Assembly (NCBI GenBank): GCA_965203275.1
Contig: OZ241865.1
Coordinates: forward strand, 1,824,001 to 1,888,000
Origin: Bdellovibrionales bacterium
GTDB taxonomy: Bacteria > Bdellovibrionota > Bdellovibrionia > Bdellovibrionales > JAUICD01
Length of the DNA: 64,000 nt
Reading direction: 5' to 3'
The position numbers were made by a program, and so were the translations under genes. The stretch's first letter is position 1, and each line of letters starts with the position of its first letter. Below, piece by piece: positions 1 through 64,000 of the stretch. The notes below the pieces were generated by a model. It saw nothing but the letters and a program-made list of their open reading frames with translations, ran no database searches and was not told the DNA's origin.

Positions 1-538
1 CTGTCCCTGCACCTGCTACAATCATATCTACTGAATGTAATTCTTGTAAAATTTCTATGGCTGTGCCTTCATAATGGGCTTTGGGATTTTCTGGATTAGA
101 GTATTGATCTAAGATAAAAGCATTTGGAATTTCTTTTTCAAGCTTTTTAGCTACAGAAATATGACTTTCAGGATCATCAAAAGCAGCTTCTGTAGGTGTA
201 AGAATGATCTCTGCCCCTAGGGCTTCTAAAATGACTTGCTTTTCATGGCTCATTTTTTGAGGCATAGTGACAATGACATGATAGCCCTTGAGAATGCCTA
301 CAAGGGCTAAACCTAAACCAGTATTACCACTAGTAGGCTCTATAAGAGTCGTTTTACCTGGGGTAATTTTGCATTCTTTTTCAGCTTGTTGGATCATAGA
401 AAGAGCAATACGATCTTTAATAGAACCACCTGGATTCATAAACTCACATTTAGCATATACATTGCACTCAAGATGAGCTGTGATTTTATGTAACTTCACA
501 AGTGGTGTACAACCTATAGCATCTAAGATAGTTTTCAT
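1..538 (-). CDS. Cystathionine beta-synthase / cysteine synthase family PLP enzyme (3' end runs off the window)
   Basis: Manual translation from ATG at 538: [16 protein letters not shown]...[14 protein letters not shown]...EPTSGNTG...[17 protein letters not shown]...[15 protein letters not shown]; these are CBS-type motifs. Confidence 0.9.
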
Positions 539-732
539 CTCTTTTCCCTTTTTTATTGTTTTTTAAAAACTCAAGTTATATTGATTATAAAAAAGCTGTC
601 AATATATTTTTTAAAAGAAGATTTATTTTAGGTGAAATAAATGGTTAAATATGGACTTGAATAAGTGGCCCCATAAAACCCATAAAAGTCTAAATACACA
701 GCAATCACTTAAAAATAAAGTAAATATGTACT

Positions 733-2148
733 ATGGAACTAGCTAGCTTTACTGTTTTTTTCTTAATAATGATAAGCCTCATAGGCTTTTTAGCTATACG
801 TAAATCCCAAAAAACCAAAACAGATTATTTTTTAGCAAATCAAAATATATCTCCTCTCATGTTAGCTTTATCTAGCAATGCTTCTAAATTTAGTGGTTTT
901 ATGTTTGCTGGCTTTATGGGAATGGCTTATTTGCATGGGACAAAAGCTCTTTGGTTTAGTTTAGGACTTTTTGTAGGTTCTCTCCTCTCAATGGCTTATA
1001 TTCTTTGGCACTTAGGACGTATGAATTCTAATGGGCAGGCTTTAAGCTTAGGGGAACTTATTGCAACTTCTTGGCATGGTAAAGATTATATTTTTTTAAA
1101 AAAAATGATTGGTTTATTGATCATTGTTTTTTTAAGTATTTATGGAGCTGCTCAGCTGAGAGCTGGTGGAAAAGTCCTAGAAGTAGCACTTCAACAGCCT
1201 ACTTATGTAGGTATTTTATTAAGTACACTTGTTATTTTATTTTATTGTTGGACAGGCGGTATACGAGCCTCTATTTGGACAGATGTTATTCAATTTATTG
1301 TAATGACTTTAAGTCTTCTGTTAATTTTAATCTTTGCTGTTATAAAAGCAGGTGGCTTTGAAAGGCTTTTTAATAGCTTTTTAGCTACAGGTACAGATGA
1401 GGTTATGTGGATCCCACAGACGCTTTCTGTAGGTGGCTATGAAGGTTGGTTATTGTTCTGTGTGGGTTCTATTGGCTTTGGCCTGTCTGCTATAGGTCAA
1501 CCTCATGTTTTAGTAAGAGGTATGATTTGTAAATATCATCACTTGAAAGCATTTATTATTTTAAACTATTTATTTGAAGGGTTGTTTTTACTGCTTTGTC
1601 TTTGTGTGGGATTAAGTACTAGAGTGATCTTAAAAAATATGGATATACCTGATCAAGAATTAGCCCTCTTTTTATCTGCTCAAGAACTATTACCTCCAAT
1701 AGCTGTAGGTGTTATTTTAGCTGGCATTTTGTCTGCTACTTTATCCACAGCAGACTCTCAAATTTTATGTTGCTCAGCAGCCTTGATGCGTGATCTATCT
1801 CAGAAGCCTTACCATTCTCTTAGGTATGCTAAGATGGGAACCATAAGTTTTGCCTTATTAGCTACTTTGATTGCACTCTTTGCTCCAGGCAATGTATTTT
1901 CTCTAGTCACTTTTGCTTATGCTGGACTAGGGGCTTCTATTGGTAGCATTTTAGTTTTACGCTTTTTAAATGCAAATATTTCTCAACAGGGTGTTATTCT
2001 TGTAGCTTTCGTGGGTGGTATGACAACAGTTTTATGGTCTTATTTAGGATTTGATCAGTATCTTTATGCAGGTATCCCTGGTTTTATTGTGGCTTTTTTA
2101 ACCTACCGTGTTTTGATGTCTTTTTTTCACCGTCAATTTTTTTCTTGA
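733..2148 (+). CDS. Sodium:solute symporter (PutP-like)
   Basis: Many TM helices; DYFLA, GGIRASIWTD, GQPH and STADSQ motifs. Confidence 0.9.
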   Translation: MELASFTVFFLIMISLIGFLAIRKSQKTKTDYFLANQNISPLMLALSSNASKFSGFMFAGFMGMAYLHGTKALWFSLGLFVGSLLSMAYILWHLGRMNSNGQALSLGELIATSWHGKDYIFLKKMIGLLIIVFLSIYGAAQLRAGGKVLEVALQQPTYVGILLSTLVILFYCWTGGIRASIWTDVIQFIVMTLSLLLILIFAVIKAGGFERLFNSFLATGTDEVMWIPQTLSVGGYEGWLLFCVGSIGFGLSAIGQPHVLVRGMICKYHHLKAFIILNYLFEGLFLLLCLCVGLSTRVILKNMDIPDQELALFLSAQELLPPIAVGVILAGILSATLSTADSQILCCSAALMRDLSQKPYHSLRYAKMGTISFALLATLIALFAPGNVFSLVTFAYAGLGASIGSILVLRFLNANISQQGVILVAFVGGMTTVLWSYLGFDQYLYAGIPGFIVAFLTYRVLMSFFHRQFFS

Positions 2149-2219
2149 TATAAGTTATTTTCTTTTGTAGTATTTTGTAGCATGAGTTTTTAATCTTCGT
2201 AAAAATAAAAGAGGTCAAA

Positions 2220-3365
2220 ATGAATATACACGAATACCAAGCCAAGCAACTTTTAAAAAAATTTAACATCCCTTTACTTCAAGGAGGAGTTGCTCATAAC
2301 CCTTATGAGGCTCGTCAAGCAGCCCAAATAATTGGTGGAAAACATTGGATCGTTAAGGCTCAAATCCACGCAGGGGGGAGAGGCAAAGGAGGCGGTGTCA
2401 AAGTAGCTCATAGTTTAGATGAGGTAGAAAATCTCTCAAAGCAAATAATAGGTATGAACCTCGTCACACCTCAAACTGGCCCACAAGGTAAAATTGTCCA
2501 AAAAGTCTACATAGAAGCTAGTTGTCAAATTCAAAAAGAATACTACTTAAGTATGGTGATCAACCATAGCAAAAATAAAATTAATGTAATAGCTAGCCGT
2601 CATGGGGGTGTAGATATTGAACAAGTGGCTGCTCAAATGCCCGATCAAATATACAATGTTTACATAAATAAATGTTTTGGTTTAATGCCTTTTCAAGCAA
2701 GACAACTCGCTTTTAAATTGGGCCTGCCTACTCAACAGTTTACAAAATTACTACTGAATCTTTATGATGCCTTTATTCGTCTTGATACTTCACTTTTAGA
2801 ACTCAACCCTTTTGTGACCACTGCTGACCAGCAGATCATTGCTTTAGATGCTAAAATGAGCTTTGATGACAATGCCCTACATCCTGATATTGTCCAGCTA
2901 AGAGATATCACTGAAGAAGACCCTGCTGAGCTAGAAGCTAGTAAATACAATTTAGCTTTTATAAAATTAGATGGTCAAATTGGTTGCCTTGTCAATGGAG
3001 CAGGTTTAGCTATGGCCACTATGGATATTATTAAACTGCATGGTGGAGAGCCTGCTAACTTTTTAGATGTAGGAGGGACAGCCAGTAAGGAAAATGTCAC
3101 TCAAGCTTTTAAAATTATTTTAAAAGACAAACGGGTTAAAGGTATTTTGGTAAATATTTTTGGTGGAATTATGAAATGCAATATTATTGCAGAAGGTATT
3201 ATTGCAGCTACTGAGGAGTTAAAGCTTCATGTACCACTCGTGGTCAGGTTAGAAGGCACAAATGTAGAACAAGGTAAAAAGTTACTTGAGTCAAGTAGCC
3301 TTAATATTATTGCAGCCGATGATCTTGCTGATGCTGCAAATAAAATCACCACTGCTGTCGCATAG
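2220..3365 (+). CDS. sucC: Succinyl-CoA synthetase beta subunit
   Basis: MNIHEYQAK, KAQIHAGGRGKGGG, NGAGLAMATMD, NIFGGI. Confidence 0.98.
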   Translation: MNIHEYQAKQLLKKFNIPLLQGGVAHNPYEARQAAQIIGGKHWIVKAQIHAGGRGKGGGVKVAHSLDEVENLSKQIIGMNLVTPQTGPQGKIVQKVYIEASCQIQKEYYLSMVINHSKNKINVIASRHGGVDIEQVAAQMPDQIYNVYINKCFGLMPFQARQLAFKLGLPTQQFTKLLLNLYDAFIRLDTSLLELNPFVTTADQQIIALDAKMSFDDNALHPDIVQLRDITEEDPAELEASKYNLAFIKLDGQIGCLVNGAGLAMATMDIIKLHGGEPANFLDVGGTASKENVTQAFKIILKDKRVKGILVNIFGGIMKCNIIAEGIIAATEELKLHVPLVVRLEGTNVEQGKKLLESSSLNIIAADDLADAANKITTAVA

Positions 3366-3397
3366 TCATTTTACTTGCTGTTGTTTTCCTTTGTTTT

Positions 3398-3692
3398 CCT
3401 CAAAGTGAACAGACCTTGGTCACTTTTAGTGAAACAAATCAAATGAAAGAAAAGCCCTCGTGGTGATGAGGGCTTTTTAATTTATAAAAGAAGAAGAAAA
3501 TTATGAAAATGGTTTTTTGTTTGAGTGTGGTTGTTGATAGAAGAACTTTTTCCTTAACATCGTGTTAAAAAACAAGGAGATCCTTCCTACTAAAAGTAAA
3601 CGGACTTTTGAGGCATTGCTCTTTTTAGACAGCGATAGCTGTCAGAGCAATGCCCAAAAGCAACCAGAGGTTGGTTTACTTTTAGTGAAACA
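3398..3692 (+). repeat. Structured repeat family A: degenerate fragment (~3398-3437) and full copy (~3545-3692)
   Basis: tttccttaacatcgtgttaa...gatcc...actaaaagtaaac...gtttacttttagtgaaaca with nested inverted stems. Confidence 0.9.
3448..3478. terminator. Probable bidirectional intrinsic terminator
   Basis: aaaagccctc-gtggtgat-gagggctttt hairpin with A and T tails, between convergent genes. Confidence 0.65.
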
Positions 3693-3694
3693 TG

Positions 3695-4438
3695 CTAGCC
3701 AAAGAACCAACCAACACCTAATGTTACATATAAACCATTGAACTTAAGCTTTTTAGTTTTGAAATCTTCACCTTCACCTGAATCTTCGGCAGGTACAAAC
3801 ACTTCTTCTGCACATTGGGTTTCCTCTGTCCAATTAGAGGTAGTACATTTTAAATCACCAAATGAAAGTAGATCATAACCTGCTTCGACTTTAGCTAAAA
3901 GATTTTGATTGATCTTATAACCTAGCTCTAAACCTGCCTGACCGCCAATGGACTGCCATAAAAATTGACTGCTTTTTAATTTAGTAGTATTATTATCCTG
4001 AGAAAAATTCAAAGACTTCCAAATATCCAAACCTAAGGCAACCCCTACAAAAAACTGATCCAAATGAAATCTATAATTAAGTAAAAGGGCCACCCGATGA
4101 TGAGTGAATTTATATTTATCCGTAACAGTTTCGATTTCAGTTACATAGTCTTTTTCACCTGTAAAGGCCAAACGATAGCGAACACCTAAACCTAAACTAG
4201 CTGCATCCATCATTTGACGATACAGAACATCTGCCCCTAAATGAAAAGGACGATTTTTTTGGTCGCGCCAAGTAGTAGGTTGAGTGACATCTTGAAGGTT
4301 CAATTCCTGCCCAAAATTCATACCAAAATGAGCAGAAATCTCAGCATTCCCTAAAGCCGTATCAGCTAAGCTAAAACTGCCCAGAAAAACAGCTACGTAC
4401 ATTAAACTTTTTATTTGTTTTAAATTGAGACTTAACAT
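3695..4438 (-). CDS. Putative outer-membrane beta-barrel protein
   Basis: Signal peptide, alternating amphipathic strands, C-terminal YVTLGVGWFFG. Confidence 0.7.
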   Translation of the reverse strand: MLSLNLKQIKSLMYVAVFLGSFSLADTALGNAEISAHFGMNFGQELNLQDVTQPTTWRDQKNRPFHLGADVLYRQMMDAASLGLGVRYRLAFTGEKDYVTEIETVTDKYKFTHHRVALLLNYRFHLDQFFVGVALGLDIWKSLNFSQDNNTTKLKSSQFLWQSIGGQAGLELGYKINQNLLAKVEAGYDLLSFGDLKCTTSNWTEETQCAEEVFVPAEDSGEGEDFKTKKLKFNGLYVTLGVGWFFG

Positions 4439-5053
4439 AATAAGTACCCCCTTATTTGTTGATAGTGTTAAAACTTTGTCTTTAATCCAAAGTCAAAAAA
4501 GTCAAAATATCAAAATATAATAATGAATAATGTTTAAATAAATAAGTAAGTTTTTACCTCAAGTAAACACTTAAAATAAATTCTAACGCAAAAAAATTAA
4601 AAAAACAGTCTTAAAATAAAAAACATGCAAATAATTGTCAATAAAATTTATATTTTTGTTTGTTTTGCCTATTTTTTTCTCAAATTTTCTCAATTTCCTC
4701 AAAAATTCCCAAAATTTATGAAAAATCATTCCATTTTGAGACAATAAACTCAACCTTCGTTTACCCCGAATAAACAAATAATTCAAACCTTAAAAACAAA
4801 GGGTTAAAATACTGGACTACAGGCTATATTTGACATGGTGCATTATAAAATAACAAAAAGGCTTGCCTTTTTGTTATTTTTTTAGCTTTTAATGGTAAAT
4901 ATTTGTAAAATAAGGTTTATTTCTATAACTAACTAGTTTAGTATAAACAAAATAATAAAACATGCATGAATAAATAAAATTTAACTTTAGTCATTAATAA
5001 TAATTAAATAAAATTAAACCCAATTAAAACCCAATTCCTAAACGGAGGGAAAC

Positions 5054-5581
5054 TTGAACAGATCCCAAAAAGATCAAGAGATAGCTTTTTTATCTGATCA
5101 ACTTTCTCTTGCTAAAGCTGTATTTGTCATTTGTTTTAAAGGGATGAACGTAGCACAGGTGACCTCTCTTAGAAAGAAATTACATCCTCTCAATGCTAAA
5201 ATGAAAGTTGTAAGAAACACCTTAGCTCGCCTGGCATCTGAAAAGCTCCCTGAAAAAATATCACAGGATTTCAAACAGCAGTTTAAAAATGATAATGCTT
5301 TGGTCTTTGCTCATGGTGAGGTAGGACCTCTTGCAAAACTTTTAAAAAACTTAAGCGAAGATATTCAGTTTTTAGAATTTAAAGCAGGAGTGCTAGAAAA
5401 CAAATTACTAGATCACTCTAAAATACTTTATTTAGCTAATTTGCCTAACAAGCCAGAGCTTCAAGCAAAATTGTTAGGGGTTTTACAAGCTCCTGCCAGT
5501 AAGTTTGTCAGGCAATTGGTATCGCCTATGTCTCAAATATTGCAAGTGATGACAGAATATAATAAAAAAGCTAAAAATTAA
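5054..5581 (+). CDS. rplJ: 50S ribosomal protein L10
   Basis: KVVRNTLARLA, LANLP motifs; TTG start after GGAGG; upstream of rplL. Confidence 0.95.
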   Translation: MNRSQKDQEIAFLSDQLSLAKAVFVICFKGMNVAQVTSLRKKLHPLNAKMKVVRNTLARLASEKLPEKISQDFKQQFKNDNALVFAHGEVGPLAKLLKNLSEDIQFLEFKAGVLENKLLDHSKILYLANLPNKPELQAKLLGVLQAPASKFVRQLVSPMSQILQVMTEYNKKAKN

Positions 5582-5617
5582 AATAAGTAATTTCTAACCC
5601 TTAAGGAGGATTAATCC

Positions 5618-5995
5618 ATGTCTTTAGATAGAGAACAAGTGGTTGAATATTTATCTCAGCTTCCTGTTATTGAGTTAGCTGAGCTGGTTAAAACCTTAGA
5701 AGATAAATGGGGAGTTAGTGCTGCTACTGTTGCTGCTCCTGCTCCTGTAGCGGATGGCAAAGCATCTGCAAAAGAGGAAGAAAAAACAGAATTTGATGTG
5801 GTTTTAACATCGGCTGGTAATACAAAAATTGCAGTGATCAAAGAGGTCAGAACGCTCACAGGGTTGGGTTTGAAAGAAGCCAAAACTCTTGTAGAATCTG
5901 CTCCTAAGCCGGTGAAGCAAGGTGTTAATAAAGAAGAAGCAAATAAAATAAAAGAAGCTTTAGAAAAAGCCGGAGCATCTGTTGAGCTAAAGTAG
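5618..5995 (+). CDS. rplL: 50S ribosomal protein L7/L12
   Basis: [25 protein letters not shown]. Confidence 0.98.
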
Positions 5996-6108
5996 CCTCT
6001 GGTACTATTTGATATTTTTAATCGAATATTAACTTTTTGAACTTTTAAAAGGTTCTAGGTTAAATTTTTTGTAAATTTAAAAAAAACACTCTAAAAGAGG
6101 TATCAAAG

Positions 6109-9100
6109 ATGGCTACACAGATCACAGCATCTCATTTACGTTTAAGACGATCGTATGGAAAAGCTAAAAAGTCTATTGAAACTCCTAATCTCATTGAGCT
6201 TCAAAGAAGTTCTTATGAGGAGTTTCTTCAAAAAGATGTAGATAGCGATAGAAGAACAGACTTAGGACTCAATGGTGTATTTAAGTCTGTCTTCCCTATA
6301 ACAAATTTCAACCAAACATGCAGTCTTGAATTTGTCAGTTATACTCTTGAACCTTCAAAGTATGACGTAGATGAATGCCGTCAAAGAGGTATGACTTATG
6401 CTGCTCCTATCAAAGTGACTTTGAGGTTGGTTGTCTTTGAAACCGACGCTCAATCAGAAATTAAATCCATTCGTGATGTCAAAGAGCAAGAGATCTACTT
6501 AGGTGAAATTCCTTTAATGACTGTGGATGGTTCTTTTGTCATTAATGGTACAGAGCGGGTGGTGGTATCCCAGTTGCATCGGTCTCCTGGTGTCTTTTTT
6601 GATCATGATCAAGGCAAAAATGCATCAAGTGGTAAGTTACTTTATAATGCAAGGGTTATCCCTTACAGAGGTTCTTGGTTAGATGTAGATTTTGATCAAA
6701 AAGATTTATTGTATGTACGTATTGATAGAGGTCGAAAGTTTCCTGCTACTATTTTTCTTAAAGCATTAGGTTACAGTACAGAAGAACTTTTAGAAGAGTT
6801 TTATCATTTAGATACTGTCACGTTAGAAAAATCAGGCAAAATGACGCGTACATTAGAGATTGAAAGAATGATCGGCCAGAGATCTATCACTGACATTACA
6901 GATCCTAAAACAGGCCGGACTTTAGTGAAACAAGGGCGTAGAATCTCTAAGGCTATTGCAAAAAATATCCAAAAGTTAAAACTCAAAGCTTGTGTTATTC
7001 ATCCAGAAGATCTTGTGGGTAAAATTATTGCCAAACCAGTGGTCAACAAGACAACCGGTGAGGTTTTAGCAGAAGCTAACTTAGAAATCACAAATAATAT
7101 GATCAGTCAGTTTCAGAAAGCTAAAATCAAAGATTTTCAAGTGATATTTTTTGATGGTTTAGCTGTTGGGCCTTACTTAAGAAATACTCTTTTGATTGAT
7201 AAGGTATCTACAAGAGAAGAAGCCTTACTTGATATTTACAAAAGGATGAGACCAAGTGAGCCTCCTATTTTAGAAGCTGCTGAAGCTTATTTAAATAAGC
7301 TATTTTTTGAATCAGAAACTTATGATTTATCTGAAGTAGGTCGTTTGAAAATCAATTATAAATTTGGTTTTAGTTTTGATGATGTGCCTTTAGACCATAA
7401 AACTTTAAATAAACAAGATGTGATCCATATTATAAAGACTCTCATTGATCTTAAAAATGGACGTGGTCATATTGATGATATTGATCATTTAGGCAATCGA
7501 AGGATTCGCTCTGTAGGTGAACTGTTGGAAAATCAATACCGGATTGGCTTAGTACGTATGGAGAGGGCCATCAAAGAGCGTATGAGTATCCAAGATATTG
7601 AAACCATGATGCCACATGATCTCATTAATGCTAAACCTGTCAATGCTATGGTCAAAGAGTTTTTTGGTTCTTCACAGCTTTCACAGTTTATGGATCAAAC
7701 AAATCCTCTTTCTGAAATTACGCATAAACGTAGACTTTCAGCTTTAGGTCCAGGTGGTTTGACCAGAGACCGTGCTGGATTTGAGGTTCGTGATGTACAT
7801 CCTACACACTACGGACGCATTTGTCCTATTGAAACACCAGAAGGTCCTAATATTGGCTTGATTGCTTCGCTTGCAAGTTTTGCCCGCATTAACAAGTATG
7901 GCTTTATTGAAACACCTTATCACACAGTTCAAAATGGGAAGATTAACTCTGATGTGAACTACCTTTCAGCCTTAGAAGAAAAAGGACACTGTATTGCCCA
8001 AGCTCAACCTCAAGCTCAGTTAGAGCCAGATAAACAAGGTCATGTCAATGTTCGTTATAATGGTGAATATAAAACTGTAGAGAAAGACAAAGTTTCATTA
8101 GTAGATGTCTCTTCTAATCAGTTGGTTTCTATTGCTGCCTCTTTGATTCCATTTTTAGAGCATGATGATGCCAATAGAGCCTTGATGGGTTCAAATATGC
8201 AACGTCAAGCAGTACCACTCCTCCGTACAGAAGCACCCTTAGTGGGTACAGGGATGGAAAGTGTTGTAGCCAAAGACTCAGGAACATCTGTGAGTTGCAA
8301 AAATGATGGTATTGTGGAAGAAGTGGATGCTGCACGTATCGTGGTCAGAAAACTAGCTAAAACAGGTAGTTTAGGGGCTAATGTAGATATCTATAACTTA
8401 ATGAAATATCAACGTACAAATCAAAACACTTGTTTTAATCAAAGGCCTATTGTGAAGCATGGTGATAAAGTTAAGAGAGGAGACGTGATTGCAGATGGTC
8501 CTTCCACAGAACTAGGGGAATTAGCTTTGGGCCGTAATATCTTTATTGCATTTGCACCTTGGCAAGGTTTTAATTTTGAAGATTCTATTTTGATTTCTGA
8601 ACATCTTGTCAAAGAGGATACTTTTACTTCTATTCATATAGAAGAGTTTGAGTGTATTGCTAGGGATACCAAACTAGGGAAAGAAGAGATTACCCGTGAT
8701 ATTGCCAATGTGGGCGAGGAGGCTATGAAAGACCTCGACATGAGTGGCATTATCCGTATCGGTGCAGAAGTTAGACCAGGGGATATTCTTGTAGGTAAAG
8801 TGACTCCTAAAGGGGAAACCCAATTATCACCAGAGGAAAAGCTTTTAAGAGCTATCTTTGGTGAAAAAGCAGGAGATGTAAAAGATACATCATTGCGAGT
8901 GCCTTCAGGGGTGGTTGGTACAATCATTGATGCACAAGTTTATAGCCGTGAATTTAATGATAAAGACACTAGATTGCAATATATCATTGAAGGGAAAACA
9001 GCTAAACTACAAAAAGATTTAGAAATTGAACAAAATGTGATTAAAAATAATACCATTGATCAACTTAAGAAAATTCTTGTCGGGAAAAAAACAACTGATA

Positions 9101-10275
9101 TTTTGTTAAATGAAGATGGTTCTCAAGAGCTTTTATCACGTGGTCAAGTGATTAAAGAAAAAGACCTTGAAACAATACCTTTCAAACTACTTAGTTATAT
9201 TCCTTTAGCACCTGAATTAGAAGAGCCAGTATTTCGAGTGACAGATAGAGGACGTCGGCAATTAGAAGCTATTAAGATGGTTTTTGACGAAAAAATTGAT
9301 CGCTTGCACAAGGGAGATGAATTGCCTCCTGGCATTATCAAGACTGTGAAAGTTTATGTAGCCATTAAAAGAAAGCTTCAGGTAGGGGATAAATTTGCAG
9401 GCCGGCATGGAAATAAGGGAGTGATCTCTCGTATTTTACCAGAAGAAGATATGCCCTATATGGCAGATGGAACACCTGTAGATATGGTATTGAATCCTTT
9501 AGGTGTACCTTCTCGTATGAATATTGGTCAAATTTTAGAAACACACCTAGGGTGGGCAGCCAAGGACTTAGGTCATAAATTAGAAAAAGTTGTGCAAGAT
9601 TATCAAGAAAGTATCGCTCGATCTACCTTGCTAGAAATATTTAAAGGGCAGAAAGATTTAGAGAAAAAAATTAAAAACGCAGATAGTGAATCTTTAAAAA
9701 ATATATTAAGTTACATGAAAAAAGGTATTCATGTTGCAACCCCTGTATTTGATGGAGCAGAAGAAAAAGAAATCAAACAATTACTTAAACAAGCTATGCT
9801 ACCTACAAGGGGTCAGACTGTATTATTTGATGGACGGACAGGTGAACCTTTTGAAAATCCAGTCACAGTGGGAGTGATGTATATGTTAAAACTGCACCAC
9901 TTAGCAGATGAAAAAATCCATGCTCGCTCTATAGGTCCTTATTCTTTAGTCAGTCAGCAACCCTTAGGAGGGAAGGCTCAGTTTGGAGGTCAAAGATTAG
10001 GTGAAATGGAAGTTTGGGCTATAGAAGCTTATGGTGCAGCTTACTTATTGCAAGAATTTTTAACTGTTAAATCAGACGACGTAGCTGGACGAACTAGAAT
10101 GTATGAAAGTTTAGTAAAGGGGGATAATGTGTTGGAGCCAGGACTTCCTGAATCTTTCAACGTTCTTGTTAAAGAACTTCAAAGCTTAGCATTAAACGTA
10201 GAACTCATGGAATCTGACTATTTAACAGATAAGCCCAAGTCAAATGTCAATAAAAATAAAAAGATGTTGCAATAG
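6109..10275 (+). CDS. rpoB: RNA polymerase beta subunit
   Basis: [41 protein letters not shown]. Confidence 0.99.
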
Positions 10276-10287
10276 AAAGGAGAAAGC

Positions 10288-13200
10288 GTGAGAGATTTAT
10301 TGAACTTTTTTGATAAACCAAAAGATCCTTTAGCATTTAATGCGGTGAAGATTTCCATTGCATCTTCAGAAATGATTCGCAATTGGTCTTATGGAGAGGT
10401 TAAAAAACCTGAAACCATTAATTACAGAACCTTTAAGCCAGAAAGAGATGGGCTTTTTTGTGCTAAAATCTTTGGGCCAATTAAAGACTATGAATGTCTT
10501 TGTGGAAAATACAAAAGAATGAAATATAGAGGTGTGATCTGCGAAAAGTGTGGTGTGGAAGTTTCACAGAGTAAAGTGCGTCGAGAGCGTATGGGACATA
10601 TTGAATTGGCAACTCCTGTAGCTCATATTTGGTTTTTAAGATCTCTACCGAGTCGTATTGGCAATCTTTTAGATATGACCTTAAAAGATGTAGAGAGAGT
10701 ACTTTATTGTGAGGCTCATGTTGTTATAGATCCTTTAGAAACCTCTCTACAAGCTGGAGAAATTTTATCAGAAGAGCAGTATAAAAAGGCAATAGAAAAA
10801 TATGGTGGTGCTTTTAAAACATCAATGGGTGGTGCTGCTGTTCGAGAGCTTTTAAGGAGAATAGACATTAAAACCCTTTCACATCAACTAAGAGAAGAAA
10901 TCAAAAAAAGCAAATCAGAAGCCAATATTAAAAAATTAGTTAAAAGACTTAAGGTTGTGGATGCTTTTAAAGGTTCATCTAACAAGCCTGAGTGGATGAT
11001 GATGGATGTCGTTCCTGTTATCCCACCTGACTTGCGGCCATTGGTTCCTTTAGATGGAGGAAGATTTGCTACATCTGACTTAAATGATCTTTATCGTCGA
11101 GTCATTAATAGAAACAATCGGCTGCGAAGATTGCAAGAGTTATCTGCACCTGAGATTATTATCCGCAACGAAAAGAGAATGCTCCAAGAGGCTGTGGATG
11201 CTTTGTTTGATAATGGTCGTCGAGGCAAGGTCTTTACAGGGCAGAACAAACGTCCTTTGCGATCTTTAAGTGATATGCTCAAAGGGAAGCAAGGCCGTTT
11301 CCGTCAGAATCTTTTAGGTAAAAGGGTTGATTATTCTGGGCGATCTGTGATTGTGGTAGGTTCTCACCTCAAACTTCATCAATGCGGGCTACCTAAAAAA
11401 ATGGCATTGGAATTATTTAAGCCTTTCATTTACAACCGGTTAGAGGAAAAAGGCATTACTTCTACAATTAAACAGGCAAAAAAAATGGTGGAACAAGAGA
11501 AAAAACAAGTCTGGGATGTGTTAGCAGAAGTGGTGAAAGAACACCCTGTCTTACTTAATAGAGCCCCTACTTTACACAGGCTTGGTATTCAGGCTTTTGA
11601 ACCTGTCTTAAATGATACAAAAGCTATTCAATTGCATCCTTTAGTTTGTACTGCTTTCAATGCAGACTTTGATGGTGATCAAATGGCCGTCCATGTACCT
11701 TTATCTATTGAAGCTCAAGTAGAAGCCAGAGTGTTAATGATGTCTACAAACAATATTTTATCACCTGCAAATGGCCGTCCTATTATCAACCCTTCTCAAG
11801 ATGTGGTGTTGGGTTTGTATTGGATGACAAGGGAAAAGGTAGGAGCGAAAGGTTCAGGTCGTCTTTTTGGCAATAGAGAAGAGGTCATGTACGCTTACAC
11901 AGACAAACAGCTTGAGTTACAATCTGGAGTTAAAATTCGAATTGATGGGAAAATGTATAATACGACAGTTGGTCGGGTTATTTTATCAGATATTGTACCA
12001 AGAGAGATTCCTTTTGAGCTTGTTAATCAAGTGATGACCAAAAAACAAATTGCTAATCTTGTAGATGCTTGTTTTAGAGCCAATGGAGGTAAAGCCACTG
12101 TTCTGCTTGCAGACCGCTTAATGCAAACAGGATTTAAGTATTCAACCACCGCAGGAATTTCTATATGTTTAGATGATATGATCATACCAGGTGCAAAGTC
12201 TAAACTCATTGAAGATGCTAATGTTCAGATTCAAGAGATCCAAATGCAATATGATGAGGGGTTGATCACAGAAGGGGAACGTTATAACAAAGTGGTTGAC
12301 CTTTGGGCCCAAACTTCGGACATGGTCGCTAAAAAATTAATGCAAGAGATAGAAACAGAAGAATTTATTGTAGATGGTAAAAATGTCAGAAGTCCTAGTT
12401 TCAATAGTATATTTGTTATGGCAGATTCTGGTGCAAGAGGTTCTGCTGCACAGATTCGCCAGCTAGCAGGTATGAGAGGCTTGATGGCCAAACCTTCTGG
12501 TGAGATCATTGAATCTCCTATTACTGCTAACTTTAGAGAAGGGCTTTCTGTCTTGCAATATTTTATTTCCACACATGGTGCGAGAAAAGGTTTAGCTGAT
12601 ACAGCCTTGAAAACAGCTAACTCAGGATATTTGACTAGAAGACTTGTGGATGCAGCACAAGATTGTACTGTTTTAGAATGGGATTGCCAAACAAAAGATG
12701 GGATCACAGTGCGAGCTTTAACAGATGGAGGTGAAGTCATTGAGTCACTGGGTGAAAGGGTTTTAGGGCGTGTGGCTTTTGAAGACATTGTGGACCTCTA
12801 CTCTAATGAAGTCTTACTTCCTAAGAACCAAGAGATCACAGAAGACGTCGTAGCTAAAATGGATGAAAGAGGTATTGAGTCTGTTCAAATTCGCTCTGTA
12901 TTGACCTGTAGAACCAAGCGAGGTGTTTGTGTGATGTGTTATGGTAGAGATTTAGCACGTGGAAACTTAGTCAACTTAGGAGAAGCTGTAGGAATCATCT
13001 CTGCTCAATCTATTGGTGAGCCTGGCACACAGCTGACAATGCGGACATTCCATTTAGGGGGAACAGCTACTAGAACAGTCGAACAGTCTGTTTGTGAATC
13101 ACGTTATGATGGGAAGGCTCAATTTGAAGATGTCATTTATGTGGAAAATAGAGATAAAAAATTAACTGTAATGAATCGAAATGGTTATTTGATTGTCATA

Positions 13201-14436
13201 GATAAAACAGGTCGAGAGAGAGAGAGATTTTCTTTAAATTATGGATCTGTTTTGAATGTGAAGGATGGGGATAAACTTAAAAAAGGTCAATTATTAGTAG
13301 AATGGGATCCTTACATCACACCTATTGTAACAGAAGTAGCAGGTCGAGTTAAATATATGGATATTGAGGAAGGTGTTACAATGTCAGATCAGGTGGATCC
13401 TGTGACAGGTTTTTCTACAAAGATGATTATTGGAGGTAAGGAAGCTAAATTAAAACCTACTATTATGATTGTGGATAAAAATGGCAAACAAATTAAGTTA
13501 CCCAATAGAGCTTTAGGAGTTCAATATCGCTTACCTATAGGAGCTCAGCTTTTAGTGACAGATGATGCAGAGGTAATAGCAGGAGATGTGATCGCAAAGA
13601 TTCATAGAGAAACCACAAAAACAAAAGATATTACAGGTGGTTTGCCACGTGTGGCAGAGTTATTTGAAGCCAGAAAGCCTAAGGAAGCAGCTATTGTGGC
13701 AGAAATTGATGGTTATGTGAGTTTTGGTAAAGATTTGAAAGGAAAGCAGAGAGTTGTTATTACACCACATGAAGGAGAAGAGAAAGAATATTTAATTCCT
13801 AAAGGTAAGCATATTGCTGTGCATGAAGGTGAGTTTGTGAAAGCAGGAGAGCCATTGATGGATGGTTCTACAAATCCCCATGATATTTTGGCAGTATTAG
13901 GTAGTAAGCAATTATCTTCTTATATGGTCAATGAGATTCAAGAAGTATATAGATTGCAAGGTGTACCTATTAATGATAAGCATATTGAAGTCATTGTCAG
14001 GCAGATGCTCAAAAAGGTGAGGATTATAGATCCTGGTAGTACTTTGTTCTTAGCAGGGGAGCAAGTAGAAAAAATAGATTTTGATAAAGCTAATGAGAAG
14101 GCTGTAAAAGAGGGTACTCAGGTAGCTACTTGTGAGCCTTTATTATTAGGCATCACAAAGGCAAGTTTAAGTACGGACAGTTGGATTTCAGCAGCTTCTT
14201 TCCAAGAGACAACTAAGATTCTGACAGAGGCAGTGATTTCTGGCTCTAAGGATATATTGAGAGGATTAAAAGAAAATATTATTATGGGCCGGTTGATTCC
14301 AGCTGGGACAGGGCTACCTTGTTATAAGAATTGGAAAATTCAAGTGCGTCGTAGAGTAGAAGAAGAATCTCCTCCAGATACTTTATCTTTTGGTCGTGAA
14401 GGAGGTATAGGAGAATCTATGGGTGCGATGTATTAG
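10288..14436 (+). CDS. rpoC: RNA polymerase beta' subunit
   Basis: [12 protein letters not shown], zinc-binding CxC/CxxC motifs. Confidence 0.99.
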
Positions 14437-14439
14437 ACT

Positions 14440-14755
14440 TTGTTTCACTCAAAATGAGCCACACCTCTGGTGTGTTTTTGGGCATTGCTCTGACAGCTAT
14501 CGCTGTCCAAAAAGAGCAATGCCTCAAAAATCCGCTCATTTTGAGTAGGGCGGATCTTCTTGCTTCTGACACCATGTTAGGGAAACAAGATATGCATTTA
14601 TTTCACTCAAAATGCATCATGCCTCTGGCATGTTTAGAGTTTGCTTTACAGGTAATATGGTAGCTATAAAAACTATTTGTAAAGAAAGATTGTTGGGTGT
14701 TCTTCTCTGGGATCCGGGATCCGGGATCCGGGATCCGGCAAGCTGGCATCAGGCA
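14440..14755 (-). repeat. Family A copy (reverse), a terminal fragment, and a GGGATCC heptamer run
   Basis: tgtttcactcaaaatgagc...gctcattttgagtag...catgttagggaaa; (gggatcc)x4 at ~14709-14736. Confidence 0.9.
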
Positions 14756-14789
14756 CTAAAGTATTGGTCGTAATGAATTTTTTCATCTA

Positions 14790-14839
14790 AAAAATTTCCT
14801 CCCAAGCCCTGGCGGGTTTTTAGAAAGGAGGAAATTTTT
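14790..14839 (+). promoter_or_regulatory. Hairpin that sequesters the RBS of the four-helix-bundle gene
   Basis: aaaaatttcctcc (14790-14802) pairs with ggaggaaattttt (14827-14839), ending immediately before the ATG. Confidence 0.6.
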
Positions 14840-15145
14840 ATGACGATGAAAAAATTCAAAACTTATCAATTGGCTACTGAGTTTTATCGTAATTCTAAAA
14901 AATTATATCTGAAAGAGCCTCATAGAAGTCAATTTCGAAGGGCTGTTTCAAGTATTGTACTTAACTTAGCTGAAGGATCTGCTAAACCTACAGCGAAAGA
15001 TCGTAGGAAATTTTATTATATTAGCCTTGGCTCTCTAAGAGAGGTTCAAGCAATATTGGATCTAGAAATTATTGGTTGTATGGAATTAGCAAAACAAGCT
15101 GATAAACTAGGTGCTTTTTTATACAAACTATGTAAGAATACTTAA
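14840..15145 (+). CDS. Four-helix-bundle protein (23S rRNA intervening-sequence protein / bAvd-like)
   Basis: FKTYQLA...QFRRAVSSIVLNLAEGS...RRKFYYISLGSLREVQAILD. Confidence 0.9.
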   Translation: MTMKKFKTYQLATEFYRNSKKLYLKEPHRSQFRRAVSSIVLNLAEGSAKPTAKDRRKFYYISLGSLREVQAILDLEIIGCMELAKQADKLGAFLYKLCKNT

Positions 15146-15164
15146 AGTCAAATTTGACTTTTTC

Positions 15165-15660
15165 TGGGATCCGGCAACAGGTCCTGGAACCCGGGATGCC
15201 AGATCCCCAGGTCCCGGATCCCGGGAGTGAATATCTTGTTTCCTTAACATGGAGTTAAGGGACGAGAGGATCCTCTTTACTCAAAGTGAACAGGCTTTTG
15301 AGGCAATGACCATTTTGCCAATGGCGAAAGCCATTGCGGTCATTGTCCAAAAGTGACCAGAGGTCAGTTCACTTTGAGTGAAACAACTCCTTAACATGGT
15401 GTTTATCCGGGATCCGGCATCAGAAAGAACTCTTTTTCCTTAACATGGAGTTAAGGGACGAAGGGATCCTCCCTACTAAAAGTGGTCAAGCTTTCTAGGC
15501 AATGACCATTTTGCCAATGGCGAAAGCCATTGCGGTCATTGCCAGAAAGTAGCCAGAGGCTAGACCACTTTTAGTGAAACAGAGGCTGGTTTATTTTTAG
15601 TGAAACAAACGCTAGACCACTTTTAGTGAAACAGAGGTCAGTTCACTTTGAGTGAAACAA
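15165..15660 (+). repeat. Heptamer block, two family A copies and three stacked terminal fragments
   Basis: Copies at ~15235-15385 and ~15430-15581; short fragments each ending in gtgaaaca at ~15582-15659. Confidence 0.9.
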
Positions 15661-15693
15661 ACAAACTTAGATAATGAAAGGACCAAACGAAGG

Positions 15694-16071
15694 ATGCCAA
15701 CAGTTAATCAATTAATTAGAAAGCCTAGAGTTATGCCTAAGGCAAGGACAAAGTCACCTGCGTTAGCTAGATGTCCTCAAAAGAGAGGTGTATGTACTCG
15801 TGTTTATACACAAACACCTAAAAAGCCTAATTCTGCTTTGAGAAAAGTGGCCAGAGTGAGGCTTTCAAATGGCCATGAGGTGACAGCCTATATCCCTGGA
15901 ATAGGTCATAATTTACAAGAGCATAGTGTGGTCTTGATTCGAGGTGGTCGTGTTAAAGATATTCCAGGTGTTAGATATCATATTGTGCGTGGAATTTTAG
16001 ATACACAGGGTGTACAAAATCGACACCATGCTCGGTCTAAGTATGGTAGCAAAAAACCCAAAAAATCCTAA
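15694..16071 (+). CDS. rpsL: 30S ribosomal protein S12
   Basis: [10 protein letters not shown]...[10 protein letters not shown]...[11 protein letters not shown]; start moved to ATG 15694. Confidence 0.98.
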
Positions 16072-16189
16072 GGGTGCTATCTTGAAAATGTTTGCTTGTT
16101 TATGTGAAATAGTTATATAACTTAATAAAACTTAAGCATGCTCTAGTCATTAAAAAGTAAATTTGTGAATATAAATATGGATAAAAATT

Positions 16190-16660
16190 ATGTCTCGTAG
16201 AAAAGGTAATTATAAAAGAGAGATCACACCTGATCCTATTCATAACGATGAAGTTGTAGCTAGGTTTGTGAATCAAATTATGAGGAATGGGAAAAAGTCC
16301 ATTGCACAGAGGATTTTTTATAATGCTCTTATTGAACTTAAGCAATCTTTTAAAGAAGACCCTATGCCTGTTTTTAAAAAAGCAGTTGAAAATATCAAAC
16401 CTGCATTTGAAGTACGATCTAGACGAATAGGCGGTGCTACTTATCAAGTTCCTGTAGATATCCGTCCTCGCAGACAGCTGACATTAGCAATGAGATGGTT
16501 GGTTGCATTTGCTAGAAAACGTAATGAGAAAACCATGTCTAAAAGACTTGCAGCAGAATTAGCGGATGCTTATAACAATCGTGGCAATGCTTTCAAAAAG
16601 AGAGATGATGTCCATAAAATGGCAGAAGCTAACAAAGTTTTTGCCCATTACAAATGGTAA
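16190..16660 (+). CDS. rpsG: 30S ribosomal protein S7
   Basis: EVRSRRIGGATYQVP, HKMAEANKVFAHYKW. Confidence 0.98.
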   Translation: MSRRKGNYKREITPDPIHNDEVVARFVNQIMRNGKKSIAQRIFYNALIELKQSFKEDPMPVFKKAVENIKPAFEVRSRRIGGATYQVPVDIRPRRQLTLAMRWLVAFARKRNEKTMSKRLAAELADAYNNRGNAFKKRDDVHKMAEANKVFAHYKW

Positions 16661-16814
16661 TACAAATAAAACAACTTAAATTCACTTTTTCCCTTATCAT
16701 GTAATTAAGAAAAAGACATTCTTCCAATGAACGGATTTGTGTTTTACTCAAAAAGAAGTTTATTGCTTTTACATCTATCATCAAAGCCCAAAATAAATAT
16801 TAAACCCAAAAAAA

Positions 16815-18452
16815 TTATTTGAGCATGGCTGGGTTTCGAGTAATTTTATAACGTTTTTTTAGGTTATCAAAATAAACATCAAAGATAGCTTTTCTTTTTC
16901 TCTCAAAGATAGCCAATCGAATAGAAGATTTACTTGCATCTTTATAATTGTGCCTGTCAATAAGTTTCACAATATGAAACCCAAATTTTGTTTCAACTAA
17001 GCGGGCTACTTGACCTACACGTAATCTAACCACACTACTGTAATAAGAAGGAAGCATTGTTTTGCGTGTTTGCCATCCTAAATCACCGCCTGTTTCTCTG
17101 GTCATAGTATCGTCTGTATAGAGCTTGACAAGTTCTGCAAAAGGACGTTTTGATTTTCTCACTTCTGCATGGATCTGCATTGCTCTTTGCCGTGCTGCTA
17201 CTTTCTGTTGTTGTGTAGCATTAGGTCCTAACTCAATAAGTATATGAGAAGTTTTCATTTCAGGGTTATTTCTATAATAGTTTCTCATTTCATTTTCTGA
17301 TATTTTAATGTTTTGAACTTTTTGACCTAAGTCTTTTTCTACCAACCACCTATAAATTAACTTACGTAGTTCCCTTTGTACTTGAGAACCCATCACAATA
17401 CGTTGTTTTTCAGCTTCTTGCACACCCATTTCAAATTGAATAAGATCTTCTAAAAATTTATTTTGATTAGGAGGATTAATTGTTTCACTGAGAACCTGCT
17501 TGTACCTTTGTTGAAAATCACCAAAAGTAATATTTTGTCCATTCACTGATGCAATGGATCTGTTTTTATTTGCAGCACTTTGACGGCTTTTTAAAAGATT
17601 TCTCATAAGTGTTGGATTTTTTCTAATTTTATAATTTCTTTTCAACTTTGCAAAATAAGTTGTAAATAATCTTTGTTTTTTATATTCAAAAACAGCATTT
17701 TGTAGGGTTTCTTTATTTGCCTTAGCGTAAGTATTTTTACCAGTTAATTTTACAATGTGAAACCCATAAGGAGTTTCAATTAAAGGGGCTATTTGACCTA
17801 CACGTAGTTTAACAGCACTATTATAATAATTAGGAATCATAGTATTGCTAGCTTGCCATCCTAAATTGCCACCTGTATTTTTAGTAGAGATATCATCAGT
17901 ATAAAGCCTGACTAATTGATCAAAAGGACGTTTAGAATTCTTAACTCTTGCATAGATTTGTCTTGCTCTTTTGCGGTAAGCTACTTTTTGCTTAGTTGTT
18001 ATGTTGCGACGTGTTTCAAGAAAGATGTGAGAGACTTTAATCTCTGGACGGGTTCTATAATATGCTCGCATATCTCTTTCTGAAACAGTAATACTTTGGA
18101 CTTGAGTGCCAATTTTATTTTCTAGTAGCCATCTATAAAGTAATTTATCAGTTTCAAGTTTTACCTCTGGTCGATGAACAGCCTTTTGTCTTTGAGCTTC
18201 TTGTACACCCACTTCGAAACGTATGAGGTCCTCTAAAAATTGTCTTTTAGTCGGAGGATTGATAGCTTCCTCGACAATTTCATTATATCTTCGTTGAAAT
18301 TTTTTTAAGGTAATTTTTTTATCATTGATTTTTGCAACGACCGGGGATCTTGCTGCATTGGCAGTCCACCCAGTAAAGCTCATAGCCAAATAAATAAATA
18401 AAGATAAAAAAGAAGTAAATGAAAATACAATCAAAAATTTCAAAACATTCAC
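16815..18452 (-). CDS. Parvulin-type peptidyl-prolyl isomerase with two tandem SurA/PpiC modules
   Basis: Two homologous halves, each with SHI, GG(N/D)LGW and ETxxGFHIVKL. Confidence 0.88.
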   Translation of the reverse strand: MNVLKFLIVFSFTSFLSLFIYLAMSFTGWTANAARSPVVAKINDKKITLKKFQRRYNEIVEEAINPPTKRQFLEDLIRFEVGVQEAQRQKAVHRPEVKLETDKLLYRWLLENKIGTQVQSITVSERDMRAYYRTRPEIKVSHIFLETRRNITTKQKVAYRKRARQIYARVKNSKRPFDQLVRLYTDDISTKNTGGNLGWQASNTMIPNYYNSAVKLRVGQIAPLIETPYGFHIVKLTGKNTYAKANKETLQNAVFEYKKQRLFTTYFAKLKRNYKIRKNPTLMRNLLKSRQSAANKNRSIASVNGQNITFGDFQQRYKQVLSETINPPNQNKFLEDLIQFEMGVQEAEKQRIVMGSQVQRELRKLIYRWLVEKDLGQKVQNIKISENEMRNYYRNNPEMKTSHILIELGPNATQQQKVAARQRAMQIHAEVRKSKRPFAELVKLYTDDTMTRETGGDLGWQTRKTMLPSYYSSVVRLRVGQVARLVETKFGFHIVKLIDRHNYKDASKSSIRLAIFERKRKAIFDVYFDNLKKRYKITRNPAMLK

Positions 18453-18624
18453 CCATCCATCTATTTTATTTTAAAAATTATTACTTATTGAAAGAAGAGT
18501 TTATAGTCTTCTTATTTTGTTTTCGGCAAAATAGTTGTAATGCTTAAAAAATCTTCTTTTAAGTTCAAAATCCTAGACTGTGGTCTATAGGATACACTTT
18601 TAAGGGAAAAGAAGTTTGTTATTT

Positions 18625-18891
18625 TTAAGGAGAACAATTTAAAAAGACGACTAAAACACCGGGATTACTTTGACCATGGAAAGATTTTTCATATTCCCAA
18701 GGATAGGAACCTAGCTTTAAATATTGCTTTGTTTTATTAAGTAAACGACCTGACCCCTTACCTGTCATTATTTTGATTTTTTGTTTGTGGCCATGTTTTC
18801 TCAAAAAGTCCTCTATGAGATCAAAAACCTGATCTGTGGTTTTGCCATGCAGGTCAAGTGTAGGTAGATGTTGTTTTTTCTGTCGTCTCAT
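18625..18891 (-). CDS. Smr/MutS2 C-terminal domain protein
   Basis: LDLHG, IMTGKGSG, NPGVLVV. Confidence 0.9.
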   Translation of the reverse strand: MRRQKKQHLPTLDLHGKTTDQVFDLIEDFLRKHGHKQKIKIMTGKGSGRLLNKTKQYLKLGSYPWEYEKSFHGQSNPGVLVVFLNCSP

Positions 18892-18909
18892 TATGATACA
18901 CTATTATGT

Positions 18910-19434
18910 TTAATGAAATTCAATAGGGTAGAAAACCTGAGTAGGAGGTCCTGAGAAATGACGAAAAGCTACTCTTTCCACTACAGCTTTCATACATTTA
19001 TGAAGAGTGGTATTTTGTGAAGACCCTCCTAGTACAGATACATCAGAAACTTTTCCAGGTGGTTTAATGTTAAAAGAAAGGGTAATAGAAGCTACATTTG
19101 TTTCTGCTTTTAAATGATTTTTGAGATAACGCACATAACAATTTTTAAATAGTCTTTTTTGCCTGCTTAAAACTCTTTCTACATAATCAGCAGAAGATTG
19201 CTTTGAGGGGTTCTTTTGAGATAAATTACTTTTTCTACTCCGACCTTGTTGTATGATCTCTGAGGCTTGGCTCACATTAGAAAGAGTCTTTTGTTGAATT
19301 TCTTGTGGGTTTTGAGTAACTATATGAGTGGCTTGTGGAATAGACCTTGGATTGATCTGATCCAAAATCAGAGAATGGAACAAAATCAATAGCAATCCTA
19401 TAATAAAAGTACATTTTAAAAAAAGATCACTCAT
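18910..19434 (-). CDS. AgmX/PglI C-terminal (TonB-C-like) domain membrane protein
   Basis: N-terminal TM; FKNCY...LSFNIKPPGKVSDV...C...F...VFYPIEF. Confidence 0.7.
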   Translation of the reverse strand: MSDLFLKCTFIIGLLLILFHSLILDQINPRSIPQATHIVTQNPQEIQQKTLSNVSQASEIIQQGRSRKSNLSQKNPSKQSSADYVERVLSRQKRLFKNCYVRYLKNHLKAETNVASITLSFNIKPPGKVSDVSVLGGSSQNTTLHKCMKAVVERVAFRHFSGPPTQVFYPIEFH

Positions 19435-19540
19435 ATTGTTTACAGTATAAACACTTTTCTTCCATCCTGAAACAAAAAAATAAGGGTTTCTTGATTTTTT
19501 AAGTTTCTCATTTTATAACCCGATATATTTCTAGGGGTTT

Positions 19541-20083
19541 ATGGGATATATTTTTAAGGTTTTTCTTTTTTTAATTATTCTTCTTACCTTTGCTCAAGAA
19601 AATATCTTAGCAGATACATACACTTATGATGGTTATCAATATACTGATAATGATCTTGTAGTCTATACATACGATATAGATGAACAAATCCGTATTTTAG
19701 AAGATAGAGATTATGCACAGTATCTTAAACAACAGCAAAAGAAGAAAGCTGTTAGAGATAAGGCTCGTAGAGAACAAGCTCGTATAAGACAACAACAGCA
19801 AAAGGCCCAGGAAAAAGCAAGAAAAGAACAAAGGAGGCTTAGGCGTGCAGAACAAAAACGCTTCTTAGATCAGCTCAAACAAGAGGATGCTTATCAAAAA
19901 GAGGTTCTTCAAAGAGAGAAGCAACAGGAAAGAGATTACAAGCAATATATGGAACAAAAGCGTAAAGAAAGACAGAAAGTCCTAAGAAGGCAAGCTGCTA
20001 ATAAAGCTCAGGTTTACAAATTGCCGTCTTTTTTAAGGAAGGTCGCCTCACAAAAACAAGTCCAACCCCCTTCACATCAATAA
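19541..20083 (+). CDS. Hypothetical secreted protein with charged coiled coil
   Basis: Signal peptide; Q/R/K/E-rich helix. Confidence 0.6.
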   Translation: MGYIFKVFLFLIILLTFAQENILADTYTYDGYQYTDNDLVVYTYDIDEQIRILEDRDYAQYLKQQQKKKAVRDKARREQARIRQQQQKAQEKARKEQRRLRRAEQKRFLDQLKQEDAYQKEVLQREKQQERDYKQYMEQKRKERQKVLRRQAANKAQVYKLPSFLRKVASQKQVQPPSHQ

Positions 20084-20787
20084 GTGATATCCTTTAAAAT
20101 TTGTTCAAGAATATCTCGAGGATTTTTAGCCATAATAATAGGACGGCCAATCACTAAAGCTGATGCACCGTATCCCATTGCTTTTTGAGGTGTTGTAATT
20201 CTTATTTGATCTTCTTTTTGTTGAAGGGAATCTTGTAATCTTACTCCGGGCGTAACAATATTGATATTCTTATAAGTTTTTCTAATAAGGGCCACTTCAT
20301 TTGGAGAACAAACAATACTGTCAAGTCCAGCTTGGACACTTAAATCAACAAGTATCCCGACATGATCTAGGATAGGTAGATCTTTCATAGTGCCAGGTAA
20401 GCTTTCAGAAGAAAAACTTGTGAGAATAGTGACACTTAAAATATGGAAACGACGTTTTTGTTGTAGCTTTTTCTCTAATAAAGCTAGCTGCGTGAGAGCA
20501 GGCAATCCACTAGATGCATGCACAGTTACAAAAGTTGCTTTTTGATCAAAGCAGGCTTGTACAGCAGAGATCATTGTAGAAGGTATGTCGTAAAATTTTT
20601 GATCTACAAAAACAGGTGCTACCTGAGCTATCTTTTGAATGAGTGAGCCTCCTGTTTTGAGTAATAACCTAGGTCCTAATTTGTAAGCTCCCACAGAATC
20701 TTTTAAAAGATGAACAATATCCATGGCTTTTTGAGGATCATCAACATCCAGCGCTACAATAATGGGATTTTTTAAATGTAATTTCAC
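20077..20787 (-). CDS. pyrF: Orotidine-5'-phosphate decarboxylase
   Basis: IIVALD, FVDQKFYDIPST, VTPGVR, LVIGRPI. Confidence 0.95.
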   Translation of the reverse strand: MKLHLKNPIIVALDVDDPQKAMDIVHLLKDSVGAYKLGPRLLLKTGGSLIQKIAQVAPVFVDQKFYDIPSTMISAVQACFDQKATFVTVHASSGLPALTQLALLEKKLQQKRRFHILSVTILTSFSSESLPGTMKDLPILDHVGILVDLSVQAGLDSIVCSPNEVALIRKTYKNINIVTPGVRLQDSLQQKEDQIRITTPQKAMGYGASALVIGRPIIMAKNPRDILEQILKDITY

Positions 20788-21285
20788 AATGAAATACCTT
20801 CATAGAAGACTGTCAAAAATAAATTGTTTATTTTGTTTACAGTGAAACAGCGTTTATTTTCACTTGAGGGTTTTATGTAAAAATAACATACATAAAAAAA
20901 TACAAAAAATATTATTTTTTACTTGCATAATTTATTTATATGGTGTATTATCCATTATATCAACATAACTGATAACTTAAGTTGAAGTCATTTTGAAGTT
21001 TTAAAGATTTTATAAAAGTACAACATAGGTTAATACAAAATGGCACTTTTTGAAAGGTTTCTATAGCCTGCTGCTTCCAAGTAGCCCTCAATTATAAAGT
21101 CGCTGATTTTGTCAATAAACTATCATTAGAATTGTTTTTTATACTTTCTAAAGAAAATAAATTAGAAAGCTTAACCTTGAATTGTCTTTTGTTTTAAGAA
21201 AAAGTTTTAAAGTAAAGTGTATTTATAATTTAATTTATAAAATTAAGAATCACAAGGAATAATGAACAAACAAAGGAGGTAAATT

Positions 21286-22338
21286 ATGTCAAATGTTAAT
21301 CATTTTATTTCACCAAATGTTGCCCTTACTGCTTTAGGAATGAGAAAGATCCCATCACCAAAGATTTTGTATAAATCCAATATAATGAAATCTTTATTAA
21401 AAATGACTCGGAGAATAGCTTCTTCTAATGCTAGTATTTTAGTTTTAGGAGAAAGTGGAACAGGTAAGGAGCTTATTGCAAAGCACATACATGAAACATC
21501 TCCAAGAGCAAATAAACCTTTTGTGGCTATTAACTGTAGTGCTTTAAGAGAGTCACTTTTAGAAAGTGAACTTTTTGGCCATGAAAAAGGTGCTTTTACA
21601 GGTGCTTATTTTCAAAAGATTGGTTTGGCAGAAGTTGCTAATGGTGGAACTTTGTTTCTAGATGAAATTGGTGAGCTGTCTTTAAATATTCAAGCTAAAC
21701 TTTTAAGATTTATTCAAGAAGGCGAAATTTACAGAGTAGGCGGTAAAAAACCCATTAAAGTTAATATTAGGTTAGTAAGTGCTACCAATAAAGATTTAGA
21801 AAAAGAAGTTCTTAAAGGTCATTTTAGAGAAGACCTTTTTTATCGGATCAATACTATTATGATGGATGTTCCGCCTCTTAGAAGACGACGAGAAGATATT
21901 CCTCTTTTAGTTAATCACTTTTTATCTCAAGAGAATACTCCTACAAATAGAGATCAAGAGAGAAGTACCCCAACACTGAGAAGAAATATGAGTAAGGAAG
22001 GTATGGATATTTTGGTAAAGTATGATTGGCCAGGTAATGTAAGAGAGCTACAAAATATTTGTAAGAGATTACAAATTTTATCGGAGTCTCATATAATTAA
22101 ACCCAAAGACTTACCAGATTATATTTTAAACCCTGATAGACAGATGATTGTGAAGGACTATGACCCTACTGTGACAATCCATGAGCTTGAAAAGCGATAC
22201 ACTTTAAAGGCTCTTGAATATTTTGAAGGTAATAAAACTAAAACAGCCACTGCCTTAGGTATTACCATCAAAACTCTCTACAACAGATTGTATGTGTATA
22301 ATGAATCAAAGAGAACTAAAGAAACCTCTACTGTTTAG
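21286..22338 (+). CDS. Sigma-54-dependent transcriptional activator (AAA+ and Fis HTH, no sensory domain)
   Basis: GESGTGKE, GAFTGA, LFLDEIGE, WPGNVREL, C-terminal HTH. Confidence 0.95.
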   Translation: MSNVNHFISPNVALTALGMRKIPSPKILYKSNIMKSLLKMTRRIASSNASILVLGESGTGKELIAKHIHETSPRANKPFVAINCSALRESLLESELFGHEKGAFTGAYFQKIGLAEVANGGTLFLDEIGELSLNIQAKLLRFIQEGEIYRVGGKKPIKVNIRLVSATNKDLEKEVLKGHFREDLFYRINTIMMDVPPLRRRREDIPLLVNHFLSQENTPTNRDQERSTPTLRRNMSKEGMDILVKYDWPGNVRELQNICKRLQILSESHIIKPKDLPDYILNPDRQMIVKDYDPTVTIHELEKRYTLKALEYFEGNKTKTATALGITIKTLYNRLYVYNESKRTKETSTV

Positions 22339-22481
22339 AAGGATACACATATTTGAGTGAAAACAGAAGGTGGAAAAGCCAATCTAGGTTAGGACAATTT
22401 TGGGGGAGACCAGCTTTTCCACCTCATTTAATTTTTATATTTTCAAAGTCATTCTTTGATGATTTCTTGTTTTATCTTAAA

Positions 22482-23078
22482 TTAATTATAAGAAAACCCT
22501 TTAAAATCCAAAGAAACTATACCATCATCTTCACTTAAAAGCATAATAGCCTTACCAACAGATTGCTTTTGAGCGTTTTTTAAAACAAAAATTTCAGAGT
22601 TTCTATCGCCTATTTTCACTTCTACGCTTTTTTCTGCATGTTGAAAAGGAATAGACCAAAGAGACCGATGTTCTTTTAAAAACTCCACTTTATTTTTAAC
22701 TTTCTTTAATTGTGTTGGATAATCACCAGATTGTACTTTTAACTGGTAAATACCATTTTTATTATGAGTGATTTTGTATTGTCCATTGAGGACTCCAAAT
22801 TGGAACTGTTCTATCTGTGAAGGCTTTCTTCCAATTTGAGATAAACGCTCATGACTTGCTAATCTTTTCAAAAGCATATAATCATTCTTCTGAGATTTCT
22901 TTGCAGATATTTCTAAGGGTTGAATAGAAGCAATAAAACGATCATCTACCTGCTTTGTAGAAATCAAAGGTTGAAGGATTGAATTAATCAATGGCACTGC
23001 TAATAAGATAAGAACCAAGCTACTTAGTATTAAAATATCTTTCTTTTTATATTGTCTTTGCACAGAAAACCTCCTCAA
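22482..23078 (-). CDS. Hypothetical membrane-anchored protein
   Basis: ORF with N-terminal TM; upstream sigma-54-like site. Confidence 0.6.
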   Translation of the reverse strand: MRRFSVQRQYKKKDILILSSLVLILLAVPLINSILQPLISTKQVDDRFIASIQPLEISAKKSQKNDYMLLKRLASHERLSQIGRKPSQIEQFQFGVLNGQYKITHNKNGIYQLKVQSGDYPTQLKKVKNKVEFLKEHRSLWSIPFQHAEKSVEVKIGDRNSEIFVLKNAQKQSVGKAIMLLSEDDGIVSLDFKGFSYN

Positions 23079-23110
23079 TGTTATTTTTTTACCCTTATAT
23101 TTATTCTTCT

Positions 23111-23126
23111 TGCTAATATCATGCCA
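23111..23126 (-). promoter_or_regulatory. Possible sigma-54 promoter
   Basis: TGGCATGATATTAGCA on the minus strand (GG-N10-GC). Confidence 0.45.
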
Positions 23127-23169
23127 AGTGAAATGCTGTTTTTATCCCATTTCAGTGTCTATAAATTAT

Positions 23170-24081
23170 TCACTTGTTAAAAGTTTTGCTTTTTAAGGAT
23201 GGTATAGTCCAATAAATTAAAAGAGTCCAAAGAGTATGAGTCCATGTCAGATGGATTAATTTCATAAAAGGAGGGGAAAGCATTAACAGATTGACCCATC
23301 CTATGACAAAGCCCAAAACATAAAATAACATTAAGTAATGAATTTTTGTTTCACTTTTAAATAAAGCAAGTAGAAATAAACTTGTACTTACATAGATTAT
23401 TGCAAAAATAGGATGGATTATTCGCAATTGCAATAGCCAGTGAGTTCCTTTTTGAAAATCCAATGCAAGGCCTTCTATTAATGAGGTAGAGGGGAAAAGC
23501 GTTGAAGAAAGTGCTGCTATTGCACCTGTGATAGCTAATACTAAGAAACCTATTTGTAAAATCAGAATTTTAATATTTGTATATGCTGTTTTGTTTATAA
23601 AAGGTTGAGATGATTTGAAAGATAAAGCTAAACTTCCTGTTAAAAGCAGACTATTGATTTGATGAATAGACATCACAGTTAATCTTTGGAAGCTTGTGAC
23701 TTCACCCACCAATCCTGAGAGAACTAATTTTGCACCAATGAGAGCTTCTGTAAAGGTAAAGAAAAGAGTCCACAGGCTGGCTTTTCTTATTTTGTGACCG
23801 GGAGGGAAAATCCGAAAGGCCATGATGACTAACAATAGCACAGCTAAGCTAAAAATGCCTGTTGAGGTACGATGAGCAAGCTCTATCCAGGTGGCTATAT
23901 CTGCTTGCTGTGGTAAAATTGTCCCTTGACATAGTGGCCAGCTTTGACCACATCCATCGCCTGACTTTGAGATGCGGACCCAAGCTCCCCACAAGATAAC
24001 AACAAGGGTATAAACCCAAAGTCCTTGAGCATAACGAAAATATGTGTTTTGAGATAAATTTGACTTTGATATTTTAAACAT
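23170..24081 (-). CDS. ctaA: Heme A synthase (COX15/CtaA family)
   Basis: GAWVR...SGDGCGQSWPLC, IELAHR, conserved His residues. Confidence 0.88.
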   Translation of the reverse strand: MFKISKSNLSQNTYFRYAQGLWVYTLVVILWGAWVRISKSGDGCGQSWPLCQGTILPQQADIATWIELAHRTSTGIFSLAVLLLVIMAFRIFPPGHKIRKASLWTLFFTFTEALIGAKLVLSGLVGEVTSFQRLTVMSIHQINSLLLTGSLALSFKSSQPFINKTAYTNIKILILQIGFLVLAITGAIAALSSTLFPSTSLIEGLALDFQKGTHWLLQLRIIHPIFAIIYVSTSLFLLALFKSETKIHYLMLFYVLGFVIGWVNLLMLSPPFMKLIHLTWTHTLWTLLIYWTIPSLKSKTFNK

Positions 24082-24172
24082 GAGATTTCTTTTTCATTTG
24101 TCGCAAGATCATAAAGTTATAATACTAATGGCACGATACTAATGGCACGATAAAATAAAATGGTCAATGTAT

Positions 24173-25009
24173 TTAGATAGGATATCTATTAATTAATCGA
24201 CGTATGCGGTTTTCTACACTGGGCAAGTAATGAAAATAACGTTGAACTGTATCTTGATCTAAAGGATTGACGATAAAAAGATGTGCTGTAGAAGGAGGAA
24301 CTACGATAGGTTTTGTTTGAGCATAAGAATGCAATTTCCAAAGAGCTTGTGCTAAATGCTGAGGATCTCCACAAACTTGCTGAGCAAATTGATCTGCTTC
24401 ATAGTCACTTTGTATATTGATCATCTTCTTTAAACACATTGTAGCTAAAGGCATCAAAAGATAAGTACACATTCCTTGCTGAAAGGGTTGTTTTTTCCTT
24501 AAAATAAAGGCTATGCACTGATCTAAATAATGTCCTAAAAAAAGAAAAGCATTCATTATAACACTGCCAACTCCAAAAGCCAGAGTGTCTAGCTTTTTAA
24601 TATGAAATATTTCATGGGCTAGCACAGCTTTGAGTTGATGGGGCGTTAGAATTTGAGCCAGACTTTTAGAGATCACAATATAACTCTTAAATTGACCAAC
24701 AGAAAAGGCCGTAGGGGTAGATAAAGAAGTAATAAGTATATCTGGTGAGGGAATAGATGCTTGATCAGCAAGCTCTCTGACTGTTTGATGGATCTTCCAA
24801 GGGTCGAACCCTTCCATCTTTTGAGTTGAGAATAAATGCCGTAATTTTTGATCGCTATATAAATATATGTACACATTCCATGTCACAACCACAGCAAAGG
24901 CAACAAGTAATCCTTGGCGATCATAGATGATATAGCCAAGCAACAAGATGACAGCAGAAACACACAATAAAAACAAAAATATCTTTACTATATTATAAGT
25001 CATATTCAA
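24173..25009 (-). CDS. M48 family zinc metalloprotease (HtpX-like)
   Basis: AVLAHEIFH, YEAD, AHLFIVNPL, PSVENRI. Confidence 0.85.
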   Translation of the reverse strand: MNMTYNIVKIFLFLLCVSAVILLLGYIIYDRQGLLVAFAVVVTWNVYIYLYSDQKLRHLFSTQKMEGFDPWKIHQTVRELADQASIPSPDILITSLSTPTAFSVGQFKSYIVISKSLAQILTPHQLKAVLAHEIFHIKKLDTLAFGVGSVIMNAFLFLGHYLDQCIAFILRKKQPFQQGMCTYLLMPLATMCLKKMINIQSDYEADQFAQQVCGDPQHLAQALWKLHSYAQTKPIVVPPSTAHLFIVNPLDQDTVQRYFHYLPSVENRIRRLINRYPI

Positions 25010-25011
25010 GA

Positions 25012-26754
25012 TTACCGATCTAGCTCTCCTGCAATGACATTCATGCTTCCGAGAATAGCAACCACATCAGATAAAAGCCGATTTTCAATAGCTTTAGCAA
25101 AAGACTGATAAATAGCAAAGCAGGGAGGGCGAACCTTTAACCGATAAGGTTTTGGCTCTCCGTTACTTATAAGATAAAAACCTAACTCTCCATTGGCAGC
25201 TTCTGTTGCATCATAAATTTCTCCTTGAGGAGGCTTTAAGCCTTTGATCACTAGCATAAAATGATTCATTAAACCTTCAATATTACCATATACATCTTTT
25301 TTATCAGGTAAAACAATTTGTTTATCACGAATGGTAAAATCACCTTCAGGGATATTTTCGACGACTTGTCTGATGATCTTCATAGATTGTCTCATTTCTT
25401 CTAATCTTACTAAATAGCGATCATACACATCGCCCGAAGTTCCTACTGGTACATCAAAGTTTAGTTGGTCATAACCATAATAACTAGTAGCTTTTCTAAG
25501 GTCTAAACCCACACCTGTTGCACGCAAGCAAGGTCCTGTGTATCCATAAGCAATGGCTTCTTCTGCGGAGATACAGCCTACATTTTTGGTTCTTTCAACC
25601 CAGATTTTGTTATGAGTTAAAAGCTTGTCGATCTCATTAACTCCCTTTTCAATTTTATTAAGAGTTTCTAACACATCGTCGAACCATCCTGGAGGAGGGT
25701 CATTGGCCATGCCACCCACACGAGTCATAGAAACAGTCAATCTTGCACCGCAGAGCTTTTCAAAAAGGCTATACACCATCTCTCTCATATTAAATAAGTA
25801 AAAGAAGCTTGTCATAGCTCCTAAGTCCACAGCATTTGCACCAATGCAGACACAATGATCAATAATACGACTTAACTCACATAAAACAATACGAATAGCT
25901 TGAGCTTTTGGAGGAATTTCTATGTCCAGTAATCGTTCTACAGTTTTACAATAACCTACATTGTTCATAGGAGCAGAGCAGTAATTTAATCTATCTGTAT
26001 AAGGAATGACTTGATTGTAATGATGTGTTTCTGCCATTTTTTCAAAGCAACGATGCAGAAAGCCAATCTCTACATTAGCTCGATGAATGGTTTCACCATC
26101 TAACTCAGCCATAATTCTGAGTGTTCCATGAGTGGCAGGATGAGAAGGTCCAATATTTAAAGATACAAGATTTTTATTAGGATCCTTCTCATAAGTCATG
26201 TCGTTTTCAAAATGCAAATCTTTAACAGAATAACAATGTTGTTGCTGATCTGATCTATAATCCTTACGTAAAGGATGCCCTTGGAATTCATGGTGTGTCA
26301 GTAATCTTTGCAAGTAAGGATGCCCTTCAAATATGATGCCAAACATATCATAAGCTTCTCTCTCGAACCAATTAGCTCCTTTCCATAAAGGAGTGATAGA
26401 TTTAATCTTTAAAGAAGGTGGTAATTTTGTTTTAAGCCTTAAGCGTTGGAAGGTTTTAGATGAGAAAAAATGATAGGCTACCCATAAACGATTTTCTTTA
26501 GTAAAGTCTTTAGCATTTGTATCAACAAGTTTATTTTGAGGAGATAGATCTTTTAAAGGGTAGGTTAAATAATCTATTCCACAGACATCCATTAAAAAGT
26601 CATATATTTGTGTTTGCTTTAAATATTTGACGAAGTTATAGACTTGATCTGATGGGATATTTATAACATCATCGCCATATTCTGTGTAAAATTGAAATAG
26701 AGAAACATCAAATGAAGTGGCTAACTTTTGTTTTATTTGCTCTAAGTGCTTCAT
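25012..26754 (-). CDS. nuoCD: NADH-quinone oxidoreductase subunit C/D fusion
   Basis: EREAYDMFGI, GHPLRKDY, NIGPSHPATHG, GELDR. Confidence 0.96.
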   Translation of the reverse strand: MKHLEQIKQKLATSFDVSLFQFYTEYGDDVINIPSDQVYNFVKYLKQTQIYDFLMDVCGIDYLTYPLKDLSPQNKLVDTNAKDFTKENRLWVAYHFFSSKTFQRLRLKTKLPPSLKIKSITPLWKGANWFEREAYDMFGIIFEGHPYLQRLLTHHEFQGHPLRKDYRSDQQQHCYSVKDLHFENDMTYEKDPNKNLVSLNIGPSHPATHGTLRIMAELDGETIHRANVEIGFLHRCFEKMAETHHYNQVIPYTDRLNYCSAPMNNVGYCKTVERLLDIEIPPKAQAIRIVLCELSRIIDHCVCIGANAVDLGAMTSFFYLFNMREMVYSLFEKLCGARLTVSMTRVGGMANDPPPGWFDDVLETLNKIEKGVNEIDKLLTHNKIWVERTKNVGCISAEEAIAYGYTGPCLRATGVGLDLRKATSYYGYDQLNFDVPVGTSGDVYDRYLVRLEEMRQSMKIIRQVVENIPEGDFTIRDKQIVLPDKKDVYGNIEGLMNHFMLVIKGLKPPQGEIYDATEAANGELGFYLISNGEPKPYRLKVRPPCFAIYQSFAKAIENRLLSDVVAILGSMNVIAGELDR

Positions 26755-26767
26755 TTAATATTCCTAT

Positions 26768-27337
26768 CTAAGCTGCTGGAGGTGACTTTGTAGATGGAGA
26801 TTTGTTCCAGTTGTTTTTCCAGTGATCCTTCCATGGACGAGGCTGGCCTGAGGCAATCATTTTTTGCAAAACCATTAAGCCATCTAGTACAGCTTCAGGT
26901 GTTGGTGGACAACCAGGAACATACACATCAACAGGGATGACTTTGTCTATTCCTTGGAGAACATGGTAAGCTCTGTAAAAACCGCCAGAACTAGCACAAG
27001 CACCCATAGAGAGAACGTATTTAGGTTCTAACATTTGTTGATAGATATGGATGAGTACGGGAGCCATTTTCTCTGTGATGGTACCTGCTACTAAGAGTAA
27101 ATCTGATTGTCGAGGAGAAAACCGCACCACCTCTGCACCAAAACGGGCCATGTCATATTTAGGGCCTAGAACAGACATGAGTTCAATTCCACAGCAGGCT
27201 GTACCATAAGGTAGGGGCCATAGAGAGTTCTTACGTCCCCAAGCCATTAATTTATCAAAACGGGTTGTAAAAGCTGCTGTCTCTAAAAGACCTTGTGTCT
27301 TCACGGAGCCAATTTTAACTTGAGGTTTATTATTCAT
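26768..27337 (-). CDS. nuoB: NADH-quinone oxidoreductase subunit B
   Basis: [28 protein letters not shown]. Confidence 0.97.
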
Positions 27338-27517
27338 TATGACCTCTCACTTATTGTTCTTGCTTATGTGCTTGTTTTGCTTGCTTTGTATGTAATTTGT
27401 TTACAATTTGTTTGTCAGGGATGACTCTTACTTTTCTTATTATTTATTAGTTTATATAAATCACTGTGCATTTGTCAAGGTGTTATTTGCTATTTTCAAT
27501 ATTGGCAATATGGGCTT

Positions 27518-28792
27518 TTATGAAGGTTTAGACCTCAAGGCTTGAGATGGTGTTTTTTCCACAGTGAGGAAGGCAGGTAGCCAAGCTGACAGCAAAGAGA
27601 TCACAACAGACAATATCATAATCAAAGTAATCCCGATAAAGTCTAGCTTAACAGGAAGGCTTGTATCATAATAAATATCAGGCAACCGCAAGAGTGTAAA
27701 ATGATCTAAAAGAAGGCTTAAACCAATACCAATACTTAAACCACTACAAATCCCTAATCCTGCTAATCCACAACTGATACTCATCATTAAACGATGTGTT
27801 TTTTGAGGGGATAATCCTAAAGCCATTAACAAGCCCATATCTTGTCTTTTTTGTGTACCAAGTAAGATCAAAACAGTGATAATAGCAAAGTTACTAATTA
27901 AAAGACTTAAGCTTAAAAATATTACAATTAAGAACTTCTCCATCTTTAAAGAATAAAAAAGATGAGAGTTACGGCTAGCCCAGCTTTCTACAACAAAGTT
28001 TGAATCTGTTATGTCTAAATACTTTTTATAGTCATCTGGATCGTCTAGCCAAACTTCTATTCCTTTTTGCAAAGAAGCTGTTTGACCTAGAGCTGCCAAT
28101 GTCTTGCCTTTTTTGTAAAAGATACTTTGAGAGATAGTTTTTGAGTCTGTCATAGGAGTGTTGATTATGCCAATCACCTTGACTTGATCAAAAGGGGGTA
28201 TTTCTCCAGGTGGCAACAATAAAGACTCTGGAGCGATCACCACCACTTGATCTTCTTGAAAAATACCTAGACTTCTAGCTAAATCCATTCCCATAAAAAC
28301 TTCATCATCACGAATTTCAATATCTTCTTCTTGTGGTTCTTGTAGCTCTTGTGGTTCTTGTGAAGTCATACCTTGGTTTTCAATTCTCTGTAGTAGCTTC
28401 TTTAGAGGGGCTGAGTCCATGCCCTTAGCTATTGCTCCTTCATAGAATCCATCAGCTGTTCTGATTAAGACATCTTGTTGTTCAAAAATGTAGCCTTCTG
28501 CATCAGGTGGCAGAGCTTTTAATAGCTTTTCTTGTTGGGTTTGTGTGTTGTTTTGTGTGGGGTTTCGAGTGTGGTTTTGTTTAGGGCTTTGGAAGATTAA
28601 ATGAGGTTCTACGGCAAGTAATCTTTGCTTGGTATTCTCGCCTAAGCCGTTCATTATACTTAAAACGACTACCATGGATGTAATGCCTAATGTGACACCT
28701 AGGAATCCAATCCAAGAAATAGTTCGAATAAGAGAACCAGCAGCTTTAGAGAATAAATATCGAAAGAAAAATGTTTTTATCATAAATGCCAT
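27518..28792 (-). CDS. Lipoprotein-releasing ABC transporter permease (LolC/E family)
   Basis: VVLSIMNG, SLKMEK, LPDIYY. Confidence 0.88.
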   Translation of the reverse strand: MAFMIKTFFFRYLFSKAAGSLIRTISWIGFLGVTLGITSMVVVLSIMNGLGENTKQRLLAVEPHLIFQSPKQNHTRNPTQNNTQTQQEKLLKALPPDAEGYIFEQQDVLIRTADGFYEGAIAKGMDSAPLKKLLQRIENQGMTSQEPQELQEPQEEDIEIRDDEVFMGMDLARSLGIFQEDQVVVIAPESLLLPPGEIPPFDQVKVIGIINTPMTDSKTISQSIFYKKGKTLAALGQTASLQKGIEVWLDDPDDYKKYLDITDSNFVVESWASRNSHLFYSLKMEKFLIVIFLSLSLLISNFAIITVLILLGTQKRQDMGLLMALGLSPQKTHRLMMSISCGLAGLGICSGLSIGIGLSLLLDHFTLLRLPDIYYDTSLPVKLDFIGITLIMILSVVISLLSAWLPAFLTVEKTPSQALRSKPS

Positions 28793-28899
28793 CTTATATT
28801 TTTTATAAGATTTTAAGTAAAAAGTAAAAATAAATAAGCAGAAGATATTTGCTTTCTTGACGTTGTTTTGGTTTTAGTGGGAGAGAGAAGATGTTCCTC

Positions 28900-29363
28900 A
28901 TCCCAAACCCCACCCGCCACCCTTCGATTGTTGTTTCACTCAAAATGAACTGGCCTCTGGCCACTTTTGGGTAGCCAGCCCGACGACTTTCGTCGTCGAT
29001 CAAAGGCTGGCTACCTCAAAAGCTTGTTCATTTTGAGTAGAGGAGGATCCTTTTATTCCTCTACACCATGTTAGGGAAACAAGATATACCTCTAAAATGT
29101 TTTTGGAAAGCAAGCTCAATGCAATAAAGGAACTTTTTCCTTAACATGGTGTTAAAAAGCAAGGAGATCCTTCCTACTAAAAGTGGTCAGGCTTTCTAGG
29201 CGATGACCATTTTGCCAATGGCGAAAGCCATTGCGGTCATTGCCAGAAAGTAGCCAGAGGCTAGACCACTTTTAGTGAAACAGCTTAGCCTTTGATCGAC
29301 GGCGGTAGCCGTCGGGCTGGCTATCCAAAAGTGACCAGAGGTCAGTTCACTTTGAGTGAAACA
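28900..29363. repeat. Family B fragment, inverted family A doublet, and a 5'-truncated family A copy
   Basis: Reverse copy ~28933-29080, forward copy ~29133-29282, truncated copy ~29287-29363. Confidence 0.88.
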
Positions 29364-29512
29364 AACTATGTAAAGTTTACAAAACACTATATAACCTTTA
29401 CAACATGGATTGTTTTCGTTTGCAATCGTTTGTAATCTGTGCATAATAAGGCAAAAGGTATTACATTGAAGATTTTTTAATGATTAAAAGACTTAAAGAA
29501 AGGAGAAAAATT

Positions 29513-30430
29513 ATGAAACCATTAAGCATTATAATAATAACTATAACAACTTTATTTTTCAGTTCAACGGCTGTTTTAGCTCAAACAACTAACCTTTGTA
29601 ATATTGATTGGTATAGTTCTGCCAGTAGTAACGATATATCAAATGCTATTAGAAATGGTGCTAATGTTAATCAATCTTGCTCAAGTAGCTCATCGCCATT
29701 GTTGCTTGCCTTAGAATATGGCAGAGCTGATGTGGTCCTTGCATTGATACGGGCAGGTGCTAATTTGGATTATCAAGACCCTTACACTCGTCAAACACCC
29801 AATCAAGTGATCACTGACCAATGTGATAGGGGCCGGATCGATCGCAGTGTGTGCAATGAAGTCAGACGTGGATTTGAGGCAAGAGCCGAAGCTCAAAATA
29901 ACCTGTGTGACCCGCGTTGGTGGCAGTCATTCTATCGACAGAGTGACTCTCAAGCTAAAAGCCGTATGCAGGCTGTGATGCGTACGCCAGGCTTGGATGT
30001 TAATTATGATTGTGGTAGAGGTGATCGCCCTTTACATATTGCCTTACAGGATTCCTTAACTCCACTAACAATCGGAGTTGCTCGGGCTATAGTGATCTTT
30101 ATGCAGGAAGCTAAAAATTTAGATCGTTTTGTAAAGAATAGATCTGGCAGATCCATTATGGACCTGGCAGAAGTGAGATATGACCATCAAATAAGAGGTA
30201 ATTATCGTCGTCTTTTATCAAGACATTGCAGTAATCAGATAACAGTACAAGAATATAATCGACAATACAATCAAATTTATAGAAATGAAGCAGGCATATA
30301 TATATACATAAAAGGATATGGAAGTGATCAAGCGTATCAAGAAGCTAGAGCCAATTTTAATCAAGAACTTTTTGGTACCACTCAAACTGGTCCAAAAACT
30401 GATGAGCAACTTTGTTTAAAATATAGGTAA
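29513..30430 (+). CDS. Secreted ankyrin-repeat-containing protein
   Basis: RBS aaggag then MKPL signal peptide; SPLLLALEYGRADVVLALIRAGANLD; DRPLHIAL. Confidence 0.75.
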   Translation: MKPLSIIIITITTLFFSSTAVLAQTTNLCNIDWYSSASSNDISNAIRNGANVNQSCSSSSSPLLLALEYGRADVVLALIRAGANLDYQDPYTRQTPNQVITDQCDRGRIDRSVCNEVRRGFEARAEAQNNLCDPRWWQSFYRQSDSQAKSRMQAVMRTPGLDVNYDCGRGDRPLHIALQDSLTPLTIGVARAIVIFMQEAKNLDRFVKNRSGRSIMDLAEVRYDHQIRGNYRRLLSRHCSNQITVQEYNRQYNQIYRNEAGIYIYIKGYGSDQAYQEARANFNQELFGTTQTGPKTDEQLCLKYR

Positions 30431-30522
30431 AATGATTTTATATTTGAGCATATTAATTATCTAAAATATTGACAGTTTGATAAAAAGTAGACACTAAGAA
30501 GCAAATAAATGCCATTTAAACT

Positions 30523-30538
30523 TGGCATCCCCCTTGCA
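30523..30538 (+). promoter_or_regulatory. Sigma-54 promoter
   Basis: TGGCATCCCCCTTGCA (GG-N10-GC), ~60 bp upstream of the ORF. Confidence 0.65.
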
Positions 30539-30597
30539 GGTTTAAAAATAGGTGAGGTTTTATTTTATGTACTTTCAAATCAAAGGGGGATTGATTT

Positions 30598-31616
30598 GTG
30601 ATCAACAAAAGCTGTTTTTTAAGATATTCATTTTGTTATTCTAGTTTAATTATTTATATCGGCCTTATATTTGTCTTTATTCCTATACCAAGCTTAGCTG
30701 CTTGTGATGATGATCCTCTTTGTCTCCCTGATGGTTTAAAACCTCAGGGTGCAGGAGCGAGTGCCACAAATGCAACGCCAGAGACTGGTGCAGAACCTGC
30801 AACAAAAAAGGGCAGTAGATTTGGTATATATTCAATGGCTTGCACCACTATTCAAAGCACAGTCCTGAATTTAGCCTGCAATCAGAAGGCTTATGCATCG
30901 GCGACCAAACCCGTCACAGATCGCTTCGAACAGATGATGGCCAATAATAGCAATGGCAGTCAGAAGGACCAATGTCAATTGACGCAACAGATGAATGAAG
31001 TAACTAAAAAAATCAATCAATCCATCACAGGCAAATGCCATACGGCCATTCTCTCATGTAAAACCACTTGTGGTCTGGCCCTTAAAAATGCAAAAGTAGC
31101 CCACGCTGCTGCTATTGAACCTACGGCCAAAGCTATGTTCTGGGCAGAGATGACCGCTATTAGCAAGAGTATGACAAGCTGTGCTAGCAAATGGGCCAGC
31201 GTAAAGAAAACCAGCGATCTTCAGGTAGCTCGTAATACAGATGCCATTAAGCAAGCTAAAGACTGCGTAGATGGTTTGGGTGGATCCGGTGAGTTGAGCG
31301 ATTCTTCTAATTGCAATCAACTTCCACTAGCTCAAAAAAACCTCTGTCAAGAACTAGGTGAGGTGGCCTTCTGCAAACAACATCCAAAGATAGATTTTTG
31401 CCGTAGTTTGTCAGATAGCCTCTTTGCCGGCAAAACAGATACCCCCGGCCCTGGTCACACGAATGCCAATGCCATCGCCTCAAATCCCCTAAAACAAACC
31501 CTAACAGGGGGGGGGGGACGAAGGTCTAGGCAATTCATCGCAACAAGACTTAGCCACATCTGAAATATGTCAACAACATCCAGATAGCCCGCAGTGTAAG
31601 AGAGATGAGTGTAATT
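30598..31616 (+). pseudogene. 5' part of an IS-interrupted Cys-rich secreted protein gene, frameshifted at a G11 tract
   Basis: Signal peptide and paired Cys; 30858-31616 is repeated at 33583-34340. Confidence 0.8.
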
Positions 31617-33582
31617 CCTGAGTTTGACAGTTGGAAAAATAAAGTTGAGTAAAATCAGTAGGTTATGAGTCGAAAGGGATTTTGTGCCACTAGGTTTTTG
31701 TTTTTGTGGCAGAATTTTGAACAATCTATTAAGATTGTGATTGTGATGATTCTACTTTTAATTGTTTTGCTGGTATTTTGACTCCTATTGCTTTAAATAC
31801 ATCTGTTGCATGACCTGTGATATCTGTTCTCATCCACAGGGTCTTATCTTTTAATGTGACAGGCACTGCTCTGACTTCTTTTAACTTTAACATTGCTTCT
31901 GAAACACTCAGTTGCCTTGCTTGTTTATTCTGACCTGTCATTAATTCTTCTCTACATTTAATACCTTTTTCATAAAGCTTCTTGCTTAAATAAGCTTCAC
32001 AAAGATATGATATAAAACATAATACTAAGTGACCTAATATCCTCTTGTCTGTCCAATGAAACATCGGACGAGTCTTGAGAAAACCTTTTATATCTCTAAA
32101 TGCTTTCTCTACCTTCCAAAGATGTTTATAATTTAATATAAGCTCTTTAGATGATAAATTTTTTGCATTTGTAATAATTCCAAAAAATCCATCTTGTTGT
32201 TCTGATGCTTTTATTGCATCTTCATTTAATTGAGGCTTGTCTTTTGAAGTAGGATGACTTATGTATTTTTTGTAATTCATATTAGATATAAAGTCTTTGG
32301 GATTAATTGTCTTTTTAGATAATTTTGTTTGCAGTTTAGATAAAATATCTTCTCTTAATTTTTTATCTCTTTCTGCTCGCTTTCTTGACCAACCGATGAT
32401 ACAACGACGACCTTTATGCTCTGTCTCATAGATAGCTAAGTCATCATTAACCCATTTAAAATTCTTTAGATTATATATCTCCTTAAAACGATCTTTTAAT
32501 AAACCTAACTTTAATCCTACTATAAACTCATGACCTTCTTCCTTAAATAAATTTAGATTTTCATTAGAAAATAATCCACGATCTCCTACTAATATAAATC
32601 TTCTTATGTTAAACTTCTCTTTTAACTTTGAGATCGCTTCTGGCATTGTTTTACCTTCATAAGTATTACCAGGATAAACATCAAAGCCTAACGGCATACC
32701 TTCCGTATCTACTAACAAGCCAAATACAACTTGTGTGCAATCACTTCTTTTTTCTTTACTGTAACCAAATCTTCGAAGATCGTCTAAATCTTCTCTTGTA
32801 CTTTCAAATCTCAAGGTGGTTAGATCATATAAAACAACATCACATTGATTAAAAAGATTCATCTGAGCTTTATTTTTATTGTAGAGTTTCTTTTCTATAT
32901 CTTCCTTATGTTCTGCTAGAATATCTAAAGAACGATAAATATCCTGAAGATGAAGTTCTTTTTCTAAAAAGTCCGGATAAAATAACTTCTGCCAGTGTGA
33001 AAAAACTTGCAGTTTAGAACATGGCTCTACAAATCGACTTATAACCAATGTGAAAACAATCTTAACAAAATCAAATCGCAGTTTAGGATGTTTTTTCTTC
33101 AAATCTGCTAATAACTCATAGAGGTTTAACTGTTTAAAAATAGCATCTATAATAAGCAGAGGACCTAAGATAAATGTATTTTTTATATCAATTTTTTTAG
33201 CTAATTGATTCGCAGAGATGATATCTAAATGACGGCTGATCAGTTCAGATAAGTCTTCTAATCGATCATCTTTAGACTTTCCTAAAGACATAAGTGTTCT
33301 ATGGTGACTTTTACCATTTTTCCAATAGCTTTCAGCTATTTGATAGTAAGTTTGTCCTCTAGAGTTTTTTGTTTTCTTTATGAACATAAGAATATACTAG
33401 AACAAAAATACAAAAAATCAAGAAAAAAACGACTTTTTAACGCACTGCATTCGAATTTTGTGCCACTAGGATTTTTTACAAAATCCCAAAAATTCAAGCT
33501 TGCAAATCCCTCTAACACCTATAAATAAAGCATTCTTAAAAAAAAAGATATCCACATTTGCAAATCAACTGTCAAACTCAGG
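31617..33582 (-). mobile_element. IS1634-family insertion sequence
   Basis: Perfect 17-bp terminal inverted repeat CCTGAGTTTGACAGTTG (31617-31633 / 33566-33582). Confidence 0.93.
31729..33387 (-). CDS. IS1634-family DDE transposase
   Basis: LYDLTTLRFES, FGYSKEKRSD, VGDRG, YKHLWKVEKAFRDIK, RPMFHW. Confidence 0.93.
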   Translation of the reverse strand: MFIKKTKNSRGQTYYQIAESYWKNGKSHHRTLMSLGKSKDDRLEDLSELISRHLDIISANQLAKKIDIKNTFILGPLLIIDAIFKQLNLYELLADLKKKHPKLRFDFVKIVFTLVISRFVEPCSKLQVFSHWQKLFYPDFLEKELHLQDIYRSLDILAEHKEDIEKKLYNKNKAQMNLFNQCDVVLYDLTTLRFESTREDLDDLRRFGYSKEKRSDCTQVVFGLLVDTEGMPLGFDVYPGNTYEGKTMPEAISKLKEKFNIRRFILVGDRGLFSNENLNLFKEEGHEFIVGLKLGLLKDRFKEIYNLKNFKWVNDDLAIYETEHKGRRCIIGWSRKRAERDKKLREDILSKLQTKLSKKTINPKDFISNMNYKKYISHPTSKDKPQLNEDAIKASEQQDGFFGIITNAKNLSSKELILNYKHLWKVEKAFRDIKGFLKTRPMFHWTDKRILGHLVLCFISYLCEAYLSKKLYEKGIKCREELMTGQNKQARQLSVSEAMLKLKEVRAVPVTLKDKTLWMRTDITGHATDVFKAIGVKIPAKQLKVESSQSQS

Positions 33583-34918
33583 CACAGTCCTGAATTTAGC
33601 CTGCAATCAGAAGGCTTATAAAGATGCGACCAAACCCGTTACAGATCGCTTCGAACAGATGATGGCCAATAATAGCAATGGCAGTCAGAAGGACCAATGT
33701 CAATTGACGCAACAGATGAATGAAGTAACTAAAAAAATCAATCAATCCATCACAGGCAAATGCCATACGGCCATCCTCTCATGTAAAACTACTTGTGGTA
33801 TGGCCCTGAAAAATGCAAAAGTAGCCCACGCTGCTGCTATTGAACCTACGGCCAAAGCTATGTTCTGGGCAGAGATGACCGCTATTAGCAAGAGTATGAC
33901 AAGCTGTGCTAGCAAATGGGCCAGTGTTAAAAAAAACAGCGATCTTCAGATAGCTCGTAATACAGATGCCATTAAGCAAGCTAAAGACTGCGTAGATGGT
34001 TTGGGTGGATCCGGTGAGTTGAGCGATTCTTCTAATTGCAATCAACTTCCACTAGCTCAAAAAAACCTCTGTCAAGAACTAGGTGAGGTGGCCTTCTGCA
34101 AACAACATCCAAAGATAGATTTTTGCCGTAGTTTGTCAGATAGCCTCTTTGCCGGCAAAACAGATACCCCCGGACCTGGTCACACGAATGCCAATGCCAT
34201 CGCCTCAAATCCCCTAAAACAAACCCTAACAGGGGGGGGGGACGAAAGTCTAGGCAATTCATCGCAACAAGACTTAGCCACATCTGAAATATGTCAACAA
34301 CATCCAGATAGCCCGCAGTGTAAGAGAGATGAGTGTAATTCTCTACCAACTTCAACGACTCGTGGTTTATGCCATTCAGAGGGTATAGAAAAAACTTGCA
34401 AATATGTCCCTCAATTGCCTCGATGTAAAAAAAGAGCAGCCGATTTAGCTAAGAATAAGGTCGACCCTTTAAGTGGTCATACAAGTTTAGGATTAAAAGG
34501 TGGTTTTGCTGGTGGTGGAAGTGCTGGTGGTTCTGCTGGTGGAGGTTCTAGCAGTGGAGGAGGCTCTGGCAGTGGTGGCTTAGGTGGCAGTGACTTTGCA
34601 AGTGGAGATGGTGCAGAAGGATTAAAGCCACTGACAGGATCATCTGTGATAAAAATGGATAAGGACGGGAATGTCCATGCTCTTGTGAATGGACGATATA
34701 CAAATTTAGGTAGTGGCAGGCGAGCAAGGAATCTTCACAAAAAAATATCAGGTTTAAGTTATAGTGATTATCTATTGCGGAAGCCTCAAAAGCGAGGACC
34801 TGCAAGTGTCCAAGCAGTTAAAAGTGAAGATGTTACACCTGCAAATGGTTTAAGCAACTTCCAAAAAGTCTCCCGAACAATAAAGCTATTGTTCCCTACA
34901 TTACTTTACTCAAAATAA
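33583..34918 (+). pseudogene. 3' part of the IS-interrupted Cys/Gly-rich secreted protein gene
   Basis: In frame with 30598-30857; the joined product would be ~531 aa, with Cys repeats, a Gly/Ser linker and RGPAS near the C-terminus. Confidence 0.8.
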
Positions 34919-35790
34919 TCTAGCCGGGATCCGGGATCCGCAACCCGGCATCAGATCCTAAAAATGAAATTTTTCCTTAACATGGAGTTAAAAAACGAAG
35001 AGATCCTCCTTACTAAAAGTAAACGGACTTTTGAGGTGATGACCATTTTATCGACGGCGTGAGCCGTCGTGGTCATCACCCAAAAGTGACCAGAGGTCAG
35101 TTTACTTTTAGTGAACCAAATGTCACACCTGCAAATGGTTTAAGCAACTTCCAAAAAGTCTCCCGAACAATAAAGCTATTGTTCCCTACATTACTTTACT
35201 CAAAATAATCTAGCCCGGATCCGGGATCCGCAACCCGGCATCAGATCCTAAAAATGAAATTTTTCCTTAACATGGAGTTAAAAAACGAAGAGATCCTCCT
35301 TACTAAAAGTAAACGGACTTTTGAGGTGATGACCATTTTATCGACGGCGTGAGCCGTCGTGGTCATCACCCAAAAGTGACCAGAGGTCAGTTTACTTTTA
35401 GTGAACCAAATGTCACACCTGCAAATGGTTTAACCAACTTCCAAAAAGTCTCCCGAACAATAAAATTGCTTTTCCCTAATTTGGTTCCGTTAGTTCCTTC
35501 AAAGTAATCATTAAGTTTATCCGGGATCTGGGACCCGGGATCCGGCAGAACTTTTTCCTTAACATGGTGTTAAAAAACGAAGAGATCCTTCCTACTAAAA
35601 GTGGTCAGGCTTTCTAGGTGATGACCATTTTATCGACGGCGAAAGCCGTCGTGGTCATCGCCAGAAAGTGACCAGAGGTCAGACCACTTTTAGTGAACCA
35701 AATGTCACACCTGCAAATGGTTTAAGCAACTTCCAAAAAGTCTCCCGAACAATAAAGCTATTGTTCCCTACATTACTTTACTCAAAATAA
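34830..35790 (+). repeat. Tandem array of ~290-bp units (gene 3' end + heptamer block + family A copy)
   Basis: tgt(t/c)acacctgcaaatgg at 34831, 35121, 35411 and 35703. Confidence 0.92.
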
Positions 35791-35809
35791 ATTGCTATCT
35801 TGATCCTTG

Positions 35810-36890
35810 GGCTACTTTTAGTGAACTAACTCCCTAACCCCACCCCCCGCCCTTCGATCTGCTTTTTCATTTGTATGTTTTTTATGAGTGGAATGCGGAG
35901 TCAGGCTTCCGAAGTCCTCAACCTTCGCTTGCTTTGGGGAGCAAGCGGGTCTGCGGAAGATCTCCAGCCTGCCTCCGCATCCCACTCATAATATTCATGT
36001 TTATTTGAGATTTACGCAGAATCTAAAAGAAAATAAAAAAAACAAAAAAACTCTTTTTCCTTAACATGTTGTCAAGAGACGAAGGGATCCTCCTTACTAA
36101 AAGTGGTCAAGCTTTCTAGGCGATGAGCATTTTATCGACGGCGTGAGCCGTCGTGGTCATCGCCAGAAAGTGACCAGAGGTCAGACCACTTTTAGTGAAA
36201 CAAAACAAGCTGATAAATTAGGAGCTTTTTTATACAAGTTATGTAAAAATACTTAAAGTCAAATTTGATTATCATTCCCGGGATCTGGCAATCAGGCAAC
36301 CCGGCATCAGTTCCCGGGATGCCTGCTTGCCTGATCCCGGGAATAAATATCTTGTTCCCTTAACATCATGTCAGAGAACGAATGGATCCTTCTTACTAAA
36401 AGTAAACGGATTATCCCTAACCCCACCCACCGCCCTTCGATTGTTGTTTCACTCAAAATGAACTGGCCTCTGGCCACTTTTGGGTAGCCAGCCCGACGGC
36501 TCACGCCGTCGTAAAAGGCTGACTACCTCAAAAGCTTGTTCATTTTGAGTAGAGGAGGATCCTTTTATTCCTCTACATCATGTTAAGGAAAATTTCCTTT
36601 ATTACCTCAAGAGCAAGCTCAATTTGCGGAAGATCTTCAGTCTCCCACTGCCCCATCCTCCACCTAATTATTTTTTGTTTGAGAGTTACGCAGAATCTAA
36701 AAAAAATAAAAAAACAAAAAAAGAACATCGTATTTATCCGGGATCTGGGATCTGGGATCCGGGATCAGGCATCAGTTCCCGGGATGCCTGCTTGCCAGAT
36801 CCCGGGAATAAATATCTTGTTTCCTTAACATTTCACTTGAAATGAACCACACATTTGTTTCCCTAGAATTGAAGTGACCAGAGGTCTGTT
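35810..36890. repeat. Mixed cluster: family B, family A copies, heptamer blocks and a four-helix-bundle 3' fragment
   Basis: Family B ~35830-36045; A ~36053-36202; A reverse ~36446-36592; heptamers ~36277-36342 and ~36737-36806. Confidence 0.85.
36203..36256 (+). pseudogene. 3' fragment of the four-helix-bundle gene
   Basis: Encodes KQADKLGAFLYKLCKNT*, matching the end of 14840..15145. Confidence 0.85.
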
Positions 36891-38557
36891 CACTTGGAGT
36901 GAGAAGAATATCCTCTTTGGTAACTATGACGTGTAGCGGTGATAGTGACAACGTAAATCAAATGCAGAATCACAAAACTTGAAACATATTCTAAACCTCC
37001 ACCACCAAATCCATAAGAATGCAACCCTGCCCCTAAAACAAAATTAACTCCATACCAAGCCATCAATATCAGTGAAAAACAAATAGAACCCCACGCTAAA
37101 AATCCAAAAGGACCAAGCCATCCAGCCAGTCGCCCATGCACCACGGCAATATATCCTAACAGAGCAACCAATGCCCATACCTCTTTAGGGTCCCAGTCCC
37201 AAAAGCGTCCCCAAGAATAATCAGCCCATATTCCACCTAAAACAGTACCAGCAGCCAATAAGACCACTCCAACTTGCATGGCATAATAAGTCGCATTTGT
37301 TAAAGAGAGTACATTCGTTTGAAACAATTTAGGATTTTTTTGGGGATCTTTAAAAAAATATCCAAGCCCAATATTCGACAAAACAAAAGAAAGGAAAAAA
37401 GCAGAATACCCAAGTGTAATAGTCATCACATGTACAATAAGCCAAAGATTGCTATTTAAAACAGACATGAGCGGTTGCAGAGAAGGATCTAGAACAGTGG
37501 GAGCCATATCTGCTGTAATCAAACAAAGACAAGCTACAACACAAGCAGAGAAAACATAATAAATACGTCTTTGCCATAGCTCAAAAAGCAAAGCAAAAAA
37601 GACAGCTCCCCATGCCACCCAAATAACAGATTCGTACATATTAGAAACAGGAGGTCTCTCCATTAAATAAATTCTCAAAATAAATCCGTAAGTGTGTAAT
37701 AAAAAGGCTAACATTAAAGTTAAAAAGCCTGGATACCTTCCCCATTGCCAACCTAAAAGCACTGTCAAAAAAAATATAGCTCCTATTAGATAAAGCACCC
37801 AAGCCCATTTAAAAGGAGATAAAGAGTTATAATGTAGCTCTACATCTATTGGAGTTAGGCTAGGGTAGTGAGAAGGATTTTGTGCCTTTGCAAAAACAAT
37901 AAAATCATCGACAGCCTCTTGCAAAGAAGATACATCCTGACTGTCAATACTTTGAATAAAGGTTTTTGCCAATACTTGAAATTTTGCTTTTTCATTTTGA
38001 TTAAATTGAGAAAAGTTTTTCCATGTTTCTGTATCTTTTTGAGGGAGTAAAGCCAATGCTTGACCTGAAGTAATAGCTACAAAAGTACGCAATTGAGCTT
38101 CTAATCTTTCGACTGCTTGAAAATAATTATTGAGTTTGATTTTATTGTCTTTTTTATTTTGTAGTTCTTGAAGAATCAAACTTAATCTTGGACTAGCAGA
38201 GATCACATTGACAGAAAAATATTTTTGAGTCTCATTTAATTTAAGATTTTGCTTTAAATCTAATCTAGGAATTTCAATAATATCTACTCCAGACCAGTGT
38301 GAAGGCATTAAAATCCATGTAAAAACAACCTCAGAAGCTGCCTTTGCAGTATAATGAGATCTGCCGTAAATAAGCTGTAAAGATTCTCTGGCAAAAGTAC
38401 CAAAAGGCTTCACCCGTCCACCAGATTGAATAGGCAAGCGATTAAGTGTAGAAGCCATATCATCAGCTAAGCTTTCCGTAGAGAAAATTAAAATTGTCAA
38501 GCTCAAAAGGCCAACAAATAAAAACCTTAAAAAAGATTGGTATTGAAAATAACTCAT
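36890..38557 (-). CDS. ccsA: Cytochrome c biogenesis protein (system II, CcsA domain)
   Basis: GGRVKPF, RPPVSNMYES, WADYSWGRFWDWDPKE, GLHSYG. Confidence 0.92.
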   Translation of the reverse strand: MSYFQYQSFLRFLFVGLLSLTILIFSTESLADDMASTLNRLPIQSGGRVKPFGTFARESLQLIYGRSHYTAKAASEVVFTWILMPSHWSGVDIIEIPRLDLKQNLKLNETQKYFSVNVISASPRLSLILQELQNKKDNKIKLNNYFQAVERLEAQLRTFVAITSGQALALLPQKDTETWKNFSQFNQNEKAKFQVLAKTFIQSIDSQDVSSLQEAVDDFIVFAKAQNPSHYPSLTPIDVELHYNSLSPFKWAWVLYLIGAIFFLTVLLGWQWGRYPGFLTLMLAFLLHTYGFILRIYLMERPPVSNMYESVIWVAWGAVFFALLFELWQRRIYYVFSACVVACLCLITADMAPTVLDPSLQPLMSVLNSNLWLIVHVMTITLGYSAFFLSFVLSNIGLGYFFKDPQKNPKLFQTNVLSLTNATYYAMQVGVVLLAAGTVLGGIWADYSWGRFWDWDPKEVWALVALLGYIAVVHGRLAGWLGPFGFLAWGSICFSLILMAWYGVNFVLGAGLHSYGFGGGGLEYVSSFVILHLIYVVTITATRHSYQRGYSSHSK

Positions 38558-38773
38558 TTTATAAGACCTTGTTTATTAGAGATGTATTTTAAGAAAGTTT
38601 TTATAATATATCAAATAAAAAATTAAGATGTAACTTGTTTAATTTGAATAAAAATAATGTTGTTGTGCTATAATGTTGATATGAAGTATGACGACAGACT
38701 AAGTTCACATTGAAACTTGAATCTTATATTATAAAATTTCTGAAGGATAAAAAAGTATGAACTTGCAAAGTAT

Positions 38774-40459
38774 CTAGTTTTCAAATATGCGAGAAATATC
38801 ATTGAAAAAAGCCAACGCCATTAAACCTAAAATCACAATCAAGCCAATCATTTGAGCAATTTCCATCTTTCTCATACTCAAAGGAGCTCCTCTAAGAGCC
38901 TCAATGGTGAAGAAAACCAAATGCCCACCATCTAAAATAGGAATGGGCAACATATTAATAATGAAAAGATTAATAGAGATAATAGCCATAATCTTAAGAA
39001 AATAGCTTAAACCCATTTGAAAGGTTCGGCTAGCTACTTGACCAATCATAATAGGTCCACCAATAGACCGGTGTGATACACGAGCTTGCAAAAGCCTTAA
39101 AAACCCAAGACAAGTTAATTTCGTCCAAAAAACAGCCTTTGTCACACCATCTTGCAACGCTAAAATAGGATTTAAAGTACGTATAATTGTAAAGTCTGTC
39201 GGTGTTTCTACTATGTGATTATAAATGCCAATGGCGTATTTGGATTCCCTACCTCCTTGATTATTTGTTTGCTCTACTAATATAGGAGTGAGTTGCACGT
39301 TTTGAATCTCTCCTTTTCTTACAACCTCTATATTTAAGTGTTGTTGTTCAGGGGTATAGCTGTATATTTTGTTCAATAAGCTTGCTCGATCGGTTAATCT
39401 CTCACCATCAATGGCTTGAATCTTATCGCCAGATAAAAGTCCAGCCTGTTCCGCAGGGCTATCTTCAGTAAAATGAGATATAAACAAATCCGGTATTTCA
39501 AATCCTAATGTTTCAGGAGTGAGTTCTCCCACAAGATCATCTGGAATTTCAATGGAAGCTGTATGTTGAGAAGATTCTGTATTTTGGGATAACTTCGTAG
39601 GGTACCTTGTGTATTTAATCTCTAAAAGTTTTTCTTGAGCAAAATCGTTTTGTAGAAGAGCTACGACCTCATACCATTTTTTAACAGGGGTGTTATTTAT
39701 GGAGTTGATTTCATCAAAAGTCATCATCCCCTCCTTAGCTGCTAATGAGTATGGTCTTGAAATACCTACTTGAGAGCTTCTTGCCATAATTCCTAAACCT
39801 TCAATAGAACCTATTTTTTCTTCTGTACTTAAAATATTAGGATTAGCTATCAGAGCCGTTGTGGTCTGTAACGAAATATTTTCAGCATGGCGATCAATAC
39901 CAAAGGTGATCTGTTGCGTTTGAGGAAGTTCTATGTGCGTTTTCACTTCTTGCCATGTTTTGACAGGGGTACCATTAATGGATGTAATAATATCACCAGA
40001 TCGGAAACCTTCCTGCCATGCTATTGACTGTGTCTTGATATCACCTACAATGGGTTTGATCATTTGTTCGCCAATGAGAGCTATAATAAAGAATACAAAA
40101 ATAGCAAAAAAGAAATTCATTAAAGGTCCAGCAAGTACAACAGCAATCCTCTGACCGACTGGCTTATGCAAAAAAGCACCTTCCCTTTGATCAAGAGGTA
40201 CTTCCATAGAAGGATCGTCTCCGAACATTTTTACATAACCACCAAGTGGAATGATAGAAATACAATAAGTTGTCTCGCCCCGCTTGAATTGAAAGATTTT
40301 CTTTCCAAAACCAAGACTGAAAGTTTCGACCCTTACATTATAAAATTTAGCTACGAGAAAATGTCCTGCTTCATGGACAAAAATCAAAATGCCCAAGAGA
40401 ATAGTCATAGGAACAAGAAAAGATAACCCTTGTTGAACAAAGTTAAATAACAAATCCAT
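38774..40459 (-). CDS. rseP: RIP metalloprotease RseP with multiple PDZ domains
   Basis: HEAGH, GGYVKM, AGPLMN, NMLPIPILDGGH. Confidence 0.95.
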   Translation of the reverse strand: MDLLFNFVQQGLSFLVPMTILLGILIFVHEAGHFLVAKFYNVRVETFSLGFGKKIFQFKRGETTYCISIIPLGGYVKMFGDDPSMEVPLDQREGAFLHKPVGQRIAVVLAGPLMNFFFAIFVFFIIALIGEQMIKPIVGDIKTQSIAWQEGFRSGDIITSINGTPVKTWQEVKTHIELPQTQQITFGIDRHAENISLQTTTALIANPNILSTEEKIGSIEGLGIMARSSQVGISRPYSLAAKEGMMTFDEINSINNTPVKKWYEVVALLQNDFAQEKLLEIKYTRYPTKLSQNTESSQHTASIEIPDDLVGELTPETLGFEIPDLFISHFTEDSPAEQAGLLSGDKIQAIDGERLTDRASLLNKIYSYTPEQQHLNIEVVRKGEIQNVQLTPILVEQTNNQGGRESKYAIGIYNHIVETPTDFTIIRTLNPILALQDGVTKAVFWTKLTCLGFLRLLQARVSHRSIGGPIMIGQVASRTFQMGLSYFLKIMAIISINLFIINMLPIPILDGGHLVFFTIEALRGAPLSMRKMEIAQMIGLIVILGLMALAFFNDISRIFEN

Positions 40460-40570
40460 ATCATTTCCTTTATTTGGTCCTTTTATTATCTCAATTTGGG
40501 CCTTTTATTATCTAAATTCGTTGATCTTCGTCTACCCGTACGTACCTCTTTTAGAAATACGTGAGTTGTG

Positions 40571-41565
40571 TCCCTCAAAATTTCCCTTCCTTGAATATTC
40601 TAATCTAATTTCGTATATTCACCAGGTCAAGCTCATTTCAGAGAATAGGAAGGTCAATTTTGAGGTGATCGGCTAGAAATTCACTACTAAAATTTATGTT
40701 TACCTCAATTTCTTTGTACATATTATTTTCACTTCCTTATTTGGTCCTAATTATTATCTAAATTCGTTGATCTTCGTCGTTTCACTAAAAAATAAACCAG
40801 CCTCTGGCTACTTTTGGGTAGCCAGCCCGACGGCTACCGCCGTCGATCAAAGGCTGGCTACCTCAAAAGTCCGTTTACTTTTAGTAGAGAGGATCTCTTC
40901 GTCTCTTAACACCATGTTAAGGAAAAAGTTCCTTCTATCAATTTTTCCCTTCCTTGAATATTCTAATCTAATTTCGTATATTCACCAGGTCAAGCTCATT
41001 TCAGAGAATAGGAAGGTCAATTTTGAGGTGATCGGCTAGAGATTCACTACTAAAATTTGTGTTTACCTCAATTTCTTTGTACATATTTTGTTTCCCTCAA
41101 AATTTCCCTTCCTTGAATATTCTAATTTAATTTCGTATATTCACCAGGTCAAGCTCATTTCAGAGAATAGGAAGGTCAATTTTGAGGTGATCGGCTAGAG
41201 ATTCACTACTAAAATTTGTGTTTACCTCAATTTCTTTGTACATATTTTGTTTCCCTCAAAATTTCCCTTCCTTGAATATTCTAATTTAATTTCGTATATT
41301 CACCAGGTCAAGCTCATTTCAGAGAATAGGAAGGTCAATTTTGAGGTGATCGGCTAGAGATTCACTACTAAAATTTGTGTTTACCTCAATTTCTTTGTAC
41401 ATATTTTGTTTCCCTCAAAATTTCCCTTCCTTGAATATTCTAATCTAATTTCGTATATTCACCAGGTCAAGCTCATTTCAGAGAATAGGAAGGTCAATTT
41501 TGAGGTGATCGGCTAGAAATTCACTACTAAAATTTATGTTTACCTCAATTTCTTTGTACATATTA
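40571..41565. repeat. 159-bp unit in five copies, interleaved with a family A copy
   Basis: tccctcaaaatttcccttcc at 40571, 41093, 41252, 41411, and a partial start near 40945. Confidence 0.92.
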
Positions 41566-41618
41566 TTTTCACTTCCTTATTTGGTCCTAATTATTATCTA
41601 AATTCGTTGATCTTCGTC

Positions 41619-42070
41619 GTTTCACTAAAAAATAAACCAGCCTCTGGCTGTTTTTGGGCAATCAGCCCGACGGCTCTCGCCGTCGATCAAAGGCTGATTG
41701 CCTCAAAAATCTGTTTATTTTTAGTAGAAAGGATCCTCTCGTCTCTTAACTACATGTTAAGGAAAAAGCTCCTTCTGATGTTTGCTCTGACAGCTTACGC
41801 TATCTAAAAAGAGCAATGCCTTTGTTTCACTCAAAATAAATCATGCCTCTGGCATGTTTTCTGGCAGTTAGCCCGACGGCTACCGCCGTCGATCAAAGGC
41901 TAACTGCCTAGAAAATCCATTTATTTTGAGTAGGGAGGATCTCCTCATTTTTTAACACCATGTTAAGGAAACAAGCTATTCGCTTCATCCCTGCCTGTCT
42001 GCCGGATCCCAGATCCCAGATCCCAGATCCCGGATCCCAGATTGACATGATGTTAAGGAAAAAGTTCCTT
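41619..42070 (-). repeat. Two family A copies (reverse), a fragment and a CAGATCC heptamer run
   Basis: gtttcactaaaaataaacc at 41619; tgtttcactcaaaat at 41823; (cagatcc)n at ~42005-42042. Confidence 0.88.
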
Positions 42071-42081
42071 CTTACACTCGT

Positions 42082-43077
42082 TTATTTTGAGTGAGATGAT
42101 AAGGGCTGTGGTTTAAAGTCCTTTGCAACATTCATGGTAGCACTGTTACCTGTCACCTGAATAACAAACAACCCCTTTTTCTCTGCATAAAGATTAGCAT
42201 TCTTTTCACAATTTAAATAGGCAACTGCTCCATACAAAATTTTGCGATTAGCCTCTTTGTTATATTGTTTAAATATATTAAACCTTTTGAATGCTTCATC
42301 TATATCTTTCTTTTTTAAGTATTTCTTGGCTTCTACAGCTACCATCTCTTTCCCATTGATAGCTAATATATCTATCTCATATCTGCGATGAGGACTCTCA
42401 TCTTTAACATGAATGGAGGTTGTCTCTACTTCAATGCCTTGCTCTTTAAGAAGCCTCACTGTCCCTGTATTAGCTAAAGCCTCAACAAACTTACCCCATT
42501 GAAGACCTGAATCTCCTATAAACTTATTTAAGGATTTTTGTAATTGTTTTTGAGACTCTTCTGCCTCCTTAATCGCCTGCTCTGCTTTTGCCATGTTCTT
42601 TTTTCGAATCTCCTCATTTCTATCCTGAGCATCTGTTACCTTTTTAACCCCATCTGCTACCTTTTTAATCTTCTGATCTAGCTCTTCCATGTTCTTTTTT
42701 CGAATCTCCTCATTCCTATCCTGAGCATCTGTTACCTTTTTAATCTTCTGATCTAGCTCTGCCATGCTCTTTTTTCGAATCTCCTCATTCCTGTCTTGAG
42801 CATCTGCTACCTTTTTAATCCTCTGATCTAGATCTGCCATGCTCTTTTTTCGAATCTCCTCATTTCTATCTTGAGCATCTGTTACCTTTTTAACTCCATC
42901 TGTTACCTTTTTAATCTTTTGATCTAGCTCTGCCATGCTCTTTTTTCGAATCTCCTCATTTCTATCCTGAGCATCTGCTATCTTTTTAATCTTTTGGTTG
43001 ACTTCTCTACTGCCTTTTTCTTGAGTCTCTGCAAGGCTTTTAATGCTTTTTAATACATCTTTTATTGTTGTTGTCAT
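42082..43077 (-). CDS. Coiled-coil repeat protein with C-terminal PD-(D/E)XK nuclease-like domain
   Basis: Five DAQDRNEEIRKK repeats; WGKFVE...YEIDILAING..VAVEAK..LYGAVA. Confidence 0.75.
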   Translation of the reverse strand: MTTTIKDVLKSIKSLAETQEKGSREVNQKIKKIADAQDRNEEIRKKSMAELDQKIKKVTDGVKKVTDAQDRNEEIRKKSMADLDQRIKKVADAQDRNEEIRKKSMAELDQKIKKVTDAQDRNEEIRKKNMEELDQKIKKVADGVKKVTDAQDRNEEIRKKNMAKAEQAIKEAEESQKQLQKSLNKFIGDSGLQWGKFVEALANTGTVRLLKEQGIEVETTSIHVKDESPHRRYEIDILAINGKEMVAVEAKKYLKKKDIDEAFKRFNIFKQYNKEANRKILYGAVAYLNCEKNANLYAEKKGLFVIQVTGNSATMNVAKDFKPQPLSSHSK

Positions 43078-43142
43078 AATAAAAAACTCCCTTTTTAATT
43101 ACTATATCATAGCTTTTTAAATAAAGAAAACATAAAATATAT

Positions 43143-43560
43143 AAATTTCCTCCTAAGCCCTGGCGAGTTTAAAATGAAATTTTTCCCTTACATATTTCAC
43201 TCAAAATGCATCATGCCGTCTGCTTCACTAAAAGTGGTCTGGCCTCTGGCCACTTTCTGGTTGCCAGCCGAAGGCTATTCGCCTTCTCAAATGCTGGCAA
43301 CCTAGAAAGCCTGACCACTTTTAGTAGAAAGGATCCTTTCCTCTTTTAACACCATGTTAAGGAAAATTTCTTTTATTACCTCAAGAGCAAGCGGGTTTAC
43401 AAATGAAACTCTTTTTCCTTAACATGATGTTAAGAAACGAAGGGATCCTCCTACTAAAAGTAAACGGACTTTTGAGGTAGCCAGCCTTTGATCGACGGCG
43501 AAAGCCGTCGGGCTGGCTACCCAAAAGTGACCAGAGGTCAGTTTACTTTTAGTGAAACAA
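43143..43560. repeat. Four-helix-bundle leader fragment and inverted family A doublet
   Basis: aaatttcctcctaagccctggcg resembles 14792-14814; reverse copy ~43224-43366; forward copy ~43411-43559. Confidence 0.88.
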
Positions 43561-43562
43561 CC

Positions 43563-43638
43563 TGGCAGGGCAGGCAGGATTCGAACCCACGGCCTACGGA
43601 TTTGGAGTCCGTCGCTCTACCAACTGAGCTACTACCCT
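43563..43638 (-). tRNA. tRNA-Trp (CCA)
   Basis: AGGGTAGTAGCTCAGTTGGTAGAGCGACGGACTCCAAATCCGTAGGCCGTGGGTTCGAATCCTGCCTGCCCTGCCA. Confidence 0.95.
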
Positions 43639-43891
43639 TTTTACTTAAACTGCTATAAATGAATAAGTTTCTGTTCGTTGTGAATAAAAAATATCTTTTT
43701 ATTTATAGATCATAAATTGTACTATCGGTAAAATAGTTATCTTCAATATTTCTTAACATATTCAGTTTATTTATTATACATTATTTTTTTGCCTATGTTG
43801 AAAATATTTTAATATCAAGTTAAAATGAATTGTGTCGATGATCCAGTAATCCAATAAGTTATATAAAAATGCATACAAAGGATTATAAATA

Positions 43892-46567
43892 ATGCCTTCT
43901 TCAAATAACAATTTATCTTCTCAATACAACGCTCAAGCTATTGAAGAAAAAATATATCACTTTTGGGAAGCTCAAGATTTTTTTAGCTGTAATGATAATG
44001 AAAGTCCTTCGTTTTGCATTATGCTCCCTCCTCCTAATGTCACAGGCTCTCTCCACTTAGGTCATGCCCTTGATCATACTATTCAAGATGTTCTGATCCG
44101 ATGGAAAAGAATGAATGGTATCAACACCCTTTGGCAACCAGGTTTAGATCATGCAGGTATTGCCACTCAAAGTGTTGTAGAAAAACATCTACAAAAACAA
44201 GGTATTAAAAAAGATATCAGTCGTGAAGATTTTCTCAAGCATGCATGGTCTTGGAAAGAAAAATATAGCCAAAGAATCATCCATCAAATGAAAAAGCTTG
44301 GAGATTCTTGTGATTGGAAAAGAAATCGTTTTACCTTAGATAAAGGTTTTTCACAAGCTGTTAAAAAAGCATTTGTTCATCTGTACAATGAAGGGTTTAT
44401 TTATCGGGGGCAAAGGTTAGTTAATTGGGACTTAAAACTAAAGTCAGCTGTTTCTGATTTAGAGGTAGAACATCAACAACAAAATGGATTTTTATGGTAT
44501 ATCAAATATGTACTCGAAGATCAAAAGGAATACCTAACTATTGCTACTACAAGACCAGAGACTCTATTAGGTGACACAGCTCTTGCTGTACATCCTCAAG
44601 ATGAAAGGTATAAAAAGTATATAGGTCAAAAAGCCCTACACCCTATCCTTGACAGGAAGATCATCATCTTAGGAGATGAGTTTGTCGATCCAGAATTTGG
44701 ATCGGGTGTTGTCAAAATCACACCAGCCCATGATTTTAAAGATTATGATGTAGGTAAAAGACATAACCTAGACTTTATTAATATACTTGAAACCAATGGC
44801 TTATTGAATGCCAATGCAGGTCTTTATCAAGGACTTACCCTACCTCAGGCCAGGGAAAAAATACTCAACGATTTAACTGAAAAAAAAATGCTTATAAAAC
44901 AAGAGTCTTATCAAGTCACTGTTCCTGTGAGCCAACGTTCAGGTGAAATTATCGAACCTCTTCTTTCTCAACAATGGTTTGTAAAAAGCTCTTTAATGGC
45001 AGATAAAGCCAAAGAAGTGATTGAAACAAAAGCTATTTGTTTTGAACCAGAGCTTTGGACAAGCACTTACCTACATTGGATGAACCATCTTCAGGATTGG
45101 TGTATTTCGCGTCAACTATGGTGGGGACATCAAATCCCTGCATGGTTTTGCAAAGATTGTGATCAAATTTCTGTCTCTGAAACCCATATCAATAAATGCC
45201 AGCACTGTTTATCAGAAAACATTAACCAAGAGGAGGATGTTTTAGATACGTGGTTTAGCTCTGCCCTTTGGCCTTTTGGCACACTTGGATGGCCAGAACA
45301 AACACCTGCTTTCAAAACTTTTTACCCTACAGATGTGTTGGTCACAGGGCATGATATTATTTTCTTTTGGGTGAGCCGTATGGTTATGGCTGGCCTCCAT
45401 CATGTTCAAGAAATACCTTTTAGAAAGGTTTATATCCACGGTATTGTGAGGGATAACAAAGGTAAAAAAATGTCTAAGTCACTTGGAAATACTTTAGACC
45501 CTATTGAACTCATTGAAAAATATGGGGCGGATGCTTTACGTTTAACACTTATGTCACAGGTTGCTGGTGGAAGAGATTTAAAATTCTCTACAAAAAACTT
45601 AGAAAGTTATAGAAATTTTCTAAATAAGCTTTGGAATGCAGCCCGTTTTACTCTTTCTCTTTTAACAAATAGCTCTCAAAAAGATTTGCCTGATAGGCCT
45701 CACACCACAACGCTCCCTGATCGGTGGATTATTTATAAACTAGGTTTATTAGAAAGTGCTGTTAATACAAAATTAGAACACTTTAAATTTTCAGAAGTGA
45801 CCTTATTGCTTTATGATTTTGTGTGGCATGATTTTTGTGATTGGTATTTAGAATTAATAAAACCTATTGTTTATCAGAAAGACAATGCTCAAAAAGCTGA
45901 TGTGTTGTGTGTGCTTTTGACAGTTTTGAATCGTATTTGTAGATTATTACATCCATTGATTCCCTTTGTCACAGAAGAAATCTACCAAAAACTTCCTATT
46001 AAAAATCAAGCTTGTATTATTGATAGCTTCCCTCAGGTGACCAGTGATAGAAAATTCTTAAGTTTAGGTTCAAAGGAGGATGCTTTTAAGATGGACTTCA
46101 TCAAAAAAATAATCACTGCGATTAGAAATATTCGAGGAGAAAATAATATCCCTCATCATAAGAAACTAAAAGTAGAGCTTGTGACAAAAAATATTCAAAA
46201 CAAGGATATGCTTGAAATGCATAAGTCTTTTATTTTAAATCTTGCTGGAGTTGAAGATTGTAAGATCACTTCTGATGCTCTTGATTTATCAGAGACAGCT
46301 GTGGCTCTTGTACAACATGGTCAGAGTAAGATTCAAGTCATTGTGTTTTTAGTAGGAGTAGTTGACTTTAAAGAAGAATCTAAGAGATTAAAAAAGAATA
46401 TAAATAAAATTCAAATGGAGATACAAAAACTCAAAGCATTACTTGAAAATTCTAGCTTTGTAGATAAAGCTCCTCAAAAGGTCGTAGAGCAAAGCAAAAA
46501 AAAGCTTAATGATTTAGAAGATAAAAAAAACAAACTGGAAAACAATTTATTGAATTTAAAGGTATAA
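43892..46567 (+). CDS. valS: Valine--tRNA ligase
   Basis: PPPNVTGSLHLGH, DWCISRQLWWGH, KMSKS, C-terminal coiled coil. Confidence 0.98.
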   Translation: MPSSNNNLSSQYNAQAIEEKIYHFWEAQDFFSCNDNESPSFCIMLPPPNVTGSLHLGHALDHTIQDVLIRWKRMNGINTLWQPGLDHAGIATQSVVEKHLQKQGIKKDISREDFLKHAWSWKEKYSQRIIHQMKKLGDSCDWKRNRFTLDKGFSQAVKKAFVHLYNEGFIYRGQRLVNWDLKLKSAVSDLEVEHQQQNGFLWYIKYVLEDQKEYLTIATTRPETLLGDTALAVHPQDERYKKYIGQKALHPILDRKIIILGDEFVDPEFGSGVVKITPAHDFKDYDVGKRHNLDFINILETNGLLNANAGLYQGLTLPQAREKILNDLTEKKMLIKQESYQVTVPVSQRSGEIIEPLLSQQWFVKSSLMADKAKEVIETKAICFEPELWTSTYLHWMNHLQDWCISRQLWWGHQIPAWFCKDCDQISVSETHINKCQHCLSENINQEEDVLDTWFSSALWPFGTLGWPEQTPAFKTFYPTDVLVTGHDIIFFWVSRMVMAGLHHVQEIPFRKVYIHGIVRDNKGKKMSKSLGNTLDPIELIEKYGADALRLTLMSQVAGGRDLKFSTKNLESYRNFLNKLWNAARFTLSLLTNSSQKDLPDRPHTTTLPDRWIIYKLGLLESAVNTKLEHFKFSEVTLLLYDFVWHDFCDWYLELIKPIVYQKDNAQKADVLCVLLTVLNRICRLLHPLIPFVTEEIYQKLPIKNQACIIDSFPQVTSDRKFLSLGSKEDAFKMDFIKKIITAIRNIRGENNIPHHKKLKVELVTKNIQNKDMLEMHKSFILNLAGVEDCKITSDALDLSETAVALVQHGQSKIQVIVFLVGVVDFKEESKRLKKNINKIQMEIQKLKALLENSSFVDKAPQKVVEQSKKKLNDLEDKKNKLENNLLNLKV

Positions 46568-47286
46568 TATATTTCATAAGTCTGTTAAAATTTAATAATA
46601 CCGCATCAAAGTCAGAATCGACAAAACACGCTTCGAATACATTACAAAAAGAGTGGATCAATTGGTATAATTGCTTTTTAAGAAAAAAATAAATTAAAAC
46701 TTTAGGAAAAAATAAAAAATATACGGCACGTGGCACAGCCGGGTAGCGTACATGCTTGGGGTGCATGAGGCCCCATTGACTTTGATGCTCTTAATATAAA
46801 ACTTATGCCTGACTTTTTAAAGGTATAATATATTTCATAAGTCTGTTGAAAATTAACAATACCGCATCAAAGTCAGAATCGACACAACACGCTTTAAATA
46901 CATTACAAAAAGAGTGATCAGTTGATATGATTTCTTTTTAAGAAGAAAATAAATAAAACTTTTTATAAAATAAAAAATATACGGCACGTGGCGCAGCCGG
47001 GTAGCGTACATGCTTGGGGTGCATGAGGCCCCATTGACTTTGATGCTCTTAATATAAAACTTATGCCTGACTTTTTAAAGGTATAATATATTTCATAAGT
47101 CTGTTGAAAATTAACAATACCGCATCAAAGTCAGAATCGACACAACACGCTTTAAATACATTACAAAAAGAGTGATCAGTTGATATGATTTCTTTTTAAG
47201 AAGAAAATAAATAAAACTTTTTATAAAATAAAAAATATACGGCACGTGGCGCAGCCGGGTAGCGTACATGCTTGGGGTGCATGAGG
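46555..47286 (+). repeat. 258-bp tandem triplication containing two 5'-half tRNA-Pro copies (46724-46770, 46982-47028)
   Basis: cggcacgtgg at 46724, 46982 and 47240. Confidence 0.92.
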
Positions 47287-47316
47287 TCGCTGGTTCAAAT
47301 CCAGTCGTGCCGACCA
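47240..47316 (+). tRNA. tRNA-Pro (GGG)
   Basis: CGGCACG acceptor stem, CATGC-TTGGGGT-GCATG anticodon arm, GGTTCAAATCC, encoded CCA. Confidence 0.95.
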
Positions 47317-47340
47317 ACATAACCTCAAAAGGAAATAAAA

Positions 47341-49164
47341 ATGCAAACATTTTATAAAAATTTATACATTATATTTTTCATAGGATGGCTATGTGCCTTA
47401 TATACCCACCCCACCTATGCTAATAACCCTAGTGTATCTGCCTCTGTAGATAAAGATAAGGTCCAGTTGAATCAATACCTGTCTTACTTAATCACTGTTG
47501 AATCTCAAGATTCAGTCAATGTATCTGAGCCAAGACTGCCAGCTGTTGAAGGATTAGAATTCTTTTCGCGTAGTCAGAGCAGTCAATTTTTTACATCTTT
47601 GATGAATGGAACAATGCAAAGCACCCGTCGTCAAATACTCACCTATAGATTCAAAGTTACAAAAGTAGGCCAGCTGACGATCCCTTCCACAGAAGTATAT
47701 ATAGACAATACACCTTATGAAACCAATCCTGTTACAATTACAGTGCAGGAAGAGCCTGTCACACAGCAACCACAAAATAAAAGAAGATCTCTTTTTGACT
47801 TTGATGAAGCTGACGATTTATTCTCACAATTTTTTGGAACACCACGAAATACAACGCCTAACGAAGATCTTACGGATGCCTTTTTTATACAAGTAGAAAC
47901 TGATAAAAAAGAAGTTTATGTAGGGGAACAAATTATGGTTTCTTGGTACTTATATACAAAACATCATATTGCTGATATCAATACTCTCAAATACCCCTTA
48001 CTTCAAGGGTTTTGGAAGGAGGATATCCACACAGCTAATCGCCTGGCCTTCACGCAAGAGATACATGAGGGTGTGATATATAAAAAAGCACTCCTTGCAA
48101 GATACGCTCTATTCCCTATCAATGCAGGCAGATCATATATAGATTCTTATGAAGTGCAATGTGAAGTTGTCCCTGCTTTTGGTTTTAATAGGTTTTCCTT
48201 TTCTAGAGGCAAAACATATCAAAATAAAAGTAATGAAATAGCAATTCAAATAAAGCCCTTACCTATTGAAAATCAACCTGAAGGATTTTCTGGAGCAGTA
48301 GGACAGTATAACTTAATACTTCAAAAACCTAAAACAACAGAAATGAAAGTCAATGAGCCTTTTAGTTACACCCTCAAGTTTGAAGGAAAAGGTAATGCAA
48401 AACGTATTCAGTTACCTGCATTTAATTTACCAGAAGGACTTGAAAGCTATGACACAAAAACCACATCTAAATACCTTCAAAACGGTCATGGTTATAAAGA
48501 ATTTGAAATGTTATTAATCCCTCGCAAGCCTGGTGAAATTTCTATTCCTCCTATCAGGTTTAGTTATTTTGATCCCCAACAGGAAACCTATATTCAAAAA
48601 GAAATTCCTTCTTGGCAAATTAATGTTTTACCAAGCCTAACTTCTACAAAAACTTCTCACACATTTAAGCAAGAAATCAAAACTACAAATATAGAAGATA
48701 TACTCAATCAACCAGAAGTTGTGATATCTATGCCTTTGCTCTCTCAAGAAACAAAAAAAATATTATGGATTATTGTTTATATAGGACTCTTTTTTATTTT
48801 AATAGTTAAAGCTCTGTGGAGTTTTGGCTTAATGAATAAAAAGCAACCACAGGTTACATTTGAAGAACGTTGGAAGGTCATCTATGAATTAGAATCTCAA
48901 AAACAATTTCGTCAACTGGGGCGTAATGTATTACAGCTTGTGAGTGATAGATTAACTCAAATCTCTACAAAAAAAGATGTCACCATCGAGGAACTTTTAG
49001 ATAATACCCCTTTGCGTATTCAAAAGAAACTCAAAAAACCTTTAATTGAATTACTGATTCATTTTGAAGCCCTTGCATTTGCTTCTGAAGATGCTATCAA
49101 ACAAATAGATCAACAGCAAATTCACAAAGACCTCAACAAACTAAAACAAGTGTTGTTTCACTAA
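47341..49164 (+). CDS. BatD family protein
   Basis: Signal peptide, VSASVDK, VYVGEQI, FSGAVGQY, GKGN, FSYFDP, one TM. Confidence 0.85.
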   Translation: MQTFYKNLYIIFFIGWLCALYTHPTYANNPSVSASVDKDKVQLNQYLSYLITVESQDSVNVSEPRLPAVEGLEFFSRSQSSQFFTSLMNGTMQSTRRQILTYRFKVTKVGQLTIPSTEVYIDNTPYETNPVTITVQEEPVTQQPQNKRRSLFDFDEADDLFSQFFGTPRNTTPNEDLTDAFFIQVETDKKEVYVGEQIMVSWYLYTKHHIADINTLKYPLLQGFWKEDIHTANRLAFTQEIHEGVIYKKALLARYALFPINAGRSYIDSYEVQCEVVPAFGFNRFSFSRGKTYQNKSNEIAIQIKPLPIENQPEGFSGAVGQYNLILQKPKTTEMKVNEPFSYTLKFEGKGNAKRIQLPAFNLPEGLESYDTKTTSKYLQNGHGYKEFEMLLIPRKPGEISIPPIRFSYFDPQQETYIQKEIPSWQINVLPSLTSTKTSHTFKQEIKTTNIEDILNQPEVVISMPLLSQETKKILWIIVYIGLFFILIVKALWSFGLMNKKQPQVTFEERWKVIYELESQKQFRQLGRNVLQLVSDRLTQISTKKDVTIEELLDNTPLRIQKKLKKPLIELLIHFEALAFASEDAIKQIDQQQIHKDLNKLKQVLFH

Positions 49165-50190
49165 AAGTGGTCTATTTCACTCAAAGTGAACTGACCTCTG
49201 GTCACTTTCTGGTTGCCAGCCGAAGGCTACCGCCTTCTCAAATGCTGGCAACCTAGAAAGCCTGTTCACTTTGAGTAAGAAGGATCTCTTCATTTCTTTA
49301 CTCCATGTTAAGGAAAAAGTTCCTTCTTACGCCTTGAATGTTGCCTGCAATGGCTTTCGCCATTGGCAAAATGGTCATCACCTAAAAAATCCGCTCATTT
49401 TGAGTAGGGAGGATCCTCTCGTCTCTTCACTACATGTTAAGGAAACAAGCTATCCGCTTCATCCCTGCCTGACTGCCGGATCCCAGATCCCGGATCCCGG
49501 AAAAGATCAAATTTGACTTTAAGTATTTTTACACAGTTTATATAAAAAAGCTCCTAATTTATCTGCTTGTTTTGCTAATTCCATGTAGCCACTAAATTCC
49601 AAGTCTAGTATTGCCTGAACTGTTTTTCACTAAAAGTAAACTAGCCTCTGGCCACTTTTGGATGATGACCACGACGACTGTCGTCGTCGATAAAATGGTC
49701 ATCACCTCAAAAATCCGTTTACTTTTAGTAGGGAGGATCCCTTCGTCTCTTGACCACATGTTAAGGAAAAAGAGTTTCATTTGTAAGCCCGCTTGCTCCC
49801 CAAAGCAAGCGAAGGTTGAGGACTTCGGAAGCCTGCACCCGCATTCCACTCATAAAAAACATACAAATGAAGAAGCAGAATCGAAGGGTGGCGGGTGGGG
49901 TTAGGGAGTTCGTTGGTTCACTCAAAGTGAACTGACCTCTGGTCACTTTTAGTAGAGAGAATCTCCTCGTCTCTTAACTACATGTTAAGGAAAAAAAAGT
50001 TCTTTCTGATGCCGGGTTCCCGGATCACGGATCCCGGGATCCGGGATCTGATGGCGGGTTGCCAGATTCCAGATCCCGGGATCCGGGATCTGATGGCGGG
50101 TTGCCAGATTCCAGATCCCGGGATCCGGGATCTGATGGCGGGTTGCCAGATTCCAGATCCCGGATAAACAAAATGTTAGGGAAACAAGAT
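49153..50190 (-). repeat. Cluster of family A copies, family B, heptamers and a 42-bp tandem repeat
   Basis: A at ~49176-49320, ~49345-49448, ~49622-49772; B at ~49780-49910; gatctgatggcgggttgccagattccagatcccgg x3 at ~50046-50164. Confidence 0.85.
49519..49620 (-). pseudogene. 3' fragment of a four-helix-bundle paralog
   Basis: Encodes VQAILDLEFSGYMELAKQADKLGAFLYKLCKNT*. Confidence 0.85.
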
Positions 50191-51997
50191 GTTTATTTTC
50201 TTTTTTCCATAAAGCACCACTACCGCGTCCTTGAGCTTCATATCCATTTTCCTTTAGTCTGTTGCGAATTGTCATATCCGAAATGTTATCAAACTCTGTT
50301 ATTCCAGCGTCCTTTATTTGCTTGAAAGTTAAACCTTCCGGATGATCTGCAAAGAGAGCTTCTAACTTGCGACTAATTATTGTCTTTTCTTCATCTTTTT
50401 TTGTTTGATGGCCTTGCTGATGCCATAAAGCCCACGGACCGTGTCCTTGGACTTCATATCCATTTTCCTTTAGTCTTCTTTTAATTGTCATATCTGAAAT
50501 GTTACTAAACTCTGTTATTCCAGCGTCCTTTATTTGCTTGAAAGTTAAACCTTCCGGATGATTTGCAAAGAGATCTTCTAACTTGCGACTAATTATTGCT
50601 TTTTCTTCATCTTTTTTTGTTTGATGGCCTTGCTGATGATTCCATAAAGCACCTGCACGTCCTTGAGCTTCATATCCATTTTCCTTTAGTCTTCTATTAA
50701 TTGTCATATCTGAAATGTTAGCAAACTCTGATATTCCAGCGTCCTTTATCTGCTTGAAAGTTAAACCTTCCGGATGATTTGCAAAGAGATCTTCTAGCTT
50801 ACGAGTAATTATTGCCTTTTTTTCATCTTGTCTTGTTTGATGATTCCATAAAGCACCCGGACCGAGTCCTTGAGCTTCATATCCATTTTCCTTTAGTCTG
50901 TTGTAAATTATATAATCTGAAATGTTAGCAAACTCTGGTATTCCAGCCTTTATCTGCTTGAAAGTTAAACCTTCCGGATGATTTGCAAAGAGATCTTCTA
51001 GCTTACGAGTAATTATTGCCTTTTTTTCATCTTGTCTTGTTTGATGATTCCATAAAGCACCCGGACCGAGTCCTTGAGCTTCATATCCATTTTCCTTTAG
51101 TCTGTTGCGAATTGTCCCATCCGAAATGTTATCAAACTCTGTTATTCCAGCGTCCTTTATTTGCTTGAAAGTTAAACCTTCCGGATGATCTGCAAAGAGA
51201 GTTTCTAGTTTAAGAGTAATTATTTCTTTTTCTTCTTGAGATTGAAGGTAATGGTTTCTCTTTGATATGCTTAATAAAGTTTGTCTGGCTTGTTCAATCT
51301 TATGAAACAAATCTTCTTTTATTTTTATGGGAGGTTTATTTAAAAGCTCTGATAAAAAATAGCTCATACCAGTATCCACACTAAAAGTTGCTAAAAAGAA
51401 ATGTTCTGGAAATATAGAGATAAAAAAAGTTTTATTATCTGAATTATTCCGCATATATCTAATCTCTTCCTCTTTCTCTTGAACAGCTCTTTCAAAGAAT
51501 GCAATTGCACTTTCATCATACATAAGGTTAGGTACAGAAGATATATCCCCTAAATGAAGGATGAGCAGATCATTATACTTAAATAAGAGGGAGTCACGAG
51601 GCTGAATATCTAACTGACTTAAAAGAAATTCTTGAACTTCTCTTAAAATATTTAGTTCTTTCAAAATAAGACCTAAGGCATTAAAAGTAGGAGTGTCATC
51701 TATAATATCTGTATCATTCAAGTAATTGAGTTTTTCGTTTGAAGACTCTACTCTTGTCAAAGTTGCCAGAAGAATATGTTTTGTATTCACTGTTTGAGAC
51801 CCAGAAACATAAGCTATTAACGAAGCTCGAGATAACATATATCGAGAGTTGGGAGCAAGCTCTCTTAAAGTTCTCTCGTCAAGTTGTTGTTTGTCCATCA
51901 TAAGGCTTTCGGCACAAGCCCATAGAGAACCGCTGGCAGTCAGCAAAATAGTAAAAAATAAGCATAAAAGATATTTTTTCATCATAAGGAAAGCCAT
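49985..51997 (-). CDS. Secreted protein with Clp-N-like region and five ~70-aa wHTH-like repeats; tail read through into repeat DNA
   Basis: Signal peptide; VNTKHILLA and FPEHFFLA; repeat KLEDLFANHPEGLTFKQIK...ISDxTIxxRLKENGYEAQG..GALW. Confidence 0.7.
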   Translation of the reverse strand: MAFLMMKKYLLCLFFTILLTASGSLWACAESLMMDKQQLDERTLRELAPNSRYMLSRASLIAYVSGSQTVNTKHILLATLTRVESSNEKLNYLNDTDIIDDTPTFNALGLILKELNILREVQEFLLSQLDIQPRDSLLFKYNDLLILHLGDISSVPNLMYDESAIAFFERAVQEKEEEIRYMRNNSDNKTFFISIFPEHFFLATFSVDTGMSYFLSELLNKPPIKIKEDLFHKIEQARQTLLSISKRNHYLQSQEEKEIITLKLETLFADHPEGLTFKQIKDAGITEFDNISDGTIRNRLKENGYEAQGLGPGALWNHQTRQDEKKAIITRKLEDLFANHPEGLTFKQIKAGIPEFANISDYIIYNRLKENGYEAQGLGPGALWNHQTRQDEKKAIITRKLEDLFANHPEGLTFKQIKDAGISEFANISDMTINRRLKENGYEAQGRAGALWNHQQGHQTKKDEEKAIISRKLEDLFANHPEGLTFKQIKDAGITEFSNISDMTIKRRLKENGYEVQGHGPWALWHQQGHQTKKDEEKTIISRKLEALFADHPEGLTFKQIKDAGITEFDNISDMTIRNRLKENGYEAQGRGSGALWKKENKHLVSLTFCLSGIWNLATRHQIPDPGIWNLATRHQIPDPGIWNLATRHQIPDPGIRDPGTRHQKELFFP

Positions 51998-52031
51998 ATT
52001 ATAGGATTTACTTCTTTATAGCAAGTATTTT

Positions 52032-52685
52032 TTTTCACTCAAAATGCATCATGCCTCTGGTTCACTAAAAGTAAACCAACCTCTGGTTGCTTTTGGATAG
52101 CCAGCCCGACGACTTTCGTCGTCGATCAAAGGCTGGCTACCTCAAAAGTCCGTTTACTTTTAGTAGGGAGGATCCTCTCGTCTCTTTACACGATGTTAAG
52201 GGTTTGTCTCACTAAAAGTAAACTGACCTCTGGTCACTTTTGGGTAGCCAGCCCGACGGCTACCGCCGTCGATCAAAGGCTGGCAACCTCAAAAGTCCGT
52301 TTACTTTTAGTAAAGAGGATCCCTTCGTTTTTTTAACACGATGTTAGGGAAAAAGTTCAGTTTTAGGACCTGATGCCGGGTTGCCGGATCCCAGATCCCG
52401 GATAAACATCATGTTAAGGAAAAAGTTCCTTTATCGCAAACTGCTTGCTCTTGAGGTAATAAAAGAAATTTTCCTTAACATGATGTAAAAGAATAAAAGG
52501 ATCCTCCCCTACTCAAAATGAGTGGATTTTTTAGGTGTTGCCTATTTTGTCAAAGGCGAAAGCCTTTGCAGGCAACACCAAAAAACACACCAGAGGTGTG
52601 GCTCATTTTGAGTGAAATGTTAAGGAAAAAGTTCAGTTTTAGGACCTGATGCCGGGTTGCCGGATCCCAGATCCCGGGTAAACAC
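52032..52685. repeat. Cluster of family A copies (two reverse, one forward) with heptamers
   Basis: Copies at ~52061-52201, ~52204-52356 and ~52468-52618. Confidence 0.88.
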
Positions 52686-52855
52686 AATGACAGCTAGTTC
52701 AATTGGAAACAACATCTTTATTGACTTAGTATAACAGTTATCATAAAGTCTAACATCATCTCTTGTAAGACAGTCGTTATAAAAAATAACATTAAAAATG
52801 AATGGGGTCAAACATCTTGACCAATTAAGCTTGTTATATATTAGAGAGAGGCAAA

Positions 52856-54124
52856 ATGAAGATTTCCAAATTTAAAGCCCAAAATATAAAATGTTTTAAA
52901 GAAGTTGAAGTTTCATTTGAAACAGAAGCTTCAGAAACAGAAACTCCAAAATCTAAGAATTGGTCTCTGATTGTCGGGGACAATGGACAAGGTAAAACGA
53001 CTTTGCTAAGATGTATTGCCCTAGGTCTATGCGATGCTTCTGAAGTTGCTGCTTTGATTCTTGAACTGCACGGAGGCATTTTAAGAAATGATGAAAGTGA
53101 AGGCTCTATTGAAATCATTTTGAAAGATAAAAAAAATCAAAAATACAAAATTAAAACTCAAATAACATTCAATGGAAATACTGAAAATATATTTCAAGAA
53201 ATATTCAAACTCAAATCTAACGGCACATCAGATAAATTAAATAAAGAAGATGAAAGTCGAATTAGAGAACAGATATTTACCGTTGGCTATGGTCCTGGCA
53301 GATCTATCACAGGAAACAAATCTTATGAAGAATATGCTGTTGTAGATGCTCTATATACCTTATTTAATTATGAATATTATCTACAAAATGTAGAATTAGG
53401 CATGAGAAGACTTAACTCACAAAAAAAGCAAGAAAAATTACAAGAATCATTAAAAGAAATACTTATGTTTGATCCAGAGACTAAAATTTATTTATCGGAA
53501 AAAGGTATATATGTCAAACATCCTCAATGGGGAGATAAATCTTTTAACTCTTTAGGTGATGGCTATCGGTCATTAACTACTGTGATTGTAGATTTTTTAA
53601 GTTGGAGATTGCTGTACAACAATAAACAATTTGACTTTAAAAATACTTCAGGCATTTTTATTATTGATGAGCTAGAGCAACATCTTCATCCTAGGTGGCA
53701 AAGAAGAATTATTAAGTTACTTGCAGAGCAGTTTCCTAACATGCAATTTATAGCCAGTACACATTCATCTATTTGTGCTTTGGGCTTAAACGACTTAGAA
53801 TCTTCACAGCTCCTCAAAGCATCTTATACAAACCACCACAGTGAAATAACATCTTATGATATGAAAGAAGAATATAAAGGTTACAGAGTAGATCAAATTC
53901 TTACTTCTGAGATTTTTGACCTTGAAGATACAAGAAGTCTTACGATTGAAAAAAAGCTTTAAAAATACAGAGAAATTTATTTAAAAGAAGAAGACCAAAG
54001 AACACCTAAAGAAAAGCAAGAACTTAAAGAGATAGAAGAAGAATTAAAAAATTTACCTGTTTGGGATACAGTGCAGAACAGAAAAATGATGGAATCTATT
54101 CAAAAAAAGTTAGGTATCCAATAA
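52856..54124 (+). pseudogene. ABC-type AAA ATPase (PtuA-like) with an in-frame TAA at 53960-53962
   Basis: GDNGQGKTT, SLGDGY, IIDELEQHLHPRWQ, STHS; the frame stays open for 53 more codons to TAA 54122-54124. Confidence 0.85.
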
Positions 54125-54873
54125 TGATAAAAATTAAACGAAAAAATCCTCCTGAGACCAAAATGGACAAAAACAGAGATAAAGAGATCAATAAACTCAG
54201 AGAGCAAAATGATAAAAATCAAAAACTGAAGTTTGAATCAAAGTATTGGGGATCAGGTTCTGGCGTTAAAGAGTTTCTTTTTCAATCTCAACATGGTAAA
54301 TGTTGTTATTGTGAAAGAAAAAGAGACCAAAGGGAGCTTGATGTGGAACATTTTAGACCAAAAGCCCGATTAAAAGGTTGCCAAGAACATAAAGGTTATT
54401 GGTGGAAAGCTTATGATTTGGATAATTTGTTGATCTCTTGTAAAAAATGTAACCAGGAATATAAAAAAGATAAATTCCCATTAGAGGATGAAAGTCAAAG
54501 AGCATATAATGAAAAAGACGATTTAACAAAAGAAAAGCCAATTTTAATCAATCCTCTAACGGAAAATCCAGAAGATTTTATAGAGTATGATCTTTCTCAA
54601 AATAAACCATTGATGATTAAAGCCATTGGGAAAAACAAAAGGGGCCAACAGACAGTCAATCCATTAACTGGCATCAATGATCAAGCACTACTTGAAGAAC
54701 GAGCAAAAAAGTTTTACATGCTAAGGTTAATTGTTTTATCTCAGGCATCTCAACAAAAGGATATATCAATAAAAGATGCAATTAAAGAATATCAAAAATC
54801 TTCAAATGCTCTTGCAGGGTTTGCAAGGTTTTATTTTAGGCATTGTTTTAACTCTCAGGGAGGTCTCAAATGA
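54124..54873 (+). CDS. HNH endonuclease (PtuB / retron-effector-like)
   Basis: KCCYCE, DVEHFRPK, YWWKAYDLDNLLISCKKCN, PILINP; TAATG overlap with the extended ATPase frame. Confidence 0.88.
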   Translation: MIKIKRKNPPETKMDKNRDKEINKLREQNDKNQKLKFESKYWGSGSGVKEFLFQSQHGKCCYCERKRDQRELDVEHFRPKARLKGCQEHKGYWWKAYDLDNLLISCKKCNQEYKKDKFPLEDESQRAYNEKDDLTKEKPILINPLTENPEDFIEYDLSQNKPLMIKAIGKNKRGQQTVNPLTGINDQALLEERAKKFYMLRLIVLSQASQQKDISIKDAIKEYQKSSNALAGFARFYFRHCFNSQGGLK

Positions 54874-56030
54874 TTCATCAGCTCATATCTAAAAACCTTT
54901 TACCTTCTCGCACTCCCTATTTTCTTATTGATAAAGAAAAACTTAAAAACAAAGCATCTTTCCATAAAAAAATAGCAGAGGAATCTAAAATAAAAATCAT
55001 CTACTCTCTCAAAACATTTTCTCATATAGAACCTCTTAAGGAAATTGCAAAATATGTCACAGGGTTTTCTGCTAGTTCACTCTTTGAAGCCAAACTAGCA
55101 AAGCAATTGAGCAATAATAAATACACTATTCATTTTGTTAGTCCAGGTATCCAATATAGCCAATGGAATGACCTATCTGAATTAATTCAGTTTATGACCT
55201 TTAACTCTTTAGAACAATTGACAAGATTTCAAAACGATCTGCACTCTCAAGTAAGCTATGGCATTCGCATTAATCCAGAAATATCTTTTATTAAAGATGA
55301 TCGTTATAATCCTTGTAGGCGATCTTCTAAGCTAGGTGTTCCTCTCTCAAATATTTTGGAATTTTTAAAAAACTCTAAACTTAAAAATAAACTGACAGGG
55401 CTACATTTTCATAATAATCATGATAGTTTTGATATATCTGAACTGAAAAAAACATTTCATCAAATAGAATCTTCTTTAGGAGAGCATCTTAAGCATTTCC
55501 ATTGGATTAACTTAGGAGGCGGTTATAGTTACACTCAAGAAAATATATCTGATTTTTATAAATTAATAGAATACATCAAGCAAAAATATGATTTTAAACA
55601 AATGATTATAGAGCCTGGGACTTCTTTTGTTAAAGATTGTGTTTATTTAGTTTCTTCTGTTATTGATATTTTTCAAAGAGATGGGCAAGATGTTGCTATT
55701 TTGGATACCACTACAAATCACTTACCAGAAATTCTTGAATACCAATTTATACCTCTTATCTCAAATACAGATACATCAGGTGTTTATAAATATTTACTTT
55801 CTGGTTGTAGTTGTCTTGCAGGAGATCTTTTTGGTAGTCATTCCTTTAAAAGTCCACTTGAAATAGGATCAAAGATCATATTTAAGGAAGTGGGTAGTTA
55901 CTCCTTAGTTAAATCTCATTTTTTCAATGGTATTAACTTACCTGATATTTATTATTTAGAAGACAACAAAAATATAAGGGAGATAAAAATTCACACATTT
56001 GAAGATTATATAAGACGTTGCGGAGGATAA
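54870..56030 (+). CDS. Carboxynorspermidine decarboxylase-like PLP enzyme (NspC family)
   Basis: TPYFLID, YSLK, SASSLFEAKLA, RINPE, YNPC, GLHFH, INLGGG, EPG, SCLAGD, FFNGINLP. Confidence 0.85.
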   Translation: MIHQLISKNLLPSRTPYFLIDKEKLKNKASFHKKIAEESKIKIIYSLKTFSHIEPLKEIAKYVTGFSASSLFEAKLAKQLSNNKYTIHFVSPGIQYSQWNDLSELIQFMTFNSLEQLTRFQNDLHSQVSYGIRINPEISFIKDDRYNPCRRSSKLGVPLSNILEFLKNSKLKNKLTGLHFHNNHDSFDISELKKTFHQIESSLGEHLKHFHWINLGGGYSYTQENISDFYKLIEYIKQKYDFKQMIIEPGTSFVKDCVYLVSSVIDIFQRDGQDVAILDTTTNHLPEILEYQFIPLISNTDTSGVYKYLLSGCSCLAGDLFGSHSFKSPLEIGSKIIFKEVGSYSLVKSHFFNGINLPDIYYLEDNKNIREIKIHTFEDYIRRCGG

Positions 56031-56058
56031 GGTAACATGTTGCGGAGGATGAGATAAC

Positions 56059-57360
56059 ATGCAATGTTTTGAAAAGGAAGTCTTAATTCCAAAGCATCAA
56101 AAAAATCAAGGATTGCTTGATCATTTTAAAAAGGAAACTCTTAGTTCATTAAACAAAGAAAGATTACTCCCAATAAGATTAATTGTTACAAACAGCTTAG
56201 GTTCAACATATAAATGTGAAGTAAGTGTTGTAGACACAAAAGAAGATAACGATTTTACAGAGATAGAAAATTTATTTAAGTTTGAAAAAAGATTATATGA
56301 AAATACAAAAAATTTCAATGTTGTTTTACTCATCCCTACAGGCATCGACTGTGAAATTGGAGGCCATGCTGGAGATGCCACTCCAGTAGCAAGGCTTTTA
56401 GCGACTTCTTGTGATCATTTAATTCTTCACCCTAATGTTTGCAATGCATCAGATATTAATGAGATGCCTGAAAATAGTCTCTATGTGGAAGGAGGTGTGA
56501 TCAGCCGTCTTATGATGGGTACTATTGGATTGCAACCTACTAGGTCAAATAGAATTTTAGCCATTATAGATAAGAATAAGCATACTTATATCAAAAACAT
56601 TGCAATCAATGCTATCAATGCAGCAAGAGCCACATTAGGTATTGATTGTTTAGATATTATAGAACTTTCTCATCCTCTCTCTATGACATCAAATTATTCA
56701 TCTTCAAAGAGGGCTGTTGGCCATATTGAAAACTTAGATATTTTATTTTCCACCTTAAAAGAATACAAAAGTACTTATGATGCTCTTGCTATTTCTTCAA
56801 TAATTAAAGTACCTCAAAATTATCACGCAGATTATTTTCAAGGTAGTATGATCAATCCATGGGGAGGGATAGAAGCGATGCTAACTCATGCTCTTTCTTA
56901 TAAGCTCAACATACCTTCTGCTCATGCCCCTATGTGTGAAGCTCCTGAAATAGCAAACATGGATCCTGGAATTGTAGACGCTAGAATGTCTGCGGAGGCT
57001 ATTTCAACTTCTTTTTTCTACAGTGTGCTGAAAGGACTTTATAAAAGCCCTAAGATTATAACGAATAAAGATATATTTTACACAAATGATATTTTCTCAG
57101 TTAAAGATATATCTTGCTTAATTATACCAGCAGGTTGTTTAGGAATACCGACTTTAGCTGCACTAGAACAAGGAATTAAAGTCATTGCTGTCAAAGAAAA
57201 CAAAAATCTTATGCAAAATGATTTATCAGATCTTCCGTGGGCTAAAGGGCAATTTATTCAAGTAGATAATTACTTAGAAGCTACTGGTGTTTTAAATGCT
57301 ATTAAAAGTGGTATTTCATCATCTTCTGTCAGGCGTCCACTCAACACACTTAAAAATTAA
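56059..57360 (+). CDS. DUF3326-like protein with N-terminal extension
   Basis: VLLIPTGIDCEIGGHAGDA, HPNVCN, NPWGGIEA, AHAP, VDNYLEATG. Confidence 0.75.
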   Translation: MQCFEKEVLIPKHQKNQGLLDHFKKETLSSLNKERLLPIRLIVTNSLGSTYKCEVSVVDTKEDNDFTEIENLFKFEKRLYENTKNFNVVLLIPTGIDCEIGGHAGDATPVARLLATSCDHLILHPNVCNASDINEMPENSLYVEGGVISRLMMGTIGLQPTRSNRILAIIDKNKHTYIKNIAINAINAARATLGIDCLDIIELSHPLSMTSNYSSSKRAVGHIENLDILFSTLKEYKSTYDALAISSIIKVPQNYHADYFQGSMINPWGGIEAMLTHALSYKLNIPSAHAPMCEAPEIANMDPGIVDARMSAEAISTSFFYSVLKGLYKSPKIITNKDIFYTNDIFSVKDISCLIIPAGCLGIPTLAALEQGIKVIAVKENKNLMQNDLSDLPWAKGQFIQVDNYLEATGVLNAIKSGISSSSVRRPLNTLKN

Positions 57361-57448
57361 CCTTATAAAAAATGATAAAAATTAAACGAAGAGATCATCC
57401 TAAGGACAAAATGGAGCAAGACAGAAATAAAAAACTCAATAAGGAAGC

Positions 57449-58312
57449 TTGCAAATGCTATCAGATAAAATCATTGATAAAAAAGGATATTCTTTTAACA
57501 AAGCAAACGATAGCTTTTTTGATCTACAACCTCAGTTGACAACTCGATCGCCCTTACGTTATCCAGGAGGAAAGAGCCGAGCTGTGTCGGCTATCCTTCC
57601 TTATATACCAGCAGGTACAAAAAAAATCTGTTCTCCTTTTTTTGGTGGAGGTTCTTTAGAACTTGCTTTGATGAATCGTGGCATGACAATATTAGGTTCT
57701 GATATTTTTCCTCCACTTGTAGATTTTTGGCAAGAAACAATTAAAAATCCTATAAAGCTTTCCAAGCAGGTTCAAAAATATTTTCCACTTTTAAAGAATA
57801 AATTTTACACTCTTCAGAAAAATTACACCAGTTTGCCAGATCAACTTCAGAGAGCAGCAGTTTTCTTTGTACTTAATAGATGTTCTTTCTCCGGAACGAC
57901 TCTTTCAGGGGGCATGTCTCCAGGTCATCCTCGATTTACTCCATCAGCCATAGATAGACTAAGAAATTTCCATTCAGTTGGATTGACAGTCAAACAAGCC
58001 GATTACAAAGTAGCTCTTAGAGAAAATGCAGACATACTAGCTTACCTTGATCCACCCTATCTTATTGAAAGTGATAATCTTTATGGAGCTAGAGGGGATA
58101 CTCATAAAGGATTTAACCATGAAGAATTAGCTTCTATACTTAAGATGCATGATCGCTGGATACTTTCTTATAATGATTGCCTAAAAATCAGAAAGTTCTA
58201 TAAATATGCACGCATATTCAAACCTCGATGGGCATACGGTATGTCTAACAGCAAAAAATCAGCAGAACTTTTAATTATTAGTCCAAGTCTTTCAAAGAGG
58301 CTTTCCAAATGA
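57449..58312 (+). CDS. DNA adenine methylase (Dam/D12 class)
   Basis: LRYPGGKS, PFFGGGS, YLDPPY, WILSYND. Confidence 0.92.
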   Translation: MQMLSDKIIDKKGYSFNKANDSFFDLQPQLTTRSPLRYPGGKSRAVSAILPYIPAGTKKICSPFFGGGSLELALMNRGMTILGSDIFPPLVDFWQETIKNPIKLSKQVQKYFPLLKNKFYTLQKNYTSLPDQLQRAAVFFVLNRCSFSGTTLSGGMSPGHPRFTPSAIDRLRNFHSVGLTVKQADYKVALRENADILAYLDPPYLIESDNLYGARGDTHKGFNHEELASILKMHDRWILSYNDCLKIRKFYKYARIFKPRWAYGMSNSKKSAELLIISPSLSKRLSK

Positions 58313-58839
58313 AAAAATATATTTTTATTCTATTTATAACCTTGCTTGTTTCTAGCGATTCTCTAGGGCATATAGACTATCCAAATCCCTATCAACTCAT
58401 GTTGCTTGTTTCTAGCGATTCTCAATTATCTAAGATCTGTTCTGAGGTCCTTATGCCCAAATCTCAAAAAGCTATTAAAGATGGCTTATGGGCCTTAAGT
58501 GAGAGTGAATTATTGATGCTCAATAATGACTTACTAAAGTTTGTTCGTGTCGGTGACCCTAAATCGGTAAGGGAATTGCTAGCGGCCGGTGCAGACGTCG
58601 ATTATCAGGACAATGATGGCCATACGGCTTTAATGATAGCCGCTCTTAAAGGCCATACTGAGCTTGTAAGGCTATTGATAGCGGCCGGTGCAGACGTCAA
58701 TCTTCAAGACAATAATGGCAATACGGTTTTAAAGCTATTAATAGAGTCTGGAATAGATGTCAAAGGTGCTTTACTGTATGCTCTTGAAAGAGGCCCTAAT
58801 ATTGTAGGGCTATTGATAGCGGCCGGTGCTACAGAATAA
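58309..58839 (+). CDS. Secreted ankyrin-repeat protein
   Basis: Signal peptide; GADVDYQDNDGHTALMIAA; GADVNLQDNNGNT. Confidence 0.88.
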   Translation: MKKYIFILFITLLVSSDSLGHIDYPNPYQLMLLVSSDSQLSKICSEVLMPKSQKAIKDGLWALSESELLMLNNDLLKFVRVGDPKSVRELLAAGADVDYQDNDGHTALMIAALKGHTELVRLLIAAGADVNLQDNNGNTVLKLLIESGIDVKGALLYALERGPNIVGLLIAAGATE

Positions 58840-58909
58840 GACCACTTCTATATTTGTCTCACATATCAATCTTTAGTCTTGTATTGATTGCCATGCCTTC
58901 AAAGAGCGA

Positions 58910-59527
58910 ATGAAAAGACTTTTAAATGATATTGAAATTTTAAAGCTGAATATAGGCATTATTTGTGTTGCTTATATGAGAAAAGAAAGGGCTACAGTGG
59001 ACTCTTTACATTCCTTATATGGAAGTGGGGTCCAAAGTCAAGTGGCAACGGCAGTGTGGAAAGTTAGAGAAAAAAAAGACGATTCAGGCTATATCCTATC
59101 TTTAGAGAAGTCCAACTGGCATAAAAATAAGAGACATGGTGGATTTGAGTATAATATTGTCGGTAAGGAAATACCAAATAAGTTTATAGCTACTGGTGTT
59201 GAATTATCAGACGAGGATAAGCAATTTGGAGCGATTGAGAACTTAACATATTTAGATTTGAGTTATAATGACTTAAAAAAGTTATGTGTCGATGATTTGC
59301 CAAATCAAGTCAAAAAAGACGAAAAAAATACAATAATAAGGAAAATACTTGATGGTAAGGATAAAATACAACTAAAAGAAGTCAAATCAATGGCAATCCA
59401 AAGAGGTTTAACACCATCATTCCTTAGATATAACCTAAGAGAGATATATCTTATCTTAGATTATAAGCTCATAGCCGAAGGCAAGCCTCCGGATAGAATA
59501 TATTATCTAGTCAAAAATAAGCATTAA
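58910..59527 (+). CDS. Hypothetical protein, possibly the C-terminal part of an AAA_25/RepA-type helicase
   Basis: SLYGSGVQSQVATAVWKV...LEKSN resembles the post-Walker-B region; no Walker A in the ORF. Confidence 0.4.
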   Translation: MKRLLNDIEILKLNIGIICVAYMRKERATVDSLHSLYGSGVQSQVATAVWKVREKKDDSGYILSLEKSNWHKNKRHGGFEYNIVGKEIPNKFIATGVELSDEDKQFGAIENLTYLDLSYNDLKKLCVDDLPNQVKKDEKNTIIRKILDGKDKIQLKEVKSMAIQRGLTPSFLRYNLREIYLILDYKLIAEGKPPDRIYYLVKNKH

Positions 59528-59933
59528 TCTTAGGATTGACATTTTAGGATTGACACACACACCGAAAAACGTCAATCCTAACAATCCTATGTTGAAACCC
59601 ATTTTTTTTGAGTTTCACGGCTTTTTCACAAAAAAACATCAATTTTAAATGAATTTTCAATTTTAAAACGTCAATCCTAAAATTGATGCCGGGATTTATA
59701 GCTGAAAGTGGGTTTATTTGCATATCAGGATTATTAAATTGGAATTAAGAATCGTGAAACCTACTTTTTAGTCGGTTTCGTGGCAAATATAGCTATGATC
59801 CGCACAAAAAAAGACCGTATTTTATAAATGCGGCCAATATTTAGATAAAAGTGTTGTATTATTTTTATCGGCATCTATTGACTTTTCTTTACTTTTAACT
59901 TAAAAGGCTTATAATAAAATAAGGAAGGTCAAA

Positions 59934-60164
59934 ATGAAATTAAAAGAAAGTGCAATTTTTTTAGGAACATTTATATTTGGTATCTTTGGTGTTGTGGCAA
60001 GTTTATTTTATATAGGTGATATATTGAATGATCCTATACGAACACAAATAAGTCATATTGAACAAAGAATTGATGATGTTGAAGATAAGATTGATGATAT
60101 GGCTAAACAAAATGAAGAGTTTCAAAAGGAAGTGAGAACATTTATTAAAGCCTCAAATAATTAA
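59934..60164 (+). CDS. Small TM plus coiled-coil protein
   Basis: RBS aaggaagg; TM followed by IEQRIDDVEDKIDD. Confidence 0.6.
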   Translation: MKLKESAIFLGTFIFGIFGVVASLFYIGDILNDPIRTQISHIEQRIDDVEDKIDDMAKQNEEFQKEVRTFIKASNN

Positions 60165-60230
60165 CATTATCCAAAGAGGGTGATATAAAATAATTTCTAC
60201 TATTGTAGATAAAATTCATGATTCCATATC

Positions 60231-60259
60231 AAAAGAGGCTTGATAACCTCTTTTTTTTT
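60231..60259 (+). terminator. Intrinsic terminator
   Basis: aaaagagg-cttgataa-cctctttttttt. Confidence 0.6.
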
Positions 60260-60344
60260 GTATATATTAAGATTGATTATCGTAAGGCCCTCCGAGGGCA
60301 ACTGACACAACACCAAACCGCTAATTTTGATAAGGATTGCTTAT

Positions 60345-60680
60345 ATGGATAAGAAAGAAACTGAGAATAATAAGAAAGTATTGTATGGCAATCTTTTACT
60401 GACTTTGTTTGATAAAATGAAAGATAAAGGGATAGATGTTTTTAAGTTTGTAGATTATTTCATAAAGGCAAGTAACGAGGCATCGATGATAATGAAAGAA
60501 AATAAAGAGAAGGCAGATATTTACATAGATGAGCAGTATAAAAGAATGAATCCTGAAGAGCAGTTTTATTGTCGAATACTTTCTCTTCTTTTATCTTTGG
60601 CATCTTTTGATAAGATAAATGGTGTTGATATGATCAATAGAGCTTATCATGTACACAAAAAACCAATAGATCAAAGATAG
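60345..60680 (+). CDS. Hypothetical protein
   Basis: ORF MDKKETENN... preceded by aagga. Confidence 0.45.
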   Translation: MDKKETENNKKVLYGNLLLTLFDKMKDKGIDVFKFVDYFIKASNEASMIMKENKEKADIYIDEQYKRMNPEEQFYCRILSLLLSLASFDKINGVDMINRAYHVHKKPIDQR

Positions 60681-60928
60681 AATACAGATCAATAAACACT
60701 TGAAAAAAATACCATCTCTAAAAAAGAAATTCTATTCTTTGAGTCTCTTCAAATTAAGCATCGGGCGGGGCGAGTGGGTGGGGTTTGCTCTTTGGACAAA
60801 AAAATCAAAGAATCCCATAAAAAAGACTATTTGGAGTTATTTTGAATTAAAAAAAAGTGGAAAAAACCCTTGTTTTCCGGAAAAGCAAATCGGCATGACA
60901 AAAAAAGACCATAGAGTTAAATTAAGGC

Positions 60929-61246
60929 ATGACTAAGAAATCTCAAAATTCAAATTCAGATAAAAAAAAGACATATTATCACCGGAAAGCATGGAAGGTT
61001 TTAAGATTAGAAATCTTAAGAGAGCAACCTTATTGTAGAATGTGCTTAAAGAAACGTATTTTTACCAAAGCGACCCATATTGATCATATTAACGGCTTTA
61101 ATAATGAGGATGAGTTCTTTGATAGAGATAATCTTCAAGCTTTATGTTTGCCTTGCCATTCAAGTAAAACCCATGCGGCCGGGGGCGACGACTGGTTTCG
61201 TCGACGAAAGGCCAAACTCGGAGTTATAGAATATTTTGATTATTAA
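60929..61246 (+). CDS. Phage-type HNH endonuclease (gp74-like)
   Basis: WKVLR...EQPYCRMC...ATHIDHI...NLQALCLPCHSSKT. Confidence 0.85.
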   Translation: MTKKSQNSNSDKKKTYYHRKAWKVLRLEILREQPYCRMCLKKRIFTKATHIDHINGFNNEDEFFDRDNLQALCLPCHSSKTHAAGGDDWFRRRKAKLGVIEYFDY

Positions 61247-61527
61247 ATGGTCGATTTTCAACTTCTAAGCTCAACTGCCTGTAAGCCAATAACCATCACA
61301 AAAAACTCATATTTTTTTTGTTAAGACCTCGCAATCGTTAGAGGCTGAGTCCCCACAAGGGACTCCATACCATGTTTTTTATCCTAAAGTAAGTCTGAAA
61401 GCCCTGCCGATAGAGTATCTTGACGTATTTTGTCTACATTGACCATTTTTGTCTCCCATCAGAAGACCTGGGTTACTTCACTTTAGTATTTGCAGGGTTT
61501 TTAGTCTATTAGACAAAAAAACAATTA

Positions 61528-61543
61528 TGGCCTATACTTTGCA
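61528..61543 (+). promoter_or_regulatory. Possible sigma-54 promoter
   Basis: TGGCCTATACTTTGCA (GG-N10-GC), upstream of 61601. Confidence 0.5.
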
Positions 61544-61600
61544 GGTATATACTTTAATATTATTTCTTTATTCCATAAAACTAAAAAACACGGAGTTAAA

Positions 61601-62593
61601 GTGAGTATTAAATTTTATAAAACCATATTGTTAGTTGTATTTTGTTTATCTTTCATAAGTCCTATAAATTTACAAGCCTATTGTCAATTTGAAGGATGCG
61701 GTGGTTCAAGCAATTTAGATGAAGCCCCTCTTACACTTCAAGAAGCTCAGGAAATAAAGGAATTCTACACGTCTGTTGAACGTGCCTTATCAGAAAACCT
61801 TGAGGTCCTATCAGATGGTACATATCAAGTGACCTTTCCTCAAAATATAAATGTTTTATTGGGTACGGGAATGGCCGTGGTAGCTGGAGATCATGGTGGT
61901 TGGCCTAATAAAGTTAAGACGCCATCTAGATCGGACTCGGACATTCGAATTAGCAATGAAAGATGGGAGACGAATAATAGAGTTTTAAGGGATTTTTTTA
62001 GAAATAGACCTCATACATCTATAAAAGGGGATGGGTTTTTAAGGGGTGGTTTTTTAGGAATGACCGAAATGACAATTAATATTGATGATCCCAGAGGAAA
62101 ATATGCCCTTCTTATTAAGCGTACAAGAAGTGATGGTTGGGAATATAATAAAGTATTTTTCTATCGTAAATTTGATAGAAATTGGGTAGCATCCCCTACA
62201 TATTGGACTTTTGACCTGGGTTATTGGGAGAAGGATAGAAGAGCTGGTAGAAATTACTTAAATAACTTGGTCAACTCATTACAGTCAGATGATCCACAAG
62301 ATTTTGAAAACTACCTTAGAGCAAGGAGAATTAAATGGACCGGTGAGGTGTTCGCAAGAAAAATGATAAAAGCTGGTAGATTTGTAGGACGATGGACCTT
62401 TCGAGCTGTTTTAGCTGGTGCAAGTATTGTGGGCGGTCAAATGCTCTTTGAATATGCTCAAGAGAATCACCCGGAAGAAACAAAGCTTGTTATAGCTATC
62501 ACAAAAGAACAATGGGAAAAATTGGTCACTAACGTAAGAGGCATCATCGAAGAGCTTTCTGAAAATAACGTCCTTAATGAACTTGAATTATAA
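61601..62593 (+). CDS. Hypothetical secreted protein; N-terminus shared with the 63743 ORF
   Basis: RBS ggag, GTG start, signal peptide. Confidence 0.65.
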   Translation: MSIKFYKTILLVVFCLSFISPINLQAYCQFEGCGGSSNLDEAPLTLQEAQEIKEFYTSVERALSENLEVLSDGTYQVTFPQNINVLLGTGMAVVAGDHGGWPNKVKTPSRSDSDIRISNERWETNNRVLRDFFRNRPHTSIKGDGFLRGGFLGMTEMTINIDDPRGKYALLIKRTRSDGWEYNKVFFYRKFDRNWVASPTYWTFDLGYWEKDRRAGRNYLNNLVNSLQSDDPQDFENYLRARRIKWTGEVFARKMIKAGRFVGRWTFRAVLAGASIVGGQMLFEYAQENHPEETKLVIAITKEQWEKLVTNVRGIIEELSENNVLNELEL

Positions 62594-63000
62594 GTCCTGA
62601 CTTTTAAGAGAATTGCTAGCGGCCAGAGCTACAGAATAATACCAATTCTATATTTGTCTTACATATCAATCTTTAGTCTTGTATTGATTGCCATGCCTTT
62701 TTTGAAGTCTCAAACATCGAAACCTTACAAACCATTCTATTAAAACTACTGGATGATACTTGATTGTCTTTTTTTTAGACTTTTGAGCTTTATCCATAAC
62801 CAAATACTCCCATATCTTTGAGTCTGATTATTTAAAACAAAAAAGTAAACAGATAACAATCTATGTTATGAAAATTCTTTATCGGGTTTTACAAAAATAT
62901 CAATCATCCGGTTTAGCAGGCACGTAGAGGATGACACAACTTTAAATATTTATTGAGTAAAAATAATAATGAAAAAGGATGTAAAACATGAAAAGCTTAC

Positions 63001-63081
63001 ATCTTAGTGGCATAAAATCCCTCTCGGCTTATAACCTATTGAAATCTCTCAAATTTATTTTTATAGGCTGTCAAACTCAAG
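63001..63081 (+). mobile_element. IS1634-like end remnant
   Basis: tagtggcataaaatccc...ctgtcaaactcaag resembles the reverse complement of 31617-31694. Confidence 0.65.
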
Positions 63082-63463
63082 ACTTATTAGAAAGATTAGT
63101 TAATAGTTCGAATATCTTATCAAGACGTTGATTAACATGATCAAATTTTTGATTAGTTTGTTTTGCATTGTCATCAATTTTCTGATTAAGTGCCTTTATA
63201 TTGTCATCAATCTTCTGATTAAGTGCCTTAATATTGTCATCAATCTTCTGATTAAGTGCCTTAATATGATTAAGTGCCTTAATATTGTCTTCTATTTCTT
63301 TGATTTGTGAAGATAGATGGTTGTTTAAATATTTCTCTATATCATCTATTTGCTTTTTAAGAGGACCATTTAAAAATCTCATAATTATAATTAAGCTAGC
63401 TAAAATACTTAATAGCCCAATTCCAAAGCCGAATATTACTTCTAAAGTGCTATATGTTTCCAT
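63077..63463 (-). CDS. TM plus coiled-coil repeat protein
   Basis: IKALNQKIDDN x3 (33-bp tandem repeat). Confidence 0.65.
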   Translation of the reverse strand: METYSTLEVIFGFGIGLLSILASLIIIMRFLNGPLKKQIDDIEKYLNNHLSSQIKEIEDNIKALNHIKALNQKIDDNIKALNQKIDDNIKALNQKIDDNAKQTNQKFDHVNQRLDKIFELLTNLSNKS

Positions 63464-63560
63464 ACTTTAATACCTCTACTTGATCAGTATACTATATAAA
63501 GGGATTTTGTCAACAGGTAACGATCAATTGTGACGCACTGTGCGTACAAAAGCTGACTTT

Positions 63561-63638
63561 GTAGTGGCACAAACCCTCCATTGGCTTATAACTTACTTAA
63601 TTTACTCAACTTTATTTTTTCAGGCTATCAAACTCAGG
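63561..63638 (+). mobile_element. IS1634-like end remnant
   Basis: tagtggcacaaa...tttactcaactttattttt...tcaaactcagg. Confidence 0.7.
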
Positions 63639-63742
63639 ACAGGATTTATAATCTAGGCTTGACTTTAGAAAGGTTATGTGATATATTTGCTTTAAATTAA
63701 GTAAATTGTAAAACCTAAACCCTAAACAAAGAAGGAGTCAAA

Positions 63743-64000
63743 ATGAATATTAGGTTTTATCAAATCATGCTTTTAGTTGTATTTTGTTTATCTTTCATAA
63801 GTCCTATAAAATTGCAAGCCTATTGTCAATTTGAAGGATGCAGTGCTTCAAGCAATTTAGATGAAGCACCTCTTACACTTCAAGAAGCTCAACAAATAGA
63901 GTTAGGCTGGCAAAGACTTGTTCAAAAAATAACTAGCAACATTGAAAATATAGAAGAAGTCCCTGGTTTAGTGACTGATATGGAAAATATACTGCGACCA
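63743..64000 (+). CDS. Secreted protein paralog of 61601..62593 (runs off the window)
   Basis: MNIRFYQIMLLVVFCLSFISPIKLQAYCQFEGCSASSNLDEAPLTLQEAQQI. Confidence 0.7.
   Translation, partial: MNIRFYQIMLLVVFCLSFISPIKLQAYCQFEGCSASSNLDEAPLTLQEAQQIELGWQRLVQKITSNIENIEEVPGLVTDMENILRP

Follow-up and report, generated by a model that had tools for sequence, protein, structure and literature searches.

How can a short repeat change its sequence on both strands time after time and still keep one fold, and on whose behalf is that fold maintained? The question is raised by the window analysed here, a 64-kb stretch of the genome of a Bdellovibrio-like bacterium (G000), in which a non-coding element of about 150 bases gives 29 non-overlapping matches between positions 3541 and 52618, 21 of them full-length, bearing out an earlier count of about 25 full or partial copies. 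The whole genome holds 1,417 copies, 740 of which are full-length (383 on the plus and 357 on the minus strand), amounting to 6.4% of G000, and a structured pattern that matches 16 times in the window matches not once in 100 shuffles.

Copies, fold and host range

The copies in the window, by coordinates and strand, are:

3541..3693, +: solitary full copy; compared with an empty paralogous site (G000:1812347) the insert is about 157 nt, with no duplication and no deletion
14439..14592, -: full copy, its tail abutting the stop of a 1382-aa ORF (10288-14436)
15230..15660, +: array of full copies (15230-15386, 15428-15581), then short 3' stubs carrying different outer-stem alleles
28931..29086, -: full copy, head-to-head with the copy at 29127
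29127..29365, +: full copy whose tail leads into a 5'-truncated copy (29285-29365)
34823..35790, +: tandem array of three full copies, period about 290, in which every tail runs into a repeated 3' end of ORF 33500-34918 (an upstream passenger)
36047..36203, +: full copy whose tail meets a four-helix-bundle gene at its 3' end, a joint found again in five diverged paralogues of that gene
36349..36412, +: 3'-truncated copy
36444..36599, -: full copy with a chimeric middle stem
36823..36905, +: half of a head meeting, at 36831/36832, a tail stub of the opposite strand, followed by more stubs; the window's example of a precise tail-to-head joint
40777..40934, -: full copy
41617..41979, -: full copies at 41617-41774 and 41821-41979
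43220..43372, -: full copy, head-to-head with the copy at 43406
43406..43560, +: full copy, its tail adjoining a tRNA gene (43566-43638)
49172..49998, -: array of five copies, full at 49172-49325 and 49623-49777, the other three partial
52059..52360, -: direct tandem of two full copies, the tail of one meeting the head of the other
52465..52618, +: full copy whose tail belongs to the head-homing class

An example copy from the array at 34823 is built as follows:

34975..34991, +: head, with a near-invariant CCTTAACAT, three free bases and a relaxed GT.AA half
35012..35112, +: three-way junction
35012-35024/35100-35112, +: P1, 13 bp, then a 3-nt linker
35028-35086, +: P2 arm, 6+11+7 bp with two bulges and a GNNA loop (35059-35062)
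35087-35099, +: P3, 5 bp with an AGA triloop
35113..35121, +: 3' tail, a G and about seven A/C-rich bases; putative guide

The preliminary description had proposed a covarying fold of four to five stems. All 11 stem pairs quoted there are present in the window (the outer and middle ones in 7, 2, 2, 3, 2 and 2 copies, the side hairpins in 10, 2, 2, 2 and 2) and the covariation stands for two long stems and the side hairpin, but the head does not share in it and the fold, formed by one identifiable strand, is a single three-way junction with 3/0/0 unpaired junction bases. Over 27 aligned copies 96.0% of cells are paired, compared with 81.8% after shuffling and 32-48% when partners are slid, and 31 of 49 pairs have changed on both sides. 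The outer stem is perfect in 78.6% of the 740 copies as against 13.0% after arm shuffling, and one copy folds with a z-score of -9.0 as DNA and -8.6 as RNA.

The head, TTAACA-N3-GTTAA, is conserved as sequence and not as structure: as a stem it shows no covariation (0 of 6 pairs compensatory in the 27 aligned copies, and one pair disrupted in roughly half of the 673 unique copies), being instead a near-invariant motif. Its resemblance to a XerD half-site is partial and without a partner arm, and it was rejected both as a XerD site and as a sigma-70 promoter, no partner box being found. The GATCC motif described earlier is not fixed, the sister genome G001 having AATCT, AGTCT and TATCT at the same place; a small hairpin around GATC is unsupported in G000 (0.54 versus 0.67 pairs) and weak in G001 (1.71 versus 1.41). 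No pattern of the kind sought for terminal inverted repeats links the head alleles to the tail alleles.

The view that the repeat belongs to no described family agrees with Rfam, where nothing matched at the gathering score (the window gave only two tRNAs, and 34900-37000 only sub-threshold chance matches), and with searches of the open-access literature, which listed no description of it. Two closed genomes, G000 (scored 90% complete) and G001, carry the family. Model R1, at 20 candidates scored per genome, matched 3 of the 151 genomes searched in the order, none of the other 148 there, and 1 of 151 searched in the phylum, and the element is, as far as these sequences go, restricted to one genus. 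A second host genus, represented by G004 with 12 model matches on three small contigs, was rejected as contamination of the bin, because rplN on one small contig is 98% like that of G001 while G004's own rplN is 79% like it. Pattern scans gave 0 matches in viral sequences, 2 in metagenomes, neither with HMM support, and 7 loci in one record across all species genomes, this last scan being insensitive through a spacing error in the pattern. Contigs of seven sequencing runs contain element sequence, and among the matches listed none spanned an element site.

Insertion geometry and the 3' tail

Insertions have a fixed 3' end, a ragged 5' end and upstream passengers, and they lack a target duplication. 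The A/C bias of the tail stops about 7 nt past the conserved G in the 419 tails with unique flanks (1,045 were examined), whereas flanks on the head side are common to copies for 10-25 nt, and for at least 200 nt in 154 of 1,027. Comparison of 17 filled and empty sites, about half of which lie in multi-copy flanks, revealed no short target-site duplication and a loss of 0-82 nt; 192 host-type joints presented no target motif, and the position of the joint varies over 2-10 nt. The same one-endedness is seen in 41 two-tail chimeras from 40 contexts, compared with 2 two-head matches, the chimeras forming on only 9-13 bp of homology; the pattern used to detect them is insensitive in G001. Self-nesting is frequent, 605 of the 1,045 tails running into element sequence.

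Tail sequence goes with the allele of the outer stem and is found again where sites are homologous. Among dispersed tails alike at +4 to +18 and diverging within 25 nt, the 3' outer-stem allele is common in 37.6% as against 14.7% expected (2,329 pairs; 78 of 111 groups above expectation). Tails match their targets directly, over 3.88 versus 3.36 nt (0 of 300 permutations), with no excess of pairing to the reverse complement of the target (2.83 versus 2.90). Five tails occupy one site in paralogues of the four-helix-bundle gene, with flanks 82-85% mutually alike and 87-90% like the empty paralogues. Certain shared joints require a flank longer than 8 nt, and ordinary gene conversion between paralogues could account for them.

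Joints between a tail and the head of another copy are precise, 115 of 116 falling on one nucleotide directly after the invariant CCTTAACAT with 97 different upstream flanks. Upstream flanks of such joints also precede intact heads in 47 of 94 cases, and 90 of 98 tails at precise head joints belong to one allele class, which makes up 354 of 947 other tails; the stretches of G001 that were read have none of these joints beside 85 intact heads. The linkage of tail and outer-stem allele, together with the recurrence of tails at homologous sites, down to this single nucleotide at heads, suggests tail-guided homing.

Probable selection on copying and candidate agents of movement

The suggestion that structure is under selection is supported, but what is selected seems to be the copying of the element itself and not a function as a host RNA. 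The element behaves as selfish because its copies lack rare bases (absent from 614 of the 740, G000 holding the youngest copies), are young mosaics of paired stem alleles, and disperse more when paired. Haplotypes are found at several loci in 49 of 83 fully paired cases, 23 of 78 with G·T only, 1 of 16 with A·C only and 9 of 123 mixed, a gradient inflated by the younger age of mismatched haplotypes and giving p = 0.06 for G·T against A·C alone. A terminator, mRNA stabiliser or regulatory RNA of use to the host, spread once and reshuffled by RecA gene conversion, would fit the stable RNA fold, the presence of recA and mutS, and a placement that is almost wholly intergenic (10 of 1,417 copies lie inside long ORFs). 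It is nevertheless very improbable, given near-even orientation classes relative to neighbouring genes (89, 77, 76 and 62), copies that interrupt other repeats, paralogous genes and three CRISPR arrays, the absence from the 148 other genomes of the order, and the 41:2 asymmetry of chimeras made on so little homology.

We tentatively propose, at somewhat less than an even chance, that the element is a selfish one spreading as a folded single strand, which is DNA more probably than RNA, by means of host enzymes and with an inherited tail that pairs with the target. The top strand, guarded by its fold and by a protein bound to the head motif, would be freed together with a piece of upstream DNA and with a short overhang at its 3' end. 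The overhang would pair with a target over a few to about 20 matching bases, setting the 3' joint, and the 5' part would be joined wherever homology is met, replacing 0-80 bases, tandem-duplicating its own locus or overwriting an older copy, with host replication or repair enzymes pasting the folded strand in. Most tails would come to match other copies, so that the family homes into itself and its stem alleles are shuffled; recombinants with unmatched arms would seldom spread again, and covariation would be kept by selection on copying. Such a folded junction, whose 3' flank is a heritable, self-rewriting guide and which relies on host machinery, might constitute an enzyme-less selfish class, although the balance tips against it; with the same reserve, each copy may remember its last target, home to look-alikes, build a combinatorial library of stems on which selection for pairing acts, and scramble the chromosome.

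Loops of the type c(GNNA)g are extra stable in DNA. The 740 copies have 418 GNRA, 246 GNYA, 60 GNNNA and 14 other loops, GNRA being the majority and even more so in G001, and the P3 loop is a triloop. The commonest allele of every helix is pure Watson-Crick, and double transversions are required in 14 of 26 variable pairs in G000 and 14 of 25 in G001. We lean towards single-stranded DNA on the GNNA loops and double transversions; GNNA loops fold in RNA too, according to the available part of one account (PMC6125677). G·T-only haplotypes still disperse, which was counted against a DNA reading. The tail fits RNA as well as it does DNA: trimming of RNA by RNase II stalls 5-7 nt before a duplex in the portion available (PMC3293843), so that a 7-8 nt overhang is consistent with such trimming and counts against a DNA-only reading.

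A mobile RNA, produced by trimming read-through transcripts to the base of the outer stem and inserted in trans by SINE-like, target-primed reverse transcription, would explain the fixed 3' end with its A/C-rich tail and the tolerance of top-strand G·T above A·C. It would also sit well with the three reverse-transcriptase matches of G001 (a group II intron RT and a second RT, beside five intron 3' ends) and with the absence of replichore bias (384 of 740 copies, p = 0.32, the best split being matched by 66 of 200 shuffles, in a leading/lagging test limited by the scrambled GC skew of G000). We regard it as rather unlikely: in G000, where the copies are youngest, neither an RVT_1 match nor any tblastn or phmmer trace of the G001 RTs was found, nor a group II intron or an intron 3' end; GNYA loops and pentaloops make up 41% of all loops, G·U alleles are hardly ever fixed and double transversions are common, and target-site duplications are lacking. 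The sense bias of passenger gene ends (16 sense, 5 antisense), which at first sight favours transcripts, was discounted as lying within that of head-side neighbours (101:47). Improbable too is a REP/BIME- or IS91-like passenger of a lost, unassembled or unrecognised HUH (Y1/Y2) or tyrosine enzyme, with the head as nick or termination site. Tandem arrays, self-insertion and flank capture are predicted by the TnpA-REP model in the part seen of PMC3333891, the precise joint lies right behind the invariant head sequence, and G000, at 90% completeness, encodes an intact 187-aa tyrosine recombinase; yet element-free G002 encodes an orthologue of this recombinase at 62%, and Y1_Tnp (PF01797), Y2_Tnp (PF04986) and Rep_trans (PF02486) profiles are without match in G000, the PF04986 control matching nowhere. 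Moreover the sole Y1 of G001 belongs to the IS200 type, has hairpins of its own and lies near no element copy, new joints are variable and lack a target motif, and the restriction of the precise joint to one allele class is not predicted by a head-specific nick.

Searches of G000 found no known transposase or reverse transcriptase fitting the element, no IS110-type DEDD recombinase, and no AEP primase, RecT or ERF (single-strand annealing); IS256, IS1634-like and serine-recombinase flanks are unlike the element ends. Rpn nucleases were set aside as partners, their 16 matches in G000 being equalled in element-free G003. The four-helix-bundle gene has a same-strand element copy downstream in 10 of 11 cases in G000; it was likewise rejected, G004 proper having 19 matches and the two cassettes read there being element-free. 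A TnpB-type zinc-finger match is a Cas12a-like gene.

Relation to known systems

As a young and very abundant family in two closed genomes, the element offers joints that can be read by the hundreds and, for base pairing, a fitness landscape inside a single genome, in which paired ranks over G·T and G·T over A·C. If the tail directs insertion, this would be homology-programmed integration by a 150-base unit. There is also a caution here: a repeat may covary strongly without being a host RNA.

Integron attC and Xer dif sites have two recombinase boxes at a set spacing and a precise crossover; the element has imprecise joints and no such pair, and differs from IS110 bridge/seek RNA elements in that G000 has no DEDD recombinase. 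SINEs and retroplasmid-type target-primed elements combine a structured non-coding unit with an A-rich 3' tail and a 5' microhomology joint, whereas the element has a bacterial host without an RT in G000, no target duplication, upstream passengers and an inherited tail that probably serves for homing. IS91/ISCR and Helitron elements share with the element a single fixed end, a ragged opposite end that carries passengers, tandem arrays and the lack of a target duplication. Capture of neighbouring sequence is also common to both, on the available portion of PMC3333891. The element departs from them in that no Y2/Rep enzyme was found, the fixed end is spread over 2-10 nt and there is no target tetranucleotide. 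MITEs such as NEMIS/Correia, ERIC and RUP are similarly under 200 bp, non-autonomous and stably folded, as excerpted from PMC3184786, but the element has no terminal inverted repeats or target duplication and its ends are unlike the resident IS256 and IS1634-like ones.

REP/BIME/REPIN sequences with RAYT, in the parts seen of PMC3333891 and PMC3116915, resemble the element in their hundreds of structured intergenic copies, mosaic arrays, self-insertion, flank capture and single-strand model. They differ from it in that G000 has no RAYT, in a 20-40 bp palindrome with a fixed tag where the element has a freely varying 100-nt junction and a head, and in the element's lack of a fixed cleavage dinucleotide at targets, its choice of target probably following the inherited tail. 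Similar in another way is bcr1 of the Bacillus cereus group, about 155 bp, dispersed and with a branched fold bearing compensatory changes, to which the accessible portion of PMC3184786 assigns no transposase; that portion also gives it flanking 5-bp direct repeats and demonstrated transcription. The element differs from bcr1 in having no duplication, one fixed end, upstream passengers, self-nesting and about 1,400 copies. The broad kind, a non-autonomous structured repeat, is already known, while there is about an even chance that its way of moving is new for bacteria, and it bears on the multiplication of bcr1 and other short structured repeats to which no enzyme has been assigned.

Copy number and distribution of the element

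The window contains 29 non-overlapping matches to the element, 21 of them full-length, and an HMM built from 17 window copies returned 1,417 non-overlapping matches in the genome that holds it (G000, a single contig of 2.57 Mb with 35% GC), of which 740 are full-length; they form 436 clusters, occupy 6.4% of the genome and lie within long ORFs in just 10 cases. The same HMM found none in a shuffled genome. The preliminary description had recognised no known family in the repeat, and indeed no Rfam family matches it, nor was a description of the element found in the literature searched. The model matched G000 and its sister genome in the same genus, G001 (150 of 150 candidates scored), together with 12 matches in G004, a bin from a second genus; there were none in 148 further genomes of the order or in the 150 of a phylum sample. 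All G004 matches fall on three small contigs (C1, C4 and C11), one of which, C11, carries a second rplN that is G001-like (98% to that of G001, against 79% for G004's own rplN), and these contigs are likely to be contamination from a G001-like organism. Among the genomes searched, the family is therefore restricted to a single genus. Sponge metagenomes are among the datasets containing this sequence.

Repeated 20-mers cover 17% of the genome, and the following were also observed:
Window 35820-36045, 36410-36440 and 36600-36720: other dispersed repeat modules, with units led by CTAACCCCACC or by GAGGACTTCGGAAG, that travel in the element's arrays
Window 40566-41705, 42550-43029 and 50207-51265: coding-like tandem repeats with periods of 159, 75-96 and 216 nt
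G000, whole contig: both GC skew and gene orientation are scrambled, and neither an origin nor a terminus stands out cleanly

Fold, dispersal and the nature of the folded strand

Read from 5' to 3', the element opens with a T-rich lead-in and continues through the head CCTTAACAT-NNN-GT.AA, a linker of purines then pyrimidines and a three-way junction with 3, 0 and 0 unpaired bases to a G followed by an A/C-rich tail. The pairing map, drawn from the top mutual-information (MI) pairs across 675 unique copies, gives an outer stem (P1) of 13 bp, a middle-stem arm (P2) made up of three helices and bearing two bulges, and a side hairpin (P3) of 5-6 bp with an AGA loop. The compensatory covariation first claimed by eye held in 27 copies drawn from three genome bins, where 31 of 49 stem pairs were compensatory, as against none of six in the head, and 96.0% of cells were paired compared with 81.8% in shuffles and 32-48% with partners slid. 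Normalised MI is 0.74 between the two P1 arms, which lie 75 nt apart, whereas the P2 loop, although nearer to the 5' arm, reaches only 0.23 with it, so that linkage tracks the fold and not distance.

Rare bases are wholly absent from 614 of 740 copies, yet nearest-neighbour copies are mostly several bases apart, and the copies are therefore young mosaics of a few alleles. Among 661 parsed copies representing 300 stem haplotypes, those found at several loci were 49 of 83 fully paired, 23 of 78 G·T-only, 1 of 16 A·C-only and 9 of 123 with mixed mismatches (per-helix tests, p = 0.009 to 4e-6), a gradient that is an upper bound because mismatched chimeras are also younger. Since G·T haplotypes disperse above A·C ones, the top strand would be the folded strand (p = 0.06 by haplotype).

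Loops number 418 GNRA, 246 GNYA, 60 GNNNA and 14 other; the commonest stem alleles are Watson-Crick pairs only, and double transversions are required at 14 of 26 variable pairs (14 of 25 in G001). DNA accommodates stable c(GNNA)g loops and allows a stem arm to be corrected from its partner. Loops, Watson-Crick alleles and double transversions thus lean towards DNA as the folded strand. Counting against DNA, however, the loops of G001 are mostly GNRA. GNNA loops fold in RNA as well (PMC6125677), and RNase II stalls 5-7 nt ahead of a duplex (PMC3293843), a distance with which the tail length fits, again counting against DNA. Folding energies do not discriminate between the two.

Insertion scars and a proposed memory of the tail

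The position of the 3' end varies by a few bases at most, the A/C bias stopping ~7 nt past the G (419 of 1,045 tails, those with unique flanks). The 5' end is ragged: copies have 10-25 nt of DNA ahead of them in common, and often at least 200 nt. Analysis of 472 distinct joints, where an element end meets other sequence, revealed no target motif; direct tail-target microhomology exceeded expectation, at 3.88 versus 3.36 nt (126 host-type joints with linkers of at least 4 nt), and its reverse-complement counterpart showed no excess. In 17 filled/empty pairs 0-82 nt were lost and no short target duplication was seen, the copy at window 3541 being a clean insert. Tandem units arise by local re-insertion, as in the 290-bp array at window 34823-35790. 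Beyond 605 of the 1,045 tails the sequence is again that of the element, a new head follows 299 of 386 3'-truncated copies and unique DNA only 10, and 822 of 981 neighbouring copies are co-oriented. Tails were also observed at CRISPR arrays, and a locus with a large zinc-ribbon protein and an array was noted as well:
G000:245703, 369403 and 2266379: tails joined 4-9 nt into the repeat of each of three arrays
G000:238802-244554: a 1,325-aa protein carrying a zinc ribbon at its C terminus, followed by two further ORFs and an array; from motifs we take these to be Cas12a-like, cas1-like and cas2-like
An orthologue-sized ORF for the 1,325-aa protein occurs in G001 only, near 2592483.

Head halves join opposite-strand tails on a single nucleotide in 115 of 116 cases. 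These joints have 97 distinct upstream flanks, and 47 of 94 flanks are found ahead of intact heads too. One P1 allele class carries 90 of 98 such tails versus 354 of 947 otherwise (p = 4e-27), a bias unlike that of a nick specific to the head, which would serve all lineages. The P1 3' allele is common to 37.6% of 2,329 dispersed tail pairs against 14.7% expected (tails alike at +4 to +18 and diverging within 25 nt; pairs non-independent), and 78 of 111 tail groups exceed expectation. Five tails occupy one site in diverged four-helix-bundle paralogues, and the flanks there resemble empty paralogues more closely than they resemble one another. P1-joined chimeras comprise 41 two-tail copies in 40 contexts and 2 two-head copies. 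We infer that the 3' flank would travel with the element and select homologous targets, the 5' end being resolved after the 3' end. Gene conversion could produce paralogue cases of this kind but accounts poorly for both the 9-13 bp joints and the 41:2 asymmetry. The two-tail chimeras may record inversions in G000.

Candidate enzymes, rival readings and known systems

Searches of G000 for named families found no Y1, RT, Y2, IS110, AEP, Rep_trans, RecT, ERF or group II intron, and a divergent enzyme may be present; the Y2 control likewise gave no match. G001 carries an IS200 and RTs. Three candidate partners have evidence against them: Rpn is expanded in the element-free G003 too, an orthologue of the small tyrosine recombinase occurs in G002, also element-free, and the ends of resident IS are unrelated to those of the element. 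Other genes observed are:
G000:2047789-2048352 and 312139-313062: a tyrosine recombinase consisting of the catalytic domain alone, its motifs intact, and a XerD-like protein whose motifs are degenerate
G000, genome-wide: a cluster of 53 Rpn/YhgA-like ORFs, many of them fragments, with a strong tendency to lie beside elements
Window 14689-15225: four-helix-bundle (PF05635) gene (ORF 14840-15145) within heptamer GGGATCC-type arms
Window 31729-33387: 552-aa DDE transposase, six copies, presumably IS1634-like
Window 60929-61246; G000:1034771 and five more: 105-aa HNH gene in three copies, and a serine recombinase family in six

The tyrosine recombinase match is absent from G003 and G004, and Rpn turned up in just 4 of the 41 genomes, each of them from this family. 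PF05635 matches number 14 in G000, 19 in G001 and 19 in G004 proper, where two cassettes were read without the element, so that the gene belongs to a mobile cassette distinct from the element. Both flanks of the DDE transposase are covered, without the transposase, by one contig of run X6, and the serine recombinase family is present in G001 too.

Our tentative preference is that the element moves as folded ssDNA with host enzymes, a possible reading to which the loops, stem alleles and double transversions lend their weight. Movement as RNA with an RT, to which the GNRA loops of G001 and the RNase II distance are congenial, is rather unlikely, G000 having returned no RT. A hidden HUH enzyme or recombinase as mover is improbable beside the same null searches and the one-class bias of the tails, and a host RNA is likewise improbable.

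The element fails the defining tests of BIME, bcr1, MITEs and IS91. It nevertheless behaves to some extent like a BIME (PMC3333891, PMC3116915) and is close to bcr1 in its size and covariation (PMC3184786).
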